Below, one piece after another: positions 1-52,572 of a DNA stretch of 52,572 bases. Position numbers and translations under genes: made by a program. This stretch comes from an uncultured Gammaproteobacteria bacterium (GTDB lineage Bacteria > Patescibacteriota > Microgenomatia > UBA8517). How positions within the stretch are numbered: the stretch's first letter is position 1; the number at the start of each line of letters is the position of its first letter. Location: contig CAZAUT010000006.1 in NCBI GenBank assembly GCA_964488535.1, forward strand, positions 1-52,572, given 5' to 3'. The notes below the pieces were generated by a model. The model was not told the DNA's origin and did not search any database. It saw nothing but the letters and a program-made list of their open reading frames with translations.

Positions 1-287
1 GTACGAGCGTTTTCCGCTCTTTTTTTAAGAACTATTATGCCGTCCCCACCAAGACCGCGGCTGGGTTTGAGGGCAAAAGCGTCGGGAAGCGTCTCCCAAT
101 TAAAATCAAAAACGTCTCCTGGATTCCTAAACCTCTTGATGATCTTTGGAGTCGGAACGCCGGCATGCTTTAACACACGCCACGTCTGAATTTTCGAATC
201 GGCAACCTTCTTACCCGCTCGCGTATTAAAGCGGTACGAATACTCCTGCGTACGGGAATTAAGACCCAATATATTAGACAGCTTCAT
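1..287 (-). CDS. ATP-grasp protein, alpha-L-glutamate-ligase-like (RimK-related); N-terminal 95 aa only, gene runs off the left edge
   Basis: Absent from the ORF track because there is no stop in the window. The reverse complement from ATG 287-285 reads MKLSNILGLNSRTQEYSYRFNTRAGKKVADSKIQTWRVLKHAGVPTPKIIKRFRNPGDVFDFNWETLPDAFALKPSRGLGGDGIIVLKK, open to position 1. The pattern matches the N-terminus of the ATP-grasp family that partners with 7TM/transglutaminase-type membrane proteins. Confidence 0.55.
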   Translation of the reverse strand, partial: MKLSNILGLNSRTQEYSYRFNTRAGKKVADSKIQTWRVLKHAGVPTPKIIKRFRNPGDVFDFNWETLPDAFALKPSRGLGGDGIIVLKKRAENAR

Positions 288-356
288 ATTAAAAAGGTAA
301 AAAAAGTAGAATTAGTAGAATTAGTAAAATCAGGAATTTTTATCCCTAATATTCTT
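288..356. repeat. Intergenic word-stutter array (gtagaatta words)
   Basis: The string aaaaagtagaattagtagaattagtaaaatc lies directly upstream of the ATP-grasp start. The string aaaaagtagaattagtagaat recurs at about 37293-37313. Confidence 0.8.
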
Positions 357-433
357 GTTCTACCCGTTCTACCTGTTCTACTTGTTCTACCTGTTCTACT
401 TGTTCTACCTGTTCTACTTGTTCTACCTGTTCT
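357..433. repeat. Tandem repeat, 9-bp period, about 8.5 copies (gttctacNN)
   Basis: The sequence reads gttctac-cc/ct/tt repeated. It overlaps the TAG stop of the 7TM gene and fills the spacer before the ATP-grasp gene. It also explains the spurious RTGRTSRTG ORF at 284..499. Confidence 0.95.
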
Positions 434-1424
434 GGATGAGTTTTCTAAACCTCCAGAGTTCCATTTCGCGAAGACCGGCATACCGTCCCATGACAACATC
501 GACGATCAAAATGATCAGAAGAAATGCCTCGGGATGAAGAAGGGCGTACTCCTGAACGGGTGTATAGGTCATAAAAAGATACGATATAATTGATAAAATT
601 ATTGTCTCAGAAGTTAGCCGTACCGCCGTTTTTACGCTCTTTCCGAGTTGTATTCTTATAAAATCCTCCGTCAGTAGTGCCAATATCAATACGGCGAAAT
701 TGGAAACGTTGGTAAGTCCCGGAAATCTGAACACCGGAGTCAAAAATAAAATTGATAAGACACCCACCGATACCGTCCATAAAATAAGCGCCATCCTCGG
801 AAGATATTGAAGCTTTATTTTAAAACGCCTGAGAGCCATTCTTGTTGCTGTTGATATCGCAACTATCATCAAAAATAAAAAGATGCCAACGGCAGGACCG
901 GTTGCCACAAAAACAACAGCTAAAGATGCGGGAAGAAATATTCCAAAACCCCGAAGACCAATAAGCTGCCTTGTTGCAGCAATGACTGTGGCAATCAAGG
1001 GAAGAAGAAGAATAAGAACAAGGGTATTGACGGGCACTCCCGCTTCAACCGACTTTCTTATGGCAATTTTTATAAAGTTGAAAGGAAACACGCTTTCAAC
1101 ACTTTGGCCGTCCAGAAGTTTTTCTAAAGGTTCAATTGTTTTTTCGCTTTTTTGTGTCAGATCGGGCCGTTCTTCAGCTACAATCGTGGGTTTAGCTGAA
1201 ACGTGCGCGGAGGGTGAGGCGGTTGCAGAAATGGTTGGTGTTGTTGTTACCGCAAAGACGGATGGTATGTCAAAAATACCACCCGATATCAATAACAATT
1301 TGAGCAAAATGACAAAAATGACACCAAGATTCCAGATCCGTTCATTGCATTCACTCACCCGAATGACGGACTTTATGAATAATCTTTTCGGAGCCACAAA
1401 AAGCACACCTTTTGTAATTTTCAT
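423..1424 (-). CDS. Polytopic membrane protein, 7TM type usually paired with the ATP-grasp ligase-like gene
   Basis: 333-aa ORF with an N-terminal anchor, a Thr/Ala/Ser-rich linker, then about 7 hydrophobic helices (GIFLPASLAVVFVATGPAVGIFLFLMIV..., LLTEDFIRIQLGKS). It sits immediately upstream of, and co-oriented with, the ATP-grasp gene. Confidence 0.55.
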   Translation of the reverse strand: MKITKGVLFVAPKRLFIKSVIRVSECNERIWNLGVIFVILLKLLLISGGIFDIPSVFAVTTTPTISATASPSAHVSAKPTIVAEERPDLTQKSEKTIEPLEKLLDGQSVESVFPFNFIKIAIRKSVEAGVPVNTLVLILLLPLIATVIAATRQLIGLRGFGIFLPASLAVVFVATGPAVGIFLFLMIVAISTATRMALRRFKIKLQYLPRMALILWTVSVGVLSILFLTPVFRFPGLTNVSNFAVLILALLTEDFIRIQLGKSVKTAVRLTSETIILSIISYLFMTYTPVQEYALLHPEAFLLIILIVDVVMGRYAGLREMELWRFRKLIQNR

Positions 1425-1595
1425 AAGGGAAAAGTATATGACGGAAATCTATTGTATTATACCAAAATCTACGCTTGCAAGCGAGAAGAGGAGGAAAATA
1501 TTAAGATATTAAGATATAAAGATACAAAACCATTGAGTGATTAAGAAGTAACGGGTGGCGGGTAACAGTTAACCATTAACCATTGACCGTTGTCG

Positions 1596-4301
1596 TCACG
1601 GGGGAACTTCCTGCCATGAAGTCGCACGGAGTCTGAAAAACGGCGGGAATGCCATGACCTGCTCGGGGCCGTACATAAAATATTCACCCGGATATAAAAG
1701 ATTATCTTCTTTCATATCCCTGCCAAGATCGAAACTGTTTGCGGATACCGCTCCCCTGATATGCAGATTAAGGTCTTTGCTTCCGTCCGTAAAATGACCG
1801 CTGTGAAACACCCCGTCGGTATGAAATATTCCCTCAAGGTCAGGAGATCCAGTAAGGAGCTGCGCATATCCGATCGCGGGGTCCACCGAAATGTCGCCTT
1901 CGGAAATAAGAAGAAAGGACGATCTTCCTCTGATCAGAGGTCTTATTCTTCCTTTGATTGTAATATCCGCATTGTCGATCAAAAGAATAAGCCTCGTGTC
2001 CAAAGGAATGGTATCATTTGCGGTATTTGTCAAAGAAAAGTCACCTATGGTTGTTCCATCGTAGTAACACACCTTATAGCCTCTTGAGAGGGTACAGTTA
2101 CTGATTAGCGAGGAAAGTTCCATTGTATTTGAGGAAATCGTATACATCGAACTTTCGACATCATCGGGAAGCTTTTTTTCATAATAAAGGCTGAAGCTCG
2201 ACGACGGACGGGTGCTGAAAGAGGCCTGGGAACTCAATTTCGAAAGAGAAACGTCCTGACCATTAAGATCCAGAGAGTAAGAATAGATCAAAAGCCCTAT
2301 AGGGTCATCTATTCCTCCCCTTATGAGAGTGAAAGCGGGAGTGGCATCGGGAATCTGTGATGAAACAGAAGACTTTGAAACAACGTTTCCCCCGCCCGCC
2401 TGCCACCAAAGAGGGACGGTAACATTAAACGTCACACTGCTTGCTCCTCCGCAACTTATGTCTTTAGGGTGCAACTCTAGCGGTAGATTTTCCGGAGTGC
2501 ATTCATGAACGCCGTAGTTTTGAGACCTGCAGAAAATTGTAAAACTGTCGCCGGGAGTAAGTCCAAGACCGGAAGGATCAACGGTCACAGTTCCGGTACA
2601 GGTAGAATTATTCCCGCAGGTGTTTGAGCCTAATGAAATAATGCTTCCGTCTGGTGTCTCTATACCGACCGAATATCTGTTGTCAATCTGGTAATTTGAC
2701 GAAAGCCATCCGGGAGTTGCGCTGTCAAAATTCCACAAAAAACCCGATGTGTCAGATGGAATAGGCACCGACGAAGCGATATTATAAACGACAGTCTCGC
2801 CAATCGGAACGACTTCCGGTCCGCTGACCTGACAATTCGGATACGGAAGATAGTGGAAATCAAGGTTGGCATAGGAAGAAAAACCTGCCAGGTCGATCGT
2901 CTTTGAAGCGCCGGGGGTTATTTTGGGGTAAACGTGGCAAGTTTCGTAATCATCGGTATCATAACAGATTGAATGTCCGGTTTCATAACGGTCTTCCGCT
3001 TGGGCGGTGAAGGTGATACTCCCTGTTTGCTGAACGGTATCATAATAATAAGCGGCATATGGTGACGTGTAATACAAAACGGGCGTGATTGAATTATTTC
3101 CGAAATCAAGAATATCCGCGAGATTTGTGCTTTGCTGGGAGGAATAATCAGCCGACGAAACAACCCACCTTCTCCCCCGGACAATCTTATTGCAAACGCA
3201 ATCAGAATCATCTTCACAAACAGGCAGCCTGCAAAGCGGAGCAAAAACACCTCCGCCAACGCCAACTACCCTGCATTCGTACGGAGTTTGACAAAAATCA
3301 TTAGCAGGATCGCAGGTTTCGTTACACCCAAGGGGTGAGGGGGTTGGAGTCGGACACAAACAATCGGCATCCTCCAGACAGACTGAGTTTCTGCACAGAC
3401 CTCCAAACATTCCGACTACACATACAAAAGGGTCTTTACAGTCATCGTCAATCAAACAAGCCTGGTTACAGCTCGAAAGAGGTGGTGTTGGCGTAGGTGT
3501 GGATGTAGGCGGTGGTGGTGTAGAAGTGGGAGGAGGTGTAATGTTGGCATTTCGCAGAATAAAATGAAGCTGGTTTTGGGCATCTTTGGCTTTACAAAAA
3601 GCCACAATTCCGTGACCTTTCGTACTCATATACGGATATACACAGTCCTCCGACAGGTTTCCGCTTATATCAAGCCATTGCCACCCGAACGGAAGTCCCG
3701 AGATCCAAATCTCATAACAAGGCTCAAGCACACAACCTGAATCCCCTATCCGGAAATTATACCCGGGTCCGCACCACTCGGGATATGATTGTGACTTGAC
3801 TCCCGTCACCCTGTCGGCGTTGATGACAAGTCCGTCGACAATATTAAGACCGCTGCAGTCACCCGAGGAATTTGCAGTGTTGGTTATTAATTGTCCCGTA
3901 TCGGTATAAACATGGCCTTTAAGGTAGGCATCAACGGTGTAATCACCTTCCTGATAGATAGGTGAAAGACCTGAAACATCGCAACTTCCAAACCAATACC
4001 AAGATCCTGTAAGAATCGAATTGCAATTTCCACAACATGCAGAGTCAGGATAACAACATGTAGAATCTCCAACATTACAGGCATCGCTTCCCGCCTGCAA
4101 ATCACATGCCGCTGAAGCGTCATCATATTCAACACAATTTCCGCCGTCTGCACAACAATTCTGAAAGGAGTCATAGACAGATCCAACAGGACATTTGGCA
4201 CAGGTAATAGTGCCCCCGCAGGTTTGGGCGGAGGAATAATTAAAAAACAAAAAACAATAAACAGAAAACAAAAATAATTGGACAAATATTTTTTTGAACA
4301 T
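1596..4301 (-). CDS. Large secreted cysteine-rich protein with Pro/Thr linkers, function unknown
   Basis: 901-aa ORF with a signal peptide (MFKKIFVQLFLFSVYCFLFFNYSSAQ). It has dense Cys clusters, a PPPTSTPPPPTSTPTPTPP linker and two copies of a small C-x-DDDC/EDxDC disulfide module. Confidence 0.8.
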   Translation of the reverse strand: MFKKIFVQLFLFSVYCFLFFNYSSAQTCGGTITCAKCPVGSVYDSFQNCCADGGNCVEYDDASAACDLQAGSDACNVGDSTCCYPDSACCGNCNSILTGSWYWFGSCDVSGLSPIYQEGDYTVDAYLKGHVYTDTGQLITNTANSSGDCSGLNIVDGLVINADRVTGVKSQSYPEWCGPGYNFRIGDSGCVLEPCYEIWISGLPFGWQWLDISGNLSEDCVYPYMSTKGHGIVAFCKAKDAQNQLHFILRNANITPPPTSTPPPPTSTPTPTPPLSSCNQACLIDDDCKDPFVCVVGMFGGLCRNSVCLEDADCLCPTPTPSPLGCNETCDPANDFCQTPYECRVVGVGGGVFAPLCRLPVCEDDSDCVCNKIVRGRRWVVSSADYSSQQSTNLADILDFGNNSITPVLYYTSPYAAYYYDTVQQTGSITFTAQAEDRYETGHSICYDTDDYETCHVYPKITPGASKTIDLAGFSSYANLDFHYLPYPNCQVSGPEVVPIGETVVYNIASSVPIPSDTSGFLWNFDSATPGWLSSNYQIDNRYSVGIETPDGSIISLGSNTCGNNSTCTGTVTVDPSGLGLTPGDSFTIFCRSQNYGVHECTPENLPLELHPKDISCGGASSVTFNVTVPLWWQAGGGNVVSKSSVSSQIPDATPAFTLIRGGIDDPIGLLIYSYSLDLNGQDVSLSKLSSQASFSTRPSSSFSLYYEKKLPDDVESSMYTISSNTMELSSLISNCTLSRGYKVCYYDGTTIGDFSLTNTANDTIPLDTRLILLIDNADITIKGRIRPLIRGRSSFLLISEGDISVDPAIGYAQLLTGSPDLEGIFHTDGVFHSGHFTDGSKDLNLHIRGAVSANSFDLGRDMKEDNLLYPGEYFMYGPEQVMAFPPFFRLRATSWQEVPP

Positions 4302-4496
4302 GGGATTAAATTATTAAATTGTCAAATTAATATATTGTTATATGGCTATATTGTTGTATTGATATATCATCAATCTATTTGAAATTGGCTGTTGGAAATT
4401 AGAAAATTGTTATTGAAAATTGAAAAAAGAAAATTGTTAACCCGTTTTCCAATTTCCATTCTCCGTTACCATTTTCCATTTTCTTTCAACCAATAT
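4302..4496. repeat. Intergenic word-stutter array
   Basis: Example strings are ttggaaattagaaaattgttattgaaaattgaaaaaagaaaattg and ccaatttccattctccgttaccattttccattttc, made of imperfect 6-12 bp words. Confidence 0.75.
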
Positions 4497-5057
4497 TCAC
4501 TTCTGCCATTCCACCACCCAACCCATATCGGAAAGGTGTTTTTCGCCTCTCCGCCATGCAATTACCGCTTCATCGGATTTTTCCCGGTCGGGAATAAAAA
4601 TCTCCGCCATCAGATTATTGATAAAATTTGAAAGACGAAGGGAAAGAAGGTCTTGATCATCCGAGGTGAAATTTTCAACATTAAAAGAAACGGTAAGGAT
4701 TTGTTTTTCTCCGTCAACACTTGCGTCATAAATAATATTTTTATTGTCGGTATAGGTCTTACCCCTTTTGAAATCAACACCCTCGGAAAAGACAAACTCA
4801 ACCGAGCGGACAGACGACTCTTCTTCGGTAAAGGGGAACTGAATATTCAAATTTCCATCATCTGAACAGTTTGCGAACTTTCTCGTATAACTATCCCATT
4901 TTGTTTTATCCTGTATCCGAAAGTAAAACAGACTGTTTTCATTTGAAACAAAAACACCGCAAATAGGGGATTTTGGATTATTAGAAAAATAAAAATAACA
5001 AAGTACACATAAAACAAAAATTAGAATGAAGAAAATTATCAACGGCAGACGTTTCAT
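4497..5057 (-). CDS. Hypothetical membrane-anchored or secreted protein
   Basis: The start is trimmed to Met50 of the tracked ORF (MKRLPLIIFFILIFVLCVLCYFYFS signal/anchor). The 49 upstream codons are a translation of the stutter array. Confidence 0.6.
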   Translation of the reverse strand: MKRLPLIIFFILIFVLCVLCYFYFSNNPKSPICGVFVSNENSLFYFRIQDKTKWDSYTRKFANCSDDGNLNIQFPFTEEESSVRSVEFVFSEGVDFKRGKTYTDNKNIIYDASVDGEKQILTVSFNVENFTSDDQDLLSLRLSNFINNLMAEIFIPDREKSDEAVIAWRRGEKHLSDMGWVVEWQK

Positions 5058-5250
5058 ACACTTTAATAATAACATGTAGCAAGCAATATGTAGCAAGTAG
5101 CAAGTAGCAAAGAGCCCCACTTCGCTAAAGCTTCGAGGGGCGAGGCAAGCAGAATGTAGAAAGTAGAATGTAAAGTATGGTATGGAGAGAATCAATGGAG
5201 TCAATGAGTCAGTGAATCAAAGGAGTTTAAGGGAATTTAGGGGGGATTAA
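5058..5250. repeat. Intergenic word-stutter array
   Basis: Example strings are gtagcaagcaatatgtagcaagtagcaagtagcaaag, agaatgtagaaagtagaatgtaaagtatggtatgg, atcaatggagtcaatgagtcagtgaatcaa and ttaagggaatttaggggggattaagggggattt. Confidence 0.8.
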
Positions 5251-5338
5251 GGGGGATTTCAGGAGATTCTGAAACCACGTTAAACGTGGCTGATGCAAGT
5301 TCAGAATGACAAAGTGTGTCAGAGGGTGTGAGTAGTTG

Positions 5339-7375
5339 CTAGGGAGTATTTGTAACACAATCAGCTTCGAACCAGTCCCCTTTAAACGCGGGATAGTCGG
5401 AAGTTAAAACGGGTACATCATAACCGTTAGGGTTCAAGGCACCGCTACTTACCGCATAGCAAGCGTCATCTACATATCTGTCATTCGCATAGTCATCAGC
5501 ACATGAGCCGTTACAGGCATAATCCATTATCGCGCGAACCATACTTAACCTCTCCCCATCACATACTTCACCATTCAGATGCCGCTCTTCTATAGTTCTT
5601 AAAACTGCGTTTCTTACTGGACCATACGAGAAATACGCGTTGTATGGTATAATGTTGCCATTGGAATCTTTTGGTCTCATCACCATAACGTCAAGCAAGC
5701 TTTGCGGTGTTTCAAGCACTGCAACCATCCTTCCGTCGGAGGAATTTCTATGGGAGAGTGCCCCATCCATCGCATTAAACAAATCAACAACATTTGCATT
5801 CCTGTCATGTTCAACCTTCACCACAAAATCAACCCCGCTGAAGGAAACACCCTGAACTCCCACATGGCCTTCGGATAAAGCGTGTGGAAGATACCCTTCA
5901 AAATTTGTTCCCTTAAAGTCACCGCCATGGATAAGAACCGGAACAAGCGCAATTTTGTCCTCCTCGGTTAGGTTATTATCGTCAATTAAGTCCTCAAGAC
6001 CTCCACCATAACCGGCTCTCCCCCCCATTTGCCCATGTGACCATTCGACTGCGGAGGCGGCAAGAAATTCACGCGATAAGATTCCATTTTTACCGGAACC
6101 AATTGAAATATTGTTTCCAAATTTGTCAGCATATTCTTTTGAAGTTACAACAAGTGCCGATACTCTTACTTCCTGCCCGTTGACCGATTCTGTATGTGTT
6201 GATTCCCCTGCGTGTTCAAATTCATTCTTTTCGGTATTGAAAACCCATTCAACCATTCCCGTTACTTTGTTTATATGGGTAACATATCTTCCTTTGTCGT
6301 GTCCCACAACTCTGCCTTTGTCAAAACCATTCATTTCGGGAGAGAGTTTCACAAGCACTTCGGGTGTGAATTTTTCCCAATCGGGAGATACCAAAGAGGC
6401 ACTTACTTTTTTCGCTGCCTCACCGCTTCCCTCCAAAACCACTTCGCTTCCATCCCAAGGGGATCTAAGCTTCCACTTCTTACCCTGAGGTATCAACAAA
6501 GGTTCAATCTTTTTTGCACCCGGAACATCACTCTCCAAATTCGGTACCAGCAAACCTATCTGACCTTCGTCCGGCGCACCCTTACGCCCCTGTCCCAGTT
6601 TCCACAAAAAATAAGAATATCCTGTGCCGTCTTCCCTTCCCCATCCTACAGGAAGCATCTCTCCGCTGTCACCCACTCCTGCAATCAGATAGGCTTCGCT
6701 AATTTTTTCCCCGCTTTCGGTTTTTCGTTCATTGATAAAAATGGGCAGTAAACCGGCGACATTTTTAACCTCACTGTCTTGCGCATCGCCGACAACCTCA
6801 AGCATTACAATTGAACCTGACATACCTGAATTTGCCAGCTTGCCGATCAGACTTTCCGCTACTTTGTTCACATCTTTACCTCCCAGCCAGGCCTCATTTT
6901 CATTAACTCCTATCTGAGCAAAAGAAAATTGTCCAAAGGTGCCTGGAAATCTCAACGGCAAATCCGAAGTATCACCTTTATAAATATAAACCTCATTTCC
7001 AATCAAAGGTTCCGGAGTTTGATATTTTTGAACCTCAGGTGTTGGTTGGGGCGTCGGCGGAGCTTTCTGTTCACCCTGAACCGATTCTGTCGGTTTTACC
7101 TGTTCGGATTGACCAGTATCCGCCGTTTCTGGTTTAATTGATTCCGCGGTAGGAGTGTATTGGGGACGTTTGGAATTTTCCTGTGATTCAGGAATAGTTC
7201 CACATCCGGCAAGAATTGCTCCACCAACGGCCGCTGCAGCAATATCCAAAAACTCCCCTCTGGTCATTCCGTAGGCTTGTTCGCATTTTTTTGGAGAAAG
7301 TGAATCTTCCGAAGCATTTACGGACACAGCAACGTCTCGTTCCGTACCACCCCTTTTTTTGGAAAATCGAAACAT
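5339..7375 (-). CDS. Hypothetical exported protein, probable lipoprotein
   Basis: 678-aa ORF with GGGGAG 7 nt upstream of the ATG. The N-terminus MTRGEFLDIAAAAVGGAILAGCGT has a lipobox-like LAGC and a degenerate Tat-like TRGEFL. A Pro/Thr/Glu-rich linker follows, then a large globular region. Confidence 0.75.
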   Translation of the reverse strand: MFRFSKKRGGTERDVAVSVNASEDSLSPKKCEQAYGMTRGEFLDIAAAAVGGAILAGCGTIPESQENSKRPQYTPTAESIKPETADTGQSEQVKPTESVQGEQKAPPTPQPTPEVQKYQTPEPLIGNEVYIYKGDTSDLPLRFPGTFGQFSFAQIGVNENEAWLGGKDVNKVAESLIGKLANSGMSGSIVMLEVVGDAQDSEVKNVAGLLPIFINERKTESGEKISEAYLIAGVGDSGEMLPVGWGREDGTGYSYFLWKLGQGRKGAPDEGQIGLLVPNLESDVPGAKKIEPLLIPQGKKWKLRSPWDGSEVVLEGSGEAAKKVSASLVSPDWEKFTPEVLVKLSPEMNGFDKGRVVGHDKGRYVTHINKVTGMVEWVFNTEKNEFEHAGESTHTESVNGQEVRVSALVVTSKEYADKFGNNISIGSGKNGILSREFLAASAVEWSHGQMGGRAGYGGGLEDLIDDNNLTEEDKIALVPVLIHGGDFKGTNFEGYLPHALSEGHVGVQGVSFSGVDFVVKVEHDRNANVVDLFNAMDGALSHRNSSDGRMVAVLETPQSLLDVMVMRPKDSNGNIIPYNAYFSYGPVRNAVLRTIEERHLNGEVCDGERLSMVRAIMDYACNGSCADDYANDRYVDDACYAVSSGALNPNGYDVPVLTSDYPAFKGDWFEADCVTNTP

Positions 7376-7656
7376 GTATTTACTCCCCTACTTAATCCTA
7401 TATTATATATAGTATTGGGGGAAATTCAAGGAGAGGTGGGGGGATGGGAGGAGAAGAAAGTATAATGTATAACGTATTATGTATTATGGAAAAAAAAGAT
7501 ACTGGGATACTACGATATTAGGATACTAAGAGGAAAATGTATAACGTATTTTGTATGAAGTATGGGAAAAAGAAGGAAAGATAATTAAGTTAATTGAGGA
7601 ATTAGGTTAATTAAGTTGATTAAGGGATTTAGAAGAATAATGAAGATATAAGGATA
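7376..7656. repeat. Intergenic word-stutter array (mosaic)
   Basis: It contains the modules gtataatgtataacgtattatgtattatgg, gatactgggatactacgatattaggatactaag, aggaaaatgtataacgtattttgtat and ataattaagttaattgaggaattaggttaattaagttgattaagg. Confidence 0.85.
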
Positions 7657-7677
7657 TTAGGATACAACGAAGAATTC

Positions 7678-7706
7678 ATTCCTTCTCTTGAATTCCGAGT
7701 AGCCAC
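7678..7706. repeat. 29-bp direct repeat, copy A (duplicate of the HTH gene 3' end)
   Basis: The sequence attccttctcttgaattccgagtagccac is identical to 7816-7844. Confidence 0.95.
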
Positions 7707-7813
7707 CCCACTTCACCTTACTTGCTCCCGAATACTTCGTGTTCGCGTCGCAAGGGCGGTTATGAGGGGCGAGAATACAATTGTGAAAGTTAGTTATATC
7801 TTGAAGTGTTATC

Positions 7814-8029
7814 TTATTCCTTCTCTTGAATTCCGAGTAGCCACAATACGGCTTCTTTTTTGTATCGGCGGTCGCCTCTTGAATTAATGCGGATTGCCGG
7901 AAGTTTTCCCCTCTTCCCCCACCTTTTGATGGTAAGAGGTGAAACACGCAAAACGTCGGCAACTTCACGGACGGTTAATAGATCGGGAAGATCCGAGAGT
8001 TTGATTTTTTTCTTTAAATCGCCTGACAT
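7814..8029 (-). CDS. Excisionase/MerR-type helix-turn-helix DNA-binding protein
   Basis: 71 aa. The segment LLTVREVADVLRVSPLTIKRWGKRGKLPAIRINSRGDRRYKKEAV is the classic excisionase-family HTH pattern. Confidence 0.8.
   Translation of the reverse strand: MSGDLKKKIKLSDLPDLLTVREVADVLRVSPLTIKRWGKRGKLPAIRINSRGDRRYKKEAVLWLLGIQEKE
7816..7844. repeat. 29-bp direct repeat, copy B (true 3' end and stop of the HTH gene)
   Basis: Identical to 7678-7706. It encodes WLLGIQEKE-stop on the minus strand. Confidence 0.95.
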
Positions 8030-8400
8030 AGGAAACGATATTAGGATACTAGGATACTAGGATATATTGGAATATACATTGTTATAGTATTATGCCTAAG
8101 AGTTAACTATCTATAACTCTTCTTACACACAAGGTATCAAAGAGGGACAGTATGTGTCAAGGGGGAAAAGCTCTGGAAAGAGCGATTAAGTTGATTAAGA
8201 TAATTAAGTTAATTAAGAAATTTGGGAGGGAAAAAAGATACGAGGAAAATGTATAACGTATTTTGTATAAAGTATTAAGTATTATGGAGGGAAGGAAAGG
8301 GAAAAAATAAAAAAAGTTGAATAGGTAGAATTGGTAGAACAGGAATATAAGACAGATACTTCAAAGATTGAAGTGATTAAGTGATCTATTAGTTGAATTC
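8030..8400. repeat. Intergenic word-stutter array (mosaic)
   Basis: Example strings are ttaggatactaggatactaggatat, gattaagttgattaagataattaagttaattaag and gaataggtagaattggtagaacagg. The 26-mer aggaaaatgtataacgtattttgtat (8243-8268) is identical to 7531-7556. Confidence 0.85.
8098..8121. promoter_or_regulatory. Inverted repeat aagagtta-N8-taactctt upstream of the HTH gene, possible operator
   Basis: Perfect 8-bp arms lie about 70-90 bp upstream of the HTH start, embedded in otherwise non-palindromic stutter DNA. Confidence 0.25.
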
Positions 8401-8435
8401 AAGAATCCAGATTTGCAATTCAAGAGAGGACTTTT

Positions 8436-8714
8436 TTAATCTAAAGGTTCGTGTACTCCTCCGGGTCCAAGATTATGATCGTCGTCTCCGAAATAATCAT
8501 TTTGCTTTACGCCATTCATTCTATTTCTATTATTATCTCTAACCATCCTGATATGTTCATCCGGTGACATATTTTGAATTCTTTCCGTCCCGGCATTTTC
8601 ATTTGCCATTTCCTCGGCTCTTTCAACCAAATTCGTCCCCTGCCCGTCGTGGAAACCGGAATAATTAACCCCAAATCTGGTATACCACGGCCCCGTAGAC
8701 TTATTATCAACCAT
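8436..8714 (-). CDS. Hypothetical small protein
   Basis: 92-aa ORF that is acidic and Asn/Gly-rich. It has no recognisable motif and no clear SD. Confidence 0.4.
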   Translation of the reverse strand: MVDNKSTGPWYTRFGVNYSGFHDGQGTNLVERAEEMANENAGTERIQNMSPDEHIRMVRDNNRNRMNGVKQNDYFGDDDHNLGPGGVHEPLD

Positions 8715-8791
8715 AATTACACAGAGTATATTTTATCCAAAATTGTGAAGCCAGTTCAAGAAGATGGTTATATCCTCTCAAAAAATTAGAC

Positions 8792-8983
8792 TCATCCAAG
8801 CCTGTCGCCATCGTCAGGACTTTTTTTATCTTGAGTGTTACCGTCATCTGGTGCACATTTTATCGGTAAGGTTTGTACTTCTAATAAAGGTTTACTCGAT
8901 TTAACCTCAAAACTTTTTGGGTCGGGTGTAATCCAAGGTAAAGTAGCCTCAAACCTTTCTGTTCCATGTGTTCTTTTTCCCAT
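8792..8983 (-). CDS. Hypothetical small protein
   Basis: 63-aa ORF with AAGGAAGG upstream of the ATG. It has no recognisable motif. Confidence 0.4.
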   Translation of the reverse strand: MGKRTHGTERFEATLPWITPDPKSFEVKSSKPLLEVQTLPIKCAPDDGNTQDKKSPDDGDRLG

Positions 8984-9155
8984 AACTTCACCGCCTTCCT
9001 TTTATGAAAAAGTAATTTTGAAACAAAAACATTTTCAAAAGCTCTCAGAAAACAGTTGGGTCCCGACTGAAAACTTAAAAAATGTTTAGATGCTTAGGGA
9101 GATTAAGAGCTTAGGGAATTTTTGAACCTTAGAAAACTTTGGGAACTTAGGAAAA

Positions 9156-10070
9156 CTATATATTTTTAATCACCATAAGAGGAAATTTTACAACTGCATT
9201 ATAAATTCTGCCGATCTTTTGTGTACCGGTAAGAAGGCGCCAAAGCCATTCAAGACCCAACCGTTCAAAAAACCTGTTTGGCAAGTTTTGCTTCCCTGCA
9301 ATATAATCAAAAGTACCGCCGACAACCATTACGAGCTTGGTATTCAGATTTTTTAAATTGCGGTACACCCACTTTTCCTGTTTAGGAGCTCCAAAGGCAA
9401 CAAATAGAAGGTGGGGCTGGAATTTATTGATATTTTTGATTATTTCCTCTTCACTCTTATCCTCTTTCCTATTTTCCGGTACTCCATCATTATCAACAGC
9501 AATATCCCATTCATATCCAATCTGTACCGATGGATATTTTTTTTGCAATATAGCAACTGTTTTTTCCAAAACATCTTTTGTTGAACCCAAAAGAAAAACA
9601 CGGTACTTTTTCCTGTTTGCCAACTTCATCAGGTCAAGAAAAAATTCTCTTCCTTTGATTATTTTCAATCCGTCTGAGGCACAACCTTTTTTTAGAACGG
9701 AGAAAAGGGAGCGAATGAAATTTGGCAAATTAGTCAAATTGGACGAATTGGACAAATTTGACTTATTCTTAGCGCGAAGAAAAAACTCATATCCTGCCAA
9801 AAGTCCGACTCCGTCGCAAAGGGTAATATCCGAAATCTGCAATATTCTTTTTAAACGCATGTCTTTATGAGCCATTACAATCTGTTCGGGATTGGGCGTG
9901 GTAATAAAAAGAGGGATAATAGCCTCAAAAGAGGCTTTATGGGCCAAATATTGATTAATTTTCTTTAGCAATCTCTCTTTTGGTGTGCCAGTCAAACTGA
10001 CTCCCAAGATATTCCCGTATTTACGGAAGAATATATCGGTACTTTTTCTCTTTTGGGACATTTTACCCAT
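9156..10070 (-). CDS. WecG/TagA/CpsF-family glycosyltransferase
   Basis: The C-terminal motifs LLFVAFGAPKQEKW and VMVVGGTFDYIAGKQNLPNRFFERLGLEWLWRL support the family call. The start is set at the Met preceded by AAGAAGGAG (6-nt spacing). The gene contains a low-complexity insert, KNKSNLSNSSNLTNLPNF. Confidence 0.8.
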   Translation of the reverse strand: MGKMSQKRKSTDIFFRKYGNILGVSLTGTPKERLLKKINQYLAHKASFEAIIPLFITTPNPEQIVMAHKDMRLKRILQISDITLCDGVGLLAGYEFFLRAKNKSNLSNSSNLTNLPNFIRSLFSVLKKGCASDGLKIIKGREFFLDLMKLANRKKYRVFLLGSTKDVLEKTVAILQKKYPSVQIGYEWDIAVDNDGVPENRKEDKSEEEIIKNINKFQPHLLFVAFGAPKQEKWVYRNLKNLNTKLVMVVGGTFDYIAGKQNLPNRFFERLGLEWLWRLLTGTQKIGRIYNAVVKFPLMVIKNI

Positions 10071-10189
10071 ATTCCACTCCTTCTTATTGTACGCTATAAC
10101 AAATAAAGGGACAAGCAAACGTAGTTTCCGGTGGCATTCTTCCCACATATCAACACTCCGAAATTGTAATAAAATGAATATTTTGGTGC

Positions 10190-10255
10190 GTTACCGATTA
10201 AATTATAATAGTTATAGTTGTTATAATTATCATAATTGTTATAAGATAATCTGTA
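10190..10255. repeat. Intergenic word-stutter array
   Basis: The sequence is gattaaattataatagttatagttgttataattatcataattgttataag. Confidence 0.75.
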
Positions 10256-10380
10256 AAAACACCAAAGCAAAATAATCCCCAATATTGTACAAATAAATAA
10301 CTCATTAATTGAAGCTGTTAATCGGAAGTTATCCTCAATGTATAAAGAATAAAAATAATAAATATTATAAAAAATATAGG

Positions 10381-11397
10381 TTATCCTTTTGTCGTCACGC
10401 TTCTTTTCCAGAGGGCAATATTTTCCAAAACTACGCCGGTTCCCCGGACAACACACAAAAGAGGGTCCTCCGCGATATGGGCAGGAACCCCAGTCTCTTC
10501 AACTACCAATTTATCAAGATTTCGTAAAAGCGCCGTTCCCCCGCTTATGACAATACCTTTGTCAATAATATCTGCTGCAAGCTCCGGAGGGGTATCTTCC
10601 AAAACACCTTTTACAGCTCCAATTATGGATAAAAGCGTCGGCCGGATGGCATCGGCTACCTCGGTTGACGAAATAACAACACTTCTGGGAAGTCCAAACA
10701 CAAGGTCGCGGCCGGAAATCTCCAGTTTTTCCTCCTTGGCCATTTTTACCGCCGACCCGATCTTTATCTTGACATACTCCGCGGTCTGGTCACCGATTAT
10801 CAGATTGTGCTTCTTCTTAAGGTGTTCGGAAATCGCTTCGTCGATCTTATTCCCTGCCACACGAACGCTTTTATGGACAACAACTCCACCGAGAGAAATA
10901 ACGGCCGATTCGGCAGAACCACCTCCAATATCAAGAATCATGTTTCCGCTCGGGGCAGAAACAGGAATTCCGGCTCCTATCGCAGCAGCAAGCGGTTCAT
11001 CTATTAGGTAGGCATGTGCTGCACCTGCGGAAAGGGTCGCATCGAGAGCTGCCCTTCTTTCCACCTGAGTACAACCGGCGGGAACACATATCATTACATC
11101 CGGCTTCACCAGATATACCCTTCCCATGACATTACCTATAAAGTACCGGAGCATTGCTTCCGTCACTACGTAGTCAGCAATTACGCCTTCCCTCATTGGA
11201 CGCGAGGCTGTCAGAGCTTCCGGTGTCCGGCCAAGCATTTTTTTTGCGTCTGCTCCAACCGCAACAACCCGATTGTCGTCAACAGAAACGGCAACAACTG
11301 TCGGTTCATTTGCAACTATCCCCTGCCCGGCAACCCAAACAAGAGTATTGGCAGTACCCAAATCAATGGCAATCTTTTTTCTTAACATGGTAAGCAA
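10381..11397 (-). CDS. mreB: Rod-shape-determining actin homologue MreB
   Basis: 338 aa. Motifs IAIDLGTANTLV, GVIADY, DIGGGSAE and ISGGTALLRNLDKLV give an unambiguous MreB signature. Confidence 0.95.
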   Translation of the reverse strand: MLTMLRKKIAIDLGTANTLVWVAGQGIVANEPTVVAVSVDDNRVVAVGADAKKMLGRTPEALTASRPMREGVIADYVVTEAMLRYFIGNVMGRVYLVKPDVMICVPAGCTQVERRAALDATLSAGAAHAYLIDEPLAAAIGAGIPVSAPSGNMILDIGGGSAESAVISLGGVVVHKSVRVAGNKIDEAISEHLKKKHNLIIGDQTAEYVKIKIGSAVKMAKEEKLEISGRDLVFGLPRSVVISSTEVADAIRPTLLSIIGAVKGVLEDTPPELAADIIDKGIVISGGTALLRNLDKLVVEETGVPAHIAEDPLLCVVRGTGVVLENIALWKRSVTTKG

Positions 11398-11483
11398 AAA
11401 TATAAGAATCTCAAGGATCTAAAAAATACTTTAGTGACTTAAAACATTATAGTTTCCTCCCAACATCCCCACAAGAAGAGAAA

Positions 11484-11527
11484 GGTCAATGGTCAATGGT
11501 CTCGCCTGTCACTTGTCACTTACTTGC
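11484..11527. repeat. Intergenic word-stutter (ggtcaatggtcaatggtc / cctgtcacttgtcacttacttg)
   Basis: Short tandem words sit in the divergent mreB / PEGA-gene spacer. TATAAT follows, 8 nt before the PEGA-gene ATG. Confidence 0.7.
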
Positions 11528-11543
11528 GTTATAATACACCTAC

Positions 11544-12755
11544 ATGACAAAGTTACGAGTATTGATCTTTTTACTGACTCTTTTTATAGCGGGTATCGGA
11601 GGATATGCTGCCTTGATGTATGCAAGGGGGTACCGGTTTAACCCCAACGACGGTAAAATTACAACACACGGGCTTCTGGCGGTTAAGTCCGAACCGGCGG
11701 GCGCACAGATATTCATTGATAACAAACTGAACAGTGCTACGGATACAACAATTTCCCTTCCCCCGAAAACTTACGATATTGAAATTAAGAAAGAAGGTTA
11801 TAAAAGCTGGAGGAAAAACATCACCATAAAAAAGGAGGAAGTTACGGAAATTAATGCCAGTCTGTTTAAGTCGGCACCCTCCCTGTCCGCTTTGACATTC
11901 GAGGGCTGCGTCAATCCGGTGGCGTCGAACGACCAGTCCAAGATTGCTTACGCCGTTATTCCCAAAAATAAATCGGATTTTCCCCAAAAAGCAGGTTTGT
12001 GGGTGATCGAAAATATTAATCTGCCGATCGGATTTGCCCGCGAAGCTAAAAGAATTACCGATTCCGATTTGACAAATGCAAACTGGACATGGTCGCCGGA
12101 TGGGCGGGAGATAATGCTCTCAACGCCTCTGGCAGTTTATCTTTTAAACAGCGGTTCCTATGTCCCGCAAAACCAGAGGGTCAATATTGCAGGATCAAAG
12201 AATGACATTCTTCTTAAGTGGAAAAAAGAAGAGCAAAAGCGAATGGACTCAAAACTCAAGGTTCTGCCCCCCGAACTTTCGTCGATAATTAAAAACAAGG
12301 CTAAAGCGGTCCTTTTTTCTCCCAACGAAAATATGGTAATTTATACAGCGTCCGGCTCGGCAACCCTGCCGGAAAAACTTATAAGACAACTTCCGGGATC
12401 CTCAACACAAAAAGAGGAACGGAAAATCTCACAGGGAAATACTTATGTTTACGACATTAAAGAAGATAAGAACTTTCTTATAGACAGCGGATCGGAAAAT
12501 TTGATACTCGGAGGAGGTACCGACGGAAATGAAGCAAAAAGGATTTCATGGCTGCCCAATTCAAGAAATATAATGATCTCGGAAAGCGGGAAAATATCCA
12601 TAATTGATTACGATGGTACAAATAATCAGATAGTGTATAGCGGTACATTTATTAACCCTTATGTATTTACGACAGTCAGTGACGAACGGCTTTTGATTTT
12701 GACAAATCTTGGAGGTGAAGAGGCTGACAATCTTTACACCCTGACGATAAAATAG
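11544..12755 (+). CDS. PEGA-domain protein with a C-terminal beta-propeller-like region
   Basis: It has an N-terminal TM helix. The PEGA pattern is LAVKSEPAGAQIFIDNKLNSATDTTISLPPKTYDIEIKKEGYKSW. Confidence 0.75.
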   Translation: MTKLRVLIFLLTLFIAGIGGYAALMYARGYRFNPNDGKITTHGLLAVKSEPAGAQIFIDNKLNSATDTTISLPPKTYDIEIKKEGYKSWRKNITIKKEEVTEINASLFKSAPSLSALTFEGCVNPVASNDQSKIAYAVIPKNKSDFPQKAGLWVIENINLPIGFAREAKRITDSDLTNANWTWSPDGREIMLSTPLAVYLLNSGSYVPQNQRVNIAGSKNDILLKWKKEEQKRMDSKLKVLPPELSSIIKNKAKAVLFSPNENMVIYTASGSATLPEKLIRQLPGSSTQKEERKISQGNTYVYDIKEDKNFLIDSGSENLILGGGTDGNEAKRISWLPNSRNIMISESGKISIIDYDGTNNQIVYSGTFINPYVFTTVSDERLLILTNLGGEEADNLYTLTIK

Positions 12756-12806
12756 AGTAAAAGATTGGAAGAGCGGGAGAGTAGAAGAGTTAGTGTGGTA
12801 AAATTT

Positions 12807-12947
12807 GCGTGATATTGTTCCCGTAGTTTAATGGATACCCTCCTTCGTCCCTTTTAGCGGGACTTCGGAAGGGCAAGGAAAAAGGGGTTTCCTGTATGAA
12901 AATGCTCTATAGCTTGATGGATAGAGTAAACCCGTCCTGTCTGAATC
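12807..12947 (+). other. tRNA-derived fragments and a long hairpin upstream of tRNA-Arg
   Basis: A tRNA-like 5' end, GTTCCCG-TA-GTTTAATGGATA, is followed by a roughly 45-nt imperfect hairpin. Next comes GCTCTATAGCTTGATGGATAGAGTAAACCCGTCCTG, a degenerate copy of the 5' half of the adjacent tRNA-Arg. Confidence 0.45.
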
Positions 12948-13021
12948 GGCGCTGTAGCTCAACTGGATAGAGCAGTCCCGTCCTAAGGGAAAGGTTGGAG
13001 GTCCAACTCCTCCCAGCGTCA
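12948..13021 (+). tRNA. tRNA-Arg (anticodon CCT)
   Basis: Hand-folded structure: acceptor GGCGCTG/CAGCGTC, D arm GCTC-AACTGGATA-GAGC, anticodon arm GTCCC-GTCCTAA-GGGAA, T arm GGAGG-TCCAACT-CCTCC, discriminator A. Length is 74 nt and no CCA is encoded. Confidence 0.85.
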
Positions 13022-13054
13022 CAATAACGCGCAATTCACAAGAGCGAACATGAT

Positions 13055-13086
13055 TCACGACAGGGTGAGACGGAGGTTCAAGTCCT
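13055..13086 (+). other. Isolated tRNA 3' half (T arm + acceptor 3' strand)
   Basis: The sequence is GGAGG-TTCAAGT-CCTTC-TGGAAAC-A. The acceptor strand pairs 6/7 with GTTCCCG at 12807-12813, but no matching D or anticodon arm lies immediately upstream. Confidence 0.45.
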
Positions 13087-13264
13087 TCTGGAAACACAAA
13101 ACATTTTCATAAAAGTTCGCAAAGCAAACCCCATCTTTAAATGGTAGTTTCCGCCAAAAGCGGATCCATCGTAAATTTTGGCATAAGCCGTATACGGATA
13201 GTATTAAAAGGCGAATGCGAAAATCCGTTGGACGATTCTGCCCGGGAACACACCTTGCCCACTT

Positions 13265-13969
13265 TTAAAGGTCTGTCCTTGTGGGGTTATTTACAACGAC
13301 CACGACTTCCCCTTTTATTGCATTTTTTTGCAATTTTTGTATGACTTCAACAATCATTCCTCTGTAAAGTGTTTCGTGAATTTTCGTCAATTCGCGGGCG
13401 ACAAAAACCTGAGTTTGTTCCCCAAAAATTTGTTCTATTTGTTCAAGGTTTTTTATAGTACGATATGGTGAATCATAGTAAGCAAAAGCCATTTGTCCGT
13501 CTTTCAGCCACTCAAACAGTTTTGTCCTTTTTTTCTTCTGTAAAAAGCCGAGAAAAACGAATCTGTTTACGTCCAGTCCCGAAACTGAAAGAGCAGTTGT
13601 GATTGCGGAAGGGCCGGGGATGGGAACAATTTTAAGATCAGGAAGGAGAGATAAGCAGTAAGCAATAAGCTCGTTGCCGGGGTCGGAAACACCCGGAGTT
13701 CCTGCGTCGGTTACGAGAGCGAGATTTTTACCTTGCGCCAAAACTTGAAGTATTTCCTGCTTTTTGGAGTCTGTAGAATGCTGATGATACGACAATAATT
13801 TTGTATATGGTATATGGTATGTAGTATATAGGGAGTCTAATAGTTTTTTAGTTACTCGTGTGTCCTCAGCGAGAATGAAGTCAACTTCCTGCAAGGTTTT
13901 TATTGCGCGGAGGGTTATATCTTCAAGATTTCCAATCGGTGTGGCAACAATATATAAAGCGCCGGACAT
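13265..13969 (-). CDS. rsmI: 16S rRNA (cytidine1402-2'-O)-methyltransferase RsmI
   Basis: The N-terminus reads MSGALYIVATPIGNLEDITLRAIKTLQEVDFILAEDTRVTKKLL, and TDAGTPGVSDPG is also present. The start is trimmed by 30 codons because the upstream part translates stutter DNA (AFYILHTAFYILH). Confidence 0.9.
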   Translation of the reverse strand: MSGALYIVATPIGNLEDITLRAIKTLQEVDFILAEDTRVTKKLLDSLYTTYHIPYTKLLSYHQHSTDSKKQEILQVLAQGKNLALVTDAGTPGVSDPGNELIAYCLSLLPDLKIVPIPGPSAITTALSVSGLDVNRFVFLGFLQKKKRTKLFEWLKDGQMAFAYYDSPYRTIKNLEQIEQIFGEQTQVFVARELTKIHETLYRGMIVEVIQKLQKNAIKGEVVVVVNNPTRTDL

Positions 13970-14060
13970 AGGATAGGAATAGTATATAGCATGTAGAATG
14001 TAGAATGCAGTATGTAGAATGTAGAATGCAATATGGAGAGCAAGGCGATATGGCAACAAT
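13970..14060. repeat. Intergenic word-stutter array
   Basis: The sequence is atgtagaatgtagaatgcagtatgtagaatgtagaatgcaatatggagag. Confidence 0.85.
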
Positions 14061-14801
14061 TTATAAAGCTCTCATTTTCTTCACATCCTGAAGTGTTCCG
14101 ACATCAAGAGACTTTCCTTTCGCAATATACCCTCTGACTTTGATTCCTTTTTCCAATAAATATGGAATTATATTACTCGGAGCATCCGGGTTTCCGCCTT
14201 TTTTTAAAAATCCGGAAATTTCGGGAACAACCGCTTTTGGATAATAATAAAACGGAATTATTCCATATAAACTCGGTGGATTTTGAGGTTTTTCAACAAA
14301 TGAAACCACCTCGCCTTTCTTTATCGTCGGGCAACCAAGCCTTCCGCGTATTTCTTCAAGGGATTTCTTCTTTTCTGCAACTACAGCAAAACAACCAGGT
14401 TTTTCCCGGCAAAAGCGCAGAAAATCGTCAAGAGAAAATTCAAACAATGTATCGCTTGGTACCACCAAAACGTCTTTTTTTAATTTGAAACACCTGATTG
14501 CAATATCAAGATCTTTAATCGCACCGTTTCTATTTTCGGGTGTCAATATCCCGTTTGACAGAAGTCTAATCCTTTTTGATAACCCTTGTTGTTTCAGGAA
14601 AGCTTGGTATAAACCCTCAAATCTCCCGTTTGTAACAAGACAAATTTTTCCGCCCAATGGTTCCAGCTCGTTGATTACACGTCCAATAATGGTTTCTCCT
14701 TTTTGAATTTCAATCAAACCTTTTGGAGTACTTTCTCCAAATTCTCCCAATCTGGTACCGAAACCGGCAGCAAGAATTACCGAACCAAATTCAGCTGTCA
14801 T
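14061..14801 (-). CDS. Sugar-phosphate nucleotidyltransferase (NTP_transferase family)
   Basis: The N-terminal ILAAGFGTRLGEFGESTPKGL is the G-x-G-T-R-L motif of the family. Length is 246 aa. Confidence 0.8.
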   Translation of the reverse strand: MTAEFGSVILAAGFGTRLGEFGESTPKGLIEIQKGETIIGRVINELEPLGGKICLVTNGRFEGLYQAFLKQQGLSKRIRLLSNGILTPENRNGAIKDLDIAIRCFKLKKDVLVVPSDTLFEFSLDDFLRFCREKPGCFAVVAEKKKSLEEIRGRLGCPTIKKGEVVSFVEKPQNPPSLYGIIPFYYYPKAVVPEISGFLKKGGNPDAPSNIIPYLLEKGIKVRGYIAKGKSLDVGTLQDVKKMRAL

Positions 14802-14829
14802 ACTGTATAATTATACTCAATTCTGCCAA

Positions 14830-14890
14830 TATTTGTTATTTGAATTTTGAATTTGATTTGGAATTTGTTATTTGGAATTTGGAATTTTTT
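14830..14890. repeat. Intergenic word-stutter array
   Basis: The sequence is tttgttatttgaattttgaatttgatttggaatttgttatttggaatttggaatttttt. Confidence 0.85.
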
Positions 14891-14894
14891 ATAA

Positions 14895-14967
<73 letters not shown>

Positions 14968-15111
14968 CAAAAATTTCGTGATGTTTTCTTCAAAAACCGC
15001 AAAAACTTAAGTTATCGGCACATCGGAAAATTTAAAACCTCGCTTCACAATTTCTTAAAACATTTTCATTCTTTACTTAATACGCCGTATTTCTTATGAT
15101 GAATAATTGGG

Positions 15112-18100
15112 GTGTTTTTCTGCCCATTATCAATGAGTAATTATTCTAAACAAAAAGTTGTGTTTCCGATGATTTCAATGAAAACGGGAATCCTTTTTTT
15201 ACTGCAGCTTCTTATTGCCGGTTTTATCAGACAAACCAACATCACATCAAATATTAATGCGCAAGAAAGCGCAAAACGACTTCCTTCCTCCGTTTTTTCA
15301 TACGGCGGGGACTGCGGAAACTATAAAGGAGGATGTCCTTTAACCGCATTTACGGCGGATGTTGTAACGACACAATCCAAAACGGCAAACGATTTTTTCT
15401 TAAAAACCATTGACAACGGTTATAACGGTAAGATTGTTTTTGAATATGAAGGAGGAGACGACGGATACAATGCTTTCAATATCAGATATTGCAATCCAGA
15501 TAAAACAGGACTTGAAGATCCTGGGTGTAAAACCGACCACGCATACAACACTCAAAGACATCGTGTTAAAAGAGTTATCACTTACGACGGAATGGGAAAT
15601 TACTACGCAGCTGATCACAATTTTTTGGGTGATGGGGCAAATCAGGGGTTGGCATATGTTGAAGAATATGGAGAGGAAAGTGCTGAATGCGACCTTGAAA
15701 TTGATACCGAAAATCCGATAGGAGTATGCGGAGGTGACCCTCCCGGATGTGCTTCGCCGTGCAGTTGGAACACTTCAAATCTTGCCTGCTGCGATTCGGG
15801 GTACAAAGAATACGAATGCAATGGAGATCCGGGTGGCTGCAGCGATACATACGGCATCAGACTTTGTGTACCGGATTGTAAAAGGACTTATTTTTCCGGA
15901 TATGAATTTTTAGGCTACCCTGAAGTGGAAACATTAACTTACGAAAAAAATTCTACTGTAAACATTGCTTCAAAATCCTACGCCTATTACCATCAGGCGC
16001 TTGAAACAGACACATGTTTCAAACCAAGTCCGTTAAGCGGTGTTTCCGCACTGGGAAAAGTAATTGACGCCGATAACTCAACAAAATGGAATGAGTCAAA
16101 ACAAACCTTCAAAGTGCGTTTTGGAGATATGAACACACCAAACGAATGGGTGGAAAAAACAGACTCCGAACTTGATTCTTATTGTGAATCTTATATTCCC
16201 GGTGAAACAGTATCCCTTGTTATTCCGGTTGACACAATTTCTTCAAATATCATTAATTCTCAAAAAACTCTTTGTACCAAATCAACTCTGCAGTACAACC
16301 CAACCGACCCTTACGCTATGCCGAATAAATCAATCGCCTGGGGAAAGGTTGACTGTAACACTTACGAGGATATAAACGATTTAACCCCGATTGTTTCTTA
16401 TACCAACTATACCCCCGCAAATACACTAAACACATGGATACTTCCCCTTCCTTGCGAAAATTGGATGTCGGACCTTAATAATTTAACAAAATTCAACCAT
16501 ACGAAAACTTACTTTTTAGGAATGAACACGGCTTGTGATACAAACGCTTTCCCTATTTTAACCAAAATAATCAAAAACGAAACTTTAAAAGACAATCTTC
16601 CATATTCCGTAAGCACAATTTCATACGATACAACATATCCATGGCTTCCTGTTTCGATAACAGATGTTTTGGGAAACATAACATCGACTGTTTTTGATTC
16701 GGTTTATCATATTTATCCCGTTTCCGTCACTAATGCCAAGGGGCAGACGGTTACGACAGAATATGACTTTAATACACCCGATACCACCCATCCGAATTAC
16801 GCAGGTGTCAGAGGACTTCCTGTCAAAACGATAGGGTTAAATGGCGATACCACAACAAATGTTTACGACGATTTCGGAAGGATTAAAGAAACCTACTATA
16901 CGGGAAGATCCCCATCGACCCACACCCCAAACAAGTTTTTTGATTATTACTACTTTAACGAAGACGATTTTCCCGATTTCTGCGAAACACAACATAATTG
17001 CCTTATCGGGCTCGGAAAACAGATTGATCCTATCAACAACCTCGGACCGAAAATGATGATTTCGGAAGCAGTAAGGTTTAACGATAACGGAACAATAGGT
17101 ACTATAGGAGGAACCCATAAATACATAAACGGAATTGGACAAAGCGTTCAAACAAGAAATGTCTGGTATGATGGCGAGTGGTCCGACGCGGGATATTCAA
17201 TAGACGGAGGATTGTATGACATCATACGGTCTCAAACATTCAATTCTTTAGGTCAAACAGAATACCAAAGTGAAATTTATACCGCAAATCCATACCCTTT
17301 TGCCGGAGAAAGCCTGGAAAACTCATATGATGCAAGAGATTTTATTGCGGATTCCGGCATCAATAAGGTGCACAACGTATATGATGGATTCGGAAGGATA
17401 ATCCAAACCGAAAATCCGGATGGATCATCAGACAAAACGCTATACGAATTGAACGGTAATCCGCTTAAGGTAAAATACCTTGATCCGAATTGCACGGACG
17501 ACAATTCTGCCACCCCCTGTTCGGAAATAGTCACAACCTCGAACTCTTTCGGCCAAACGATCAAATCGGAAGCAATTTCCTCCGCAAAAACCTATTCCAC
17601 AAGATACGAATACCATGAAATTCTCGGGGTAAACACAAAAACTTTCGATACATTGGGGAATGCTGTAACAATCAACGAATATGATACCATCGGTCGAAAA
17701 ACAAAATCCTGGAATATTGACATGTGCCCGGCAATGTCCGGTGATGAAAATTCGTGGAGATATTTCTACGATAAAGCAGGCAATATTACAAAACAGACGG
17801 ATCCCAATAATATATCAACCATCCTTGAATACGACGTATTAAACAGGCTCTTGACCAAACATGTCAACGGGGAAAGAACGCTGTCGAACAGTTATGATAT
17901 ATGCACAAACGGTATCGGGAAACTTTGCAGTACGGCATCTTATACTCCCAATGGAACCATAAGTAAGCGGGAAAGTTATATTTACAATAAGCGCGGTCTG
18001 TTGGATTATAAATTGGATGGTCTTGAAGGTGTTGATTTTCCCGACACAATTCTAAACGGCCGGTATTTTCAAACGCAATTTACCTATGATGAGGCGGACC

Positions 18101-21012
18101 GACCTCTTTCGGTAAAATACGGCGGTGACGTGACCATCGGGATACCAGATGAAACTGTAAGTTATATTTATGACCGTGCCAATTTATCGGGCATAACCGG
18201 ATACGCAAACAACGCTCTATACAATAAAGATTCACAAGTTATAAGTTACAGATCGGCAAATAACGTTCAAAACTCGTTTTCTTACAGAACCGACAACCAT
18301 CTTCTAAACTCAATTTCAATTACTCAGGGTTCAATCACAGACGCCCAAAGATTGATGCTTGCTTATGAATATGACAGTGCCGGAAATATTACAAGAATAA
18401 TTGATAATAATCCAAGCAGACCATCGGATTTTAAACTTAATCAAACCTTCACGTATGACCCTTTGTACCGTTTGCTTTCCACAAGCGGTTCATACAACTC
18501 AAATTATTCATACGATGATATCGGCAATATTACCTCTAAAAATGAAGGGGGTACACAAATTTCACTTACATATGGTGATTACCAAAGCGGGTATTATCAC
18601 CGCCCGGAAAGTTATATATCTGATACTGTTGTTCATAGTTTTGTGTACGACAATCTCGGAAATACTGTATCTAACGGATCCAATTTATACAATTACGATG
18701 CTGATAATCGGCTTATAAATACCGGATCAGCTGCTGCACCAAAGGTCACCCCGACAATTGCTCCCCCAACTACTCCGGGTGATTGTTCCGGTCTTCAGCT
18801 TTGTTTATGCCAATGTCCGGAAGGATATCTTCCCTGGAACAATAATTGCGAAACACTGGGCGGAACCTGTAACGGAACATGCGAATGTCTTTTGAACGGT
18901 GCTCCGACACCAACACCGGGTGTCATCCCGACCGATTTTAATCAACCTCTCCCGTCATCAACCCCGACTCCAACAACGGAACCGCTACCGACAAGTGTTC
19001 CAACTTCAACTCCAATTCCAACTCCTTCAATCTGCACACCAAACATTCTTGAACCGAAAAGCATGTCGGTTATTCAGACAAGGGATGTTTATATATCATG
19101 GAGCGACGAATGTCCTTACAGTAATATTGTTGCTTACGAGATATCTGTTAATGCACAGGTGTTTAATTATCAGGAAATCGTTCCTGTACCAGTAAACTAT
19201 TCCGTTGTTAACGGAAGCGAAATAGGATTAACGTATCGGGGTAACTATACAATAAGCATAAGGTCGTGTCTTGATAAGGCTTGTACGCAAACGGGCGGTT
19301 GGTCACCTGCTGTAAGTTTTACCTGGCAGCCTGCACTTGGGTATGTCTGTGATAACCAAGGCTGGGTATGCAGCCAGAGTGAATGCTATTACAACAGCGA
19401 TGATTCCTGCGTTCTGTCGTGCGAAGAATGCGACGGTATGCATAAGGAATGCTCTTCCTCGGGAGACGGATGTTTCTACTATTCCGGTGAAGGTTATGAT
19501 ATATGTCTTTACGATAATGAATGCGCAATTACCATTCCCACTCCAACTCCCGATCCTGGAAGCTGTGTCTGCAGAAACAATAAAGTTACAAGAAACAACT
19601 GTATTGATACAACTCCTATATGTAAGGAAAATGCCTGCTTCTGCGAGGTAAACACATTGGGAGTCAGTTCGTCAAAAGAAGAAGTACTGTCAACAACGGA
19701 TCCTATAAATTTCGTCAATTTTGCGTATGACGCTATTGGTCAAAGAATTGCAAAGTTAATTTACGGAAGCGATCATACTTATTATATTTCCCCCGGTTTG
19801 GAAGTCGTTTTTAATCCCGACGGATCCCTTAAGCTCTGGCGCAGGAATTTTTCGTTTCTCGGCAACCTGTCCGCTGTCAGAATCGGTCAGGCAGGAAGTG
19901 AAAGTAAGTCGTTTATCCATTCCGACCATCTGGGAAGTGTTGCTATATCCACCGACCAAAACGGAGCTGTAATATCACAACAGGTTTATTACCCGTATGG
20001 AAACGTCAGAACGTCCCTCGGTACCTCCCCGACCGAAAGAGGATATACCGGGCAAATTTCGGATTATGCCGATACCAATCTGTATTATTACAATGCAAGA
20101 TATTATAACCCAATAATTGCGAAATTCACCCAGGCGGATTCCGCTTCGGATGGACTTAACAAATATGCCTATGTAGGAAATAATCCAATCAATGCAACGG
20201 ATCCAACAGGACACATGGCAGGACAATCTTACATGCACGACTGGGATGAATCACCCGCGTCAAATTGCGACACAAGTGATTATTACTGCAGACACCAAGA
20301 AACGGATTTTGATCCGTACACAGATATAGTTCCGCTAAACGAGAGTAACATTGATATTTACAACTACAACATTCCAAGCAGCGATGCCACTAACTATTTG
20401 GCTCTATTGGCATCAAGCACCTCACAAACAACCCCGCCCTGGTGGTGGCAATACTACCATTTTATGAAGCATGCGTCATATGCCGGTTTTAACGGATACA
20501 CAATCCAATCAGTTAAGGGATTTTTGGGATTTATTACTAATAATATTGTGAGAGGTGCCAGTGAAATATATCACCGACCGGGTGGAGTTGATATTAATGG
20601 AAACGCAATTAAAGAAGCATACATATTTGTTAAAGAAGTAGCGGGACAAAAATGGGCAGCATTTATTACACCAAACGGGAAAATTATAACAGCTTTCAAT
20701 CTTGGTATATCCAAAGGAAGTTATACAGCAAAGGAAGAAGCCAGGCAGTTTGGGAAAATCGTCAGTTCTTCAAAAATAACCGATTATTCAAATTTACCCC
20801 GTTTAATTACCAGAGATTGGATAAAAAATACTCCATCAATTATCAAGGTGTTTTTAGGTTCCTTTGGGTATCACGCCCTTTTAGAAATAGAAAGATTTTC
20901 AGTCAACTACTCGTCTTTCATACGCGCACCAATACTGGTTGTACCGAAAGGTATTTTTGAATGCGGTCCGTTAAATCCCATTATGTGCGGATATGACGAT
21001 AATAAAACATAA
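15112..21012 (+). CDS. Giant RHS/YD-repeat polymorphic toxin (RHS1): shell, inserted Cys-rich/FN3-like domains, RHS core, C-terminal toxin domain
   Basis: 1966 aa. There are many YD repeats (VYDDFGRIKE, VYDGFGRIIQTENPDG, FYDKAGNITKQTDPNN, EYDSAGNITRI and others). The RHS core reads YYPYG..RGYTGQ..YYYNARYYNPIIAKFTQADS..NKYAYVGNNPINATDPTGH and is followed by a roughly 265-aa unique tail. The listed start is a GTG; the true start could be the Met at 15169 or 15178 (MKTGILFLLQLLIAG signal). Confidence 0.9.
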   Translation: MFFCPLSMSNYSKQKVVFPMISMKTGILFLLQLLIAGFIRQTNITSNINAQESAKRLPSSVFSYGGDCGNYKGGCPLTAFTADVVTTQSKTANDFFLKTIDNGYNGKIVFEYEGGDDGYNAFNIRYCNPDKTGLEDPGCKTDHAYNTQRHRVKRVITYDGMGNYYAADHNFLGDGANQGLAYVEEYGEESAECDLEIDTENPIGVCGGDPPGCASPCSWNTSNLACCDSGYKEYECNGDPGGCSDTYGIRLCVPDCKRTYFSGYEFLGYPEVETLTYEKNSTVNIASKSYAYYHQALETDTCFKPSPLSGVSALGKVIDADNSTKWNESKQTFKVRFGDMNTPNEWVEKTDSELDSYCESYIPGETVSLVIPVDTISSNIINSQKTLCTKSTLQYNPTDPYAMPNKSIAWGKVDCNTYEDINDLTPIVSYTNYTPANTLNTWILPLPCENWMSDLNNLTKFNHTKTYFLGMNTACDTNAFPILTKIIKNETLKDNLPYSVSTISYDTTYPWLPVSITDVLGNITSTVFDSVYHIYPVSVTNAKGQTVTTEYDFNTPDTTHPNYAGVRGLPVKTIGLNGDTTTNVYDDFGRIKETYYTGRSPSTHTPNKFFDYYYFNEDDFPDFCETQHNCLIGLGKQIDPINNLGPKMMISEAVRFNDNGTIGTIGGTHKYINGIGQSVQTRNVWYDGEWSDAGYSIDGGLYDIIRSQTFNSLGQTEYQSEIYTANPYPFAGESLENSYDARDFIADSGINKVHNVYDGFGRIIQTENPDGSSDKTLYELNGNPLKVKYLDPNCTDDNSATPCSEIVTTSNSFGQTIKSEAISSAKTYSTRYEYHEILGVNTKTFDTLGNAVTINEYDTIGRKTKSWNIDMCPAMSGDENSWRYFYDKAGNITKQTDPNNISTILEYDVLNRLLTKHVNGERTLSNSYDICTNGIGKLCSTASYTPNGTISKRESYIYNKRGLLDYKLDGLEGVDFPDTILNGRYFQTQFTYDEADRPLSVKYGGDVTIGIPDETVSYIYDRANLSGITGYANNALYNKDSQVISYRSANNVQNSFSYRTDNHLLNSISITQGSITDAQRLMLAYEYDSAGNITRIIDNNPSRPSDFKLNQTFTYDPLYRLLSTSGSYNSNYSYDDIGNITSKNEGGTQISLTYGDYQSGYYHRPESYISDTVVHSFVYDNLGNTVSNGSNLYNYDADNRLINTGSAAAPKVTPTIAPPTTPGDCSGLQLCLCQCPEGYLPWNNNCETLGGTCNGTCECLLNGAPTPTPGVIPTDFNQPLPSSTPTPTTEPLPTSVPTSTPIPTPSICTPNILEPKSMSVIQTRDVYISWSDECPYSNIVAYEISVNAQVFNYQEIVPVPVNYSVVNGSEIGLTYRGNYTISIRSCLDKACTQTGGWSPAVSFTWQPALGYVCDNQGWVCSQSECYYNSDDSCVLSCEECDGMHKECSSSGDGCFYYSGEGYDICLYDNECAITIPTPTPDPGSCVCRNNKVTRNNCIDTTPICKENACFCEVNTLGVSSSKEEVLSTTDPINFVNFAYDAIGQRIAKLIYGSDHTYYISPGLEVVFNPDGSLKLWRRNFSFLGNLSAVRIGQAGSESKSFIHSDHLGSVAISTDQNGAVISQQVYYPYGNVRTSLGTSPTERGYTGQISDYADTNLYYYNARYYNPIIAKFTQADSASDGLNKYAYVGNNPINATDPTGHMAGQSYMHDWDESPASNCDTSDYYCRHQETDFDPYTDIVPLNESNIDIYNYNIPSSDATNYLALLASSTSQTTPPWWWQYYHFMKHASYAGFNGYTIQSVKGFLGFITNNIVRGASEIYHRPGGVDINGNAIKEAYIFVKEVAGQKWAAFITPNGKIITAFNLGISKGSYTAKEEARQFGKIVSSSKITDYSNLPRLITRDWIKNTPSIIKVFLGSFGYHALLEIERFSVNYSSFIRAPILVVPKGIFECGPLNPIMCGYDDNKT

Positions 21013-21034
21013 TTTAGTGTATAATTTTACAGCT

Positions 21035-21382
21035 ATGAGTAAAAATGAAACCCGTTCCGAAACACGACAGAGCTTTGAAGGACTTGATGATCCGGAAGCC
21101 AAATACAAATTGGTGGAAACCTGGTTAAGAGAAAGTAATGTTATAACGGTTCAGGAAACAGGTGATGTTGTATCGCAAGAAGACTGCCTGCCGGCGGTAA
21201 CATTAATTCTGCATAATATATTAACCGACAAGGACGGACAACAGATTTTAGCCAGTACACTTAAAAATCATCCCGATTTGGAAAAACTTTTCTCTGAAGC
21301 TGTTATCCATATTGGCTATAAGCATCCACAGGGCGAAAACGAAATTCTGAAATTGATAAAAAAGCTGGCTCGTAAGGCATAA
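21035..21382 (+). CDS. Candidate immunity protein for the RHS1 C-terminal toxin
   Basis: A small acidic cytoplasmic protein of 115 aa from MSKNETRSE, lying immediately 3' of the toxin gene. The assignment is positional inference only. Confidence 0.5.
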   Translation: MSKNETRSETRQSFEGLDDPEAKYKLVETWLRESNVITVQETGDVVSQEDCLPAVTLILHNILTDKDGQQILASTLKNHPDLEKLFSEAVIHIGYKHPQGENEILKLIKKLARKA

Positions 21383-21415
21383 TCAATTGTTTGAAAATAC
21401 GCCATCTTATCAATC

Positions 21416-21904
21416 ATGAACATCAAGATTAAAAGTAAATTTATAAAAATATTCATATTGGCGTCTGTCTTTATTTTATCTATCGGTCTTGTTTTTTCCC
21501 TTTATCTCGTCAAACAAAACCAGGATGTCAGACGCAGTGCGCAAAACCTCTCCCCCACCCAATCCCCCCTTCTGGCGGTTGTAGAAAAACCTTCCATTCT
21601 TCCCGGTGAATTTTTTGTAATCAATATTTATGACAGCCTTGACAACAAAATCCCGTATAGCGGATACCTTTTTGTTAAATCACAAACCTGCATCAACAAT
21701 TCCTGCAGTTCATATACCGGACAATGGAAGGATTTCTCTGGAAAACCTGTTTATGCCGACAATGGGACTGTATCGTTATCTGTTCCTTCGGATACCTCCC
21801 CACAGACACTCCGCATAAGATTCACAACATCCTACCCGGTAAAAAAACTTGATTGGAGTAACGAAATTACACTTACGGTTAACTCTGTCATATCTGATAA
21901 TTAG
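21416..21904 (+). CDS. Small secreted or anchored protein, paralogue of 32439..32921
   Basis: 162 aa with an N-terminal TM, then QNQDVRRSAQNLSPTQ. It is strongly similar to the second copy along its whole length, ending KKLDWSNEITLTVNS in both. Confidence 0.75.
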   Translation: MNIKIKSKFIKIFILASVFILSIGLVFSLYLVKQNQDVRRSAQNLSPTQSPLLAVVEKPSILPGEFFVINIYDSLDNKIPYSGYLFVKSQTCINNSCSSYTGQWKDFSGKPVYADNGTVSLSVPSDTSPQTLRIRFTTSYPVKKLDWSNEITLTVNSVISDN

Positions 21905-21906
21905 CC

Positions 21907-23439
21907 ATGGAACCATTTCAATTCATATCCAACAAGATACGCAGTGCAGTTTTTAAGTATACTTTGTTTACCAATACAAAAAAGGTGCCCCTTACAATAA
22001 TCTCCTTAATAATCATTGTTTTTTCGCTTGCCGTTTCCAACGATAATGTTATTGTCGGCTTTTTGAATAAAGCCGGATTGATTTCTCTTCTTCGTTCAAA
22101 CGGAATTATAAAAACCTCCTATGGCGGATATTTCAAGGCTCTTGAAAAACAGAATCTCGTTTACGACTATAATCGCGACGGAGTTGTTTCGGGAGAAGAT
22201 TACAGCCTTTTTGTGTCAGCACTGTCCAAAAAAAACCTTCCGCCTTCACCCTCTATAACACCAACTCCTGCTGTATCTCCAATTATTGACAGCGGTACCG
22301 AATCCGATGAAACGGCTGAAGGAGAGAGTATTACCCTGCCTTCCGTCCGTACAGCATCGTCCAATACTTTTACCGGTTCAGCAACCTCGTCATATCCCAT
22401 TTCACTCCCTGAAGGTATGGCAGGCTTGCGTCCGTCACTATCGTTAAACTATTCATCAGGATCTGTTGACGACCTTTATACCGGCGTTGAAACAAAATGG
22501 AGAAACGATCCCGATCACTCATATCAGCGCCAGGCGGGTATTTTTGGACTTGGATGGGAGTTGTCGGGTTTTGGTTCAATCTCAAGAGACATAAACGGAA
22601 CGCTTAATGAACCTGCAGACGATAAATTTATCCTGTCGTTTGAAGGGGGGTTTGCAAGCTTGACTTATGAAAGCGGTGACAGTTACTACAGCGTCTGGAG
22701 AACTGCACCAAATCTTAAAACAAAAGTTGAAAGATATGGTATTCCGAAAACTTATGACTATGGCGGGGGTTCGGTCGTCCTGTCCCGATATTTCTGGGTA
22801 ATAACCGCCGGTGACGGGACAAAATATACTTTCGGAAGCGATGTGGCCGTTCCATTCTGGCACAGAACTAATGATCCCGACAATGCTTTACCCGAGGGAA
22901 ACGAAGAGGAGGCCTGGTTTCCTCTTTATGAAGAAGGAACAAATATCGGAACGCGTTCATGGATGCTTTTCGGGAACAGCGATATGGGGTATCACGCTCT
23001 TGAAACCAGATGGCATTTGTACAAAGTAATGAATTTATACGCAGTTCAGATGAATTACCAGAACTATTTTGAATTTGGAGAATATAAAGAAAAAAGTTAC
23101 GTTCAGGCATCCTACCCATGGGCAATTACCTACGGAACAAACGAAGTCCTTTTTTCCTATGAACCAAGACTGGACACCCAAACGCATCAGGATGACAGTG
23201 AACCGGTAAAACAACCCCAAAAAGCCCTTTACCGCGCTAAAAAGATCAATGTTAAAACATCGGGAAAATCAATTGCGGCATACACTCTCGAATACAAGTA
23301 CGGGTACGACTATACAAAACACCCTAATTTAATATATGACCCTCAAAATAATACTTATTCGGGAACTGCATCTCCCGGTGACGCTATTCATTCTCTTTTG
23401 TATAAAATCACCCCCTGGAGTTCGGATCCTGACTCTTAA
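21907..23439 (+). CDS. SpvB/TcB-N-terminal-like protein (SpvB-like 1), membrane anchored
   Basis: It has a TM anchor and a dockerin/EF-hand-like DYNRDGVVSGEDYSLF. The SpvB signature is LRPSLSLNYSSGSVDD...AGIFGLGWELSGFGSISRD...DDKFILSFEGG. Confidence 0.7.
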   Translation: MEPFQFISNKIRSAVFKYTLFTNTKKVPLTIISLIIIVFSLAVSNDNVIVGFLNKAGLISLLRSNGIIKTSYGGYFKALEKQNLVYDYNRDGVVSGEDYSLFVSALSKKNLPPSPSITPTPAVSPIIDSGTESDETAEGESITLPSVRTASSNTFTGSATSSYPISLPEGMAGLRPSLSLNYSSGSVDDLYTGVETKWRNDPDHSYQRQAGIFGLGWELSGFGSISRDINGTLNEPADDKFILSFEGGFASLTYESGDSYYSVWRTAPNLKTKVERYGIPKTYDYGGGSVVLSRYFWVITAGDGTKYTFGSDVAVPFWHRTNDPDNALPEGNEEEAWFPLYEEGTNIGTRSWMLFGNSDMGYHALETRWHLYKVMNLYAVQMNYQNYFEFGEYKEKSYVQASYPWAITYGTNEVLFSYEPRLDTQTHQDDSEPVKQPQKALYRAKKINVKTSGKSIAAYTLEYKYGYDYTKHPNLIYDPQNNTYSGTASPGDAIHSLLYKITPWSSDPDS

Positions 23440-23575
23440 TTTACAAACCATTCAAAGTTCTTTATCAAAAAAATAAATTGCCATATACTGCACTCGCAGA
23501 CCCCAATCCCTTTCCTGTTGACACCCGCATCGTAAATAGCCTATTCTTATTCTTAATATAACGAAGGGGATTTTT

Positions 23576-24298
23576 GTGGAAAATAATAATAAATATCCGC
23601 CATATGATGCGGGACAGTATAACAGCAACAAATCGGAACCGGTCAAAGATCAGGATCTCTCCCCTTCTTTTGAAACTCAGGAAAAATTAAACAGTAATTC
23701 GGCACTATCTTCCAAACCGCAATCCACAATGGATAATAAAGAGAGTTTTAGACTTGCGTATTCAGGTCCCGTTATGGGAACTGTTACAAATGATAGTGTT
23801 CCAAATTCAAATATTGATTACGCCCCGCTGGGATCAAGAGCGTTGGCGAATTTTGTTGACGGAATTATTATCGGGATTATTTACCTTCCTTTCATGCTTC
23901 CCAATTTGATAAGTCAGCTCAAAAACTCCTCAATTATCGGTGTTTCGGAAACATATGGAACAATGGGTGTTTCGCAAACAACGGTTCCGTCGGTCAATCC
24001 CATATATTCTCTTTTGTCGGTGCTGGGGTACATTATTACAATCGCCTATCCGATATATTTCATCGGCAAAAACGGAGCGACACCAGGCAAAAAGGTATTA
24101 AAAATTAAGGTTATTGATAAGAACACAGGTAAGACACCGGGGTATCTGAAAGCGTTTCTGAGGGAATTTGTCGGTAAATTTATTTCATCGGTAGTTTTGT
24201 CTCTCGGATACCTCTGGGCAGTCTGGGACAAGGAAAAACAAGGCTGGCACGATAAGATTGCCGGAACGGTAGTAATAAGTACCAATGAACACCAATAA
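23576..24298 (+). CDS. RDD-family membrane protein
   Basis: GTG start. It has a disordered N-terminus, then RALANFVDGIIIGIIY...GATPGKKVLKIKVIDKNTGKTPGYLKAFLREFVGKF...WAVWDKEKQGWHDKIAGTVV. Confidence 0.8.
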   Translation: MENNNKYPPYDAGQYNSNKSEPVKDQDLSPSFETQEKLNSNSALSSKPQSTMDNKESFRLAYSGPVMGTVTNDSVPNSNIDYAPLGSRALANFVDGIIIGIIYLPFMLPNLISQLKNSSIIGVSETYGTMGVSQTTVPSVNPIYSLLSVLGYIITIAYPIYFIGKNGATPGKKVLKIKVIDKNTGKTPGYLKAFLREFVGKFISSVVLSLGYLWAVWDKEKQGWHDKIAGTVVISTNEHQ

Positions 24299-24359
24299 GT
24301 ACCAATGAACACCAATTACCAATATTAATTTGACATTTGTATTTATTGGAAATTGAGTT

Positions 24360-25355
24360 ATGACAACACCTGACTATACAAAAATTATCAAAGCTTCGTT
24401 TGAACTTGTAAAGAAAAACAAGTGGCTGTGGCTTTTCGGGGCTCTCGCCGGTTCAACCTCGGGGACAAATTATAATTCCTTCAGAAGTGTTTTTGAAAAC
24501 AACCCCGGTAAGAACGAAACCTTTTATACCGGCTTAAATAACATTCCGGAAACAGGTGCAGAGGCTATGAATGAGGCGTCAGACATTTTCTTACAATGGG
24601 TGCGGTCTGTACCGGCGGAAAAATGGGTATTGGCTGTTGTATCGGGTGTACTTTTATTTATAATTATCTTCGCAGTCCTTCTCGTCATCCAAAATTGGTC
24701 AAAGGGGGCATTAATAAAAGGTATTGACGATTCCCTCCGCGGAAAAAAGTGTGAATTAAAGACTTTGTCCGAAAATGGAAATTTATATCTTGCAGAACTT
24801 ATCAGATTGTCTCTTATCATTGCAGGATTTATACTTGCCTCGGTTATACTCGTACCTCTATCCTGGATTCTTATCTACATCATAGTGCAGCAAAACACTT
24901 TCCTGTCGGTTATCTGGGTGATTGCAGGGGCAATAGAAGCTGTCATTTTATTCATTGGTACAATTTTTATTTCATCTTTTGTCAGCATATATTCCCAGCG
25001 TCTAATTGTTCTTAACAATATGAAAGCAAAAGAAGCTTTCATAGCCGGTGTTTCAGCATCCCGCAAAGCGTTCTTGACATCCCTCCTTATGGGAGCGATA
25101 AATTTCGGTATTAAAATGGCTGCAGGCATAGCTGAAGCTGTCGTTGCTGCAATTTTTATCGGGGTACCGGCATTTCTCACTATTAAAACATATGATTCGA
25201 ATACTGCCTTTTCCGTTATTCTCGGCGGGGCAACAGCTATGTCAATAATAATCCTTGTTTTTTTCCTGTCTCTCGTTAATGCGGGAATGAATGTCTTTAC
25301 CTATGCAAACTGGAACCAGCTTTTTAATAAATACATTGAAAATGAAAAGAAATAA
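24360..25355 (+). CDS. Polytopic membrane protein, function unknown
   Basis: 331 aa with about 6 long hydrophobic helices. It lies between the two RDD genes, and its stop overlaps the next start. Confidence 0.7.
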   Translation: MTTPDYTKIIKASFELVKKNKWLWLFGALAGSTSGTNYNSFRSVFENNPGKNETFYTGLNNIPETGAEAMNEASDIFLQWVRSVPAEKWVLAVVSGVLLFIIIFAVLLVIQNWSKGALIKGIDDSLRGKKCELKTLSENGNLYLAELIRLSLIIAGFILASVILVPLSWILIYIIVQQNTFLSVIWVIAGAIEAVILFIGTIFISSFVSIYSQRLIVLNNMKAKEAFIAGVSASRKAFLTSLLMGAINFGIKMAAGIAEAVVAAIFIGVPAFLTIKTYDSNTAFSVILGGATAMSIIILVFFLSLVNAGMNVFTYANWNQLFNKYIENEKK

Positions 25356-25863
25356 TTACGCGTCATTTTTTGAAAGGTCACTGGCATATCTGATAGATCA
25401 TGGTATTTACTTTGCTGTCTTGATATATCCTTTGCAAAATATTGCTTTAAATAAGGATCTCTTTTTATTTTTCGATACGACATTTAATATAATTATCTTT
25501 GTTGTTTTTATTTCCGTCTTAGTCTTTTTTCTCGAAATTTTTATGACGGCTAAATTCGGCGGAACGGCAGGGAAACTTTTCATGGGGCTACGTATTCAGA
25601 ATGAAAACGGCCGGTTTCCGACCTACAAAGAGTCTTTCTTCCGGCTGACTGCAGGACGTGCACTTTCTGCGTTATTTTTCGGAATGGGTTATCTGTGGAT
25701 TTTCAGAAACAAAAAAAACCAAGCCTGGCACGATATCGCCGGAAACTTTGTTGTGATAAAAAGATACCCCTACGGATGGATGATCGGTCTTTTAATTCTG
25801 ACGGTTTTATTAAACGTTAATATCGGACTTACAATAAATATTATTGAAGCCATGTTGCTTTAA
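25342..25863 (+). CDS. RDD-family membrane protein
   Basis: The start is set at MKRNNYASFFERSLAYLIDHGIYF. Further motifs are GGTAGKLFMGLRIQNENGRFPTYKESFFRL and WIFRNKKNQAWHDIAGNFVV. Confidence 0.8.
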   Translation: MKRNNYASFFERSLAYLIDHGIYFAVLIYPLQNIALNKDLFLFFDTTFNIIIFVVFISVLVFFLEIFMTAKFGGTAGKLFMGLRIQNENGRFPTYKESFFRLTAGRALSALFFGMGYLWIFRNKKNQAWHDIAGNFVVIKRYPYGWMIGLLILTVLLNVNIGLTINIIEAMLL

Positions 25864-25886
25864 GGTCAAAACACGGTCGCGGTAAT

Positions 25887-27425
25887 ATGACAACATTAAT
25901 CAATAAATTCAAAAATATACTTCTCCATAAAGAAATCGGGGTTTTTATTCTTTTCCTTTTCGCAACTTTTTTATCATTAATCATCGTACGCGACGGACAT
26001 AAAACGAGGTTTGTATTGACAAAAGCGGATTACAGAGATTTTGCGGAGGCGATAAGGGGGCAGGATAAATCGTATGATATTAATCACGATGGATCCGTTA
26101 CGGGCGAGGATATAAATTTAATATTGGACAAAAAACCTACCCGCCATCTTGTCTCTTCTTCTCAAAGGAATAACGAAACGGAAATTGACGGTATAGTTTT
26201 GGAAAACACTCTTTCCCTTACGGCCGAAACCGCAACAAGCGGGTATTTGGGTTTGCCTTCAATGCGCGGGATTTCAAGCGATCTGTTTACCGGATCCGTC
26301 ACTTCTTCCTTCTCATTCGAACTTCCGGAAGGGCGCGGCGGAATGATGCCTGCAATATCTTTGAGCTATTCATCCGGTTCTGTTGACGACCAGTATACCG
26401 GTATCCTTACAAAATGGAGAAATGATGCAGAACATCCTTACCAAAGCCAGGCAGGCATTTTCGGGTTGGGATGGTCTTTAAACGGAATATCCTCAATTAT
26501 AAGAAATACACAGGGAACCCTTAACTATGAATCCGACGATACATTTATCATAAATTCCGGAGCCGGATCGGCAAACTTAATACCGGAATCCGGAAATTAC
26601 GGTTGGAACGAGGAGGGTTACAGTATTTGGCGGACAGCACCGAACCTAAAAATGAAAGTTGAACGTGTACAGCATTGCAATACCATTAGTTCGGATCCGG
26701 AAGCATACCCAAATGGCATCAGATTTGTCTGCAGAGCACAATGGACAGCTACCGACGAAAACGGTACAAAATTCACCTTCGGGTATGATGCCGTTGATTA
26801 CTGGCACCGTACAAAAGACCCCGACAACAATTTTCCGGAAGGAGAAGGAAAATCGTGGTTTCCTTTATATAACGATGTTGACGGAAAAATTGAAGGGGCC
26901 TCCGAATGGCTTTTGAACGGCGGAAATATTGACTTTTGGGGAGGGTTGCATTCAACCACAACACGCTGGTTATTGACAAAAACCGAAAGTGTTCTAAGCA
27001 CACCGGCACAACCTCTTAATATCGGATACAAATACAACTTTCAGCTCGGAGAATACTCAAAGGGCGAAGAAACAAAATCATACGTGCGGATATCATATCC
27101 GCTTGCAATAGAATATTTCCCCCACCGTGTTGACTTTTTTGTCGACTATCCCGTGGGAAGGTGGGATTATAAAATTCACCAGGGAGAAAACGCAACTCCC
27201 GACCAACCTCAAACGGCAACATACAGAATAAAAAAAGTACTTATTTCAACAGCCAATCAAGCGATTAGGACTTATATCTTTAACTATAAGTACGGCTATG
27301 ATAGAAACAAACACCCCGACAAAAACAGAAACGGCACCCTTGACTCGGATGAGGTGATTTCGGGACAGGTTATTCATTCTCTTTTGGAATCCATTACTCC
27401 TTACAGCGGAGACAAAAGCCTATGA
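25887..27425 (+). CDS. SpvB/TcB-N-terminal-like protein (SpvB-like 2), membrane anchored
   Basis: It has a TM anchor and DINHDGSVTGEDINLI. The SpvB signature is MMPAISLSYSSGSVDD...AGIFGLGWSLNGISSIIRN...DDTFIINSGAG. Its stop overlaps the RHS2 start (ATGA). Confidence 0.7.
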   Translation: MTTLINKFKNILLHKEIGVFILFLFATFLSLIIVRDGHKTRFVLTKADYRDFAEAIRGQDKSYDINHDGSVTGEDINLILDKKPTRHLVSSSQRNNETEIDGIVLENTLSLTAETATSGYLGLPSMRGISSDLFTGSVTSSFSFELPEGRGGMMPAISLSYSSGSVDDQYTGILTKWRNDAEHPYQSQAGIFGLGWSLNGISSIIRNTQGTLNYESDDTFIINSGAGSANLIPESGNYGWNEEGYSIWRTAPNLKMKVERVQHCNTISSDPEAYPNGIRFVCRAQWTATDENGTKFTFGYDAVDYWHRTKDPDNNFPEGEGKSWFPLYNDVDGKIEGASEWLLNGGNIDFWGGLHSTTTRWLLTKTESVLSTPAQPLNIGYKYNFQLGEYSKGEETKSYVRISYPLAIEYFPHRVDFFVDYPVGRWDYKIHQGENATPDQPQTATYRIKKVLISTANQAIRTYIFNYKYGYDRNKHPDKNRNGTLDSDEVISGQVIHSLLESITPYSGDKSL

Positions 27426-30400
27426 AAGAAAAAGTATTGAATATTTATACATTATCCCTTTTTCTTGTATCTTTTGTTCTCTTTGCTTCTTTTTATGGAA
27501 GTAAGGAGAATAAAAATCCCAAGAGTTATACAAATAATGTCCTTGGTGTATCAGCCTTGCCCGTTAAGCCTCTGCCTAAGATAAGTTTTTCTTACGGGGA
27601 AAATTGTGATTCTTTCGAAGGAGGGTGTCCGCTTTATTCATTCTATTCACAAGACGTGATTGCCTCGCAGGTAAGAACAGCTAATGATTTTTTTCTAAAA
27701 TCGGTCGAGAATAATCTTAACGGGAAAACCGTTTATGAATATTGGAGCGATGCATACGGAGGACAGGCGCTGGTTGTTAAAACATGCGATGCCGACAAAA
27801 CGGACCATTACAGCAACGAATGTAAAACGGATCACTCATACAATACGCAAAGACACAGAATAAAAAGTGCCACAGTTTATGATGGTATGGGAAATTTCGT
27901 CAAAAACGACTTTAACTTTACCGGAAGCAGTTCTTTCCAGGGTCTTGCATACGTTAGCAGTTACGGCGACTATTGGCTTGAAGGTACAAACTGCTGCGGG
28001 TTAAACAGCGAAGACTATTCCTGCGAAAACCGTACGGACTGCGCATGCCCGGGAGAAGAAGGACCGTCATGTACCACAACAGGAGGGATCGACTGTTATC
28101 AAAACTACTCCTGTTCAAATTGTACCGATTTACGATGGGATGAGTATGGAAGCTGTTGTCAGGATAATTACCCTGTTGATTATACATTGCGTTATTCAAC
28201 AAGCGACGGATCGCGTTCGATTTGTCCCGCCAGTTCACCCTGTTGTCTTTCGGACAATACGAGGTGTTACTCAAATTGCAAGTTAAAAAAGGATAAGCCT
28301 TTTGCAGATTATCAGTTTTTGGGCTATCCGGAAGTCGAAGCGGTAACATATCGGAAAAACAGCACATCGCTTGTATCCTCAAAAAGTAAGAATTTCTTCT
28401 ATCAGGCACTTGAAACCGACACCTGTTTTAAGCCGAGTCCTTTAAAAGGTTTGGTGTATAAACAGATCGATTATTCAGCCGACGACGCATCCAAATGGAT
28501 AGAAAATATAAGCGATTACCGCGTAAGAATCGGCCCAATGTTCGGGGAGACTACAAATTATTCAGCCGGCAGTTTGGCTGATATTTGCCCCGATTACAAT
28601 CCGGAAAGTACGGTAACTTTACTGCTTCCTACCCAAAATATTACCAGAAATATAATCGGCGGTAATGCGACGCTGTGTACAAAGACATCCTCTTCCGAAG
28701 GTACTGACAACCCTTACGCCTTGCCAAAAATTGACGTCAACTGGGGAAAGGTCAGCTGTACCGCTCCTTATAATGATGATACTTCTGACACCGCTGTGTA
28801 TTCATATACGGAATACACAAACGCCCTCGGCGACAACACGGACGAAACACTTTGGATTGCGCCGAAAGTCAAAGAAACCTGGTCATCGGACTATGCCAAC
28901 ATTTCAAAGTTCAACCACACAAAAATATATTACGACGGACAAAGTTTCGGCATATTGTCGGGACCGGGACAAGTTACAAAAAGTGAAATTTACAAAGATG
29001 GCACGATTGCGTCTATCTCAACAACTTCTTACAAAAGCGGTTATCCATGGCTGGTTAGCGAAATCAAGTCAAGCAAACCCAGCCAGAACGATCCGCGTAC
29101 TTTAATAACGACTTCCCTTATTGAATATGAAAACATATTTTCCATGTATCCTACTAAAATTACAAATGCCCTGGGACATGTAACTACTACCGATTACGAC
29201 TTTCTGCCGGTTGCCGATACACATCCCAACAGAGGATGGCAGATGGGTTTACCGATAAAAATTACCGATGCCAATAGCGATACCATAAGTTATGTTTACG
29301 ACGAGTTCGGCAGAAACATCCAAACATATCTCCCCAACCGTGTTCCCGAACAGGGTAATCCAAATTCTTGGAACGATTACTATTACTTCAACGAGGACGA
29401 CCTTGGTGCCGACTGCAGTATAGTAAATCACTGCTTGCCCGGTTTGGGAAAACAACTAGGTAACAAAACAGGTCCGAAATATATGACGTCAAATGCAATG
29501 CGGTATTCAACCGATTCGCTTATTGTCTCCGGAAGCCATACTTATATTGACGGAATCGGACAAAGTGTTCAGACAAGACAGGTTTTTTATAACAATTCAT
29601 GGACAAACGGCGGAATTCCCGTTGACGGTGAAGGTAACCACGATATTATTCAGTCAAATACATACACGGCATCGGGAAGTATCGAATATTCAAGTGACAT
29701 TTACACCGCCGATCCTTACATAAATTTTCAAACCAACAGTTTTGATACAAGAAATTTTATTGACGATCCGCTTATATATGAAACGCGGTATACATATGAC
29801 GGTTTTGGCAGAAACACCGAAATTCTTTACCCCGACGGAAACAAAGAAAAAACGGTTTATGAACTTGACGGGAACCCCCTTAAAACAAAATTCCAGAGTA
29901 AAAATTGTACTGATACTGACTCCGCCACTCTATGTGCGGAAAACGTCTCCATAAGCGACGCTTTTGGTCAAACAATTCGTTTACAAACTCTAACTCAAGA
30001 CGGAAATGTATATGATGTAAACACTGCTTACCATTCGATCCTCGGTCTTCCTCTTGAAGTCAGGGACGACCAGAACATTCTGATATCAAAATTTGTCTAC
30101 GATTCACTCGGACGCAAAACAAAGATGTGGAACATTGATCTTTCCCCCGACATGATTAACGATACAAGCTCATGGAGGTACACTTTCGATCCTGCCGGAA
30201 ATTTAAGAAGCGAAACCAATCCCAACGGTGTAGTAACTGAATATGTTTATGACAATTTGAACCGCATTACAAGCATTAAGACCGGAGGAAATCTTCTCTC
30301 TTCCACAACCTACGACTTTTCAACAGGGTGCAGCAACGGCAAAGGCCGGGTATGTAAAAGCATTGATTATAATCCCGACGTTTCGGCACAAGCTCTTTTG

Positions 30401-32437
30401 ACAACAACGATGAATTATAATGACCGCGGACAGATTTTGTCCACATCAACCGTTACATCAAATCTTCCCGATGAAGAGGTGGACGGTAAAACTTTTTCTA
30501 CAAATTACACCTACGACGAGGGGGGAAGACTTTTGACGACCGGTTTTAACGACAATACTGCGATGAACATCCCCGATGAAACAATAACCAACACCTACAC
30601 AAAACCATACCTCACCAGCGTAACAGGCATATCCTCTTATGGAAAAAACGCCGTTTTTGATAAAAACAGCAGAATGACAAGTTTCAATTATGGAAACGGT
30701 GTCGCACAGTACCATACGTTTAATATCTTGTCAGGAACCCTAACCAGCATGAAGGCGACCTCGTCTTATGGAATTGATCTTATGAATTTAAATTATGACT
30801 ACGATCCTAACGGTACAATAAAGTCTATTGTTGACGGCGTCGATTCATCAAGAACACAAACCTTCACTTATAATTACCTAAATCAAATACAGAAAGTTGA
30901 AGGAGCAATAACGGCTGACTATACATATAGCAACAACCCATCCCTGAATAATATAACCTCCAAAAATGAAGGTGGAAAAGTTGTCTCAATGACTTATGGC
31001 ACATCGAGTGACGGATATTACCACCGCCCGGAATCCGGAACAATTGACGGAAACAACGTAACTTATGTATATGATTCTCTCGGCAATCTGACCTCGGATG
31101 GGCAGTTCGGCTATGAATACGATAAGGCAAATCGGTTGAAAAAAGTAACAAGAGTTGCATTACCCACCCCCACACCCGGGCCAACATCGACGCCAACTCC
31201 GGCGCCATACAAGGTTTTTGTTTCGTCAGCACGTTATCTTGGTAATCTCGGAGGTTTAGCAGGTGCCGATATAAAATGCCAAACTCTCGCCCAAAACGCA
31301 GGATTGGCCGGTATATTCAAAGCCTGGCTTTCTACAACCTCGGTTGACGCAAAAAACAGAATACCGGACAAAACTTATTCTCTCGTTGACGGAACAATTA
31401 TTGCAGACAACAAATCGGATCTTCTCGATTCCAGCATTAAACACGCCATCAATCTCGACGAGAACGGCAATGGGATTAATCTTTATTTCACCGTCCATAC
31501 CGGTACAACTTCTGATGGAACATGGATGGAAAATTCAAATACAACCTGTAATAACTGGGTAGATTCCACGAGCACATTCTACGGTATGCGGGGTGATTAT
31601 CCAAGTTCCGATTACAAGTGGACAGAATTTTCTTCAAGTTATAGGTGCGATTATTCCTCAAGGCTTTATTGTTTCCAAACAGGTTCCGTACCCACACCGA
31701 CGCCTTCACCTACATCAACTCCAGCGCTTCTGCCGACACCCTCCCCCACTTTGGCACCGACAACAATTCCTACTTCTACTCCCATACCTACTCCATCGGT
31801 TTGTATTCCGGAAGTTCTTGAACCAAGAAATATGTCTGTTATACAAACCAGAGATGTTTACACCTCCTGGACGGACGAGTGTTCATCTGCCGTTATTGCC
31901 GGATACCAGGTGGCAATTAGTTCTCTTATATTTAACTACCAAAGCGGTCTTCTTCCTAAAACCAGCAACTTCATTAAAATAAACGGTGAAGAGATTGGTC
32001 TGTCATATCAGGGAAATTACTCATTAAGTGTCAGATCTTGTCTCGATGCAGCCTGTTCGCGAACAGGAAACTGGTCAAACCCGGTAAGTTTTGTCTGGCA
32101 GCCGGCGAAAGGATATGTTTGTGACGACGCAGCGTGGGTCTGCCAGGAAAAAGAATGCTATTACAACTCCGACAGTTTGTGTGTGTTATCCTGTGAGGAA
32201 TGCGACGGAATGCACAAGGAATGCTCTTCCTCGGGAGACGGATGTTTCTACTATTCCGGTGAAGGATATGATATATGTCTTTACGACAATGAGTGCGCAA
32301 TTACCATTCCCACTCCAACTCCCGATCCCGGAAGCTGTGTCTGTAGAAACAACAAGGTGAGAGAAAATAATTGCAGCGCCGGGACATCACCTAAATGTGA
32401 GGAAAATAGTTGTTCGTGCATATATGCAATGCTTTAA
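27422..32437 (+). CDS. Giant RHS/YD-repeat protein (RHS2) lacking an RHS core and toxin; ends in DUF1554/endostatin-like, FN3-like and Cys-rich domains
   Basis: 1671 aa, collinear with RHS1. YD repeats include VYDEFGRNIQTY, TYDGFGRNTEILYPDG, VYDSLGRKTKMW and TFDPAGNLRSETNPNG. It stops at CSCIYAML, exactly where RHS1 continues into its core. Confidence 0.9.
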   Translation: MKEKVLNIYTLSLFLVSFVLFASFYGSKENKNPKSYTNNVLGVSALPVKPLPKISFSYGENCDSFEGGCPLYSFYSQDVIASQVRTANDFFLKSVENNLNGKTVYEYWSDAYGGQALVVKTCDADKTDHYSNECKTDHSYNTQRHRIKSATVYDGMGNFVKNDFNFTGSSSFQGLAYVSSYGDYWLEGTNCCGLNSEDYSCENRTDCACPGEEGPSCTTTGGIDCYQNYSCSNCTDLRWDEYGSCCQDNYPVDYTLRYSTSDGSRSICPASSPCCLSDNTRCYSNCKLKKDKPFADYQFLGYPEVEAVTYRKNSTSLVSSKSKNFFYQALETDTCFKPSPLKGLVYKQIDYSADDASKWIENISDYRVRIGPMFGETTNYSAGSLADICPDYNPESTVTLLLPTQNITRNIIGGNATLCTKTSSSEGTDNPYALPKIDVNWGKVSCTAPYNDDTSDTAVYSYTEYTNALGDNTDETLWIAPKVKETWSSDYANISKFNHTKIYYDGQSFGILSGPGQVTKSEIYKDGTIASISTTSYKSGYPWLVSEIKSSKPSQNDPRTLITTSLIEYENIFSMYPTKITNALGHVTTTDYDFLPVADTHPNRGWQMGLPIKITDANSDTISYVYDEFGRNIQTYLPNRVPEQGNPNSWNDYYYFNEDDLGADCSIVNHCLPGLGKQLGNKTGPKYMTSNAMRYSTDSLIVSGSHTYIDGIGQSVQTRQVFYNNSWTNGGIPVDGEGNHDIIQSNTYTASGSIEYSSDIYTADPYINFQTNSFDTRNFIDDPLIYETRYTYDGFGRNTEILYPDGNKEKTVYELDGNPLKTKFQSKNCTDTDSATLCAENVSISDAFGQTIRLQTLTQDGNVYDVNTAYHSILGLPLEVRDDQNILISKFVYDSLGRKTKMWNIDLSPDMINDTSSWRYTFDPAGNLRSETNPNGVVTEYVYDNLNRITSIKTGGNLLSSTTYDFSTGCSNGKGRVCKSIDYNPDVSAQALLTTTMNYNDRGQILSTSTVTSNLPDEEVDGKTFSTNYTYDEGGRLLTTGFNDNTAMNIPDETITNTYTKPYLTSVTGISSYGKNAVFDKNSRMTSFNYGNGVAQYHTFNILSGTLTSMKATSSYGIDLMNLNYDYDPNGTIKSIVDGVDSSRTQTFTYNYLNQIQKVEGAITADYTYSNNPSLNNITSKNEGGKVVSMTYGTSSDGYYHRPESGTIDGNNVTYVYDSLGNLTSDGQFGYEYDKANRLKKVTRVALPTPTPGPTSTPTPAPYKVFVSSARYLGNLGGLAGADIKCQTLAQNAGLAGIFKAWLSTTSVDAKNRIPDKTYSLVDGTIIADNKSDLLDSSIKHAINLDENGNGINLYFTVHTGTTSDGTWMENSNTTCNNWVDSTSTFYGMRGDYPSSDYKWTEFSSSYRCDYSSRLYCFQTGSVPTPTPSPTSTPALLPTPSPTLAPTTIPTSTPIPTPSVCIPEVLEPRNMSVIQTRDVYTSWTDECSSAVIAGYQVAISSLIFNYQSGLLPKTSNFIKINGEEIGLSYQGNYSLSVRSCLDAACSRTGNWSNPVSFVWQPAKGYVCDDAAWVCQEKECYYNSDSLCVLSCEECDGMHKECSSSGDGCFYYSGEGYDICLYDNECAITIPTPTPDPGSCVCRNNKVRENNCSAGTSPKCEENSCSCIYAML

Positions 32438-32438
32438 T

Positions 32439-32921
32439 ATGAATATTACTGGAAAAAACAAAACCGGAATTATTTTTCTTTTTCTCTTTATTCTTGTCAT
32501 GTCGGCAGGACTGGTCGGAACGCTTTATCTTACACATCAAAATCAGGATATCAGACGCAAGGCTTCTGACTTGAGTCCGACACAATTGCCATTTTATGTA
32601 TCTTTAGATACATCATCCGTTCTCCCCGGAGAATCAGTAATAATTTCCGTTTACGATAACGATTCCAAACAGCTTCCCTATAACGGATATATTTTTGTCA
32701 AATCACGAATATGTATCGAGTCGCAAAACTGTAAATCATACACCGGACAGTATGTTAACAATCAGGGAAAACCCGTTTATTTTTCAAACGGTACGGCAAC
32801 GATTGATATTCCAGTAGACAGCCCCCCACAAACTACCCGTATGCGATTTATCACCACTTACCCGTCCAAAAAACTCGATTGGAGTAACGAAATTACACTT
32901 ACCGTTAATTCCAAACTGTAA
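32439..32921 (+). CDS. Small secreted or anchored protein, paralogue of 21416..21904
   Basis: The start is set at MNITGKNKTG, 1 nt after the RHS2 stop. It has a TM, then QNQDIRRKASDLSPTQ, and ends KKLDWSNEITLTVNSKL. Confidence 0.75.
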   Translation: MNITGKNKTGIIFLFLFILVMSAGLVGTLYLTHQNQDIRRKASDLSPTQLPFYVSLDTSSVLPGESVIISVYDNDSKQLPYNGYIFVKSRICIESQNCKSYTGQYVNNQGKPVYFSNGTATIDIPVDSPPQTTRMRFITTYPSKKLDWSNEITLTVNSKL

Positions 32922-32935
32922 AAGATTATTCGTTA

Positions 32936-34357
32936 ATGAAAAGACTGTCCAAACAATTTAGTAATTTTCTGATCTTCCTTCTTCTTTTCGTCTCCACAGG
33001 ATGTTTCTTTACAGGTTCAAAAGATTTGGTATCTGGTCAGACTACTGAAGGTGTTGAGTTTCTGTATACTGCATCAGGTCAAAGACTGGCAAAACTGGTT
33101 GAAAATGAAGATCATACATACTATCTTCCGGGGGTTGAGGTGACCATTAACGAGGCAGACGGAACAACTTCCTACAGAAGGTATTACACATTTAACGGTG
33201 TCGGGGTGGCTGTAAGAGATAGTGATGGCTTGTCATATAGTCATGGAGATAATCTGGGAAGTGTGTCTCTTTCTACAAACACTTCAGGGGTGGAATTGGG
33301 AGAACAGGTGTATTATCCGTACGGTACAACAAAGACAATTTCAGGGTCCATAAAAGGAGAAAGAAGATATACCGGACAGGTCACAGATGAGAATGTAACA
33401 GGATTTTACTACTACAACGCAAGATACTACTCCCCCGCCATGGGACGGTTTACCCAACCGGATACAATTGACAGCGGACTGAATAGGTATGCCTACGTCG
33501 GAAACAATCCTGTCAATGTAACGGATCCGAGCGGACATGCACCAAGCAAAATAATGCACGATTGGGATGAAAAACCTCACCAATATTGCAGTTTTTCGGA
33601 CCCTGCTTGCGGGCAACAAAATGGTGCAGGTAAAATCCTTGCGTCATTGAGATCTAAAAACGATCTTCTCAAACCATTAAGGGGAAAAACCAGTCAGGTT
33701 TCACAGATCGAAATATCGGACACAGTTCCTTTGACAGGATGGGGGAAAAACGCCGAAAACCTTTATTCTGCATATCGCGATACCCCCGGGTGGTGGAATG
33801 ATTACGAGGTTGATAACTTTACAGCCGAGGATTTCCTGGCATTAATGCTCTCCTATGAATTCGGTCCTCTGGCAGCATATTCAAATAAGAATATTTATGA
33901 CCGCTTGACTTCAGACTTAACGGAAGCAACGGTCCGTTGGCTTTATGGAAAGTGTGAATACGAATCAGGGTCCGTCTGTAATACGGCTACACCAAATTCC
34001 GTTTTTAATTGGGTAGGAGGAGCGTTGGAATCTTTCCAAAGAAGATGGAGGGCGGTTTACCTCGACAGTAACGGATACCTTAGGGAAATGGATCAGGAAA
34101 ATTTGAACCGTGTAACCAAAAATGAAGGTAGGGATTCAGCAATGGCCGAATCGGCTGTTTCTGCTGTGATGAATCCATCCAATACTTCTTGGATTGTAAC
34201 TTCGGGTGCTGACACAAGACTGGCTCCTTATTACTGGGGAAACGGTTCTATGTTTACAAGCTATCCTTCGGACTACCTGTGGAAATTCGGTTCCGGAAAT
34301 TCGGCCTTCTACGTACTCTCAGTTACCCAAAACGCAGCTGCGCACTACGGACGTTAA
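32936..34357 (+). CDS. Stand-alone lipoprotein carrying an RHS core plus a unique C-terminal toxin-like domain
   Basis: Signal and lipobox: MKRLSKQFSNFLIFLLLFVSTGC. It then aligns with the RHS1 core (ASGQRLAKLVENEDHTYYLPGVEV..YYPYG..RRYTGQ..YYYNARYYSPAMGRFTQPDT..NRYAYVGNNPVNVTDPSGH) and ends in a roughly 270-aa unique tail. Confidence 0.85.
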   Translation: MKRLSKQFSNFLIFLLLFVSTGCFFTGSKDLVSGQTTEGVEFLYTASGQRLAKLVENEDHTYYLPGVEVTINEADGTTSYRRYYTFNGVGVAVRDSDGLSYSHGDNLGSVSLSTNTSGVELGEQVYYPYGTTKTISGSIKGERRYTGQVTDENVTGFYYYNARYYSPAMGRFTQPDTIDSGLNRYAYVGNNPVNVTDPSGHAPSKIMHDWDEKPHQYCSFSDPACGQQNGAGKILASLRSKNDLLKPLRGKTSQVSQIEISDTVPLTGWGKNAENLYSAYRDTPGWWNDYEVDNFTAEDFLALMLSYEFGPLAAYSNKNIYDRLTSDLTEATVRWLYGKCEYESGSVCNTATPNSVFNWVGGALESFQRRWRAVYLDSNGYLREMDQENLNRVTKNEGRDSAMAESAVSAVMNPSNTSWIVTSGADTRLAPYYWGNGSMFTSYPSDYLWKFGSGNSAFYVLSVTQNAAAHYGR

Positions 34358-34455
34358 CGTTGTAAAACAAATATTTGAAACCCACAAAATCTTACGGGAT
34401 AGATGCCCTATTTATATAAAATAACACCTTAAAATTCCCATACGGTACAAAAAAA

Positions 34456-35559
34456 TTACAATTCTTTCATTATTTCATTGATCTGTTTTAAGAAAGACAC
34501 AACAACCGGAGCTGCCATCAAGGAATTGCTTTCAACACCATTGTCGTCCTTGACAGTCCAGGGTTTTTCAATCGTTTCAATCTTCCCATCCTTAGTTTTT
34601 GTGAACTCAAATTCGGGAGTTATTTCATATCGGTCAAAATACTGGTCTGCTTCCGCCACCGGTACGTGATTGCGTAAAAATATTTTTGGCACGCCATGCA
34701 AAGCGAAGGCTTTTTTCAATATATCCTCATCTTTATTCAAACGCTCTCTGATCGGCTCAATACCTTTGGAATCGCCTTCTTTACCGACCATAACCGCGGT
34801 TTTATACCCGCTGCATTCCTTATTGTCGCACAAAAGCCTGAATTTTCCCGTCTTTTGATCGTAATCTACGATACTTGTGGGCAGAAGTTTAAGATTTCTC
34901 GATAAACTGCATTTAGGGCAAACAACCCTTGTTTTTATACGAGCATCAATCACCGATTCGGGAATGTCGATCAGTACGAATATATCTGGGTCGTCTCTGT
35001 ACGCTATAAGATCACGAAAGTACAAGGAGTACGAGATTTGATCCATGTCGCGGGGCAGACCGTCAATAAAGATCGATTTTCGTTCAAGGCCATCGATATG
35101 CGCTTTTACCAAAGCCAAAATAAATTCGGTTGGAAGAAGTTTTGCCGTCGAGCGCGATAGGTGTGCATCAACTGCTTCATCAAATGAAACATAACCGCGG
35201 TAGAATTTCTTAAGTTTCCCGAATTTCTCCGTCTTCTTAAAATTTACCCAGTCATCGGCTTGGCGTATCAAGTCTCCAACAGAGACAGTTGCAATTTTAT
35301 CCTCGCCAAAAATTTCCGTAATCAGTTTGGAGTAAGTGCCTTTGCCTGACCCTTTTTTACCCAACATGTAGGCGATAAAGGTTTTTCCAGATGACAGATA
35401 CTTTCGAATATTGTTTATCTCCGTACCGGCTTTAGCCTCAAAATACACTTTTCTTCCTTCCGGAGAGTTGATGTCATACTTTCGTGATCCACCCTGCCTT
35501 CCGGCAGGCATACTTTTATCTGTTTTTGTTCCGATTATGGGAAATTCGAGACCAAGCAT
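34456..35559 (-). CDS. Adenylate-kinase-family (NMP kinase) protein, unusually long
   Basis: It has the P-loop LGKKGSGKGTYS and a Cys4 lid, CPKCSLSRN...LLCDNKECSGY. The start is trimmed to MLGLEFP because the 9 upstream codons translate stutter DNA. Confidence 0.6.
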   Translation of the reverse strand: MLGLEFPIIGTKTDKSMPAGRQGGSRKYDINSPEGRKVYFEAKAGTEINNIRKYLSSGKTFIAYMLGKKGSGKGTYSKLITEIFGEDKIATVSVGDLIRQADDWVNFKKTEKFGKLKKFYRGYVSFDEAVDAHLSRSTAKLLPTEFILALVKAHIDGLERKSIFIDGLPRDMDQISYSLYFRDLIAYRDDPDIFVLIDIPESVIDARIKTRVVCPKCSLSRNLKLLPTSIVDYDQKTGKFRLLCDNKECSGYKTAVMVGKEGDSKGIEPIRERLNKDEDILKKAFALHGVPKIFLRNHVPVAEADQYFDRYEITPEFEFTKTKDGKIETIEKPWTVKDDNGVESNSLMAAPVVVSFLKQINEIMKEL

Positions 35560-35665
35560 ATTAAGATAGGCACTAGGCATTAGCAACTAGGCACTGGACA
35601 AGCGATAGGCAATAAGCAGAGCTTAACGCTACGCGAAAAGCGACAAGCAACAGATAATTAAGTGA
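35560..35665. repeat. Intergenic word-stutter array
   Basis: The sequence is ataggcactaggcattagcaactaggcactggacaagcgataggcaataagcagag. The 13-mer ggcactaggcatt recurs inside argS at 51461-51473. Confidence 0.85.
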
Positions 35666-35870
35666 TTGAGTGACTTAATTCTTGTTACCTGTTATGTAGT
35701 ATGCATCAAACACCATCTTCATTTCAACCGTTAATTAATTATATAACTGCGATGCACATTCAAAGCTGTTGTAGCATGGAGATGCGATTTTTGCTATTAA
35801 ATTATTTAAATAATCCCGGAGATGAAAGACTGCTGATACCGGTTGTAGAAAAACCGGGGGAAAAAAGAAA

Positions 35871-37142
35871 TTAACTTAATAGTTTTTCAAAGCGGGTTTG
35901 GTCATCAAACGGGCCGATTACGGCAAGGTTGAGCCTACCTGGAGTAAAAATCGATCCCGCATATTCACGAACGTTTTCCGCACTGACTTTGTCGATCTTT
36001 TCAATCACTTCTTTCGGTTTTTCGATTTTTCCAAGCATCAGCTCCTGCAGCCCAAAATAGGAATTGATTGCCCTTGTATCTTCCAGTGAAAGAGCCATAT
36101 GACCTTTTATATATTCCTTTGCCTTCCTGAGTTCCCTATCCGATATCTTATATTTACCGCTTGCCAAACCGTACATCTGATCCAAAATCACCTTTATCGA
36201 TTCGTCGATTCTTTTAATATCCACCCCTGCATACACCGAAAAATATCCCGTCTCATGATAGTACTCGGAAGAAGATTTTACGGCATAACAAAGTCCCCTC
36301 TTTTCCCTGACTTCCAGAAACAACCTCGAACTCATTCCCCCGCCTAAAATCGAATTAAGAACCCCCTCTTCATATTTATGTTTATGTCCCCTTTTATTCC
36401 CCAAAAAGCCGATTATTAAATGTCCCTGTTCGTTTTTCTTATTGCGAAGTAAAGCCTGAGGTTTTTCTTGCTTACTTTTAAACCCACCTACCTTTATTAC
36501 AGGCTTGTTGTTAATCTTACTGAAGTATTTTACGGCTAAATTCAGAACGTCTTTTTCCTTAACACCCCCCGACACTGTCAAAAGAAGATTATCTATAACA
36601 TAATGTGATCCACGATATCTTACAAAATCATTTTTGGTGATCCCGCGTACGCTTTCTTTTGTTCCCGCAACATCTTTTTCCATCGGAGACCCCTTGAAAA
36701 TAAGGTTTTCAAAAATATCGTCTATCTTTGCCATCGGAGTATCCTCATACATTGCGATCTCTTCGCAAATGACCCCTTTTTCCTTTTCAATTTCCCTGGG
36801 ATCCAAAATCGGATTCAAGACCATATCCGAAAGAACGTCAAACGCCGTTTCGATCTTCCCCACCCTCGCCTTGATATAGAAATTGGTCCATTCTTTGGAA
36901 GTTGAAGCATTGAACTCTCCCCCAAATGCATCAATAGCTTCAGATATGTCTTTTGCAGTCGGGCGCTTCTTGCTGCCCTTGAAAACCATGTGTTCAAGAA
37001 AGTGGCTCAATCCGTTGGTTTTTGGTGTTTCATAGCGCGAACCAACCCCAACCCAGACGGTAACCGTTACCGATTCGGATGTCGGAAGTTCGGAAGTTAT
37101 CACCCTAAGGCCGTTACTTAAAGAGGAAAGAGAATAGTCCAT
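35871..37142 (-). CDS. M16-family (pitrilysin-like) zinc peptidase
   Basis: 423 aa. The inverted zinc motif HFLEHMVFKGS (HxxEH) lies near the N-terminus, and the two-domain length is typical. Confidence 0.85.
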   Translation of the reverse strand: MDYSLSSLSNGLRVITSELPTSESVTVTVWVGVGSRYETPKTNGLSHFLEHMVFKGSKKRPTAKDISEAIDAFGGEFNASTSKEWTNFYIKARVGKIETAFDVLSDMVLNPILDPREIEKEKGVICEEIAMYEDTPMAKIDDIFENLIFKGSPMEKDVAGTKESVRGITKNDFVRYRGSHYVIDNLLLTVSGGVKEKDVLNLAVKYFSKINNKPVIKVGGFKSKQEKPQALLRNKKNEQGHLIIGFLGNKRGHKHKYEEGVLNSILGGGMSSRLFLEVREKRGLCYAVKSSSEYYHETGYFSVYAGVDIKRIDESIKVILDQMYGLASGKYKISDRELRKAKEYIKGHMALSLEDTRAINSYFGLQELMLGKIEKPKEVIEKIDKVSAENVREYAGSIFTPGRLNLAVIGPFDDQTRFEKLLS

Positions 37143-37440
37143 CGGGAAAAGTATATAGTATATTGAATATGGTATATAGAGGGAAAAGGGATGTTGGAAT
37201 TGTGAATAATGAATAATGGGATATGGAGTATGAAAAAAGGATGGGAGGATAAGAGGAAAAGAGGATAAAAAGATATTTAGGAAAGAAGTGAAAAAAGTAG
37301 AATTAGTAGAATAACAATTTAGGATATTGGGATACTAAGATACTAAGAAAGAAAGTATATTGGGGAAAAGTGAATAAGACAATGGGGGTGGTATAAAAAT
37401 TTGAGTTGATGACTTGAGTTGATGACTTGAAAAGATAAAT
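37143..37440. repeat. Intergenic word-stutter array (mosaic)
   Basis: Example strings are gtatatagtatattgaatatggtatatagag, gaataatgaataatggg, aaaaagtagaattagtagaat, ttaggatattgggatactaagatactaag and ttgagttgatgacttgagttgatgacttg. Confidence 0.85.
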
Positions 37441-37453
37441 TCCAAAATTCATC

Positions 37454-37481
37454 TTGACAAACTATAGGAACATATTACAAT
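37454..37481 (+). promoter_or_regulatory. Sigma70-type promoter TTGACA-N16-TACAAT, 8 nt before the ATG
   Basis: The -35 is at 37454-37459 and the -10 at 37476-37481, with the ATG at 37490. This implies a leaderless or near-leaderless mRNA. Confidence 0.55.
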
Positions 37482-37489
37482 ACGCACGT

Positions 37490-37723
37490 ATGGCTGAAGT
37501 GATAAATTATCACCATTGCAATTGTGGTATGGCTATTCCTCGCCAGACCGACAAAGGTTGGGTTATGGGATGTCAGGTTAGACAGTTAGAAGACCAACTC
37601 GGACATAGACCTACAGCAAAAGAGATTCTTGAGTTGAAAAGGTCGGATGGGGGTTTTATTATCAGACTTACGAGCATACCCGTCGACAAATGTCCTAATG
37701 AATACAAACCTTTGAGATTTTAA
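37490..37723 (+). CDS. Small Cys/His-containing hypothetical protein
   Basis: 77 aa from MAEVINYHHCNCGMAIPRQ, ending ..PVDKCPNEYKPLRF. The start is chosen by promoter geometry, since the tracked TTG start is itself the -35 box. Confidence 0.5.
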   Translation: MAEVINYHHCNCGMAIPRQTDKGWVMGCQVRQLEDQLGHRPTAKEILELKRSDGGFIIRLTSIPVDKCPNEYKPLRF

Positions 37724-37887
37724 AATACAAACCGCTAAGTTTTTATATTTCATTCGCAGATCGAAAAGCAAAATACTGCACCTTCGGACAGGAAAGGGTT
37801 TGCTCTTCAAATGATTGCTAATCACTACACTTCGGATGAGAATATCGGGAGACACTACCCTGCAATTTAAACAGCCTATATTAAATA

Positions 37888-37915
37888 TTGACATTTATAC
37901 AATTAGAAATATAAT
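37888..37915 (+). promoter_or_regulatory. Consensus sigma70 promoter TTGACA-N16-TATAAT, 8 nt before the ATG
   Basis: Both hexamers are perfect, at 37888-37893 and 37910-37915. The ATG is at 37924. Confidence 0.6.
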
Positions 37916-37923
37916 ATCCGCTA

Positions 37924-38379
37924 ATGGGAATTACACCAAGACCAATGTGCTCCACACAGCATTTGCGTCTGACCAATAGTGAAGGATCTAGAATAGATTA
38001 CGGTTGCTTGGATTGGGTATTTCGGGAAGGCTTTGACATGGTAGCTCTTGTAAAGGCATTCGTCTCCCAACTTGAAAATGACAAACAGCAGAGGACACAA
38101 TATCAGCGCATCCAAAAAGCTGTCTCAACCCTTGCTTTCGAACATTACATGTTTGATGTTAATGAGCATGGCAAGCAATTTAATGATACAGAGTTAATAA
38201 GAGAAAAAGAGGATCTAATGAATAAAGTTCTCAAGGCTTATGGCATTCAACGTTCGGAGTACAGAATTAAGTTCGTCAGACAATGCCCTCCACGATTAGG
38301 TTCAGGCGATGAACCAATAAATGTTACAAAAGATTTTGCCACAATTGGTATTAGAATTGACAATCCAGCTAGGAAATAA
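37924..38379 (+). CDS. Hypothetical protein
   Basis: 151-aa ORF directly behind a consensus promoter. It has no recognisable motif. Confidence 0.6.
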   Translation: MGITPRPMCSTQHLRLTNSEGSRIDYGCLDWVFREGFDMVALVKAFVSQLENDKQQRTQYQRIQKAVSTLAFEHYMFDVNEHGKQFNDTELIREKEDLMNKVLKAYGIQRSEYRIKFVRQCPPRLGSGDEPINVTKDFATIGIRIDNPARK

Positions 38380-38392
38380 CTTGATTCAAAAT

Positions 38393-39505
38393 TTAAAGCC
38401 CAATTCTTTGAACAGAAACAACTTCTTCAAAAAAGGCTTTGTCCCCCGGACAGAGATAGCTTATGTCACCTCCCGAGGGGTCTTTTACAAAACGATTTTT
38501 CACACATCCTCCGTTACATATTCTCAAAAAATGACATTCCTTACAGCTGGGAGGCAGAGAAGTTTTCTTTGACCGTCCAAATTCCGTCTGCAATTTGGCG
38601 GACAGCATGTCCCCAACGCTCGCCTCCTGAATATTCCCAAGTATGTGACCAGAATCTACAAAAAAGTCGCAGGAATAAAAACCGCCGTCCGGCATTAGTA
38701 CGGGAAAATTACCGCAGGTTTCAGCATGGATACAACTTGATGCAGGAAAACCCTCTGCCTGCTTCCTAACATTGTTGATATTTGATACCTGCATACCACC
38801 ACCCATAAATCCAAGATTATTAAGCCATTTGTGATAAACACCTATCAAAAAACTACCCCACTTGTGCGGATCAACCGATACATCTTTTTTTAATTTGCCT
38901 TGACCATCTCTCTCAACAACCGGAATAAATGTCAAAATTGGAACTCCAAGGTTTTTAAAATAATCAAATATAATCTCCGGATGTTCCTGATTTGCAGGAT
39001 TAACGGTACAAACCACACCATAATCGATATTATGACTTCCGAGCAAATTTAAAGATCCTTCCAACTTTTCCTCATCCGACGTACCGTTACCGTGACGCAG
39101 ACGGGAACAATCTCCGGGCCCGTCACAGCTGACACCGACCTCAACTCCGTGTGTTTTGAAAAGTCTGCACCAGTCTTCATCAATCAACAGACCATTCGTC
39201 TGAACAACAAAGTGAACCACTTTACCTGATCGGCTTGCTTCTCTTTCAGCAAAGTCAATTGTATTTGCGAAGTACTCAGTCCCCATAAGAAGAGGCTCTC
39301 CTCCTTGGAAAAACAATTCGATTGCTTGTCCAGGTTGGCCATTAATCGATTCTGAAATTGCGCGATTCATTATATCCCGAGACATTAATTTCGGCTGTCG
39401 TCTGGCTTCCGTAGTGTCTTTTATGAAGCAATATTCGCAGCCTCTGTTACATCTTGAGCCTACAGGTTTGATGTTTATAGTAAAACGATTTTCAATTCTT
39501 TCCAT
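38393..39505 (-). CDS. Radical SAM / SPASM-domain enzyme, anSME-like (copy 2)
   Basis: The radical SAM motif is KPVGSRCNRGCEYCF (CxxxCxxC), with GGEPLL. The SPASM part reads SCIHAETCG...DGGFYSCDFF...LGNI...CKECHFLRICNGGCVKNR. Confidence 0.85.
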   Translation of the reverse strand: MERIENRFTINIKPVGSRCNRGCEYCFIKDTTEARRQPKLMSRDIMNRAISESINGQPGQAIELFFQGGEPLLMGTEYFANTIDFAEREASRSGKVVHFVVQTNGLLIDEDWCRLFKTHGVEVGVSCDGPGDCSRLRHGNGTSDEEKLEGSLNLLGSHNIDYGVVCTVNPANQEHPEIIFDYFKNLGVPILTFIPVVERDGQGKLKKDVSVDPHKWGSFLIGVYHKWLNNLGFMGGGMQVSNINNVRKQAEGFPASSCIHAETCGNFPVLMPDGGFYSCDFFVDSGHILGNIQEASVGDMLSAKLQTEFGRSKKTSLPPSCKECHFLRICNGGCVKNRFVKDPSGGDISYLCPGDKAFFEEVVSVQRIGL

Positions 39506-39518
39506 AAGTTTATTTAAT

Positions 39519-40619
39519 TTATAAGTTGATGTATCTGTAAAAAATACGGTAACTTGGGCAAAGGTAGTTTAAACCATTTGTGGAAATCCTATCCTTCGGA
39601 CATCCGCCATGACACATCTCCAATACGTCACAACTGAGACACTGCTGTGGTAAGCTTGACTTCATTTTTGCAAACGATTTTTGTTTTTGGGATTCCATCA
39701 ATTCCGGCAAGCTTTGTCCGTGTTGATTTATGTTTCCCAACCGCCAATTTGCAGATACATAATAATCACAAGGATAGACATCTCCCGTACGTTCGAGTAC
39801 AGGTTCCATTCCGCACGTTTCCGACTGCACACACGAGTCTGTAGGTTCTCCACGAGAAGGCAGTACAGCATCGGAAATATTTGAAACGAAAATCCCCTTT
39901 AAGAAATCTTTATTCCTGAAATATTCATCCGCAACGGTACACAAGAAACTTCCAAAACCATCCTCCGACACAGAATGTCCCATATTTCCATTATTATCCT
40001 GTGTGACAATCGGGATAAAAGTAATATTTTTTGCCTTCAGAGTATCTGTGAAATACCTGTACACTTTTTTAGGAGAATGCTCATTTAAATCATGAACACT
40101 GCATGTAACCGCCCAGTCCGTTTTCGAACCATTAAGCATTTCTGCGGCCTTTTCAACCCTTTTTATCGTTGGATCACCATTTCGATCCAAACGATAGCCG
40201 TTCAAACCCTCCGGCCCATCACAGCTGAGACCTATATGGGCATTATTGCGTGTAAAAAATTCGCACCATCTTTCATCAATCAACGATCCGTTGGTTTGAA
40301 ACCAAAGCACCTTTTCTCTATCCGGAGCATGTTCTGAAGCAAACTGCATCACTTTTTCATAAAAATCCAGTCCTCTCAAAAGAGGTTCACCTCCCTGAAA
40401 AAAAAACATGAGAGGCTTTCTTGGGCTTGTTAATTGCACCAGCTGTTTTACATATCTTTCAGCCGTTTCTAGCCCCATACCCCGCGTGTTCGAAGAATGG
40501 GATTCTATATTGCCTTTATAAAAACAGTATTTACAACCTCCTTCACAATCCGAAAGTCTTGTGAAGTTGCATTGTGAGCCTACAGGTTTAACAATGACAA
40601 GGTGTTCTTTGTCAGACAT
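39519..40619 (-). CDS. Radical SAM / SPASM-domain enzyme, anSME-like (copy 1)
   Basis: The motif region KPVGSQCNFTRLSDCEGGCKYCFY has CxxxCxxC preceded by an 8-residue insert after an extra Cys, with GGEPLL. The SPASM part reads SCVQSETCG...GDVYPCDYY...LGNI...CLSCDVLEMCHGGCPKDR. Confidence 0.85.
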   Translation of the reverse strand: MSDKEHLVIVKPVGSQCNFTRLSDCEGGCKYCFYKGNIESHSSNTRGMGLETAERYVKQLVQLTSPRKPLMFFFQGGEPLLRGLDFYEKVMQFASEHAPDREKVLWFQTNGSLIDERWCEFFTRNNAHIGLSCDGPEGLNGYRLDRNGDPTIKRVEKAAEMLNGSKTDWAVTCSVHDLNEHSPKKVYRYFTDTLKAKNITFIPIVTQDNNGNMGHSVSEDGFGSFLCTVADEYFRNKDFLKGIFVSNISDAVLPSRGEPTDSCVQSETCGMEPVLERTGDVYPCDYYVSANWRLGNINQHGQSLPELMESQKQKSFAKMKSSLPQQCLSCDVLEMCHGGCPKDRISTNGLNYLCPSYRIFYRYINL

Positions 40620-40629
40620 GTTTCAGTTT

Positions 40630-41442
40630 CTATTTTTTCGATAATATTTCATACGCCAGATTTACCTTTTTTGCTTTTTCGTCTCTTTCGGGATCAATCA
40701 TTTTACTGGCTCTTCCATAATCTGGATGCAATTGCATCATTTTATTTCTGTAATATTTCTTCAATTCTTCAGGAGTACATCCGACAGGAGCACCGAGTGT
40801 TTCATATAGCGATTGACGAGGATGAGTATCTAACGGTTTTCTATTATTCAAGGAAAGACCGGAATGTTCATAACCCGACCTGCCATTAACTGCCTGTTCT
40901 TTGTCAATTGTATTTTGTGGAAACACATCCCGCCATGTAGCCGTCAACTCATCTATCGGCTGAATGTCAATGTTTCCGACTAATATTCTTTGTTGTATCT
41001 TTAAAAGATATCCTGATTGAGACAGCCACCGTGCCACATTTTTACCGCTTTTAATATCAAATGCCAAAACCAACAAATCTCCCAAACCATACCTGCCTTC
41101 AGAGGCATTTCTTAGTGCAGTGTTCGGATAATCCGGACGGGTAGGGATTTGCATCTGATTCCGATTGCATGGTCTTGAACACATAGCTTTCCCCAAGCAC
41201 CTTTTACCATAAAGCACAACCTTTCCTTCCTCATCCACCCCCCAGCCGGAGGAGCCATCTCCACCGGAATTTGTAATACTGACGAAACGTCCCGAAATCG
41301 GACATTTTATACCAATACTTTTAAAGCCTTCCCTGGCGATGACAGCTACACAACCGGAAACTCTACCGTCACCCAGATCGGAGCAGTTAGTAATCAAATT
41401 AAACCTTGGTTCAGGAAATTCTTCCTTGCGTTGACCGGCCAT
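40630..41442 (-). CDS. Protein with a C-terminal J domain (DnaJ-like) and a Cys-containing N-terminal domain of unknown function
   Basis: The last roughly 60 aa are SLYETLGAPVGCTPEELKKYYRNKMMQLHPDYG...KKVNLAYEILSKK, with an HPD tripeptide. The N-terminal 200 aa match no motif I recognise. Confidence 0.75.
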   Translation of the reverse strand: MAGQRKEEFPEPRFNLITNCSDLGDGRVSGCVAVIAREGFKSIGIKCPISGRFVSITNSGGDGSSGWGVDEEGKVVLYGKRCLGKAMCSRPCNRNQMQIPTRPDYPNTALRNASEGRYGLGDLLVLAFDIKSGKNVARWLSQSGYLLKIQQRILVGNIDIQPIDELTATWRDVFPQNTIDKEQAVNGRSGYEHSGLSLNNRKPLDTHPRQSLYETLGAPVGCTPEELKKYYRNKMMQLHPDYGRASKMIDPERDEKAKKVNLAYEILSKK

Positions 41443-41454
41443 AATCTTTGTGGT

Positions 41455-41483
41455 ATTTTACCTTATAGTAATATTCAATTCAA
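41455..41483 (-). promoter_or_regulatory. Sigma70-type promoter TTGAAT-N17-TAAAAT for the J-domain/rSAM operon, 12 nt before the ATG
   Basis: Read on the minus strand, the -10 is at 41455-41460 and the -35 at 41478-41483. Confidence 0.5.
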
Positions 41484-41551
41484 GTAAATGCCAAAATCAT
41501 TTATTCACGATTAAGATACTCTTATGTGAAGAACGGTCTGCAGTTATAGCA

Positions 41552-41579
41552 TTGACAAACATACAACATGATATACAAT
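41552..41579 (+). promoter_or_regulatory. Sigma70-type promoter TTGACA-N16-TACAAT, 11 nt before the ATG
   Basis: The hexamers are the same as at 37454. The ATG is at 41591. Confidence 0.55.
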
Positions 41580-41590
41580 ACACCCATAAT

Positions 41591-42139
41591 ATGACTTATT
41601 CAAGACCGGAAGCGTGGAGTCGAGATTTTGGGTTGGATCAACAAAATTTGACGATTGCCATGGCTGCAGAAAAAGCCTATAGAAATGGCGAATATGAAGA
41701 TATTGTGGAGGCAGTAATACATTTCGGTCTTGAAATACGAGGCGAGGAATTTAAAAATACCGCTTTATATCAAGATCATCAGGCTAAAAAAAAAGAAGAA
41801 GAAGAAAGACGGGCAAAAGAAAGGGGAAAGGCAAAGATACAAGCCACGAGGTGTAAAACCGCTATTCAGCTGAATGTAGGCGGAGTTGTATGCAGGTCAC
41901 CGGCTGAAGCGCTTCAAACCCAAAGAGAAATACAAGAAAGAAAGAGATTGGTAAGGGGATTGCCGGGGCCAAGACCCGCCGAGCTCCCGCTAGGTGAAGG
42001 AATTTATGGACTTGAAAGCGGTGGACTTCAAGGGGCAGACAATCGCTCCAACTGTCAAGCCCTTTATATTGCTATGCAAATTCTTTCACGCAATAGAATC
42101 GTACCTGATCCAAAGAGAATTCCTCAGAAAAACAAATAG
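41591..42139 (+). CDS. Hypothetical protein with a charged KE-rich central helix
   Basis: 182 aa from MTYSRPEAWSRDFG. The start is set by promoter geometry. Confidence 0.55.
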   Translation: MTYSRPEAWSRDFGLDQQNLTIAMAAEKAYRNGEYEDIVEAVIHFGLEIRGEEFKNTALYQDHQAKKKEEEERRAKERGKAKIQATRCKTAIQLNVGGVVCRSPAEALQTQREIQERKRLVRGLPGPRPAELPLGEGIYGLESGGLQGADNRSNCQALYIAMQILSRNRIVPDPKRIPQKNK

Positions 42140-42323
42140 GGCTGATTAAATATTGAGAACAAAAACAAATCCAAAAGGGAGGTCTGGCGTAATTGAAACC
42201 GGATGTCTTTTAGAACAAGATTAAGCATGCAAATTTCTGTTCGTGCAGTTCTAATATTTTCTTATTACACAACTTGATAAGAAAAAATAAATTTAAAATA
42301 TAGGAGAAAACTTTCGTGGTCAA

Positions 42324-42950
42324 CTACGGTCTAATTACGTATATTAAACCACCATCGTATCCTTTGATCCCAAGGTGATCAAGGTTCATATAACGCCCCT
42401 CTCCCCCAAGATTAACCATTAGTGTCACCGGCTTTTTAGGTCGCACCCTGATACTTGACGGATAAGGACAATTTTCTGCTCGCAGGCATGTAACGGAGCC
42501 CAATATACCAAGACATTGAGGGACTGTTGCTTTCGAATCTCTTGTTTTAACAAAGCGCTTCTCAGTCGAACTATAATCTACTCTAGTGGAAACCTGTTTG
42601 TTTACATTAACATAAAGATCTTCAAATCTATTAATCCATTGGTTAGTTGAAGGATAGGCCACATTACCATTGGTGATAAAAAGATCTGTACTCGAACAAG
42701 GATTTCTCTCGACAACAGCTTCTACGTCATACTTTTCTCTCGCCAAAGAACAAGTTATCTTGTGCGGAATTGGCTGTGGAGGCAGTTTATACCCAAATAA
42801 AGTTTTCTCAATTCTTTCGCCTACTTCATCCCAGAGGGTTTTATCGAGGCGTGTGCAGTCAATGGCTACACAATACTTTTCATCAAAATTAGACAAGTTA
42901 CAGGGACAGTTTCTGACTACAAATACGCCAAGTGGTGTACGTTCTGCCAT
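42324..42950 (-). CDS. Hypothetical Cys-rich protein
   Basis: 208 aa containing NCPCNLSNFDEKYCVAIDC and CLRAENCPYP. The upstream minus-strand reading is TTGAAA-N18-TAATAT, 13 nt before the ATG. Confidence 0.6.
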   Translation of the reverse strand: MAERTPLGVFVVRNCPCNLSNFDEKYCVAIDCTRLDKTLWDEVGERIEKTLFGYKLPPQPIPHKITCSLAREKYDVEAVVERNPCSSTDLFITNGNVAYPSTNQWINRFEDLYVNVNKQVSTRVDYSSTEKRFVKTRDSKATVPQCLGILGSVTCLRAENCPYPSSIRVRPKKPVTLMVNLGGEGRYMNLDHLGIKGYDGGLIYVIRP

Positions 42951-43338
42951 ATCTTATAGAATGATATTACTAACTTTTTTCCACAATTTTCAACATGACA
43001 GTAAAACTTGAATTTTTCATTCTTAAGATATATTATAGACCTATAATGTCCTGAGGTACAGAATCAAAAACATTTTAGAGACGCTGCAGCGCTTATAGAC
43101 ACATATGTTGTTGCGGGTCAAAAACCCGACCCGAGATTAGTAAATCTATGGGTAGCTGAACAACTTCCAGACATAGACCAACTTCAGATTCCAACTCTGG
43201 ATTAATATACTTATATTTTTTGAAAGTCAGAGAGCGGGTTCCCGAAATATTTTCAAAACATGTGGCCGGTTCAAGCTTGTTTGGTGAAAAAGAGTAATTT
43301 CAATGTGAGAATGGAATTCGTTTATAACGAATAATATG

Positions 43339-44031
43339 TTATGTTATTGGAGTGGTAAATTCAAAGGGGTCCTGTCCCTTTTGCTGAAGAACAAAATTCG
43401 ATTTAGATTTCGTAGAACTAATTACCGTTCCCCAACTCGCGATCGTGTCGGTTAAGTGTGTATCAACTTCACCCGAACTTCTTACAACAACGTGCATTCC
43501 GGCACGCCACCCGTTTATGACCAGATCCTGCAGATGTGTGAGTGGTGTATGGGACACTTTAATTTTTTTACCATTTATGTCTATTGTGTCAGTTCCCAGA
43601 TTCTTTCCCATATTAAAGAGATGAGTATAACCAAACACTCCTATATCTTTAATGACCAAAAGCGAATGCTTATTGTCCTTTCTCCATTTTGGAATGTACG
43701 GAGGAGTTGCTGTACTTTTACTTTTCAAAGAGTCTGCTCTCAACCTTGAATTGATATCAGATTCGCTCCGTATCCTCTTTTCCATCAGGTTCCAAGCATC
43801 AATAATTGCTTTAGTTCCCACACCTATAGTTACAACATTTATACCTTTTTCTTCCGCCGATTCCAGCAGTTTATTAAGAAGCGGTTCCGTGGCCTCATAA
43901 TCGCCTTTTATCAATATACTTGAAAAAGGTCCCGAGAGATCAACTTTAACCGGAAAATCGTATTCATTAATACCCAAAAAGATTTCATCAGGAAAAACAG
44001 TCAATTTATCAAAACCACTCTCACGACTCAT
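43339..44031 (-). CDS. Hypothetical protein, possibly a degenerate FtsK/SpoIIIE-like P-loop fold lacking Walker A
   Basis: 231 aa from MSRESGFDKL. The element order VDLSGPFSSILIKGDYEATE / LLVIKDIG / RAGMHVVVRSSG / ASWGTVISSTKSKSNFVL parallels FtsK motor elements, but GxxGxGKS is absent. Confidence 0.3.
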   Translation of the reverse strand: MSRESGFDKLTVFPDEIFLGINEYDFPVKVDLSGPFSSILIKGDYEATEPLLNKLLESAEEKGINVVTIGVGTKAIIDAWNLMEKRIRSESDINSRLRADSLKSKSTATPPYIPKWRKDNKHSLLVIKDIGVFGYTHLFNMGKNLGTDTIDINGKKIKVSHTPLTHLQDLVINGWRAGMHVVVRSSGEVDTHLTDTIASWGTVISSTKSKSNFVLQQKGQDPFEFTTPIT

Positions 44032-44041
44032 AGTAATGCGT

Positions 44042-44069
44042 ATTATATACTCAAATACCCGTAAATCAA
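44042..44069 (-). promoter_or_regulatory. Sigma70-type promoter TTGATT-N16-TATAAT, 10 nt before the ATG at 44031
   Basis: Read on the minus strand. This supports the trimmed start of the 43339 gene. Confidence 0.55.
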
Positions 44070-44234
44070 GTGTCCTGATACAAATCCACATTTCAATTCT
44101 ACCAATAGTAGTCTCAAATCTTATGTCCCATGTGTACCATTGGTACATCCACTCCAACAATTACAATCATCCATCAAAATACAAAATTTAGAATATAGTG
44201 TTTGAATTATTATATCTCAAAGTGCAGCAACAAC

Positions 44235-44264
44235 TTGCATAAACGGTAAAGTTTTTTGTAAAAT
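44235..44264 (+). promoter_or_regulatory. Promoter-like TTGCAT-N18-TAAAAT, 11 nt before the ATG at 44276
   Basis: The hexamers were read directly. The spacer is slightly long. Confidence 0.4.
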
Positions 44265-44275
44265 ACGCAATCAAT

Positions 44276-44644
44276 ATGGAAATAATAAAGATAGGAAACA
44301 CGGTAAATGTTAGATGTCCTTTGCTTGCAACCGGCAGAACAATAGATGACAGTACGGAAGAACTTTGCCTAGGATATCTTAGGTGCCCTCATTTCAGAGA
44401 CGGAAAATGCAATATTGCCACAGTATCAACAGTAAAAAGAAGCAAACCCACAAGACCATTGGGTTGCCAGTTAAACAATGATCCGTACTGGGAAAATCGT
44501 CCAAACGGGGTATGCAGGGTAACAGGATGCCCGTATTTTGGCAAAATCTGCCAAATTTCCAAGCAACCGATAGGGCGTGACGCTTTTCCTACAGATATGG
44601 TTGCAGTAGCTGCGCCTCCAAAACCTTCAATCTTCAAACCTTAA
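44276..44644 (+). CDS. Small Cys-motif protein (two C-x5-CP-[HY]-F-x3/4-C units)
   Basis: 122 aa containing LCLGYLRCPHFRDGKC and GVCRVTGCPYFGKIC. The C-terminal half aligns with the 46318 protein. Its stop overlaps the abiEii stop. Confidence 0.6.
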   Translation: MEIIKIGNTVNVRCPLLATGRTIDDSTEELCLGYLRCPHFRDGKCNIATVSTVKRSKPTRPLGCQLNNDPYWENRPNGVCRVTGCPYFGKICQISKQPIGRDAFPTDMVAVAAPPKPSIFKP

Positions 44645-45408
44645 TCAATCTTAATATTTTTGATCTTTTCCAACAGTAATCTTTTGATATGTACAACAAC
44701 TCCCCTTTCCCGTCTTGGTAAAAATCTTCTAACGTCCGAGTCCAAATCCGTAATATTCCAAAGATTAATTTTTTTTATCAATTCATCTTTTTTGAATTTT
44801 TGATTGTAATATTTTAAATTTTTTCCGATAAAATTTTTGTCAAAAACGTCATATTTTGATAAAATGTACCACAAGTCATAAATATCCCTTCCCTTTTCCC
44901 TATTCATGACAGCTCTGATTTTCTCCGAAAATATTTCTTTTATTGACAAGTGTTTAACAACTACCACAGTTGACACCGGAAGTTCAGAAACAATTGGGTC
45001 CGATTCAGGATCAAGCACGTTTTCACTCTTGGAAAAATCAAGTTTAATTGTCAAATTCTGCGGACTGACATCTGTTTTCAGATAAATTTTAAAGCTGTGT
45101 CCGTGCAGAGTTTTTAAATCTTTTAAACTTATATCTTTATATTCGTACGCCAACGTTTTAATCACTTTTGAAAGCAGACTCTTAATTTCATTTTCCGACA
45201 GATCGGTCGTAAAATCCAAATCCTCGGAATACCTGCTTGAACCGTAAATAAGTCTTAAACACGTTCCTCCTTTAAAAAAGGTGCCTATCGCACGATCTTC
45301 GGAATAAAACGCATTTAAAAAACTAATCTGGACGATTTCCCGCAAAAGCGAGAAGTTGTCAATATCATATTTAATTGATAAACGTGTTAATGTGTTGGTG
45401 TCTATCAT
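44641..45408 (-). CDS. abiEii: AbiEii/AbiGii-family nucleotidyltransferase toxin (type IV TA)
   Basis: 255 aa. The motif FKGGTCLRLIYGSSRYSEDLDF is the family signature. There is a 4-nt ATGA overlap with the upstream antitoxin gene. Confidence 0.8.
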   Translation of the reverse strand: MIDTNTLTRLSIKYDIDNFSLLREIVQISFLNAFYSEDRAIGTFFKGGTCLRLIYGSSRYSEDLDFTTDLSENEIKSLLSKVIKTLAYEYKDISLKDLKTLHGHSFKIYLKTDVSPQNLTIKLDFSKSENVLDPESDPIVSELPVSTVVVVKHLSIKEIFSEKIRAVMNREKGRDIYDLWYILSKYDVFDKNFIGKNLKYYNQKFKKDELIKKINLWNITDLDSDVRRFLPRRERGVVVHIKRLLLEKIKNIKID

Positions 45409-45986
45409 ATTTTCTTTAATATCCGTTTGATTGCTTTAATATTGAAGACTTTTATATAACTATTCAACAGCTTTCGATTGATGATTGAAAAATCAAGCTC
45501 AGACATATCGATTTTCCGTAATCCCTTTGTTTGTAAATAGATAATATCAAGAAGCGCTTTTTCCGGTTTCGCGATTAAAAAATCGTCCGTTTTCTCATAT
45601 CCCCAAAAATATTTCGCGTCCATATGCTGATATTCAAAATTATATATGGAGTCAATTTCAACTGACTTTTTTAATGTTACCGATGTAACAATATAGGGAA
45701 ACTGAGGCAAAACACCCCAAAAATTCAGAGCGCTTTCAAAACTAATATATGACGGGGATACAACAAAATTTGCCATAGAAAAAGTGCTATAACTTGAGTT
45801 TTCCAATACATATTTTCCTTTTACAATACGCCTGATTATCCCATTTTTTTCAAGTCTTTGAATTATTTTATATATATTGTTGCGATTGTTCTCATCCATT
45901 AAACTTGCTATTTCGGTTCTTGTAAAAAATTTCAGCTTCTTCTCCTGAAGTTTTTTGATTATATCTAATTGTTTTATAGATGCCAT
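45405..45986 (-). CDS. abiEi: AbiEi-family antitoxin / transcriptional regulator
   Basis: 193 aa with an N-terminal wHTH (FFTRTEIASLMDENNRNNIYKIIQRLEKNGIIRRIVKGKYV). It is translationally coupled to abiEii. Confidence 0.75.
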   Translation of the reverse strand: MASIKQLDIIKKLQEKKLKFFTRTEIASLMDENNRNNIYKIIQRLEKNGIIRRIVKGKYVLENSSYSTFSMANFVVSPSYISFESALNFWGVLPQFPYIVTSVTLKKSVEIDSIYNFEYQHMDAKYFWGYEKTDDFLIAKPEKALLDIIYLQTKGLRKIDMSELDFSIINRKLLNSYIKVFNIKAIKRILKKI

Positions 45987-45996
45987 ATTTGGTATA

Positions 45997-46025
45997 ATTA
46001 TATATTAATCCTATCATCGTGTCAA
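45997..46025 (-). promoter_or_regulatory. Consensus sigma70 promoter TTGACA-N17-TATAAT for abiEi-abiEii, 10 nt before the ATG
   Basis: Read on the minus strand, the -10 is at 45997-46002 and the -35 at 46020-46025. Both hexamers are perfect. Confidence 0.6.
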
Positions 46026-46059
46026 GAGCAAAAGAGTGTTTTATTAACAGAGATCTGCT

Positions 46060-46225
46060 TTTAAGAGGGTATTCCTGTCGTACGGGTTGCAGGGAGATCC
46101 CTGTTGAAACATCCGTGCATAGATAAACTACCGAGGGCTAAGAGCCCTCTGTATTCTCACCCTTCGGGCTCAACAAGTATATCATTCGTTCGCTTCATCC
46201 CAGGGCTAAAAGCCCTGGGTGTTCG
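46060..46225. ncRNA. Candidate structured RNA / palindrome cluster (unclassified)
   Basis: Hairpins are at 46090-46103 (cagggagatccctg), 46133-46149 (gagggct-aag-agccctc) and 46199-46219 (cccagggc-taaaa-gccctggg). An alternative pairing joins 46143-46148 with 46166-46171. The overlapping 67-aa ORF looks non-coding. Confidence 0.3.
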
Positions 46226-46275
46226 CGATGATTATGATAAAATCCACAAATTCGTACAGATAATACAAAGTACGA

Positions 46276-46305
46276 TTGACAAATACCGCGCAGATGTCTT
46301 ACAAT
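46276..46305 (+). promoter_or_regulatory. Sigma70-type promoter TTGACA-N18-TACAAT, 12 nt before the ATG at 46318
   Basis: The hexamers were read directly. Confidence 0.5.
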
Positions 46306-46317
46306 AAGCCCCAAAAT

Positions 46318-46518
46318 ATGAGACGCAAAACATACGAATTCGCAGAAGAGTGCATTTTAAATGAGGCATGGCGGAAACCGGGAAAATTTCCAGGGGTGTG
46401 TAGGGTCCAAACCTGTCCATTATATCAACAAGGCTGCAGATATTCTGAAAATCCGATAAGGGACCGCGTTTCGTTTCCTTACCAGGACACCGTGCCCAGT
46501 GAAGTAGCAGCAAAATAA
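46318..46518 (+). CDS. Small Cys-motif protein (paralogue of the C-terminal half of 44276..44644)
   Basis: 66 aa, MRRKTYEFAEECILNEAWRKPGKFPGVCRVQTCPLYQQGCRYSENPIRDRVSFPYQDTV. It aligns with CQLNNDPYWENRPNGVCRVTGCPYFGKICQISKQPIGRDAFPTDMV. Confidence 0.6.
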   Translation: MRRKTYEFAEECILNEAWRKPGKFPGVCRVQTCPLYQQGCRYSENPIRDRVSFPYQDTVPSEVAAK

Positions 46519-46677
46519 TATTCCGACCGTGTAGCGAAAGTATCATTTTCTTCGTAATTGTCATAGAAATTTCATTCAACTAACAAAATAATTTAATAGT
46601 TATATCGATTGAAAAAAGCGGTTATAAATTGCGTTTGACTTCGTCCTCCCTTCAGTGGTATATTATGGGACAAAATT

Positions 46678-47787
46678 ATGAATACAGAAATAATTCTCCC
46701 ATCACAAGAATCTGCAAGGCAACTTAACATTGCACCTGATTATGCTGAGTTTATCCAACATAGAAACAGTGAATATTCGGATGCCTTAAGATCTTTGGGT
46801 GAAAAATTCAAACGAATGGGGTTTGGAAGTGGTCCGGGAATGGACATTAGAATTAGAGCCGATGTAATTTCACAAACATACATGAACATTCTTCAGACAA
46901 TTAGGGAAGGCAGTAATGTATCACTTGCTTTAATTAAAACAATGAATCAATTAGGTGGCGGAAGTGGAACGACTGTCGAAGATCGCTTTGATTTGGCGAT
47001 AAGTGCATCCAGAACTTTGCTTCATTCTATGGGTGGTTCTGGAGGTACGTTTTCACTTTTCAGACGCGATAATTCTTTAAATCTAACCGCTGGGTTGGGA
47101 ATTTATGATCCCTACAAAGGCCCATTAAAAGTTATAGTCGACGGTGCTCCAAAAACAAAAAGACTTCTTCAGGAATTAAAAGCTGAAACTCATAAAACCG
47201 GTTCTTCAGCCGCTAGACTTTCTCGAAAGCTTGATCACAGTTTAAATTCTTTGTCTAATCAAGCCCAGGGAGCGGATGAAAGTATGGGTTATATGACTAA
47301 ATTTCAGGATGACCGAGATAATGCCACCGACAATTTGGATACAATTTACACTGCTGCACAAAACAAAGAACCTTTAAGAGGCCCTGTTGATGCTTTTGCA
47401 TTCAGTGCCAGAAACGCTGCACAGAGCAGTCAAGGTGCCATAAAATCTAACAAGGACCTGGGTAAAGTGTTGCAGGAAGCTGCAGCATCCACCTCAATAC
47501 TAAGTCAAATCGCGGCACTTGTACAAGCACATAGAAGTGCTGAGATCTCGCGCGGTGTTGAAGCACTGGTTCATACCTCAGCTCCTTTTTGGCTTTTTGA
47601 AACGATGGCACACGAAACAGAAAGGGCGCAATTTGTAACCACACATATATTATTAAAAATGCTTGCATACATGCGACACGGAGAAGAGAACATTCCAAGT
47701 GAAATCATGGAAACAGGAGGCCGACTTCTATCGCCACGGGGTTTGAAAGATGAGATCATTGAATCAACTTGTATTGATGCTGAATAA
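46678..47787 (+). CDS. Hypothetical protein, Gly/Ser-rich and helical
   Basis: 369-aa ORF behind TTGACT-N18-TATATT. It has no recognisable motif. Confidence 0.65.
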   Translation: MNTEIILPSQESARQLNIAPDYAEFIQHRNSEYSDALRSLGEKFKRMGFGSGPGMDIRIRADVISQTYMNILQTIREGSNVSLALIKTMNQLGGGSGTTVEDRFDLAISASRTLLHSMGGSGGTFSLFRRDNSLNLTAGLGIYDPYKGPLKVIVDGAPKTKRLLQELKAETHKTGSSAARLSRKLDHSLNSLSNQAQGADESMGYMTKFQDDRDNATDNLDTIYTAAQNKEPLRGPVDAFAFSARNAAQSSQGAIKSNKDLGKVLQEAAASTSILSQIAALVQAHRSAEISRGVEALVHTSAPFWLFETMAHETERAQFVTTHILLKMLAYMRHGEENIPSEIMETGGRLLSPRGLKDEIIESTCIDAE

Positions 47788-47835
47788 GATCACTAATTCC
47801 TAATTATGGAAACAAGGTAAGAAAAATTAATTTCC

Positions 47836-48561
47836 ATGTCTGCAGAAAATACAGCTGCAAGTTTTTTCCGACAAGCTCCCCCACTTTGTGAACAGAGGTT
47901 TGATTATCTTTTTGCCGATGATTTCAGATTAAGAATAACTGCAGGAGATGTTGCAAAAACGGGAGGAGAAATTGCTTGGGAAAACAGAGGGTATATAAAA
48001 GGAGCTGCTTTGGGAATCAGTACAATTTTATTAAGCGGCTGCGGATCAAACTCATCGGAAGCTGTTAATATCAATTTGACACCAGCGGAAGGTTGGGGAA
48101 TAGGAAGCGGATTATTTTGGGCACTTGAAGAGGTATTTGAAAAAGATAAACACCCAAGTGTGTTAGGCAAAGTATTAGCAATTCCAATAAAATTTATCGG
48201 TGGGTATTTGCTTGGACGTGGACTAAGTACAAACTTGCAAAATATAAACGACTGGGGCCTTCTTGAAAACTTAACACCAGCAGTAGAAACTCTTGGTGGT
48301 GCAGTTATTGTGGCAAAAGAAACAAGCATCAAAGCGTTAATAGCCACGTTTTTTCATGCCACAGCAAATGCCGGAAAAACAGCTGTAAATAAAATTACCG
48401 CACCCGGAAGACAACACCGTGAAGATTTACTAAACGAAGCGTTGGGAATAATAAGCAGTAGGGGCTGTACATACCGGCGTGCAGTTACAACTCTAAAAAG
48501 AATCAATATGACGGACGAAGAAATTATAACTACCTTAAGAGCTCATAGGTGGAATGTTTAG
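47836..48561 (+). CDS. Hypothetical membrane protein or lipoprotein
   Basis: 241 aa with hydrophobic segments, including GAALGISTILLSGCGSNSS (lipobox-like). Confidence 0.6.
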   Translation: MSAENTAASFFRQAPPLCEQRFDYLFADDFRLRITAGDVAKTGGEIAWENRGYIKGAALGISTILLSGCGSNSSEAVNINLTPAEGWGIGSGLFWALEEVFEKDKHPSVLGKVLAIPIKFIGGYLLGRGLSTNLQNINDWGLLENLTPAVETLGGAVIVAKETSIKALIATFFHATANAGKTAVNKITAPGRQHREDLLNEALGIISSRGCTYRRAVTTLKRINMTDEEIITTLRAHRWNV

Positions 48562-48723
48562 ACTGAAATCAAACAAACATTCATACTCACTCAAATTGAT
48601 CAGCAATGGAAAGCAAATATATAAAAATTAAACTCTTGTTTTTTAACTTATAGCATTAGGCGTCTTCATTTCCCATGCCGAGACAAGTAAGAAATTTCGA
48701 AGATTAGACGTAACAAAGATCAA

Positions 48724-49143
48724 ATGAAAGAATTACAAACACGCACCTACGAATTGAACCCCTTGCGGAGATCACCAATCCTCGCAAGGATACAAACAAT
48801 TACTGCTGCTTCTGCAGTATCGTTGACAACTTCGGGTTGCAAAGCCGACGAAATTGCAAAAACATGGGGAGATTTTAAAAATTTCGCATGTGACACATGT
48901 GTCGTTGGCAGTGCTTTTTTTACTATACTCTATCTTTCAACAATTCTACCCGGGAAAATTAATGAGACGAGAGCCATGCTCGACCTTCGGGATAATCCCA
49001 ATATAAATGATGAAGAATTTAAAAAATTGTCAAACCGCTACCATCATGGCGATGATGAATTGTTCTTAGAATACTTGAGGACTTACGAACCTAGTATACC
49101 TATGAAAATTATTCTCTCGATGCTGGGCGATGAAGAAGTTTAA
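48724..49143 (+). CDS. Hypothetical membrane protein or lipoprotein
   Basis: 139 aa containing AASAVSLTTSGCKADE and one further TM helix. Confidence 0.55.
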   Translation: MKELQTRTYELNPLRRSPILARIQTITAASAVSLTTSGCKADEIAKTWGDFKNFACDTCVVGSAFFTILYLSTILPGKINETRAMLDLRDNPNINDEEFKKLSNRYHHGDDELFLEYLRTYEPSIPMKIILSMLGDEEV

Positions 49144-49221
49144 GTTAAAATTGACTATAGTAACAAATGTAATTTTATAGCTAGCAAACACAATTTCATA
49201 TTTAAATACATCCAAATACAG

Positions 49222-49249
49222 TTGAATTATATAAAAATACATATATAAT
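49222..49249 (+). promoter_or_regulatory. Sigma70-type promoter TTGAAT-N16-TATAAT upstream of 49273
   Basis: The hexamers were read directly. The leader is 23 nt. Confidence 0.45.
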
Positions 49250-49272
49250 ATATAAACATTATAGGTCTTTCT

Positions 49273-49905
49273 ATGAGAAAAATTGAGGCTACTTTCATTT
49301 CTGCAGAAGATGTCATCAGAAAACTTTTAGCCGGAAATACATATATGAGAGGCGAATGCAGGGGGCGTTCCGGTCTTTTACCCGGAATACAATGCGCTCT
49401 GGATGCTGAACCAGAAAAAGAAGAAGAACCTGCGCTGACGCCGCGTGAACAGAAAGCATTCGATAAAGAAAATAGAAGAATTCAAAAGGAAAAAGAAAAG
49501 GAACGGAAAAAACATCCTAATCTAGTGGTAATTGATTTTAGCGGAATAGACGAACGACATGAAAATAATATGCATTTATTACTTCGACCTTCATCCGGGA
49601 AAACATGTAAAAATTGTCATATTTCGATAAATGGCCACGCAAGAATAGTTTCAACGAATAGGGTGATTGCTGAAGAATGTGGTTCAACAGTAATGCATCC
49701 AAACACCCCTATTACAATAGAGGACGATCAAAAAGGTTTAAGAGTTACCGAAGCGATATTTACAGAATCACCGCATTCCTCTTCACAGACTCGGATTCAG
49801 AAAAAAATTGTAGTTAGTCAAAACCTTGATGATGGCAGATGGACAGGAACTTCGACCACTGAAGTTCATCGAATCGCTGGTACACCGGGAAAAAGACGAG
49901 GTTGA
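49273..49905 (+). CDS. Hypothetical protein with a KE-rich stretch and a CxxC pair
   Basis: 210-aa ORF containing GKTCKNCHISINGH. It has no recognisable family motif. Confidence 0.55.
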   Translation: MRKIEATFISAEDVIRKLLAGNTYMRGECRGRSGLLPGIQCALDAEPEKEEEPALTPREQKAFDKENRRIQKEKEKERKKHPNLVVIDFSGIDERHENNMHLLLRPSSGKTCKNCHISINGHARIVSTNRVIAEECGSTVMHPNTPITIEDDQKGLRVTEAIFTESPHSSSQTRIQKKIVVSQNLDDGRWTGTSTTEVHRIAGTPGKRRG

Positions 49906-49956
49906 GATTTACTTCTCCATTTCAATTGTTGATTACAGAAAATAATCCCCAATTGG

Positions 49957-49965
49957 TGATATAAT
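49957..49965 (+). promoter_or_regulatory. Extended -10 element TGaTATAAT, 15 nt before the ATG at 49981
   Basis: The sequence ggTGaTATAAT was read directly. No good -35 is present, as expected for an extended -10 promoter. Confidence 0.45.
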
Positions 49966-49980
49966 CTTCTTTTATCATTT

Positions 49981-50391
49981 ATGCCTGAAAAGCCTGAACG
50001 GAATATTGAAACAATTGATATTGAAAAGGTGGTCAGAAATATAGTTAATGGTCTTCCATTAAATTCTCCTTGTCTTGTGCGGGAAGGAATATATCCAAAT
50101 ATTTTCTGTCCGTATGAAGGAATACCATATCCAAGATGTGTTGTTTGTCCGTTTGCGAAAAATACTTTTATAAGACTTGAAAACCGATTAAATACCGCAA
50201 GTTTGACAACCGAAGATCCGGATGGTTGGTTTTCTGTCCGTAGAATATCAAGTATTCCCGCGGGAAAAACCTTTGGGAATGACCGATGGGCTTCGTATAA
50301 GTTAAATCCCGGCGGCAACTGGCTTCAGGCAACAATTATTCAAGGCGGTCTTCACGGAAGAATGAATGCCAGCGTGAGACAGATTAAGTAG
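49981..50391 (+). CDS. Hypothetical Cys-motif protein
   Basis: 136 aa containing SPCLVREGIYPNIFCPYEGIPYPRCVVCPFAKN. Its last 11 codons are duplicated at 50969-51002. Confidence 0.55.
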   Translation: MPEKPERNIETIDIEKVVRNIVNGLPLNSPCLVREGIYPNIFCPYEGIPYPRCVVCPFAKNTFIRLENRLNTASLTTEDPDGWFSVRRISSIPAGKTFGNDRWASYKLNPGGNWLQATIIQGGLHGRMNASVRQIK

Positions 50392-50394
50392 AAA
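50361..50394. repeat. Direct repeat copy 1 (3' end of 49981..50391)
   Basis: The sequence aatgaatgccagcgtgagacagattaagtagaaa compares with 50969-51002, aataagtgccggcgtgagacagattaagtagaaa. That is 34 bp with 3 mismatches, and the last 23 bp are identical. Confidence 0.9.
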
Positions 50395-50429
50395 TGAAAG
50401 GTCGTCTATTCCGGACAATTTAACTTTCT

Positions 50430-50858
50430 TCAAAACGTAAGGGTTCCTTTTAAGGCATCTCTACCCAAAACGGCAGAATATCTTTTCCCCAATGACCGAT
50501 ATTCTGTTGCACCGGAACTCAAACATCCTTCTTCTACCAGCTCTTTTTCGTCCTCCTGAAGGTAATAATGGTAAAGATAAAAAACTCCCCTATCCGTTCC
50601 GATCTTTTCAATTGCAACACGCAATCTCCCCTCTTCTCTCTTTCGTTCGTTATACCCCAAATCATACATGACACTATTCATCAAGTGAAAATCCACCGTT
50701 CCTTCCAAGATACCAAGTTTTTGTTGGATTTCCGCCTTTGTTAATACATTACCGCACAAACAGCCTACCAGTCTGCTTTCCATCTCCGTTTTTTCTGTTT
50801 CGGAAAAAACGCTATTTCGCGTTCTTCTGTTATCTCTTACTTGTTCACTGGTGGTCAT
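50430..50858 (-). CDS. Hypothetical protein, possibly a wHTH regulator; sole gene of a repeat-flanked cassette
   Basis: 142-aa ORF. The upstream minus-strand reading is TTGAAT-N17-TAATAT, 13 nt before the ATG. Confidence 0.55.
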   Translation of the reverse strand: MTTSEQVRDNRRTRNSVFSETEKTEMESRLVGCLCGNVLTKAEIQQKLGILEGTVDFHLMNSVMYDLGYNERKREEGRLRVAIEKIGTDRGVFYLYHYYLQEDEKELVEEGCLSSGATEYRSLGKRYSAVLGRDALKGTLTF

Positions 50859-50968
50859 AAAATATTGATCTTATATTAATACATTATGCTTATTTATTCA
50901 ATCCAATGTAATATTTGTACCCAGTTTATAAATGAACCAAACATTTCGTTCTTGTACCATAATCTTAA

Positions 50969-51002
50969 AATAAGTGCCGGCGTGAGACAGATTAAGTAGA
51001 AA
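50969..51002. repeat. Direct repeat copy 2 (orphan copy of the 3' end of 49981..50391)
   Basis: See copy 1. It reads ..VRQIK-stop in frame but has no gene body upstream. Confidence 0.9.
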
Positions 51003-51003
51003 A

Positions 51004-51023
51004 GGCAGGCTGCCTGCTGTTTT
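51004..51023 (+). terminator. Weak intrinsic-terminator-like hairpin (ggcagg-ctg-cctgc + tgtttt)
   Basis: A short GC stem followed by a T-run lies directly after repeat copy 2. It is plausibly the original terminator of the 49981 gene. Confidence 0.3.
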
Positions 51024-51029
51024 CCTAAT

Positions 51030-51050
51030 TTACATCCGTTTCGGTGCTTG
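51030..51050. repeat. Degenerate duplicate of the argS 3' end
   Basis: The sequence ttacatccgtttcggtgcttg compares with 51130-51150, ttacattcgttccggcgcttg (18/21 identical). The minus strand reads QAPKRM-stop against the genuine QAPERM-stop. Confidence 0.7.
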
Positions 51051-51129
51051 TCCAACACAATTTTCGCATTCGGCTTCTTGGAACTATTCGTTGTCGCCTC
51101 GTGCCAAAATTAGGATGGACTGCGCGCCT

Positions 51130-52572
51130 TTACATTCGTTCCGGCGCTTGAATTCCCAATAGCGAAAGCCCCGTATGAAGGACGGTACCGACGGAGGAGG
51201 TCAATGCAAGACGAAAGTCTTGCTGAGTTAAATTGTTAACAAAGTTAATTGAATTAACTGAGTTCTTTTCTTTCCTTCCTCGATTTTCCTGTTTAACCTG
51301 ATCAATTGCTTCGATAATTCGATGTTTGTTATAGAATGTATTGAATTTTTGGGCGAGTTCGTACAAATAATTGCAGATGAGATTTGGGGCGTAATTAACT
51401 GCTGCCGACTCAACGATTTCGGGGAAGTGGAAAAGGTGGCGGAGGATTGCATGCTCTTCAGGCACTAGGCATTGGGCACTAGGCACTAGAGAGGGAGATT
51501 CTTCCCCTTCGACCGGCTCAGGGTTAGAATGACAAAGTGCTTCGCTTTTACTCTCTTGCTCTTTTACTCTTTCACTCTTTGCAAGGACACTCTGTGTTCT
51601 TGCAAACGTATACTGCAGATACGGCCCTGAATTGCCGTCCAAAGAAACAGAAGAGTTAATGTCAAAAACAAAGTCAGATCCGATTGAATTTTTCAAAAAA
51701 GCGTATTTCAAGGCTCCTTGTGCTACAACTTCGGCAATTTCTTCCTTTTCGTTTTTTTCATACTCCCCTTCCATTCTTTCTTTCACTAAATCTTTCAAAT
51801 GATCCAAAAGCCAATTGACAGTAACTACATTTCCAAACCTGCTTCCCATTTTTCCTGACGGCACAGTTACCATTCCCGTACAGATTGGTGTTGTCACATT
51901 ACCAAGTTCCGGTTCTACTTGTTTTAGCGCTTCCACAAGTACGGCAAAATATTCCTTGATTTCCTTTCCGACAACCATTATTGATTTGTCGTACTTGAAA
52001 TCCTTATATTTCGCAGGTGCAAGTCCCAATTCTTTTGCCTCGTATGTGGGAAGATTGGTTTTGTTTATGAAAACCCTTGTATGAAGACCGAATTTTTCTC
52101 CCTCAAAAATTACCGCACCTTCGCTTTCTTTGAAAACCTTTCCGATGTTGTCTTTAACCAATTTGTATCCTACTTCTCCAACCACACTTTCGGGATAGTA
52201 TCCGTCAAATTTGGTGCCCAACCGAGCATAGATCGTCTCAAAATACTCCATACTCCAATCAAGTCCTGCTTTATAGACCTTCTTTATTTCCCCATATTTC
52301 TCCATACTGCCAAATATGTGTTTTTTATAATCAACTATCGGTTGCCAACCTTTTTCTTCTTGGTATATCTCTTGGGCTACAATATAAACCATGTAGTTTA
52401 TGTCTTTTATCTCTTCGGTAATATTTTCGTCCTCGTCGTATTTGAGGGTTCCAAAAGTGTAGCCCCTACCCATAAACTCCTGTCTTTCTTTTATACTTTT
52501 CTTTCCCAACTCTTCAAGTGACAAATTTTCTTCCTCCATCCCAATGTACTGAAGAAACATACTCTTTGCTTG
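51130..52572 (-). CDS. argS: Arginine--tRNA ligase, C-terminal about 480 aa; 5' end lies outside the window
   Basis: Motifs are GKMGSRFGNVV (MSTR-type motif) and the DALR anticodon-binding domain (ALKYAFLKN...GPYLQYTFAR...YLYELAQKFNTFYN...LLGIQAPERM). The frame stays open to 52572 and the HIGH region is missing, so the tracked Met is internal. Confidence 0.9.
   Translation of the reverse strand, partial: QAKSMFLQYIGMEEENLSLEELGKKSIKERQEFMGRGYTFGTLKYDEDENITEEIKDINYMVYIVAQEIYQEEKGWQPIVDYKKHIFGSMEKYGEIKKVYKAGLDWSMEYFETIYARLGTKFDGYYPESVVGEVGYKLVKDNIGKVFKESEGAVIFEGEKFGLHTRVFINKTNLPTYEAKELGLAPAKYKDFKYDKSIMVVGKEIKEYFAVLVEALKQVEPELGNVTTPICTGMVTVPSGKMGSRFGNVVTVNWLLDHLKDLVKERMEGEYEKNEKEEIAEVVAQGALKYAFLKNSIGSDFVFDINSSVSLDGNSGPYLQYTFARTQSVLAKSERVKEQESKSEALCHSNPEPVEGEESPSLVPSAQCLVPEEHAILRHLFHFPEIVESAAVNYAPNLICNYLYELAQKFNTFYNKHRIIEAIDQVKQENRGRKEKNSVNSINFVNNLTQQDFRLALTSSVGTVLHTGLSLLGIQAPERM

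Follow-up and report, generated by a model that had tools for sequence, protein, structure and literature searches.

A split RHS toxin locus in a candidate-phyla-radiation bacterium suggests a toxin cocoon exported in separate pieces

Introduction

Among described systems, the BC components of Tc toxins are one of those closest to the locus presented here. In TcdB2-TccC3 and YenB-YenC, a large RHS cocoon with an SpvB-type N-terminal region is formed from more than one polypeptide, and an Rhs core aspartyl autoprotease precedes a C-terminal hypervariable toxin. One TcB packages three different TcC subunits (PMC11067744), and the six-bladed beta-propeller serves as the TcA-docking gate (PMC11435725). 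TcC consists of about 650 aa of RHS repeats, the Rhs core and a hypervariable region of 200-400 aa, with 97% measuring 851-1050 aa; in a Tc survey it came almost entirely from Proteobacteria (96.4%) and Firmicutes (3.2%), and orphan TcC loci occur in Tc-bearing genomes (PMC7861908).

A different route is taken by WapA of monoderm bacteria (Bacillus subtilis, Streptococcus suis), which is exported unfolded through Sec and then folds and is cleaved outside the cell (PMC12704120); WapA-type toxins act in surface-associated, contact-dependent antagonism. In enterobacterial rhs loci, alternative core-tip and toxin modules are arrayed 3' of the main rhs gene (PMC3967940).

Results

Layout of the locus

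The window, a 52.6-kb stretch of DNA, comes from a Woesebacteria-like bacterium of the candidate phyla radiation (CPR). An ORF check recovered the block of 11 ORFs listed in a first-pass annotation, in the same order, all on the + strand and with exact coordinates, and domain matches and paralogy bear out its description as a polymorphic-toxin locus with duplicated SpvB and RHS genes, here in a CPR (Microgenomates) genome. The features are:

15112..21012, + strand: RHS1, 1966 aa; leader, YD shell, insert, core and toxin, without an SpvB part
19987..20214, + strand: Rhs-associated core of RHS1 (TIGR03696, 70.6 bits), with FTQAD and TDPTG aspartyl autoprotease motifs by alignment
20993..21382, + strand: imm1, 129 aa, no leader; candidate cytoplasmic immunity protein
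21416..21904, + strand: ssp1, small membrane-anchored or secreted beta-domain protein; paralogue of ssp2
21907..23439, + strand: SpvB-like 1; N-terminal TM anchor, dockerin/EF-hand-like loop, SpvB-type beta domain
23576-24298, + strand: RDD1, PF06271 match
24360-25355, + strand: 6-TM protein between RDD1 and RDD2
25291-25863, + strand: RDD2, PF06271 match
25887..27425, + strand: SpvB-like 2; TM anchor (residues 16-34), Ca-loop-like motif (residues 63-75), SpvB domain
27422..32437, + strand: RHS2, 1671 aa; Sec-type leader, YD shell, DUF1554, Fn3-like/Cys-rich tail; coreless
32439..32921, + strand: ssp2, paralogue of ssp1, between the coreless shell RHS2 and the cartridge
32936..34357, + strand: cartridge ('coretox'), 473 aa; lipobox-like leader, RHS strands and core, toxin

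Two modules can be distinguished, each accompanied by one ssp accessory gene. Module 1 comprises SpvB-like 1, RHS1 (shell, core and toxin in one chain) and imm1; module 2 comprises SpvB-like 2, the coreless shell RHS2 and the 473-aa cartridge. Domain matches and paralogy agree with the earlier proposal that RHS2 and the 473-aa protein together make up the RHS1 architecture. Each cocoon piece has, judging from its sequence only, a single N-terminal hydrophobic segment, including the two RHS proteins, for which a signal-like N-terminus had been claimed; no leader contains a twin-arginine motif.

In RHS1 the Sec-type leader is followed by the YD shell (residues 54-1201), a PT-linked Cys-rich/Fn3-like insert (~1202-1535), the last RHS strands with the Rhs core (1535-1712; TIGR03696 at 1626-1701) and an orphan toxin domain (1730-1966) for which Pfam, PDB and database searches gave no homologue. 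It has RHS_repeat/YD repeats, and scans of the locus proteins matched PF05593 and TIGR01643. RHS2 likewise has RHS repeats, with a YD shell at residues 48-1245 and a DUF1554 lectin-like domain at 1271-1392, and NCBIfam and Pfam scans found no Rhs core in it. Both contain 54-60 cysteines, which is compatible with an extracytoplasmic protein. The two are mosaic: their shells are 40% identical, their C-terminal Cys-rich/Fn3-like parts 68%. This, together with a 300-nt DNA repeat (74%), indicates recombination in the locus.

The cartridge and its neighbours

The cartridge begins with a lipobox-like leader (N-terminus MKRLSKQFSNFLIFLLLFVSTGC; residues 1-23), continues with the last RHS strands and core (40-228; TIGR03696 at 126-201, 82.9 bits), of which ~85 aa are RHS strands ahead of the core, and ends in a 245-aa variable toxin domain (229-473). 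Residues 40-228 are 50% identical to RHS1 residues 1535-1729, and the C-terminal domains of the two proteins are unrelated beyond a 30-aa linker. The autoprotease aspartates D176 and D197 are invariant (49/49 cartridges). Two orthologues (P0176, P0177) show 42% identity over 97% of the protein, and each of the nearest ~30 homologues is a free-standing protein of about 390-490 aa that carries a classical signal peptide; those named by organism are CPR. Related cartridges have A-x-A type sites that, on sequence evidence only, would be sites of leader cleavage. In most of the roughly 50 cartridges examined, the toxin domain belongs to no known family.

The first 20 nt of imm1 overlap the end of RHS1. 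The protein has neither a hydrophobic segment nor a family match (Pfam, NCBIfam and a further search), so that we infer a candidate immunity role only from its position and the missing segment. The first-pass annotation had called it a small acidic immunity candidate; its place directly after RHS1 and its lack of a leader fit, while it is only mildly acidic (pI 5.9). No same-strand gene follows the window cartridge, and most cartridges, this one included, have no adjacent immunity gene, which is unusual for interbacterial toxins.

The ssp1 product, encoded directly 5' of SpvB-like 1, has a TM segment and a QNQDVRRSA motif and is 54% identical to ssp2, whose true start we correct to the ATG at 32439, immediately after the RHS2 stop. 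RDD1 and RDD2 (30% identity) are indeed embedded in the block, as annotated, but the RDD-TM-RDD genes do not stay with the system: they occur in none of the related contexts examined (0 of 11 fetched loci) and are probably unrelated cargo.

The SpvB-like proteins

The SpvB-like proteins had been described as separate, membrane-anchored and carrying a dockerin/EF-hand-like motif, which their TM anchors and a D-x-N-x-D-G-x-V-x-x-x-D loop invariant across 8 SpvB-like proteins corroborate. Against Pfam SpvB (PF03534, cut-off 22 bits), SpvB-like 2 scored 34.9 bits and SpvB-like 1 (41.5% identical to it) 20.6 bits, just under the cut-off. A profile of 8 homologues matched the N-terminus of YenB (residues 38-117, E = 0.002), and Pfam SpvB matched 10 of 24 fused homologues; across the family the SpvB signal is weak but consistent. 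The predicted structure of SpvB-like 2 is poor (pLDDT 47), so the link to SpvB rests on weak sequence scores.

The stop codon of SpvB-like 2 overlaps the start of RHS2 (ATGA), by which the two genes are predicted to be translationally coupled. SpvB-like 1 had been thought uncoupled from any RHS gene. The SpvB-like protein of Woesebacteria locus L001, however, is 47% identical to SpvB-like 1 versus 40% to SpvB-like 2, and in the syntenic Woesebacteria locus, which has one SpvB/RHS pair, both members are nearer to SpvB-like 1/RHS1 than to SpvB-like 2/RHS2. On this evidence the partner of SpvB-like 1 is most likely RHS1, for which it would be the probable N-terminal cocoon piece.

Fold of the shell and search for Tc components

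The AF2 model of the RHS2 shell (pLDDT 83) had the TcdB2-TccC3 cocoon as its best Foldseek match (E = 2e-37, TMq 0.60-0.63), with T6SS Rhs proteins (at lower TM-scores) and teneurins below Tc BC; as modelled, the fold is Tc-BC-like. Its secondary structure is shell-like, with long beta-hairpins from the N-terminus on and one disordered Cys-rich insert. The first 700 aa of RHS1 and RHS2 gave no Pfam match to TcdB_toxin_midN/midC or the FG-GAP propeller at E <= 5, and no beta-propeller matched at E <= 0.01 in the SpvB-like proteins or in the 24 fused homologues. Since this defining TcB feature was not found, the label 'Tc-toxin-like' is right for fold and subunit logic and not for membership. 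At 473 aa, with ~85 aa of RHS strands, the window cartridge also falls outside the TcC size range.

The reported absence of a TcA-like gene holds for the 52.6-kb window, in which family scans found no secretion-system gene either. No VRP1/TcA family lies within 10 kb in related loci carrying Pfam annotation, no PAAR or T6SS family matched in the locus or its flanks, and Pfam and NCBIfam scans of the locus proteins detected no wall-binding repeats or domains.

Fused relatives and a conserved split

In relatives from Woesebacteria, Gottesmanbacteria, Amesbacteria and Shapirobacteria, the SpvB-like part and shell, sometimes with core and toxin, form one polypeptide. The SpvB-like profile finds proteins of 1250-2665 aa in which the SpvB domain is joined directly to an RHS1/RHS2-like segment from residue ~50, without the ~50-aa leaders of RHS1 and RHS2; in P0015, P0018 and P0032 the chain extends into core and toxin. 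The pieces in the window thus correspond by homology to successive stretches of single-chain relatives, each piece having gained an N-terminal leader.

A coreless shell with 1-3 adjacent genes for a signal peptide, core and toxin was found in all seven related contexts with enough sequence (Woesebacteria, Gottesmanbacteria, Amesbacteria and further relatives), as in module 2. The cartridge starts within about 25 residues of the end of shell homology, and shell and cartridge boundaries complement each other in all seven contexts as they do in the window, with the cut at three different positions. In RHS1 numbering, the boundaries include:

Window: shell end 1511, cartridge start 1535
L008/L018: shell end 1590, cartridge starts 1596 and 1595
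L014: shell end 1594, cartridge start 1601
L017: shell end 1590, cartridge starts 1596, 1594 and 1594
L019: shell end 1590, cartridge starts 1586 and 1595
L011: shell end 1201, bridging piece 1524-1598, cartridge start 1592

Gene order is also recognisable. The Woesebacteria loci L001/L013 encode an SpvB-like protein (804 aa), a shell (1466 aa), a 286-aa secreted protein, a 469-aa cartridge and, further on, a 458-aa cartridge; in L021 an ssp-like gene precedes the SpvB-like 2 orthologue (55% identity), which is followed by an RHS2 orthologue with its own leader. The split is therefore not a local rearrangement, as had been supposed, but an architecture conserved across Woesebacteria, Gottesmanbacteria and Amesbacteria. 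One Woesearchaeota (DPANN) contig may point to such a system there too.

Discussion

We think it fairly probable that the locus encodes an RHS cocoon of several subunits that is exported through Sec, is tethered to the membrane and accepts swappable plug-toxin cartridges; it would resemble Tc BC in its fold and WapA in its export. The split, the export signals of the individual pieces and the repetition of the layout in relatives indicate that the container is probably put together from exchangeable parts outside the cell, and we infer that the pieces assemble in trans. Each chain would be exported unfolded through Sec, and folding and assembly on the outer face of the membrane, in a wall-bounded cell with no outer membrane, would give a single closed cocoon, which the SpvB-like piece would tether to the membrane through its TM helix. 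The plug formed by the core would then cleave off, leaving the toxin trapped inside; lectin-like, dockerin, PA14, Fn3 or Cys-rich modules would bind a neighbouring cell (host or competitor), and contact would lead to toxin release. Alternative cartridges would exchange the toxin at the protein level, like alternative TcC subunits on TcB. The first-pass annotation had suggested an undescribed delivery route. Sec export with folding outside is known for WapA (PMC12704120); what would be new here is the export of a cocoon in pieces.

A difficulty for the cocoon model is that the toxin leaves Sec last, yet must enter the shell of another chain.

With Tc BC, the proposed system shares an RHS cocoon of several polypeptides with an SpvB-type N-terminal region, the autoprotease core with its hypervariable toxin, and several alternative toxin-bearing subunits per shell (PMC11067744). 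It differs in having no beta-propeller gate and no TcA among the proteins and loci searched, a Sec-type leader or TM anchor on every subunit, up to four pieces, extra lectin, dockerin or Fn3 modules and a CPR host; the cut points differ too, the cartridge retaining about 5-130 RHS residues against ~650 in TcC. With WapA it appears to have in common the Rhs/YD shell, core, polymorphic toxin and N-terminal Sec signal, and would also share unfolded Sec export, folding and cleavage outside, and surface-associated antagonism. WapA, however, is one polypeptide with cell-wall-binding repeats, whereas here the shell is split (module 2 is three proteins), the SpvB-like piece is TM-anchored and most cartridges lack a neighbouring immunity gene. 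Like teneurins and bacterial teneurin-like YD-shell proteins, the shells are predicted to be of type II membrane topology, with a TM helix at the N-terminus, the YD shell outside the cell and binding domains added to it, and a Gottesmanbacteria homologue is named 'Teneurin-like YD-shell domain-containing protein' in UniRef. Unlike in teneurins, an NHL propeller and FN-plug were not detected, polymorphic C-terminal domains follow an intact autoprotease, and the Foldseek match is far weaker than to Tc BC. T6SS Rhs effectors have a PAAR or VgrG-interacting N-terminal domain and a T6SS locus, whereas the locus and its flanks gave no PAAR or T6SS family match.

Alternatively, the pieces could be independent, the SpvB-anchored coreless shells being teneurin-like adhesins and the cartridges stand-alone, self-cleaving secreted toxins that are never encapsulated. 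Every piece does have its own export signal, the shells bear binding modules (DUF1554, dockerin, PA14), and some cartridge genes have no shell beside them, on the short contigs available or in an unrelated neighbourhood (L027). We nevertheless regard this as unlikely, given that shell ends and cartridge starts are complementary in the window as in the seven related contexts and that single-chain relatives unite all the parts. We also know of no function, apart from a shell, for a core plug with 1-5 RHS strands. More improbable still is an ordinary Rhs locus in which the core and toxin ORFs are a silent reservoir of orphan cassettes for recombination and RHS2 has decayed. C-terminal orphan modules of rhs genes are familiar (PMC3967940), and the RHS1/RHS2 mosaic with its DNA repeat would fit. 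Enterobacterial modules, though arrayed 3' of the main gene as here, have no export signals and share sequence with the main gene, which permits recombination into it, whereas the cartridges are complete secreted proteins, with start codons and canonical signal peptides right before the homologous region and no overlap with the shell to support recombination. The main gene here wholly lacks the core-toxin segment, in the seven contexts (three CPR lineages and further relatives) the shell as a rule has no core, and the catalytic residues do not vary among the 49 cartridges.

A canonical Tc (ABC) toxin with its TcA translocator encoded elsewhere in the genome would account for the SpvB-domain match and the best structural match, and orphan TcC loci offer a precedent (PMC7861908). 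It is very improbable in view of the missing midN/midC and FG-GAP propeller in window proteins and 24 homologues, shell-like hairpins that begin at the N-terminus, leaders or anchors on every piece, a cartridge far below the 851-1050 aa of 97% of TcC (PMC7861908), and the absence of VRP1/TcA families within 10 kb in the related loci with Pfam annotation. Sequencing or assembly frameshifts in one fused gene have the least to recommend them, although the related MAG L015 does carry the fused gene as two overlapping ORFs, possibly through a frameshift. For the window this reading is effectively refuted, in keeping with the first-pass annotation, by extra leaders that the fusions lack, by a whole gene (ssp2) within one junction and by the same splits in independent assemblies (L001-L005, L013, L021).

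On the cocoon reading, RHS/YD-repeat toxin containers would be typical of CPR Microgenomates, here occurring in two paralogous copies, each made of separately exported subunits. More tentatively, ultra-small episymbionts (CPR Microgenomates, and DPANN from the one Woesearchaeota contig) may possess an unrecognised class of RHS machine, in which 2-4 Sec-exported chains, namely a membrane-anchored SpvB-type base, a receptor-binding shell and interchangeable minimal cartridges, self-assemble on the surface without TcA, T6SS or T7SS.

To our knowledge, little has been established about how CPR bacteria attack, attach to or compete for hosts, and they have none of the usual contact-dependent secretion systems. 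The locus and its relatives provide a concrete candidate for a CPR weapon in the form of a surface-tethered RHS toxin container. If assembly in trans is true, fragments exported separately could form an RHS cocoon outside the cell with no need of cytoplasmic chaperones, and toxin diversity could arise by swapping small plug-toxin cartridges; both would be relevant to polymorphic toxins and to engineered protein-encapsulation devices.

Layout and genomic position of the locus

The 11 ORFs of the SpvB + RHS toxin block lie where the first-pass annotation placed them, at 15112-34357, all on the plus strand and closely spaced. Module 1 comprises SpvB-like 1 (SpvB1), RHS1 (1966 aa: shell, core and toxin) and a candidate immunity protein (imm1), and module 2 comprises SpvB-like 2 (SpvB2), RHS2 (1671 aa, a coreless shell) and a cartridge (leader, last RHS strands, Rhs core and toxin domain). 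Two small paralogous secreted or membrane-anchored proteins (ssp1, ssp2) and three membrane-protein genes (RDD1-TM-RDD2) complete the block.

Features of the window
423-1424, 7TM_transglut membrane protein
1596-4301 and 5339-7375, minus strand, two large ORFs (901 and 678 aa) with no Pfam match at E <= 1e-3
9156-14059, TP_methylase and PEGA genes adjoining the RHS locus
12948-13022, tRNA-Arg, just upstream of the RHS locus
14895-14968, tRNA-Pro, just upstream of the RHS locus
21416-21904, plus strand, ssp1
32439-32921, plus strand, ssp2
32936-34357, plus strand, cartridge (473 aa)
34456-35586, minus strand, adenylate-kinase-like protein (376 aa, about twice the usual length), its ADK match spread across residues 74-272
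38393-40619, minus strand, two radical SAM/SPASM genes in tandem
40630-41442, DnaJ-domain protein adjoining the radical SAM/SPASM genes, with which it could form a peptide-maturation cluster

Within the block, RHS1 runs 20 nt into imm1, an ATGA joins the SpvB2 stop to the RHS2 start, and the spacings are ~3 nt from ssp1 to SpvB1, 1 nt from RHS2 to ssp2 and 14 nt from ssp2 to the cartridge; the single larger gap, 137 nt, is upstream of RDD1. Since promoter and terminator counts in the block were no different from those in shuffled sequence, its operon structure is read from gene spacing only. RDD1 and RDD2 are genuine members of PF06271. The RDD-TM-RDD genes were missing from every related genomic context examined, and we treat them, provisionally, as unrelated to the toxin system.

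The block begins 143 nt after the tRNA-Pro gene and is flanked by housekeeping genes (WecG, MreB, PEGA, TP_methylase, M16 peptidase, ArgRS). TP_methylase and PEGA also adjoin the RHS loci L001 and L011 of related genomes, and WecG and MreB are near the RHS locus in L011 as in the window. With a GC content equal to that of its flanks and the same housekeeping genes nearby in three genomes, the block is unlikely to be a genomic island and looks like a stable chromosomal locus with no recent acquisition. The nearest named homologues of its proteins are from Candidatus Woesebacteria and further ones from Gottesmanbacteria, Amesbacteria and Shapirobacteria, which places the host in a CPR Microgenomates lineage.

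The proteins as parts of one cocoon

In RHS1, RHS/YD repeats are accompanied by an Rhs-associated core (residues 1626-1701). RHS2 combines its repeats with a DUF1554 lectin-like domain and lacks the core, which is found instead at residues 126-201 of the cartridge, after a lipobox-like leader. The proposed SpvB identity held in Pfam for SpvB2, which passes the cut-off (34.9 bits vs 22), but not for SpvB1 (20.6 bits). A profile of eight SpvB-like proteins matched YenB, a TcB protein, at its N-terminus (E = 0.002), across the G..P.LSLSYSSG and GxFGxGW motifs; the SpvB assignment is based on weak sequence scores.

The SpvB-like profile gave 1589 matches in a full HMM search. Most of the best are 1250-2665 aa long, and in them the SpvB-like domain (residues ~1-540) runs straight into sequence that aligns with RHS1/RHS2 from their residue ~50; P0015 (2163 aa), P0018 and P0032 extend further, through core and toxin. 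These Rosetta-stone fusions identify the SpvB-like protein, the shell and the core/toxin as successive segments of a single cocoon. The fused relatives lack the ~50-residue leaders that RHS1 and RHS2 have, so the split genes have gained export signals, which a frameshift would not yield. The splits are not sequencing frameshifts of one fused gene; for the window this is ruled out by the added leaders, by the gene that lies between the pieces and by independent assemblies.

A single N-terminal hydrophobic segment is present in every non-RDD piece save imm1, and the cysteine richness of RHS1 (60) and RHS2 (54) fits an extracytoplasmic location. Directly behind the N-terminal TM helix we also noted a recurring motif, Q-x-Q-x-[IVF]-[RQ]-[RK]-[KS]-A (e.g. 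LVKQNQDVRRSAQ, LTHQNQDIRRKAS, VQQRQIFQKKAA), confined within the window to ssp1 and ssp2 and found too at L001:6520-9114 and in the proteins P0205, P0214 and P0243; it may represent a signal for processing or sorting that is specific to CPR. Pfam found no cohesin domain at E <= 10 in ssp1, ssp2 or the small secreted proteins of L001 (286 aa) and L011 (340 aa), and the idea that such proteins are cohesins pairing with dockerins is so far unsupported.

Another way to view the two modules is by aligning one to the other. RHS1 residues 1-1511 align to RHS2 residues 1-1666, and cartridge residues 40-228 align to RHS1 residues 1535-1729 at 50% identity; thus RHS2 and the cartridge together reproduce RHS1, with ssp2 at the junction. 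The shells of RHS1 and RHS2 share 40% identity and their C-terminal Fn3-like/Cys-rich parts 68%, and the genes share a 300-nt DNA repeat (74% identity), a mosaic pattern in the paralogues that points to recombination. The toxin domains of RHS1 and the cartridge have a 30-residue linker in common (MHDWDE.P...C) and are otherwise unrelated. SpvB1 had been considered uncoupled from any RHS gene, a view we revise: both SpvB1 and RHS1 are closer to the single SpvB-like protein and single shell of a syntenic Woesebacteria locus (47% and 46% identity) than are SpvB2 and RHS2 (40% and 40%), and SpvB1 therefore probably serves RHS1.

Related loci divide the cocoon at different points

We compared related genomic loci, giving boundaries as the end of shell homology / start of the cartridge in RHS1 numbering. 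The cut point differs by locus, and the pieces always sum to one cocoon with near-zero gap or overlap.

Architecture and boundaries of the split loci
Window: boundary 1511 / 1535
L001/L013, Woesebacteria GW2011_GWB1_39_12: SpvB-like + PA14 (804 aa), coreless shell with dockerin (1466), secreted protein (286), cartridge (469), MNT/HepT pair, cartridge (458)
L021, independent metagenome: ssp-like, SpvB2 orthologue, RHS2 orthologue bearing its own leader
L008/L018, Gottesmanbacteria: fused coreless SpvB + shell, then 2 cartridges; 1590 / 1596 and 1595
L014, Woesebacteria: fused coreless SpvB + shell, then 1 cartridge; 1594 / 1601
L017, Amesbacteria: fused coreless SpvB + shell, then 3 cartridges; 1590 / 1594-1596
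L019, Amesbacteria: fused coreless SpvB + shell, then at least 2 cartridges; 1590 / 1586, 1595
L015, Gottesmanbacteria: fused coreless SpvB + shell, cartridge upstream
L011: four exported pieces (fused SpvB + shell, secreted protein, bridging piece, cartridge); 1201 / bridging piece 1524-1598 / 1592

At L015:9716-15625, in a Gottesmanbacteria MAG, the fused gene reads as a pair of ORFs (1208 and 791 aa) that overlap, which may be a frameshift or assembly error and no true split. The nucleotidyltransferase/HEPN (MNT/HepT) toxin-antitoxin pair at L001:19183-19820 occupies a position between the two cartridges in which one would expect an immunity gene.

Free-standing proteins of some 390-490 aa, each with a classical signal peptide, make up all ~30 of the closest homologues of the window cartridge, and two of these homologues share its toxin domain as well. 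Among the 49 cartridges compared, neither the two core aspartates (D176, D197) nor the motif around them varies; the only toxin domains recognisable in this set were transglutaminase-like and peptidase-C39-like. The toxin domains of RHS1 and the window cartridge had no Pfam, NCBIfam or PDB sequence match, and for that of RHS1 no homologue at all was found. At L011:6900-9129, an extra core-bearing cartridge, P0283, lies upstream of the shell gene; its Peptidase_C39_2 toxin domain and the VanY D-Ala-D-Ala carboxypeptidase gene that follows it hint that some cartridges may target the cell envelope.

Predicted shell fold and proposed assembly

We modelled RHS2 residues 48-1245 in AlphaFold2 with 26 homologues, obtaining long beta-hairpins in one continuous series and a single Cys-rich insert that is disordered (pLDDT 83, pTM 0.77). 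Its top Foldseek match in the PDB was the TcdB2-TccC3 cocoon (E = 2e-37, TMq 0.60-0.63), followed by T6SS Rhs proteins (TMq 0.2-0.4) and then teneurins. An AlphaFold2 model of SpvB2 from an eight-sequence alignment was discarded (pLDDT 47, no significant Foldseek match). Domains in 24 fused homologues included SpvB (10), Dockerin_1 (7) and DUF6443 (10), and no TcdB_toxin_midN/midC or FG-GAP propeller was detectable in these or in the window proteins. The propeller serves Tc toxins as the gate on which TcA docks (PMC11435725), and its absence thus fits the absence of TcA from the window.

Alongside what is established (homology, complementary pieces, leaders, conserved catalytic residues and a shell model of predicted BC-like fold), we propose that every chain would be exported via Sec and that the chains would fold together outside the membrane, into a cocoon tethered by the SpvB-like TM helix; the core would then cleave, trapping the toxin, and appended binding modules would touch a neighbouring cell. 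None of the chains has a twin-arginine motif, which makes folded co-export unlikely. Unfolded export via Sec with folding and cleavage outside the cell has a precedent in WapA (PMC12704120), and exchangeable cartridges have one in a single TcB that takes three TcC subunits (PMC11067744).

The main alternative is that shells act as adhesins and cartridges as free toxins, independently of one another, which would leave the complementary boundaries unexplained. Downstream core + toxin ORFs could otherwise be orphan cassettes, a model contradicted by the signal peptides of the cartridges, by main genes that generally lack a core and by the lack of overlapping homology between shell and cartridge. 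A canonical Tc toxin with TcA encoded at a distance is also unlikely, given the missing propeller, the Sec leader on every piece and a cartridge of 473 aa, whereas 97% of TcC proteins have 851-1050 aa (PMC7861908).

RHS cocoons, Sec-exported Rhs proteins and two-part BC cocoons are already known. In literature of incomplete coverage we found nothing on Patescibacteria with YD repeats, no account of any RHS system in CPR, and none of a cocoon divided among two to four subunits, each exported through Sec on its own, with minimal plug-toxin cartridges. On contig L026, where one member of the protein cluster bears the name Candidatus Woesearchaeota archaeon, positions 10001-17867 encode three proteins in this order: one of 439 aa with signal peptide, core and toxin, an immunity-like one of 98 aa, and one of 2085 aa with signal peptide, SpvB-like N-terminus, FG-GAP/TcdB_toxin_midN propeller, RHS shell and Cys-rich tail. 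The 2085-aa protein has no similarity to the Rhs core. The arrangement repeats the logic of a coreless exported shell and separate cartridge, now in a DPANN archaeon and with a propeller of TcB type, and it hints at a wider distribution of the principle among episymbionts.

What the first reader, a model, noticed from the sequence alone, without database searches (positions are those of the whole stretch)
37443..51129. 13.7-kb ORFan island with one near-consensus promoter per gene and essentially leaderless starts
Between the M16 peptidase and argS lie 17 ORFs. Only the two rSAM enzymes, the J domain and AbiEi/AbiEii are recognisable. The word-stutter arrays stop at the island edge (37440).

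Instead, transcription units carry sigma70-like promoters at a fixed short distance from the ATG, with no Shine-Dalgarno sequence. The set is:
- TTGACA-16-TACAAT at 37454 and 41552
- TTGACA-16-TATAAT at 37888
- TTGACA-17-TATAAT at 46025 (minus strand)
- TTGATT-16-TATAAT at 44069 (minus strand)
- TTGACA-18-TACAAT at 46276
- TTGAAT-17-TAAAAT at 41483 (minus strand)
- TTGAAT-16-TATAAT at 49222
- TGaTATAAT at 49957

All of these except the 49222 promoter, whose leader is 23 nt, lie 8-15 nt from the ATG.

The different architecture, an embedded TA module, 3'-end duplications at the right border (50361/50969 and 51030/51130) and a location next to a tRNA-synthetase gene point to horizontally acquired DNA. 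This could be a plasmid or phage remnant, or a defence or host-interaction island. No integrase is present in the window.
Basis: partly seen in the sequence, partly recalled or inferred. Interest (0 to 1): 0.7.

Follow-up and report, generated by a model that had tools for sequence, protein, structure and literature searches.

The report
ORFan gene island in CPR bacterium
A 14-kb block of about 18 mostly unrecognisable genes sits between two housekeeping genes that are neighbours in related Patescibacteria, and its "promoter directly before the ATG" layout is real but is this lineage's normal way of expressing genes, not a mark of foreign DNA.

Summary
The -10 box ends 8-15 nt (once 23 nt) before an ATG, and no island gene has a Shine-Dalgarno motif (0/18). 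Near-consensus promoters (at least 11/12) number 5 against 0.46 in shuffles. "Promoter + ATG + ORF" sites number 7 against 0.1.

- **Host:** it is a Microgenomates-like Patescibacterium (CPR).
- **Position:** in 34 relatives argS lies just upstream of the M16 peptidase gene, 11 times less than 100 nt away. The 13,987-nt segment therefore interrupts a conserved gene pair. The same junction holds unrelated inserts of up to 8 kb in other relatives, so it is a plasticity hotspot.
- **Architecture:** the leaderless layout is native. It precedes core genes in the flanks and in relatives (29 sites against 1.7 expected).
- **Composition:** only mildly deviant (GC3 0.335 vs 0.399).
- **Age:** the closest complete relative carries distant homologues of two island genes next to its own M16 gene.
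- **Mobility:** no integrase, phage or plasmid signal was found.
- **Recognisable content:** an AbiEi/AbiEii pair, and a J-domain plus two anSME-like radical-SAM operon.
- **Everything else:** ORFan, including against billions of proteins.

Verdict: an old, fast-evolving accessory island. It is moderately interesting.

The parts
37143..37453 (.). Left border. This is the M16 upstream region, full of 7-13-nt tandem 'stutter' words. The last array ends at 37430.
37454..37723 (+). Promoter TTGACA-16-TACAAT, then 8 nt, then g37490 (ATG 37490; 77 aa, 4 Cys). Its last 23 nt are duplicated in tandem at 37724-37746.
37888..38379 (+). Perfect-consensus promoter TTGACA-16-TATAAT, then 8 nt, then g37924 (151 aa ORFan). 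It has a sub-threshold Nif11 hit (E 0.058).
38393..41483 (-). Three-gene operon. Promoter TTGAAT-17-TAAAAT (41483-41455), then 12 nt, then three genes separated by gaps of 10 and 13 nt with no SD:
- g40630: 270 aa, unknown Cys-containing N-terminal domain plus a C-terminal J domain with an HPD motif.
- rSAM/SPASM g39519: 366 aa.
- rSAM/SPASM g38393: 370 aa.

Both rSAM enzymes are anSME-like.
41552..42139 (+). Promoter TTGACA-16-TACAAT, then 11 nt, then g41591 (182 aa ORFan).
42324..42993 (-). Promoter TTGAAA-18-TAATAT, then 13 nt, then g42324 (208 aa, 9 Cys, two Cys-Pro motifs; ORFan).
43339..44069 (-). Promoter TTGATT-16-TATAAT, then 10 nt, then g43339 (ATG 44031; 230 aa, no Cys). No true homologue in 1.84 billion representative proteins.
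44235..44644 (+). Promoter TTGCAT-18-TAAAAT, then 11 nt, then g44276 (122 aa, 8 Cys, two C-x4-5-C-P-x-[FY]-x2-3-C motifs). It is a paralogue of g46318.
44641..46025 (-). Perfect-consensus promoter TTGACA-17-TATAAT, then 10 nt, then AbiEi (45405-45986) overlapping AbiEii (44641-45408) by 4 nt. GC is 0.30-0.33, the lowest in the window.
46276..46518 (+). Promoter TTGACA-18-TACAAT, then 12 nt, then g46318 (ATG 46318; 66 aa, Cys-rich, GVCRVxxCPxY motif).
46635..49143 (+). Promoter TTGACT-18-TATATT, then 13 nt, then three genes:
- g46678 (369 aa).
- g47836 (241 aa, membrane or lipobox segment).
- g48724 (139 aa, lipobox-like plus a TM segment; no promoter of its own was found).

The first two have distant homologues next to M16 in relative L001.
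49222..49905 (+). Promoter TTGAAT-16-TATAAT with a 23-nt leader, then g49273 (210 aa). Its N-terminus is paralogous to that of g49981.
49957..50401 (+). Extended -10 box TGaTATAAT, then 15 nt, then g49981 (136 aa, Cys-Pro motifs). Its last 31 nt plus 10 nt form copy 1 of a 41-nt direct repeat.
50402..50968 (-). Single-gene insertion of about 570 nt. It carries g50430 (142 aa) with its own promoter, TTGAAT-17-TAATAT (50901-50873). It is bracketed by the 41-nt repeat.
50969..51050 (.). Relic convergent junction. It runs: old 3' end of g49981 (50969-51009), a bidirectional hairpin terminator (51003-51018), then the old 3' end of argS (51030-51050, encoding ..GQAPKRM*).
51130..52560 (-). argS, the right flank. 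It is cut by the contig end and contains host-type stutter arrays.
35871..37142 (-). M16 peptidase gene, the left flank. In relatives it sits immediately downstream of argS.

Best explanation
The segment 37143-51129 is a chromosomal accessory-gene island in a Microgenomates-like Patescibacterium (CPR). It occupies a recombination-prone junction between argS and the M16 peptidase gene, which are co-directional neighbours in relatives.

Build-up (inferred). It grew piecemeal and over a long time:
- Some genes are old enough to be shared, barely recognisably, with a relative whose M16 is 66% identical.
- Some arose by local duplication and divergence: the two rSAM enzymes, g44276/g46318 and g49273/g49981.
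- Some are later additions: the low-GC AbiE module, and the roughly 570-nt single-gene insertion carrying g50430.

Expression. The 18 genes form about 13 transcription units that point both ways. Each unit begins with a sigma-70-type promoter whose -10 box ends 8-15 nt before an ATG. The mRNAs therefore start at, or a few nt before, the start codon and are translated without a Shine-Dalgarno sequence. This inference rests on promoter geometry, not on mapped 5' ends. The layout is the host lineage's own. The island looks special only because it packs many single-gene units, each with an unusually good -35 box.

Function. It is a mosaic rather than one machine:
- An AbiEi/AbiEii type IV toxin-antitoxin or abortive-infection pair (shown by homology).
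- An operon of a J-domain protein with two anSME-like radical-SAM/SPASM enzymes. These probably oxidise or cross-link Cys or Ser residues of protein substrates (inferred). No sulfatase and no C-x-P-x-R motif is present in the window. The island's Cys-Pro-motif small proteins are candidate substrates (speculative).
- A membrane-anchored pair and other lineage-specific proteins of unknown role.
For: Host and synteny:
- M16 best hits are Patescibacteria and Microgenomates.
- argS lies upstream of M16 on the same strand in 34 loci. Gaps are under 100 nt in 11, 100-1000 nt in 9 and at least 1 kb in 14, with a maximum of 8.2 kb. The window's gap is 13,987 nt.
- The fillers differ between relatives: DUF1003, 23S_rRNA_IVP/bAvd, a histidine kinase, Wzy_C, MerR and ORFans.

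Partial antiquity:
- g47836 matches L001 6242-7069 (E 4e-7; phmmer 4.8e-9).
- The adjacent g46678 matches the adjacent L001 7228-8418 (E 1e-3 over 347 aa). Both carry the same TTGACT/TATATT promoter hexamers.

Native architecture:
- Leaderless sites occur before flank core genes at 11544 and 14801.
- In relatives they occur before M16, argS, leuS and an ATPase.
- There are 29 such sites against 1.7 expected in L001-L020.
- SD-like motifs occur at 0/18 island genes and 3/15 flank genes.
- Island and flank promoters share the same sequence after the -10 box.

Real genes: 17 of 18 ORFs score best in their own frame under a codon model trained on the flanks.

Mild compositional deviation: GC 0.387 vs 0.414, GC3 0.335 vs 0.399, and tetranucleotide correlation within the host range.

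In-situ paralogues.

Stepwise insertion.

Content.

No mobile-element signal.
Against: - Homology with L001 rests on two weak pairwise matches. The two genes sit in a different relative orientation there, and L001 has no argS within 10 kb.
- The closest relative by M16 (L086, 77%) has only 1.3 kb of upstream sequence, and that shows an unrelated ORFan.
- The lower GC3, the poorer codon fit and the near-absence of host stutter arrays would also fit a fairly recent import from another low-GC CPR genome.
- No transcription start site has been mapped.
- The functions of 13 ORFans are unknown.
- The link between the rSAM enzymes and the Cys-Pro proteins is unsupported beyond co-location and a dipeptide enrichment (11 CP vs 3.6 expected, P = 6e-4). 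L001's Cys-rich genes have no rSAM gene within 10 kb.
Confidence: 0.6

Rival explanations
1. Recent horizontal acquisition of a single mobile element. A degraded integrative element, prophage or plasmid integrated at the 3' end of argS and has since lost its integrase.
For: - The segment interrupts a conserved gene pair.
- The last 21 nt of argS are duplicated (18/21), as happens at att sites in the 3' ends of genes.
- GC3 is lower and the codon fit weaker.
- Host stutter arrays are almost absent.
- A toxin-antitoxin module is present.
- The rSAM enzymes' best matches, at 40% identity or less, are non-CPR anSMEs.
Against: - There is no integrase, transposase, replication, conjugation or virion gene.
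- There is no DNA or protein match in the phage, plasmid or viral-contig collections.
- The two argS-end copies lie 79 nt apart and do not bracket the island.
- The promoters are host-type, including the sequence after the -10 box.
- Two genes are shared with L001 at the same locus.
- The tetranucleotide profile lies within the host range.
- Internal GC heterogeneity (AbiE) and a nested single-gene insertion argue for several events rather than one.
Confidence: 0.15
2. The island is at heart a protein- or peptide-maturation (RiPP-like) cluster. The two anSME-like rSAM/SPASM enzymes, helped by the J-domain protein, modify the Cys-Pro-motif small proteins encoded around them.
For: - Two SPASM maturase-type enzymes lie in one operon with a J protein.
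- There is no sulfatase or C-x-P-x-R motif in the window.
- Six island proteins carry Cys-Pro motifs, with CP enriched (11 vs 3.6, P = 6e-4).
- g44276 and g46318 share a C-x4-C-P-x-[FY]-x2-C motif.
- g37924, convergent with the rSAM operon, has a sub-threshold Nif11-leader hit (E 0.058).
Against: - The candidate substrates are 66-208 aa and have no recognisable leader/core layout.
- There is no protease or exporter.
- The Nif11 hit is below threshold.
- No comparable context was found around rSAM homologues elsewhere.
- L001 has Cys-rich genes but no rSAM gene within 10 kb.
- A sulfatase could be encoded elsewhere in the genome.
Confidence: 0.12
3. An array of orphan immunity or accessory genes serving the two Rhs/SpvB polymorphic-toxin modules 3-22 kb upstream, similar to an acquired interbacterial defence cluster.
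For: - Two paralogous SpvB-like plus Rhs modules lie at 15112-34357.
- Immunity genes are typically small, diverse, ORFan and individually promoted.
- The Rhs block and the island are the two parts of the window with few stutter arrays.
Against: - No island protein matches any Pfam immunity or toxin family.
- None is paralogous to the small ORFs that follow the Rhs genes.
- The island is separated from the Rhs block by two core genes whose synteny is conserved.
Confidence: 0.08
4. Mostly non-coding or decaying DNA, in which the ORFs and promoter-like hexamers are chance products of AT-rich sequence.
For: Most ORFs have no homologue in databases of billions of proteins. AlphaFold single-sequence models are of low confidence.
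Against: - 17/18 ORFs are best in their own frame under the host codon model.
- GC1 exceeds GC3 throughout.
- Promoter + ATG + ORF coincidences number 7 against 0.1 expected.
- Two ORFans are conserved in L001.
Confidence: 0.03

Closest known systems
Genomic islands / regions of genome plasticity at conserved chromosomal hotspots
   Same: Accessory genes, mostly of unknown function, are inserted between genes that are syntenic in relatives. Different relatives carry different cargo at the same junction. A toxin-antitoxin module is embedded, and composition deviates slightly.
   Different: There is no integrase, no tRNA target and no island-bracketing direct repeat. Part of the cargo is old and shared with a distant relative. 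The host is a reduced-genome CPR bacterium.
Leaderless transcription units of the bacterial type: a -10 box (TANNNT) about 6-12 nt upstream of the start codon, as described in Actinobacteria and Deinococcus-Thermus (my own knowledge: Zheng et al. 2011; Cortes et al. 2013, the latter cited in PMC12641261)
   Same: The -10 box sits at a fixed short distance from an ATG. There is no SD. The ATG is the only start codon at unit heads.
   Different: Here the layout occurs in a Patescibacterium. My four literature searches found no paper describing it in this group. The island promoters also have near-consensus -35 boxes. Most spacings are 8-13 nt, which implies leaders of 1-6 nt rather than exactly 0.
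AbiE (AbiEi/AbiEii) type IV toxin-antitoxin / abortive infection system
   Same: Both components are present in the canonical order, overlap by 4 nt and are preceded by a strong promoter.
   Different: Nothing unusual, apart from the lowest GC in the window and a leaderless start.
Anaerobic sulfatase-maturing enzymes (anSME, TIGR03942) and SPASM-domain peptide maturases
   Same: Both enzymes align end to end with the anSME model (300.7 and 320.1 bits). They have CX3CX2C and SPASM cysteines and the Cys-Asp pair (SCDFF / PCDYY).
   Different: - Both scores are below the family's 349.45-bit cut-off.
- They are shorter than their best homologues, with no SEC-C tail.
- They form a tandem pair that is only 35% identical.
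- They share an operon with a J-domain protein.
- There is no sulfatase or sulfatase motif in 52 kb.

Membership tests
Horizontally acquired genomic island | Interrupts gene order that is conserved in relatives | tested here: met
   argS lies directly upstream of M16 in 34 loci, 11 of them with a gap under 100 nt. The window's gap is 13,987 nt.
Horizontally acquired genomic island | Composition distinct from the host | tested here: inconclusive
   - GC3 is 0.335 vs 0.399 (p = 1e-4).
- Codon-model fit is 0.11 vs 0.19 bits per codon.
- Stutter arrays run at 0.14/kb vs 2.7/kb in core DNA.
- However, tetranucleotide correlation (0.88-0.94) lies within the host range (0.86-0.95).
- The Rhs block is also poor in stutter arrays.
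Horizontally acquired genomic island | Mobility genes (integrase, transposase) or a tRNA/att target with bracketing repeats | tested here: not met
   No such Pfam, NCBIfam or PHROGs hit, and no tRNA. The argS-end repeat copies are 79 nt apart and do not bracket the island.
Horizontally acquired genomic island | Absent from close relatives | tested here: inconclusive
   16 of 18 genes have no counterpart in any of the 165 fetched loci (163 M16-anchored relatives plus L081, L084 and L085, fetched for rSAM context). Two genes have distant homologues next to M16 in L001.
Bacterial leaderless transcription units | A -10 box at a fixed short distance upstream of the start codon | tested here: met
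   12 of about 13 unit heads have the -10 box 8-15 nt from the ATG, and one is at 23 nt. There are 7 strict sites against 0.1 expected.
Bacterial leaderless transcription units | No Shine-Dalgarno sequence; ATG start | tested here: met
   0/18 genes have GGAG, GAGG, AGGA or GGGG upstream. All 18 start with ATG.
Bacterial leaderless transcription units | The transcript 5' end coincides with the start codon | not testable with these tools
   This needs dRNA-seq, Cappable-seq or 5'-RACE.
AbiE type IV toxin-antitoxin | An AbiEi antitoxin/regulator gene followed by an AbiEii nucleotidyltransferase toxin gene in one operon | tested here: met
   - AbiEii: Pfam 4.9e-30, PADLOC 6.9e-33.
- AbiEi: NCBIfam 2.1e-13 (below its cut-off), PADLOC 5.7e-34.
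- The genes overlap by 4 nt.
Anaerobic sulfatase-maturing enzyme (TIGR03942 equivalog) | Score at or above the curated cut-off | tested here: not met
   300.7 and 320.1 bits against a cut-off of 349.45.
Anaerobic sulfatase-maturing enzyme (TIGR03942 equivalog) | A cognate sulfatase with a C/S-x-P/A-x-R motif | tested here: not met
   There is no sulfatase domain in the window. No C-x-[PA]-x-R motif occurs in any island protein. The rest of the genome was not available.
RiPP biosynthetic gene cluster (rSAM/SPASM type) | Maturase plus an adjacent precursor with a recognisable leader and core, usually with a protease or exporter | tested here: inconclusive
   - Maturase-type enzymes are present.
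- The only leader-like signal is a Nif11 hit at E 0.058, below threshold.
- No additional short peptide gene (under 66 aa) lies behind any promoter.
- No protease or exporter is present.
Prophage or plasmid remnant | Hallmark genes, or similarity to known phages or plasmids | tested here: not met
   PHROGs gives only generic rSAM, J-domain and HTH hits. blastn against 50,697 phage and 72,556 plasmid records found no match. Three IMG/VR scans found none.
Defence island | Several defence systems clustered together | tested here: not met
   PADLOC was run on 10 of the 18 island proteins and matched only AbiEi and AbiEii. The other eight were not scanned.

The most novel reading that the evidence does not exclude
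The J-domain protein and the two divergent anSME-like radical-SAM/SPASM enzymes form a new protein-maturation system of CPR bacteria. Under this reading it installs formylglycine or thioether-type modifications on a family of leaderless-expressed, Cys-Pro-motif small proteins (g44276, g46318, g49981, g42324 and others). The island would then be a diversifying arsenal of modified effector proteins rather than a random collection of ORFans.
Probability: 0.1. Interest if true: 0.65.

Novelty: new member of a known kind. Interest (0 to 1): 0.4.

Why it matters
- It gives a clean, statistically supported example that Microgenomates-type CPR bacteria run many genes, core and accessory alike, from sigma-70-type promoters set directly against the start codon with no Shine-Dalgarno sequence. 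This bears on gene calling: three of the longest ORFs here "start" at the TTG of the -35 box itself. It also bears on how translation starts in these reduced-genome organisms.
- It identifies the argS-M16 junction as a recurrent insertion hotspot across the group. That is a convenient place to look for lineage-specific cargo.
- It flags an odd operon, a J domain with two anSME-like rSAM enzymes and no sulfatase in sight, as a candidate for experimental work.
- None of this overturns current views. ORFan-rich variable regions are expected in CPR genomes.

Tried and rejected
- **Homologue searches for ORFans.** g46678 and g44276 against 5.8 billion proteins returned only themselves. g43339 against 1.84 billion representatives returned itself plus one repeat-driven spurious hit.
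- **Metagenome scan.** A g47836 + L001 profile found no relative.
- **PDB sequence searches.** g43339, g42324 and g44276 gave nothing significant.
- **AlphaFold2 single-sequence models.** g43339 had pLDDT 37.8 and g42324 had 30.1. Both are unusable, so no fold search was run.
- **Exact-protein look-ups.** M16 is not on record. g44276 recurs only on two short Logan contigs that are 100% identical to the window, so they give no information on strain variation.
- **Context of rSAM homologues.** P0038, P0005 and P0006 sit in unrelated, non-CPR-like neighbourhoods.
- **L006 relative.** Its 349-aa gap protein is not related to g46678 or its L001 homologue.
- **L086 relative.** Its ORFan is unrelated to any island protein.
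- **Rfam.** Nothing in the island at E up to 1.
- **Inserted segments at the right border.** They have no other copy in the window or in the first 80 relatives (L001-L080), so they are not a repeated MITE-like element. A tandem-duplication origin for the argS-end copy is rejected, because similarity does not extend beyond 21 nt.
- **Literature.** No paper in the library describes leaderless promoters or ORFan islands of this kind in CPR.

Full report
**What is in the sequence**

The window is a whole 52,572-bp contig (the protein database lists its proteins on a contig of that length). Between the M16 peptidase gene (35871-37142, minus strand) and argS (51130-52560, minus strand) lie 13,987 nt. 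I genes there.

Three of the longest mechanical ORFs begin at a TTG, and a fourth at a GTG further upstream. In two of the three TTG cases that TTG is the first triplet of a TTGACA -35 box. In all four, the plausible start is the first ATG downstream of the -10 box. A codon model trained on the 22 flank genes puts 17 of the 18 ORFs in their annotated frame. The exception is the 66-aa g46318. The ORFs are therefore genes rather than chance reading frames.

Pfam, NCBIfam, PHROGs and PADLOC recognise only five things:
- two radical-SAM/SPASM enzymes;
- a C-terminal J domain with an HPD motif;
- AbiEi;
- AbiEii.

**The promoters**

I found four more, in front of g46678, g44276, g42324 and g50430. 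Twelve of about thirteen transcription-unit heads therefore have a -10 box ending 8-15 nt before an ATG, and one has a 23-nt leader.

| Measure | Island | Expected by shuffle |
|---|---|---|
| Matches of at least 11/12 to TTGACA-N16-18-TATAAT | 5 | 0.46 (0 of 300 shuffles reach 5) |
| Promoter of at least 10/12, ATG 4-16 nt downstream, ORF of at least 50 codons | 7 | 0.10 |

The 37 kb to the left has two matches of at least 11/12, both inside genes. No island gene has an SD-like motif, including the two internal genes of the J-rSAM-rSAM operon.

**Is the architecture foreign? No.**

Four lines of evidence show it is the host's own:
- Two core genes in the flanks, a PEGA-domain gene at 11544 and a nucleotidyltransferase at 14801, have TATAAT exactly 8 nt before their ATG.
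- In related Patescibacteria fetched through the M16 protein, the same layout precedes M16 itself and a P-type ATPase (L001), argS (L003) and leuS (L005). Over the 20 most similar loci there are 29 such sites against 1.7 in shuffles.
- SD-like motifs are rare in the flanks too (3/15).
- Island and flank promoters share an A-C-[GA]-C sequence right after the -10 box.

The layout is therefore the lineage's normal mode of expression. The island is distinctive only in having many short units on alternating strands, and in the quality of its -35 boxes. My literature searches found no description of this mode in CPR bacteria.

**Is it an insertion? Yes, at a hotspot.**

The M16 protein's nearest genome hits are Patescibacteria and Microgenomates MAGs, at 66% identity and then about 55%. 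A metagenome scan added a 77% relative on a short contig.

In 34 loci argS lies upstream of M16 on the same strand:

| Gap between argS and M16 | Number of loci |
|---|---|
| Under 100 nt | 11 |
| 100-1000 nt | 9 |
| 1-8.2 kb | 14 |

The window's gap, at 14 kb, is the largest. What fills the gap differs from genome to genome: DUF1003 membrane proteins, a 23S-rRNA-IVP/bAvd-like protein, a histidine kinase, an O-antigen-ligase-like protein, a MerR-type regulator and ORFans.

**How old is it?**

Composition is only mildly off:
- GC is 0.387 vs 0.414.
- GC3 is 0.335 vs 0.399 (Mann-Whitney p = 1e-4).
- Codon fit is 0.11 vs 0.19 bits per codon.
- Tetranucleotide correlation with the host is 0.88-0.94, within the host's own spread of 0.86-0.95.
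- The AbiE pair stands out at GC 0.30-0.33.

The host's short tandem "stutter" arrays are distributed unevenly:

| Region | Arrays | Length | Density |
|---|---|---|---|
| Core DNA (including inside the argS, M16 and adk-like genes) | 52 | 19.5 kb | 2.7/kb |
| Rhs toxin block | 5 | 19.2 kb | 0.26/kb |
| Island | 2 | 13.8 kb | 0.14/kb |

This is the clearest compositional mark that the island has a history different from the core.

Against a recent import, the closest complete relative (L001) has an ORFan block directly upstream of its M16 gene, with one leaderless promoter per gene. That block contains a 275-aa homologue of g47836 (E 4e-7; phmmer 4.8e-9). Next to it lies a 396-aa protein that aligns over 347 residues with g46678 (E 1e-3) and has the same TTGACT/TATATT promoter hexamers.

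Inside the island there are three diverged paralogue pairs:
- the two rSAM enzymes (35% identity);
- g44276 and g46318;
- the N-termini of g49273 and g49981.

The picture is long residence with fast turnover, plus later additions.

**The right border**

A scan of all 40 genes for a downstream copy of their last 21 nt finds only two, g49981 (20/21) and argS (18/21). Shuffled controls reach 17 at most, and 15 for these two genes.

Both displaced copies abut the same 16-nt hairpin at 51003-51018, which scores as a terminator on both strands. The simplest reading has three steps:
1. g49981 and argS once converged on a shared terminator.
2. A roughly 570-nt piece carrying g50430 and its promoter then entered the end of g49981.
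3. A 79-nt piece entered the end of argS. Each event regenerated the coding end.

The inserted pieces have no other copies. I cannot name the mechanism. The argS repeat does not bracket the island, so it is not evidence that the island integrated as a unit.

**What it is not**

| Search | Result |
|---|---|
| blastn against 50,697 phage and 72,556 plasmid records | no match |
| Three ORFans against IMG/VR | no match |
| PHROGs | no hallmark gene |
| PADLOC | no defence family other than AbiE |
| Rfam at E up to 1 | no hit |
| g46678 and g44276 against 5.8 billion proteins | no homologue |
| g43339 against 1.84 billion representatives | no true homologue |

**What it may do**

- The AbiEi/AbiEii pair is a standard type IV toxin-antitoxin or abortive-infection module.
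- The operon of a J-domain protein with two rSAM enzymes is unusual. Both enzymes align end to end with the anaerobic sulfatase maturase model but fall below its cut-off (300.7 and 320.1 bits against 349.45).
- Their best database matches are non-CPR anSMEs at 40% identity or less, in unrelated contexts.
- The window has no sulfatase and no C-x-P-x-R motif.
- The island's other proteins are enriched in Cys-Pro dipeptides (11 against 3.6 expected, P = 6e-4). Several share a C-x4-5-C-P-x-[FY]-x2-3-C pattern.
- That these are the rSAM substrates is a hypothesis only. L001 has Cys-rich genes without an rSAM gene nearby.
- Two AlphaFold models of ORFans were too poor to use.

**Verdict**

It is a new member of a known kind, of moderate interest.

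Noticed in passing
window 15112-34357: There are two paralogous toxin modules. Each has an SpvB-like protein (510 and 512 aa, 42% identical) and an Rhs-repeat protein (1966 and 1671 aa, 40-69% identical). RDD-family membrane proteins and small downstream ORFs accompany them; one pair of small ORFs, 21416-21904 and 32397-32921, is 54% identical. The block is a duplicated polymorphic-toxin locus in a CPR genome.
   Followed up: partly
window 1-15111, 34358-37430 and 51223-52572, compared with 15112-34357 and 37431-51222: Short tandem 'stutter' arrays (period 7-23 nt, 2-9 copies) occur at 2.7/kb in core DNA, including inside the argS, M16 and adk-like coding regions. They occur at only 0.26/kb in the Rhs block and 0.14/kb in the island. 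Relatives L001-L013 also carry them, at 0.14-1.0/kb. Their origin is unexplained.
   Followed up: partly
window 50969-51050: This is a relic convergent junction. Displaced copies of the 3' ends of g49981 and argS both abut one bidirectional terminator hairpin (51003-51018). This implies two separate small insertions that each regenerated a coding end. The mechanism is unknown.
   Followed up: partly
window 37701-37746: The last 23 nt of g37490, including the stop codon, are repeated in tandem immediately downstream (78% identity). This is a third, weaker case of 3'-end duplication.
   Followed up: no
window promoters at 11506, 14839, 37454, 41552, 44069, 44235 and others: The -10 boxes of leaderless promoters in both the island and the flanks are followed by A-C-[GA]-C. 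This may be a conserved discriminator or start element of this organism's RNA polymerase.
   Followed up: no
window 46133-46149: A perfect 7-bp GC-rich hairpin (GAGGGCTAAGAGCCCTC) lies in the divergent spacer between the AbiE promoter and the g46318 promoter. No transcript should end there, so it may be an operator or a relic.
   Followed up: no
L004 9407-9973, L006 8886-9398 and 3009-3608, L089 108-689, L092 2363-2920, L100 2139-2663: A DUF1003 membrane-protein gene on the opposite strand recurs immediately upstream of M16, between argS and M16, in several relatives. Pfam confirmed it for L004 and L006. The others are judged by sequence resemblance only.
   Followed up: partly
L089 3068-4164: A relative with 62% M16 identity carries a different AbiEi/AbiEii pair (28% identity to the window's) on the other side of M16.
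   Followed up: no
L001 8981-9778: A PaaX-like protein with a Cas2-like central domain is encoded directly upstream of M16 in the closest complete relative.
   Followed up: no
window 51130-52560: argS runs off the contig end, so it is N-terminally truncated here. It contains six stutter arrays within 1.35 kb of coding sequence. Near its C-terminal domain there is a low-complexity segment (..SKSEALCHSNPEPVEGEESPSLVPSAQCLVPEE..) that the L006 orthologue does not have in this form.
   Followed up: no
L081 (ENA contig_76179): The contig carrying rSAM homologue P0038 has exactly the same length (108,764 bp) as the Patescibacteria contig of L004. Its genes look non-CPR (aldehyde dehydrogenase, kumamolisin-type peptidase, beta-lactamase). 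This may be coincidence or a binning problem; it was not resolved.
   Followed up: no

What the first reader, a model, noticed from the sequence alone, without database searches (positions are those of the whole stretch)
38393..41483. Operon of a C-terminal J-domain protein followed by two tandem anSME-like radical SAM/SPASM enzymes
The operon is on the minus strand, with a promoter at 41455-41483. A 270-aa protein has a last roughly 60 aa that form a J domain with HPD. Its N-terminal 200 aa are novel and contain several Cys pairs (NCSDLGDGRVSGC, KCPISG, CLGKAMCSRPC). After a 10-nt gap comes rSAM copy 1, and after a 13-nt gap rSAM copy 2.

Both rSAMs have the KPVGS.C...C..C start, GGEPLL, and a full SPASM C-terminus. 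These are the features of anaerobic sulfatase-maturase-like and peptide-modifying maturases. No sulfatase or classic C/S-x-P-x-R substrate is nearby. Copy 1 has an unusual 8-residue insertion within the cluster-binding loop.

J domains partner with Fe-S or radical SAM chemistry in a few known cases. HscB works in Fe-S cluster delivery, and the eukaryotic J-protein Dph4 works with the Dph1/Dph2 radical SAM pair. I know of no described bacterial operon that hard-wires a J-domain protein to SPASM maturases. This is my best candidate for an undescribed system. It could be a chaperone-assisted protein or peptide modification module, possibly acting on the neighbouring Cys-motif proteins.
Basis: partly seen in the sequence, partly recalled or inferred. 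Interest (0 to 1): 0.75.

Follow-up and report, generated by a model that had tools for sequence, protein, structure and literature searches.

The report
J-domain protein plus two sulfatase-maturase-like enzymes
A tiny uncultured (Patescibacteria) bacterium carries a one-of-a-kind three-gene operon: a chaperone-recruiting J-domain protein followed by two divergent radical SAM enzymes of the sulfatase-maturase type. The gene and domain calls hold, but the arrangement occurs in no other sequenced genome, so what it does stays a hypothesis.

Summary
Three minus-strand genes lie 10 and 13 nt apart. The first is a 270-aa protein whose last ~60 aa are a J domain with HPD (Pfam DnaJ 45 bits, cut-off 27.8). 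The other two are radical SAM/SPASM proteins of 366 and 370 aa.

Both enzymes are closest to anaerobic sulfatase maturases (anSME). They keep all 11 cluster cysteines and the Asp277 equivalent. They score below the NCBIfam anSME cut-off (320 and 301 against 349) and both lack a His that 99% of relatives keep. They are 35% identical to each other and at most 40% identical to anything in 5.8 billion proteins.

The J protein's N-terminal 208 aa has no homologue in 1.84 billion representative proteins. The operon sits in a ~14-kb lineage-specific island between ArgRS and an M16 peptidase, which are adjacent in five related genomes.

None of 119 anSME-like loci elsewhere has a J-domain neighbour or an adjacent second copy. 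At least 34 of the 80 genome loci carry a sulfatase nearby. The window has no sulfatase.

The arrangement is therefore real and unique, but n=1. The "system" idea and the proposed Cys-motif substrates have no comparative support. Interest is moderate.

The parts
41455..41483 (-). Weak sigma-70-like promoter (TTGAAT-17-TAAAAT). The -10 box ends 12 nt before the J gene ATG, implying a very short leader.
   Evidence: 9 of 12 matches; sequence. Many genes of the contig have a TATAAT-like box in the 25 nt before the ATG, and few have a Shine-Dalgarno-like sequence.
40630..41442 (-). Gene for a 270-aa class-C (type III) J-domain protein, first gene of the operon.
40819..41442 (-). N-terminal aa 1-208 of the J protein. 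It has no homologue, is predicted beta-rich, and has six Cys (C20, C31, C47, C82, C88, C92). A polar linker of roughly aa 165-208 follows the beta-rich part.
   Evidence: No homologue in 5.8 billion proteins, 1.84 billion representatives, metagenome contigs or the PDB. The AF2 single-sequence model is poor (pLDDT 35) but mostly strands. Cys positions.
40633..40818 (-). C-terminal J domain (aa 209-270), with HPD at aa 239-241 (nt 40720-40728). The protein ends right after helix III, so helix IV is absent.
   Evidence: Pfam DnaJ 45.2 bits, profile positions 2-55 of 63. Aligns with the Thermus DnaJ2 J domain. Positions.
39519..40619 (-). rSAM copy 1: anSME-like radical SAM/SPASM enzyme, 366 aa. 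Cluster motif region at nt 40524-40571, with the 8-aa insertion FTRLSDCE at nt 40542-40565. SPASM cysteines lie within nt 39558-39833.
   Evidence: TIGR03942 320.1 bits (cut-off 349.45). anSMEcpe 4K37 at E = 3e-53. All cluster Cys and the Asp277 equivalent (D285) are kept. It keeps 63 of 73 family-conserved columns.
38393..39505 (-). rSAM copy 2: anSME-like radical SAM/SPASM enzyme, 370 aa. Canonical C19-x3-C23-x2-C26 at nt 39428-39451. SPASM cysteines lie within nt 38450-38734.
   Evidence: TIGR03942 300.7 bits (cut-off 349.45). 4K37 at E = 2e-45. All cluster Cys and the Asp277 equivalent (D280) are kept. It keeps 58 of 73 conserved columns and has lost His130, Glu268 and Tyr24.
37143..51129 (.). 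About 14 kb of lineage-specific island between the M16 peptidase gene (35871-37142) and the ArgRS gene (51130-52560). It holds the operon, an AbiE pair and about 14 genes without homologues.
   Evidence: ArgRS directly abuts M16 in related Patescibacteria loci L002-L005 and L011. The site holds different, unrelated genes in L006 and L001. No Pfam, PHROG or PADLOC match for the other island proteins scanned.
44641..45986 (-). AbiEii toxin (44641-45408) and AbiEi antitoxin (45405-45986), about 3.2 kb from the operon. This is the only low-GC part of the island.
44276..44644 (+). 122-aa protein with 8 Cys that carries two C-x(4-5)-C-P-x-F-x(3-4)-C motifs. It is a possible but unproven substrate candidate.
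   Evidence: It shares a 29-aa segment (48% identity) with the 46318-46518 product. No relatives in genome contigs.
46318..46518 (+). 66-aa protein with the paralogous GVCRVxxCPxYxxxC segment.

Best explanation
This is a lineage-specific three-gene operon in a variable island of a Patescibacteria (Microgenomates-like) chromosome.

Shown:
- The first gene encodes a class-C J-domain protein. Its unique, beta-rich, Cys-containing N-terminal domain is joined by a polar linker to a C-terminal J domain with HPD.
- The next two genes encode old, strongly diverged paralogues of the anaerobic sulfatase-maturase family.
- Each enzyme has the SAM cluster motif, both auxiliary [4Fe-4S] sites and the catalytic Asp.

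Inferred:
- Both enzymes are active radical SAM dehydrogenases. They would abstract a C-beta hydrogen from a Cys or Ser of an unfolded polypeptide, which is formylglycine-type oxidation.
- Their target is not a canonical sulfatase. They fall below the family cut-off, both lack a 99%-conserved His, and no sulfatase is in reach.
- The J protein would use its J domain to load the cell's DnaK onto whatever its N-terminal domain binds. That could be the substrate, kept unfolded for the two maturases. Alternatively the N-terminal domain is itself the substrate, since its gene sits where a precursor gene normally sits.

Only the domain content and gene order are shown. The functional coupling is inferred from a 10-nt intergenic gap in a single genome.
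For: - Tight co-orientation with 10-nt and 13-nt gaps. The three genes have near-identical, host-like composition: GC 0.41-0.42, GC3 0.36-0.37.
- The J domain passes Pfam and has HPD.
- Both rSAMs match anSME far better than any other curated family: 320 and 301 bits, against 144-145 for the next family, DynA.
- All 3+4+4 cluster Cys and Asp277 are kept.
- Both score below the TIGR03942 cut-off and share the loss of His130, which 99% of 238 homologues keep, plus further shared substitutions.
- The two copies are exclusive sisters in 50 of 60 NJ bootstraps, yet only 35% identical. That fits an old duplication followed by divergence.
- No sulfatase in 52 kb, and no sulfatase motif in the proteins of the island and its flanks that were checked.
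- anSMEs are known to act on unfolded peptide segments before the sulfatase folds (established knowledge of AtsB/anSME biochemistry; general background in PMC10114670). A holdase or unfoldase partner is therefore mechanistically sensible.
Against: - n = 1. There is no homologue of the J protein's N-terminal domain anywhere. No second genome has the arrangement, and none of 119 anSME-like loci has a J-domain neighbour. Co-function therefore has no comparative support.
- The nearest homologues are ordinary anSMEs with sulfatases nearby.
- The rest of this genome is unseen, so a sulfatase could lie elsewhere.
- No substrate has been identified.
- Long-branch attraction could explain the sister grouping.
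- The J domain lacks helix IV.
- The structure model of the J protein is uninformative.
Confidence: 0.35

Rival explanations
1. Ordinary sulfatase maturation. The two enzymes are fast-evolving but conventional anSMEs, for example one for Cys-type and one for Ser-type sulfatases. They would serve sulfatases encoded elsewhere in the genome, and the J-domain gene would be an unrelated neighbour that happens to be co-transcribed.
For: - The best family match by far is TIGR03942, and the best structure match is anSMEcpe.
- All catalytic and cluster residues are kept.
- The closest homologues sit near sulfatases: L081, L083 and at least 34 of 80 genome loci.
- Patescibacteria proteins are generally divergent, which could alone explain the sub-threshold scores.
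- Only 52 kb of the genome is visible.
Against: - Both copies score below the curated equivalog cut-off and lack the 99%-conserved His130. Copy 2 also lacks Glu268 (99% conserved) and Tyr24.
- No sulfatase in 52 kb.
- No Patescibacteria genome appears among the 80 best anSME loci of 185,579 species.
- Adjacent pairs are not seen in the 80 genome loci checked for a second copy.
- The location in an island of genes without homologues is atypical for a housekeeping maturase.
Confidence: 0.25
2. Cofactor or electron-supply helper. The J protein's Cys-bearing N-terminal domain binds iron or an Fe-S cluster. Together with DnaK it would deliver clusters or electrons to the two enzymes, each of which holds three clusters. 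This would be analogous to HscB-HscA-IscU cluster transfer, or to eukaryotic Dph4/Dph3 supporting Dph1-Dph2.
For: - Six Cys in the N-terminal domain, including C82-x5-C88-x3-C92.
- Each enzyme needs three [4Fe-4S] clusters.
- J proteins are known partners of Fe-S delivery (HscB) and of a radical SAM-like pair (Dph4). This is established knowledge, not tested here.
Against: - No similarity of the N-terminal domain to IscU, Nfu, HscB, CSL zinc fingers or any Pfam or NCBIfam family.
- The Cys spacing matches no known cluster-binding motif.
- The Cys fraction of the island proteins is not raised: 1.94% against 1.88% outside.
- Other anSMEs need no dedicated helper.
Confidence: 0.12
3. Conflict or defence module. 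The operon would be part of a variable defence island, with the rSAMs modifying a peptide or protein effector, or a phage target, and the J protein acting as a chaperone-based switch.
For: - It lies in a lineage-specific hot spot next to a complete AbiEi/AbiEii pair.
- It is about 3.5 kb from two RHS polymorphic-toxin cassettes.
- Chaperone-linked conflict systems with a radical SAM component that modifies a peptide effector have been described (PMC7159879).
Against: - No PADLOC model matches beyond the generic radical SAM core: pVip at 44-48 bits, against 300+ for anSME.
- No phage or plasmid signatures.
- Composition is host-like.
- No recurrence in other islands.
Confidence: 0.1
4. Chance neighbours or decaying cargo. 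The genes are intact ORFs, but the arrangement has no joint function. The J protein's N-terminus would be a de novo or rapidly drifting sequence fused to a captured J domain.
For: The N-terminal domain has no homologue anywhere. The J domain is truncated after helix III. The whole island consists of genes without homologues.
Against: - All three ORFs are intact.
- 79-86% of family-conserved positions and every cluster ligand are maintained in both enzymes despite 65% divergence, which indicates purifying selection.
- The gene spacing is operon-like.
Confidence: 0.13

Closest known systems
Anaerobic sulfatase-maturating enzymes (AtsB, anSMEcpe PDB 4K36-4K39, ChuR; NCBIfam TIGR03942)
   Same: Full-length collinear match (aa 8-364 to profile positions 2-353). 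Radical SAM core plus SPASM domain. All cysteines of the SAM cluster and of auxiliary clusters I and II, and the proposed catalytic Asp277, are kept in both copies.
   Different: - Scores of 320 and 301 bits are below the 349.45 cut-off.
- Identity to any relative is at most 40%.
- Both lack His130, which 99% of relatives keep. Copy 2 also lacks Glu268 and Tyr24.
- Copy 1 has an 8-aa insertion in the cluster loop.
- The genes are adjacent, follow a J-domain gene, and have no sulfatase within 52 kb.
Class C (type III) J-domain proteins with a C-terminal J domain, e.g. E. coli DjlA
   Same: The J domain with HPD is at the extreme C-terminus, behind a non-DnaJ client or localisation domain. There is a weak match to the J part of the DjlA model (NF006948, profile positions 199-262 of 267).
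   Different: The N-terminal domain is unrelated to DjlA or to anything else. No transmembrane segment is evident on reading the sequence. Helix IV is missing.
HscB-HscA-IscU (ISC Fe-S cluster transfer)
   Same: A specialised J protein works alongside Fe-S proteins (established knowledge).
   Different: HscB has an N-terminal J domain and a C-terminal helical IscU-binding domain. No HscB model appears among the matches at E up to 0.1. No isc or hscA genes are in the window.
Eukaryotic Dph4 (J domain plus CSL zinc finger) with the Dph1-Dph2 radical SAM-like pair
   Same: A J-domain protein with a Cys-ligated metal domain supports a pair of paralogous SAM-radical enzymes that modify a protein. 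This resemblance is recalled from the literature and was not tested here.
   Different: Different enzyme superfamily branch, different domain order, no sequence similarity, and eukaryotic or archaeal rather than Patescibacteria.
RiPP radical SAM/SPASM maturase clusters (e.g. two-maturase RumMC1/RumMC2; SCIFF, ranthipeptide, QhpD)
   Same: SPASM enzymes act on Cys-containing polypeptides, sometimes as two paralogous maturases in one cluster (PMC8188230, listed). A gene sits directly upstream of the maturases.
   Different: - There is no N-terminal RRE or leader-recognition extension.
- No short precursor gene, protease or exporter.
- Matches to these families are far weaker than to anSME: 60-145 bits against 300-320.
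Chaperone-centred conflict systems with a radical SAM effector component (Kaur et al. 2020, PMC7159879)
   Same: A chaperone or co-chaperone gene is linked to a radical SAM enzyme thought to modify a peptide effector, and the location is a variable island.
   Different: Those systems use MoxR-vWA-FtsH, not a J domain. There is no sequence relationship, and no PADLOC match.

Membership tests
Anaerobic sulfatase-maturating enzyme (anSME, TIGR03942) | Radical SAM CX3CX2C cluster motif near the N-terminus | tested here: met
   Copy 2 has C19-x3-C23-x2-C26. Copy 1 has C25-x3-C29-x2-C32, or C17-x11-C29-x2-C32 if the ancestral Cys is the one used.
Anaerobic sulfatase-maturating enzyme (anSME, TIGR03942) | SPASM domain with eight Cys ligating two auxiliary [4Fe-4S] clusters (anSMEcpe C255/261/276/330 and C317/320/326/348) | tested here: met
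   All eight positions hold Cys in both copies. TIGR04085 scores 62.6 and 56.3 bits against a cut-off of 27.
Anaerobic sulfatase-maturating enzyme (anSME, TIGR03942) | Proposed catalytic base Asp277, next to Cys276 | tested here: met
   The CD dipeptide is kept: CDY in copy 1 (D285) and CDF in copy 2 (D280). The role of Asp277 is from my knowledge of Goldman et al. 2013, a paper that could not be opened here.
Anaerobic sulfatase-maturating enzyme (anSME, TIGR03942) | Score at or above the curated equivalog cut-off (349.45 bits) | tested here: not met
   320.1 and 300.7 bits.
Anaerobic sulfatase-maturating enzyme (anSME, TIGR03942) | Family-wide near-invariant residues (73 columns at least 90% conserved in 238 homologues) | tested here: inconclusive
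   63 of 73 and 58 of 73 are kept. His130 (99% conserved) is deleted in both copies, and Glu268 (99%) is Met in copy 2. The roles of these residues are unknown to me.
Anaerobic sulfatase-maturating enzyme (anSME, TIGR03942) | A sulfatase substrate with C/S-x-P/A-x-R in the genome, often nearby | tested here: not met
   No sulfatase-like sequence in the 52.6-kb window (best tblastn E = 1.1). No sulfatase-type motif context in any ORF. The rest of the genome is not available.
Anaerobic sulfatase-maturating enzyme (anSME, TIGR03942) | Formylglycine formation on a sulfatase peptide | not testable with these tools
   This needs anaerobic enzymology and mass spectrometry.
J-domain protein (Pfam PF00226) | HMM score above the gathering threshold | tested here: met
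   45.2 bits against 27.8, over aa 212-269.
J-domain protein (Pfam PF00226) | HPD tripeptide between helices II and III | tested here: met
   HPD at aa 239-241, aligned to the HPD of Thermus DnaJ2.
J-domain protein (Pfam PF00226) | Complete four-helix J fold | tested here: inconclusive
   The match covers profile positions 2-55 of 63 and the protein ends after the AYEILSKK helix, so helix IV is absent. The AF2 model has low confidence.
J-domain protein (Pfam PF00226) | Stimulation of Hsp70 (DnaK) ATPase | not testable with these tools
   This is a biochemical assay. No dnaK gene lies in the window.
Canonical DnaJ (class A, TIGR02349) | G/F region, CxxCxGxG zinc-finger domain and C-terminal client-binding domains | tested here: not met
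   Only the J part matches: 35.2 bits against a cut-off of 377.2, profile positions 3-55 of 354.
HscB (Fe-S co-chaperone) | N-terminal J domain plus C-terminal helical IscU-binding domain | tested here: not met
   No HscB model appears among the Pfam or NCBIfam matches at E up to 0.1. Here the J domain is C-terminal.
RiPP radical SAM/SPASM maturase cluster | Leader-recognition (RRE) extension on the maturase and an adjacent short precursor gene | tested here: not met
   Both enzymes start directly with the radical SAM core: aa 8-10 align to anSME profile position 2. The upstream gene encodes a 270-aa protein. No protease or transporter is nearby.
Known anti-phage defence systems (PADLOC-DB 2.0) | Match to a defence-system protein model | tested here: not met
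   The J protein has no match. The rSAMs match only the generic core of pVip, at 44-48 bits.

The most novel reading that the evidence does not exclude
The operon is a previously unseen chaperone-coupled protein-modification module. A dedicated J-domain adaptor would bring DnaK-held, unfolded, non-sulfatase clients to two specialised anSME-type radical SAM enzymes. The clients could be the J protein's own Cys-bearing N-terminal domain or the island's C-x(n)-C-P-x-[FY] proteins. The enzymes would install formylglycine or another C-beta-derived modification, possibly as part of a conflict or defence island in an episymbiotic bacterium.
Probability: 0.12. Interest if true: 0.75.

Novelty: new variant of a known kind. 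Interest (0 to 1): 0.4.

Why it matters
If the J protein and the two maturases really work together, it would be the first bacterial case of an Hsp70 co-chaperone hard-wired to radical SAM/SPASM protein maturases. It would also extend anSME-type chemistry beyond sulfatases, in a phylum (Patescibacteria) whose biochemistry is largely unknown. It would give a concrete handle on how radical SAM maturases get access to unfolded protein substrates.

As it stands, the finding is a well-verified but singular gene arrangement. Its value is as a cloning and expression target, not as an established system.

Tried and rejected
1. Homologues of the J protein's N-terminal domain. I ran a word-indexed search of 5.8 billion proteins, an exhaustive HMMER search of 1.84 billion representatives, a metagenome contig scan and a PDB search at E up to 10.
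- Nothing real was found.
- The three weak hits are tandem-repeat proteins whose scores add up over copies of a short motif. I rejected them.

2. Structure prediction of the J protein without an alignment gave pLDDT 35. It was unusable, so I did not run a fold search.

3. Exact-sequence contig look-up of the J protein found nothing on record.

4. The same trio elsewhere. I examined 80 genome loci and 39 further loci (36 viral, 3 from exact-protein look-ups) holding anSME-like genes. None has a J domain. None of the 80 genome loci has an adjacent second copy; two have a second copy 6-7 kb away.

5. Sulfatase or sulfatase motif in the window: none.

6. Relatives of candidate substrate proteins 44276-44644 and 42324-42950 in genome contigs: none.

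7. Island-flanking att-like repeats: none. Only a local 41-nt repeat occurs around gene 50430-50858.

8. Recent horizontal transfer of the operon judged by composition: rejected, because GC and GC3 are host-like.

9. Recent tandem duplication: rejected. The copies are 35% identical, and 161 and 87 of the other 238 homologues in the set score higher against rSAM1 and rSAM2 than the other copy does. An old duplication remains likely.

10. Defence-system and phage-family matches for the operon: none meaningful.

11. Reading the anSMEcpe structure papers (PMC3666706, PMC4326806, PMC3897223) to map peptide-contact residues: the papers are not held. The role of His130 therefore remains unassigned.

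12. Literature search for J domain plus radical SAM plus SPASM, and for Patescibacteria plus SPASM: no papers.

Full report
**1. What is in the sequence**

They are separated by 10 nt and 13 nt.

The claimed promoter at 41483-41455 exists as TTGAAT-17-TAAAAT, with 9 of 12 matches. On its own that is weak, because the scan finds 27 such sites in 5.3 kb against about 14 expected. Its -10 box ends 12 nt before the ATG. Many genes of this contig have a TATAAT-like box in the 25 nt before the start codon, and few have a Shine-Dalgarno-like sequence, so the site fits the local pattern. The two rSAM genes have no Shine-Dalgarno sequence either and would rely on the short gaps for translational coupling.

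**2. Domain calls**

The J-domain call survives HMM scoring.
- Pfam DnaJ scores 45.2 bits (gathering score 27.8) over aa 212-269.
- HPD is at aa 239-241.
- phmmer aligns the region to solved J domains such as Thermus DnaJ2.
- The protein ends immediately after helix III, so helix IV is missing.
- Only the J part matches DnaJ models (35 bits against a 377-bit cut-off). This is a class-C J-domain protein, not DnaJ.

Both downstream proteins pass Pfam Radical_SAM, Pfam SPASM and TIGR04085.
- Their best curated family by a wide margin is the anaerobic sulfatase maturase equivalog TIGR03942, at 320.1 and 300.7 bits. The next family, DynA, scores about 145.
- Both are below the curated cut-off of 349.45.
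- The best solved structure is anSMEcpe 4K37, at E = 3e-53 and 2e-45.

**3. Catalytic apparatus**

I aligned both copies with anSMEcpe and twelve homologues.
- Both keep the three SAM-cluster cysteines.
- Both keep all eight auxiliary-cluster cysteines, at the positions of anSMEcpe C255/261/276/330 and C317/320/326/348.
- Both keep the Asp next to C276, the proposed general base. That assignment is from my knowledge of Goldman et al. 2013, which could not be opened here.

The "8-residue insertion" in copy 1 is real: C17-N-[FTRLSDCE]-GG-C29-KY-C32. The insertion contains Cys25, which regenerates a canonical C25-x3-C29-x2-C32. Either Cys could be the ligand.

Across 238 family members, 73 alignment columns are at least 90% conserved. 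Copy 1 keeps 63 of them and copy 2 keeps 58.
- Both copies have lost His130 (anSMEcpe numbering), which 99% of relatives keep.
- Both share several further substitutions: F117, F240, L25, L163, F222 and D231.
- Copy 2 also replaces Glu268 (99% conserved) and Tyr24.

The enzymes therefore look catalytically competent, but they form a divergent sublineage of the family.

**4. Relationship of the two copies**

They are 35% identical. By raw BLAST score they are not each other's best hits. Against the same set of 238 other homologues, 161 score higher than copy 2 does against copy 1, and 87 score higher than copy 1 does against copy 2.

A neighbour-joining tree of 122 sequences places them as exclusive sisters in 50 of 60 bootstraps. 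Both are long branches, so long-branch attraction is a caveat. The shared derived losses point the same way. The most likely history is an old tandem duplication followed by strong divergence, not a recent duplication.

**5. Uniqueness**

- The best relatives of copy 1 and copy 2 in 5.8 billion proteins are only 38-40% and 36-38% identical. They are generic anSMEs, many of them with a C-terminal SEC-C motif that the window proteins lack.
- The J protein's N-terminal 210 aa finds nothing in the word-indexed search.
- It finds nothing real in an exhaustive HMMER pass over 1.84 billion representatives. The three weak hits there are tandem-repeat proteins.
- It finds nothing in metagenome contigs or in the PDB.
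- A single-sequence AlphaFold model is unusable (pLDDT 35). It suggests a beta-rich N-terminal part followed by a disordered linker.

**6. Genomic setting**

The M16 peptidase next door places the contig in Patescibacteria, Microgenomates-like. Its best match is 66% identical, in a Patescibacteria MAG.

In five related genomes (L002-L005, L011), ArgRS ends within about 20 nt of the M16 start. In L002, adenylate kinase follows M16, as it does here. In the window, ArgRS (51130-52560) and M16 (35871-37142) are separated by about 14 kb. Window 37143-51129 is therefore a lineage-specific island at a variable site. L006 carries 7 kb of different, mostly uncharacterised genes at the same place, and L001 has yet other genes.

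The island holds:
- the operon;
- a complete AbiEi/AbiEii pair;
- about 14 genes with no Pfam, PHROG or PADLOC match among those scanned. The two tried in genome contigs have no relatives.

The composition of the three operon genes is uniform and host-like. Only the AbiE pair is low in GC. I found no flanking att-like repeats.

Elsewhere the window has ordinary chromosomal genes (MreB, WecG-type glycosyltransferase, a methylase, two tRNAs) and two RHS polymorphic-toxin cassettes. It has no sulfatase, no dnaK and no Fe-S assembly genes.

**7.

(a) The J-domain call passes HMM scoring.

(b) "Homologous pairs always next to sulfatases" cannot be tested as written, because no homologous pairs exist. 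Single homologues commonly sit near sulfatases.
- The closest homologue of each copy that I inspected has a sulfatase 4-5 kb away.
- At least 34 of the 80 best genome loci have one within 8 kb.
- Several viral-collection loci have one too.

(c) "Not co-conserved in any other genome" is true.
- None of 119 anSME-like loci has a J-domain gene.
- None of the 80 genome loci, the set checked for a second copy, has an adjacent one.

So the arrangement is real and apparently unique, but it has no comparative support.

**8. Candidate substrates**

None of the 22 proteins checked in the island and its flanks has a sulfatase-type motif in a convincing context.

Five island proteins, including the J protein, contain C-x(2-6)-C-P, CP-x-[FY] or CLG motifs.
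- The 44276 and 46318 products share a GVCRVxxCPx[YF]xxxC segment, 48% identical over 29 aa, E = 2e-4 within the window.
- The CP dipeptide is about three times enriched in the island: 11 in 3034 aa against 13 in 11361 aa outside.
- Overall Cys content is not raised (1.94% against 1.88%).
- I defined the motif after looking at the sequences.

I treat this as a lead, not evidence.

**9. Interpretation**

What is shown:
- a tight operon of a class-C J-domain protein and two diverged paralogues of the anSME family;
- both enzymes have intact cluster and catalytic residues;
- the operon lies in a variable island of a Patescibacteria chromosome.

What is inferred:
- the enzymes carry out anSME-type C-beta hydrogen abstraction and oxidation on an unfolded polypeptide that is probably not a canonical sulfatase;
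- the J protein recruits DnaK to that client, or is itself the client (confidence about 0.35).

Rivals:
- ordinary sulfatase maturases with an unrelated neighbour (0.25);
- an Fe-S or electron-delivery helper in the manner of HscB or Dph4 (0.12);
- a conflict or defence module, given the AbiE and RHS context and described chaperone-linked conflict systems with radical SAM components (PMC7159879) (0.10);
- no joint function (0.13).

**10. Novelty and score**

No paper in the searchable library links J domains with radical SAM/SPASM enzymes. From memory, and untested here, dnaJ-containing operons in Bacillus include non-SPASM radical SAM genes. Those involve canonical DnaJ and different enzymes.

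I class the finding as a new variant of a known kind. It is a well-verified and unusual arrangement of known domains, interesting as an experimental target. With a single occurrence and no identified substrate, it does not yet qualify as a system. Interest: 0.4.

Noticed in passing
window 15112-34357: Two paralogous RHS-repeat polymorphic-toxin cassettes in a Patescibacteria genome.
- Giant proteins 15112-21012 (1966 aa) and 27422-32437 (1671 aa) are 39% identical.
- Each has an SpvB-like partner (21907-23439 and 25887-27425, 42% identical).
- Each has a 162- or 174-aa paralogue (21416-21904 and 32397-32921, 54% identical).
- 32936-34357 repeats aa 1535-1729 of the first RHS protein at 50% identity, and may be an orphan toxin tip.
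- RDD-family membrane proteins lie between the cassettes.
   Followed up: partly
whole window (start-codon upstream regions): Few genes have a Shine-Dalgarno-like sequence. Many have a TATAAT-like box in the 25 nt before the ATG, for example at 11544, 14801, 37490, 37924, 41591, 45986 and 49981. This suggests widespread leaderless or very short-leader mRNAs in this organism. Perfect or near-perfect sigma-70 promoters sit before the plus-strand genes at 37924 and 41591.
   Followed up: partly
window 37143-51129, versus loci L002-L006, L011, L001: The junction between ArgRS and the M16 peptidase is a variable hot spot in this group. The two genes are adjacent in five relatives. L006 has 7 kb of other genes there (two DUF1003 proteins, an Avd-like protein and proteins with no Pfam match). 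Here the gap is 14 kb.
   Followed up: partly
window 44641-45986: A complete AbiEi/AbiEii (type IV toxin-antitoxin / abortive infection) pair with clearly lower GC (0.30-0.33) than its surroundings. It is probably a more recent acquisition inside the island.
   Followed up: yes
window 50361-50401 and 50969-51009: A 41-nt direct repeat (85% identical) brackets gene 50430-50858. The first copy overlaps the 3' end of gene 49981-50391. This may be the footprint of a small insertion.
   Followed up: no
window 44276-44644, 46318-46518, 49981-50391, 42324-42950, 40630-41442: A short recurrent Cys motif, C-x(2-6)-C-P-x-[FY] and/or C-L-G, occurs in five island proteins including the J protein. CLG occurs 3 times in the island and 0 times outside it. 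The CP dipeptide is about 3-fold enriched. The motif was defined after looking at the sequences, and its significance is unknown.
   Followed up: partly
homologues P0003-P0121: More than half of the closest anSME-family relatives carry a C-terminal SEC-C motif (PF02810), a small zinc-binding tail. Both window proteins lack it. I did not look into the role of this tail in anSMEs.
   Followed up: no
window 34456-35586: The adenylate kinase homologue is unusually long as called: 376 aa, with the ADK domain spread over aa 74-272 and matching only profile positions 1-123 of 151. The relative L002 matches over aa 9-375 at 62% identity, so the long form is conserved there.
   Followed up: no
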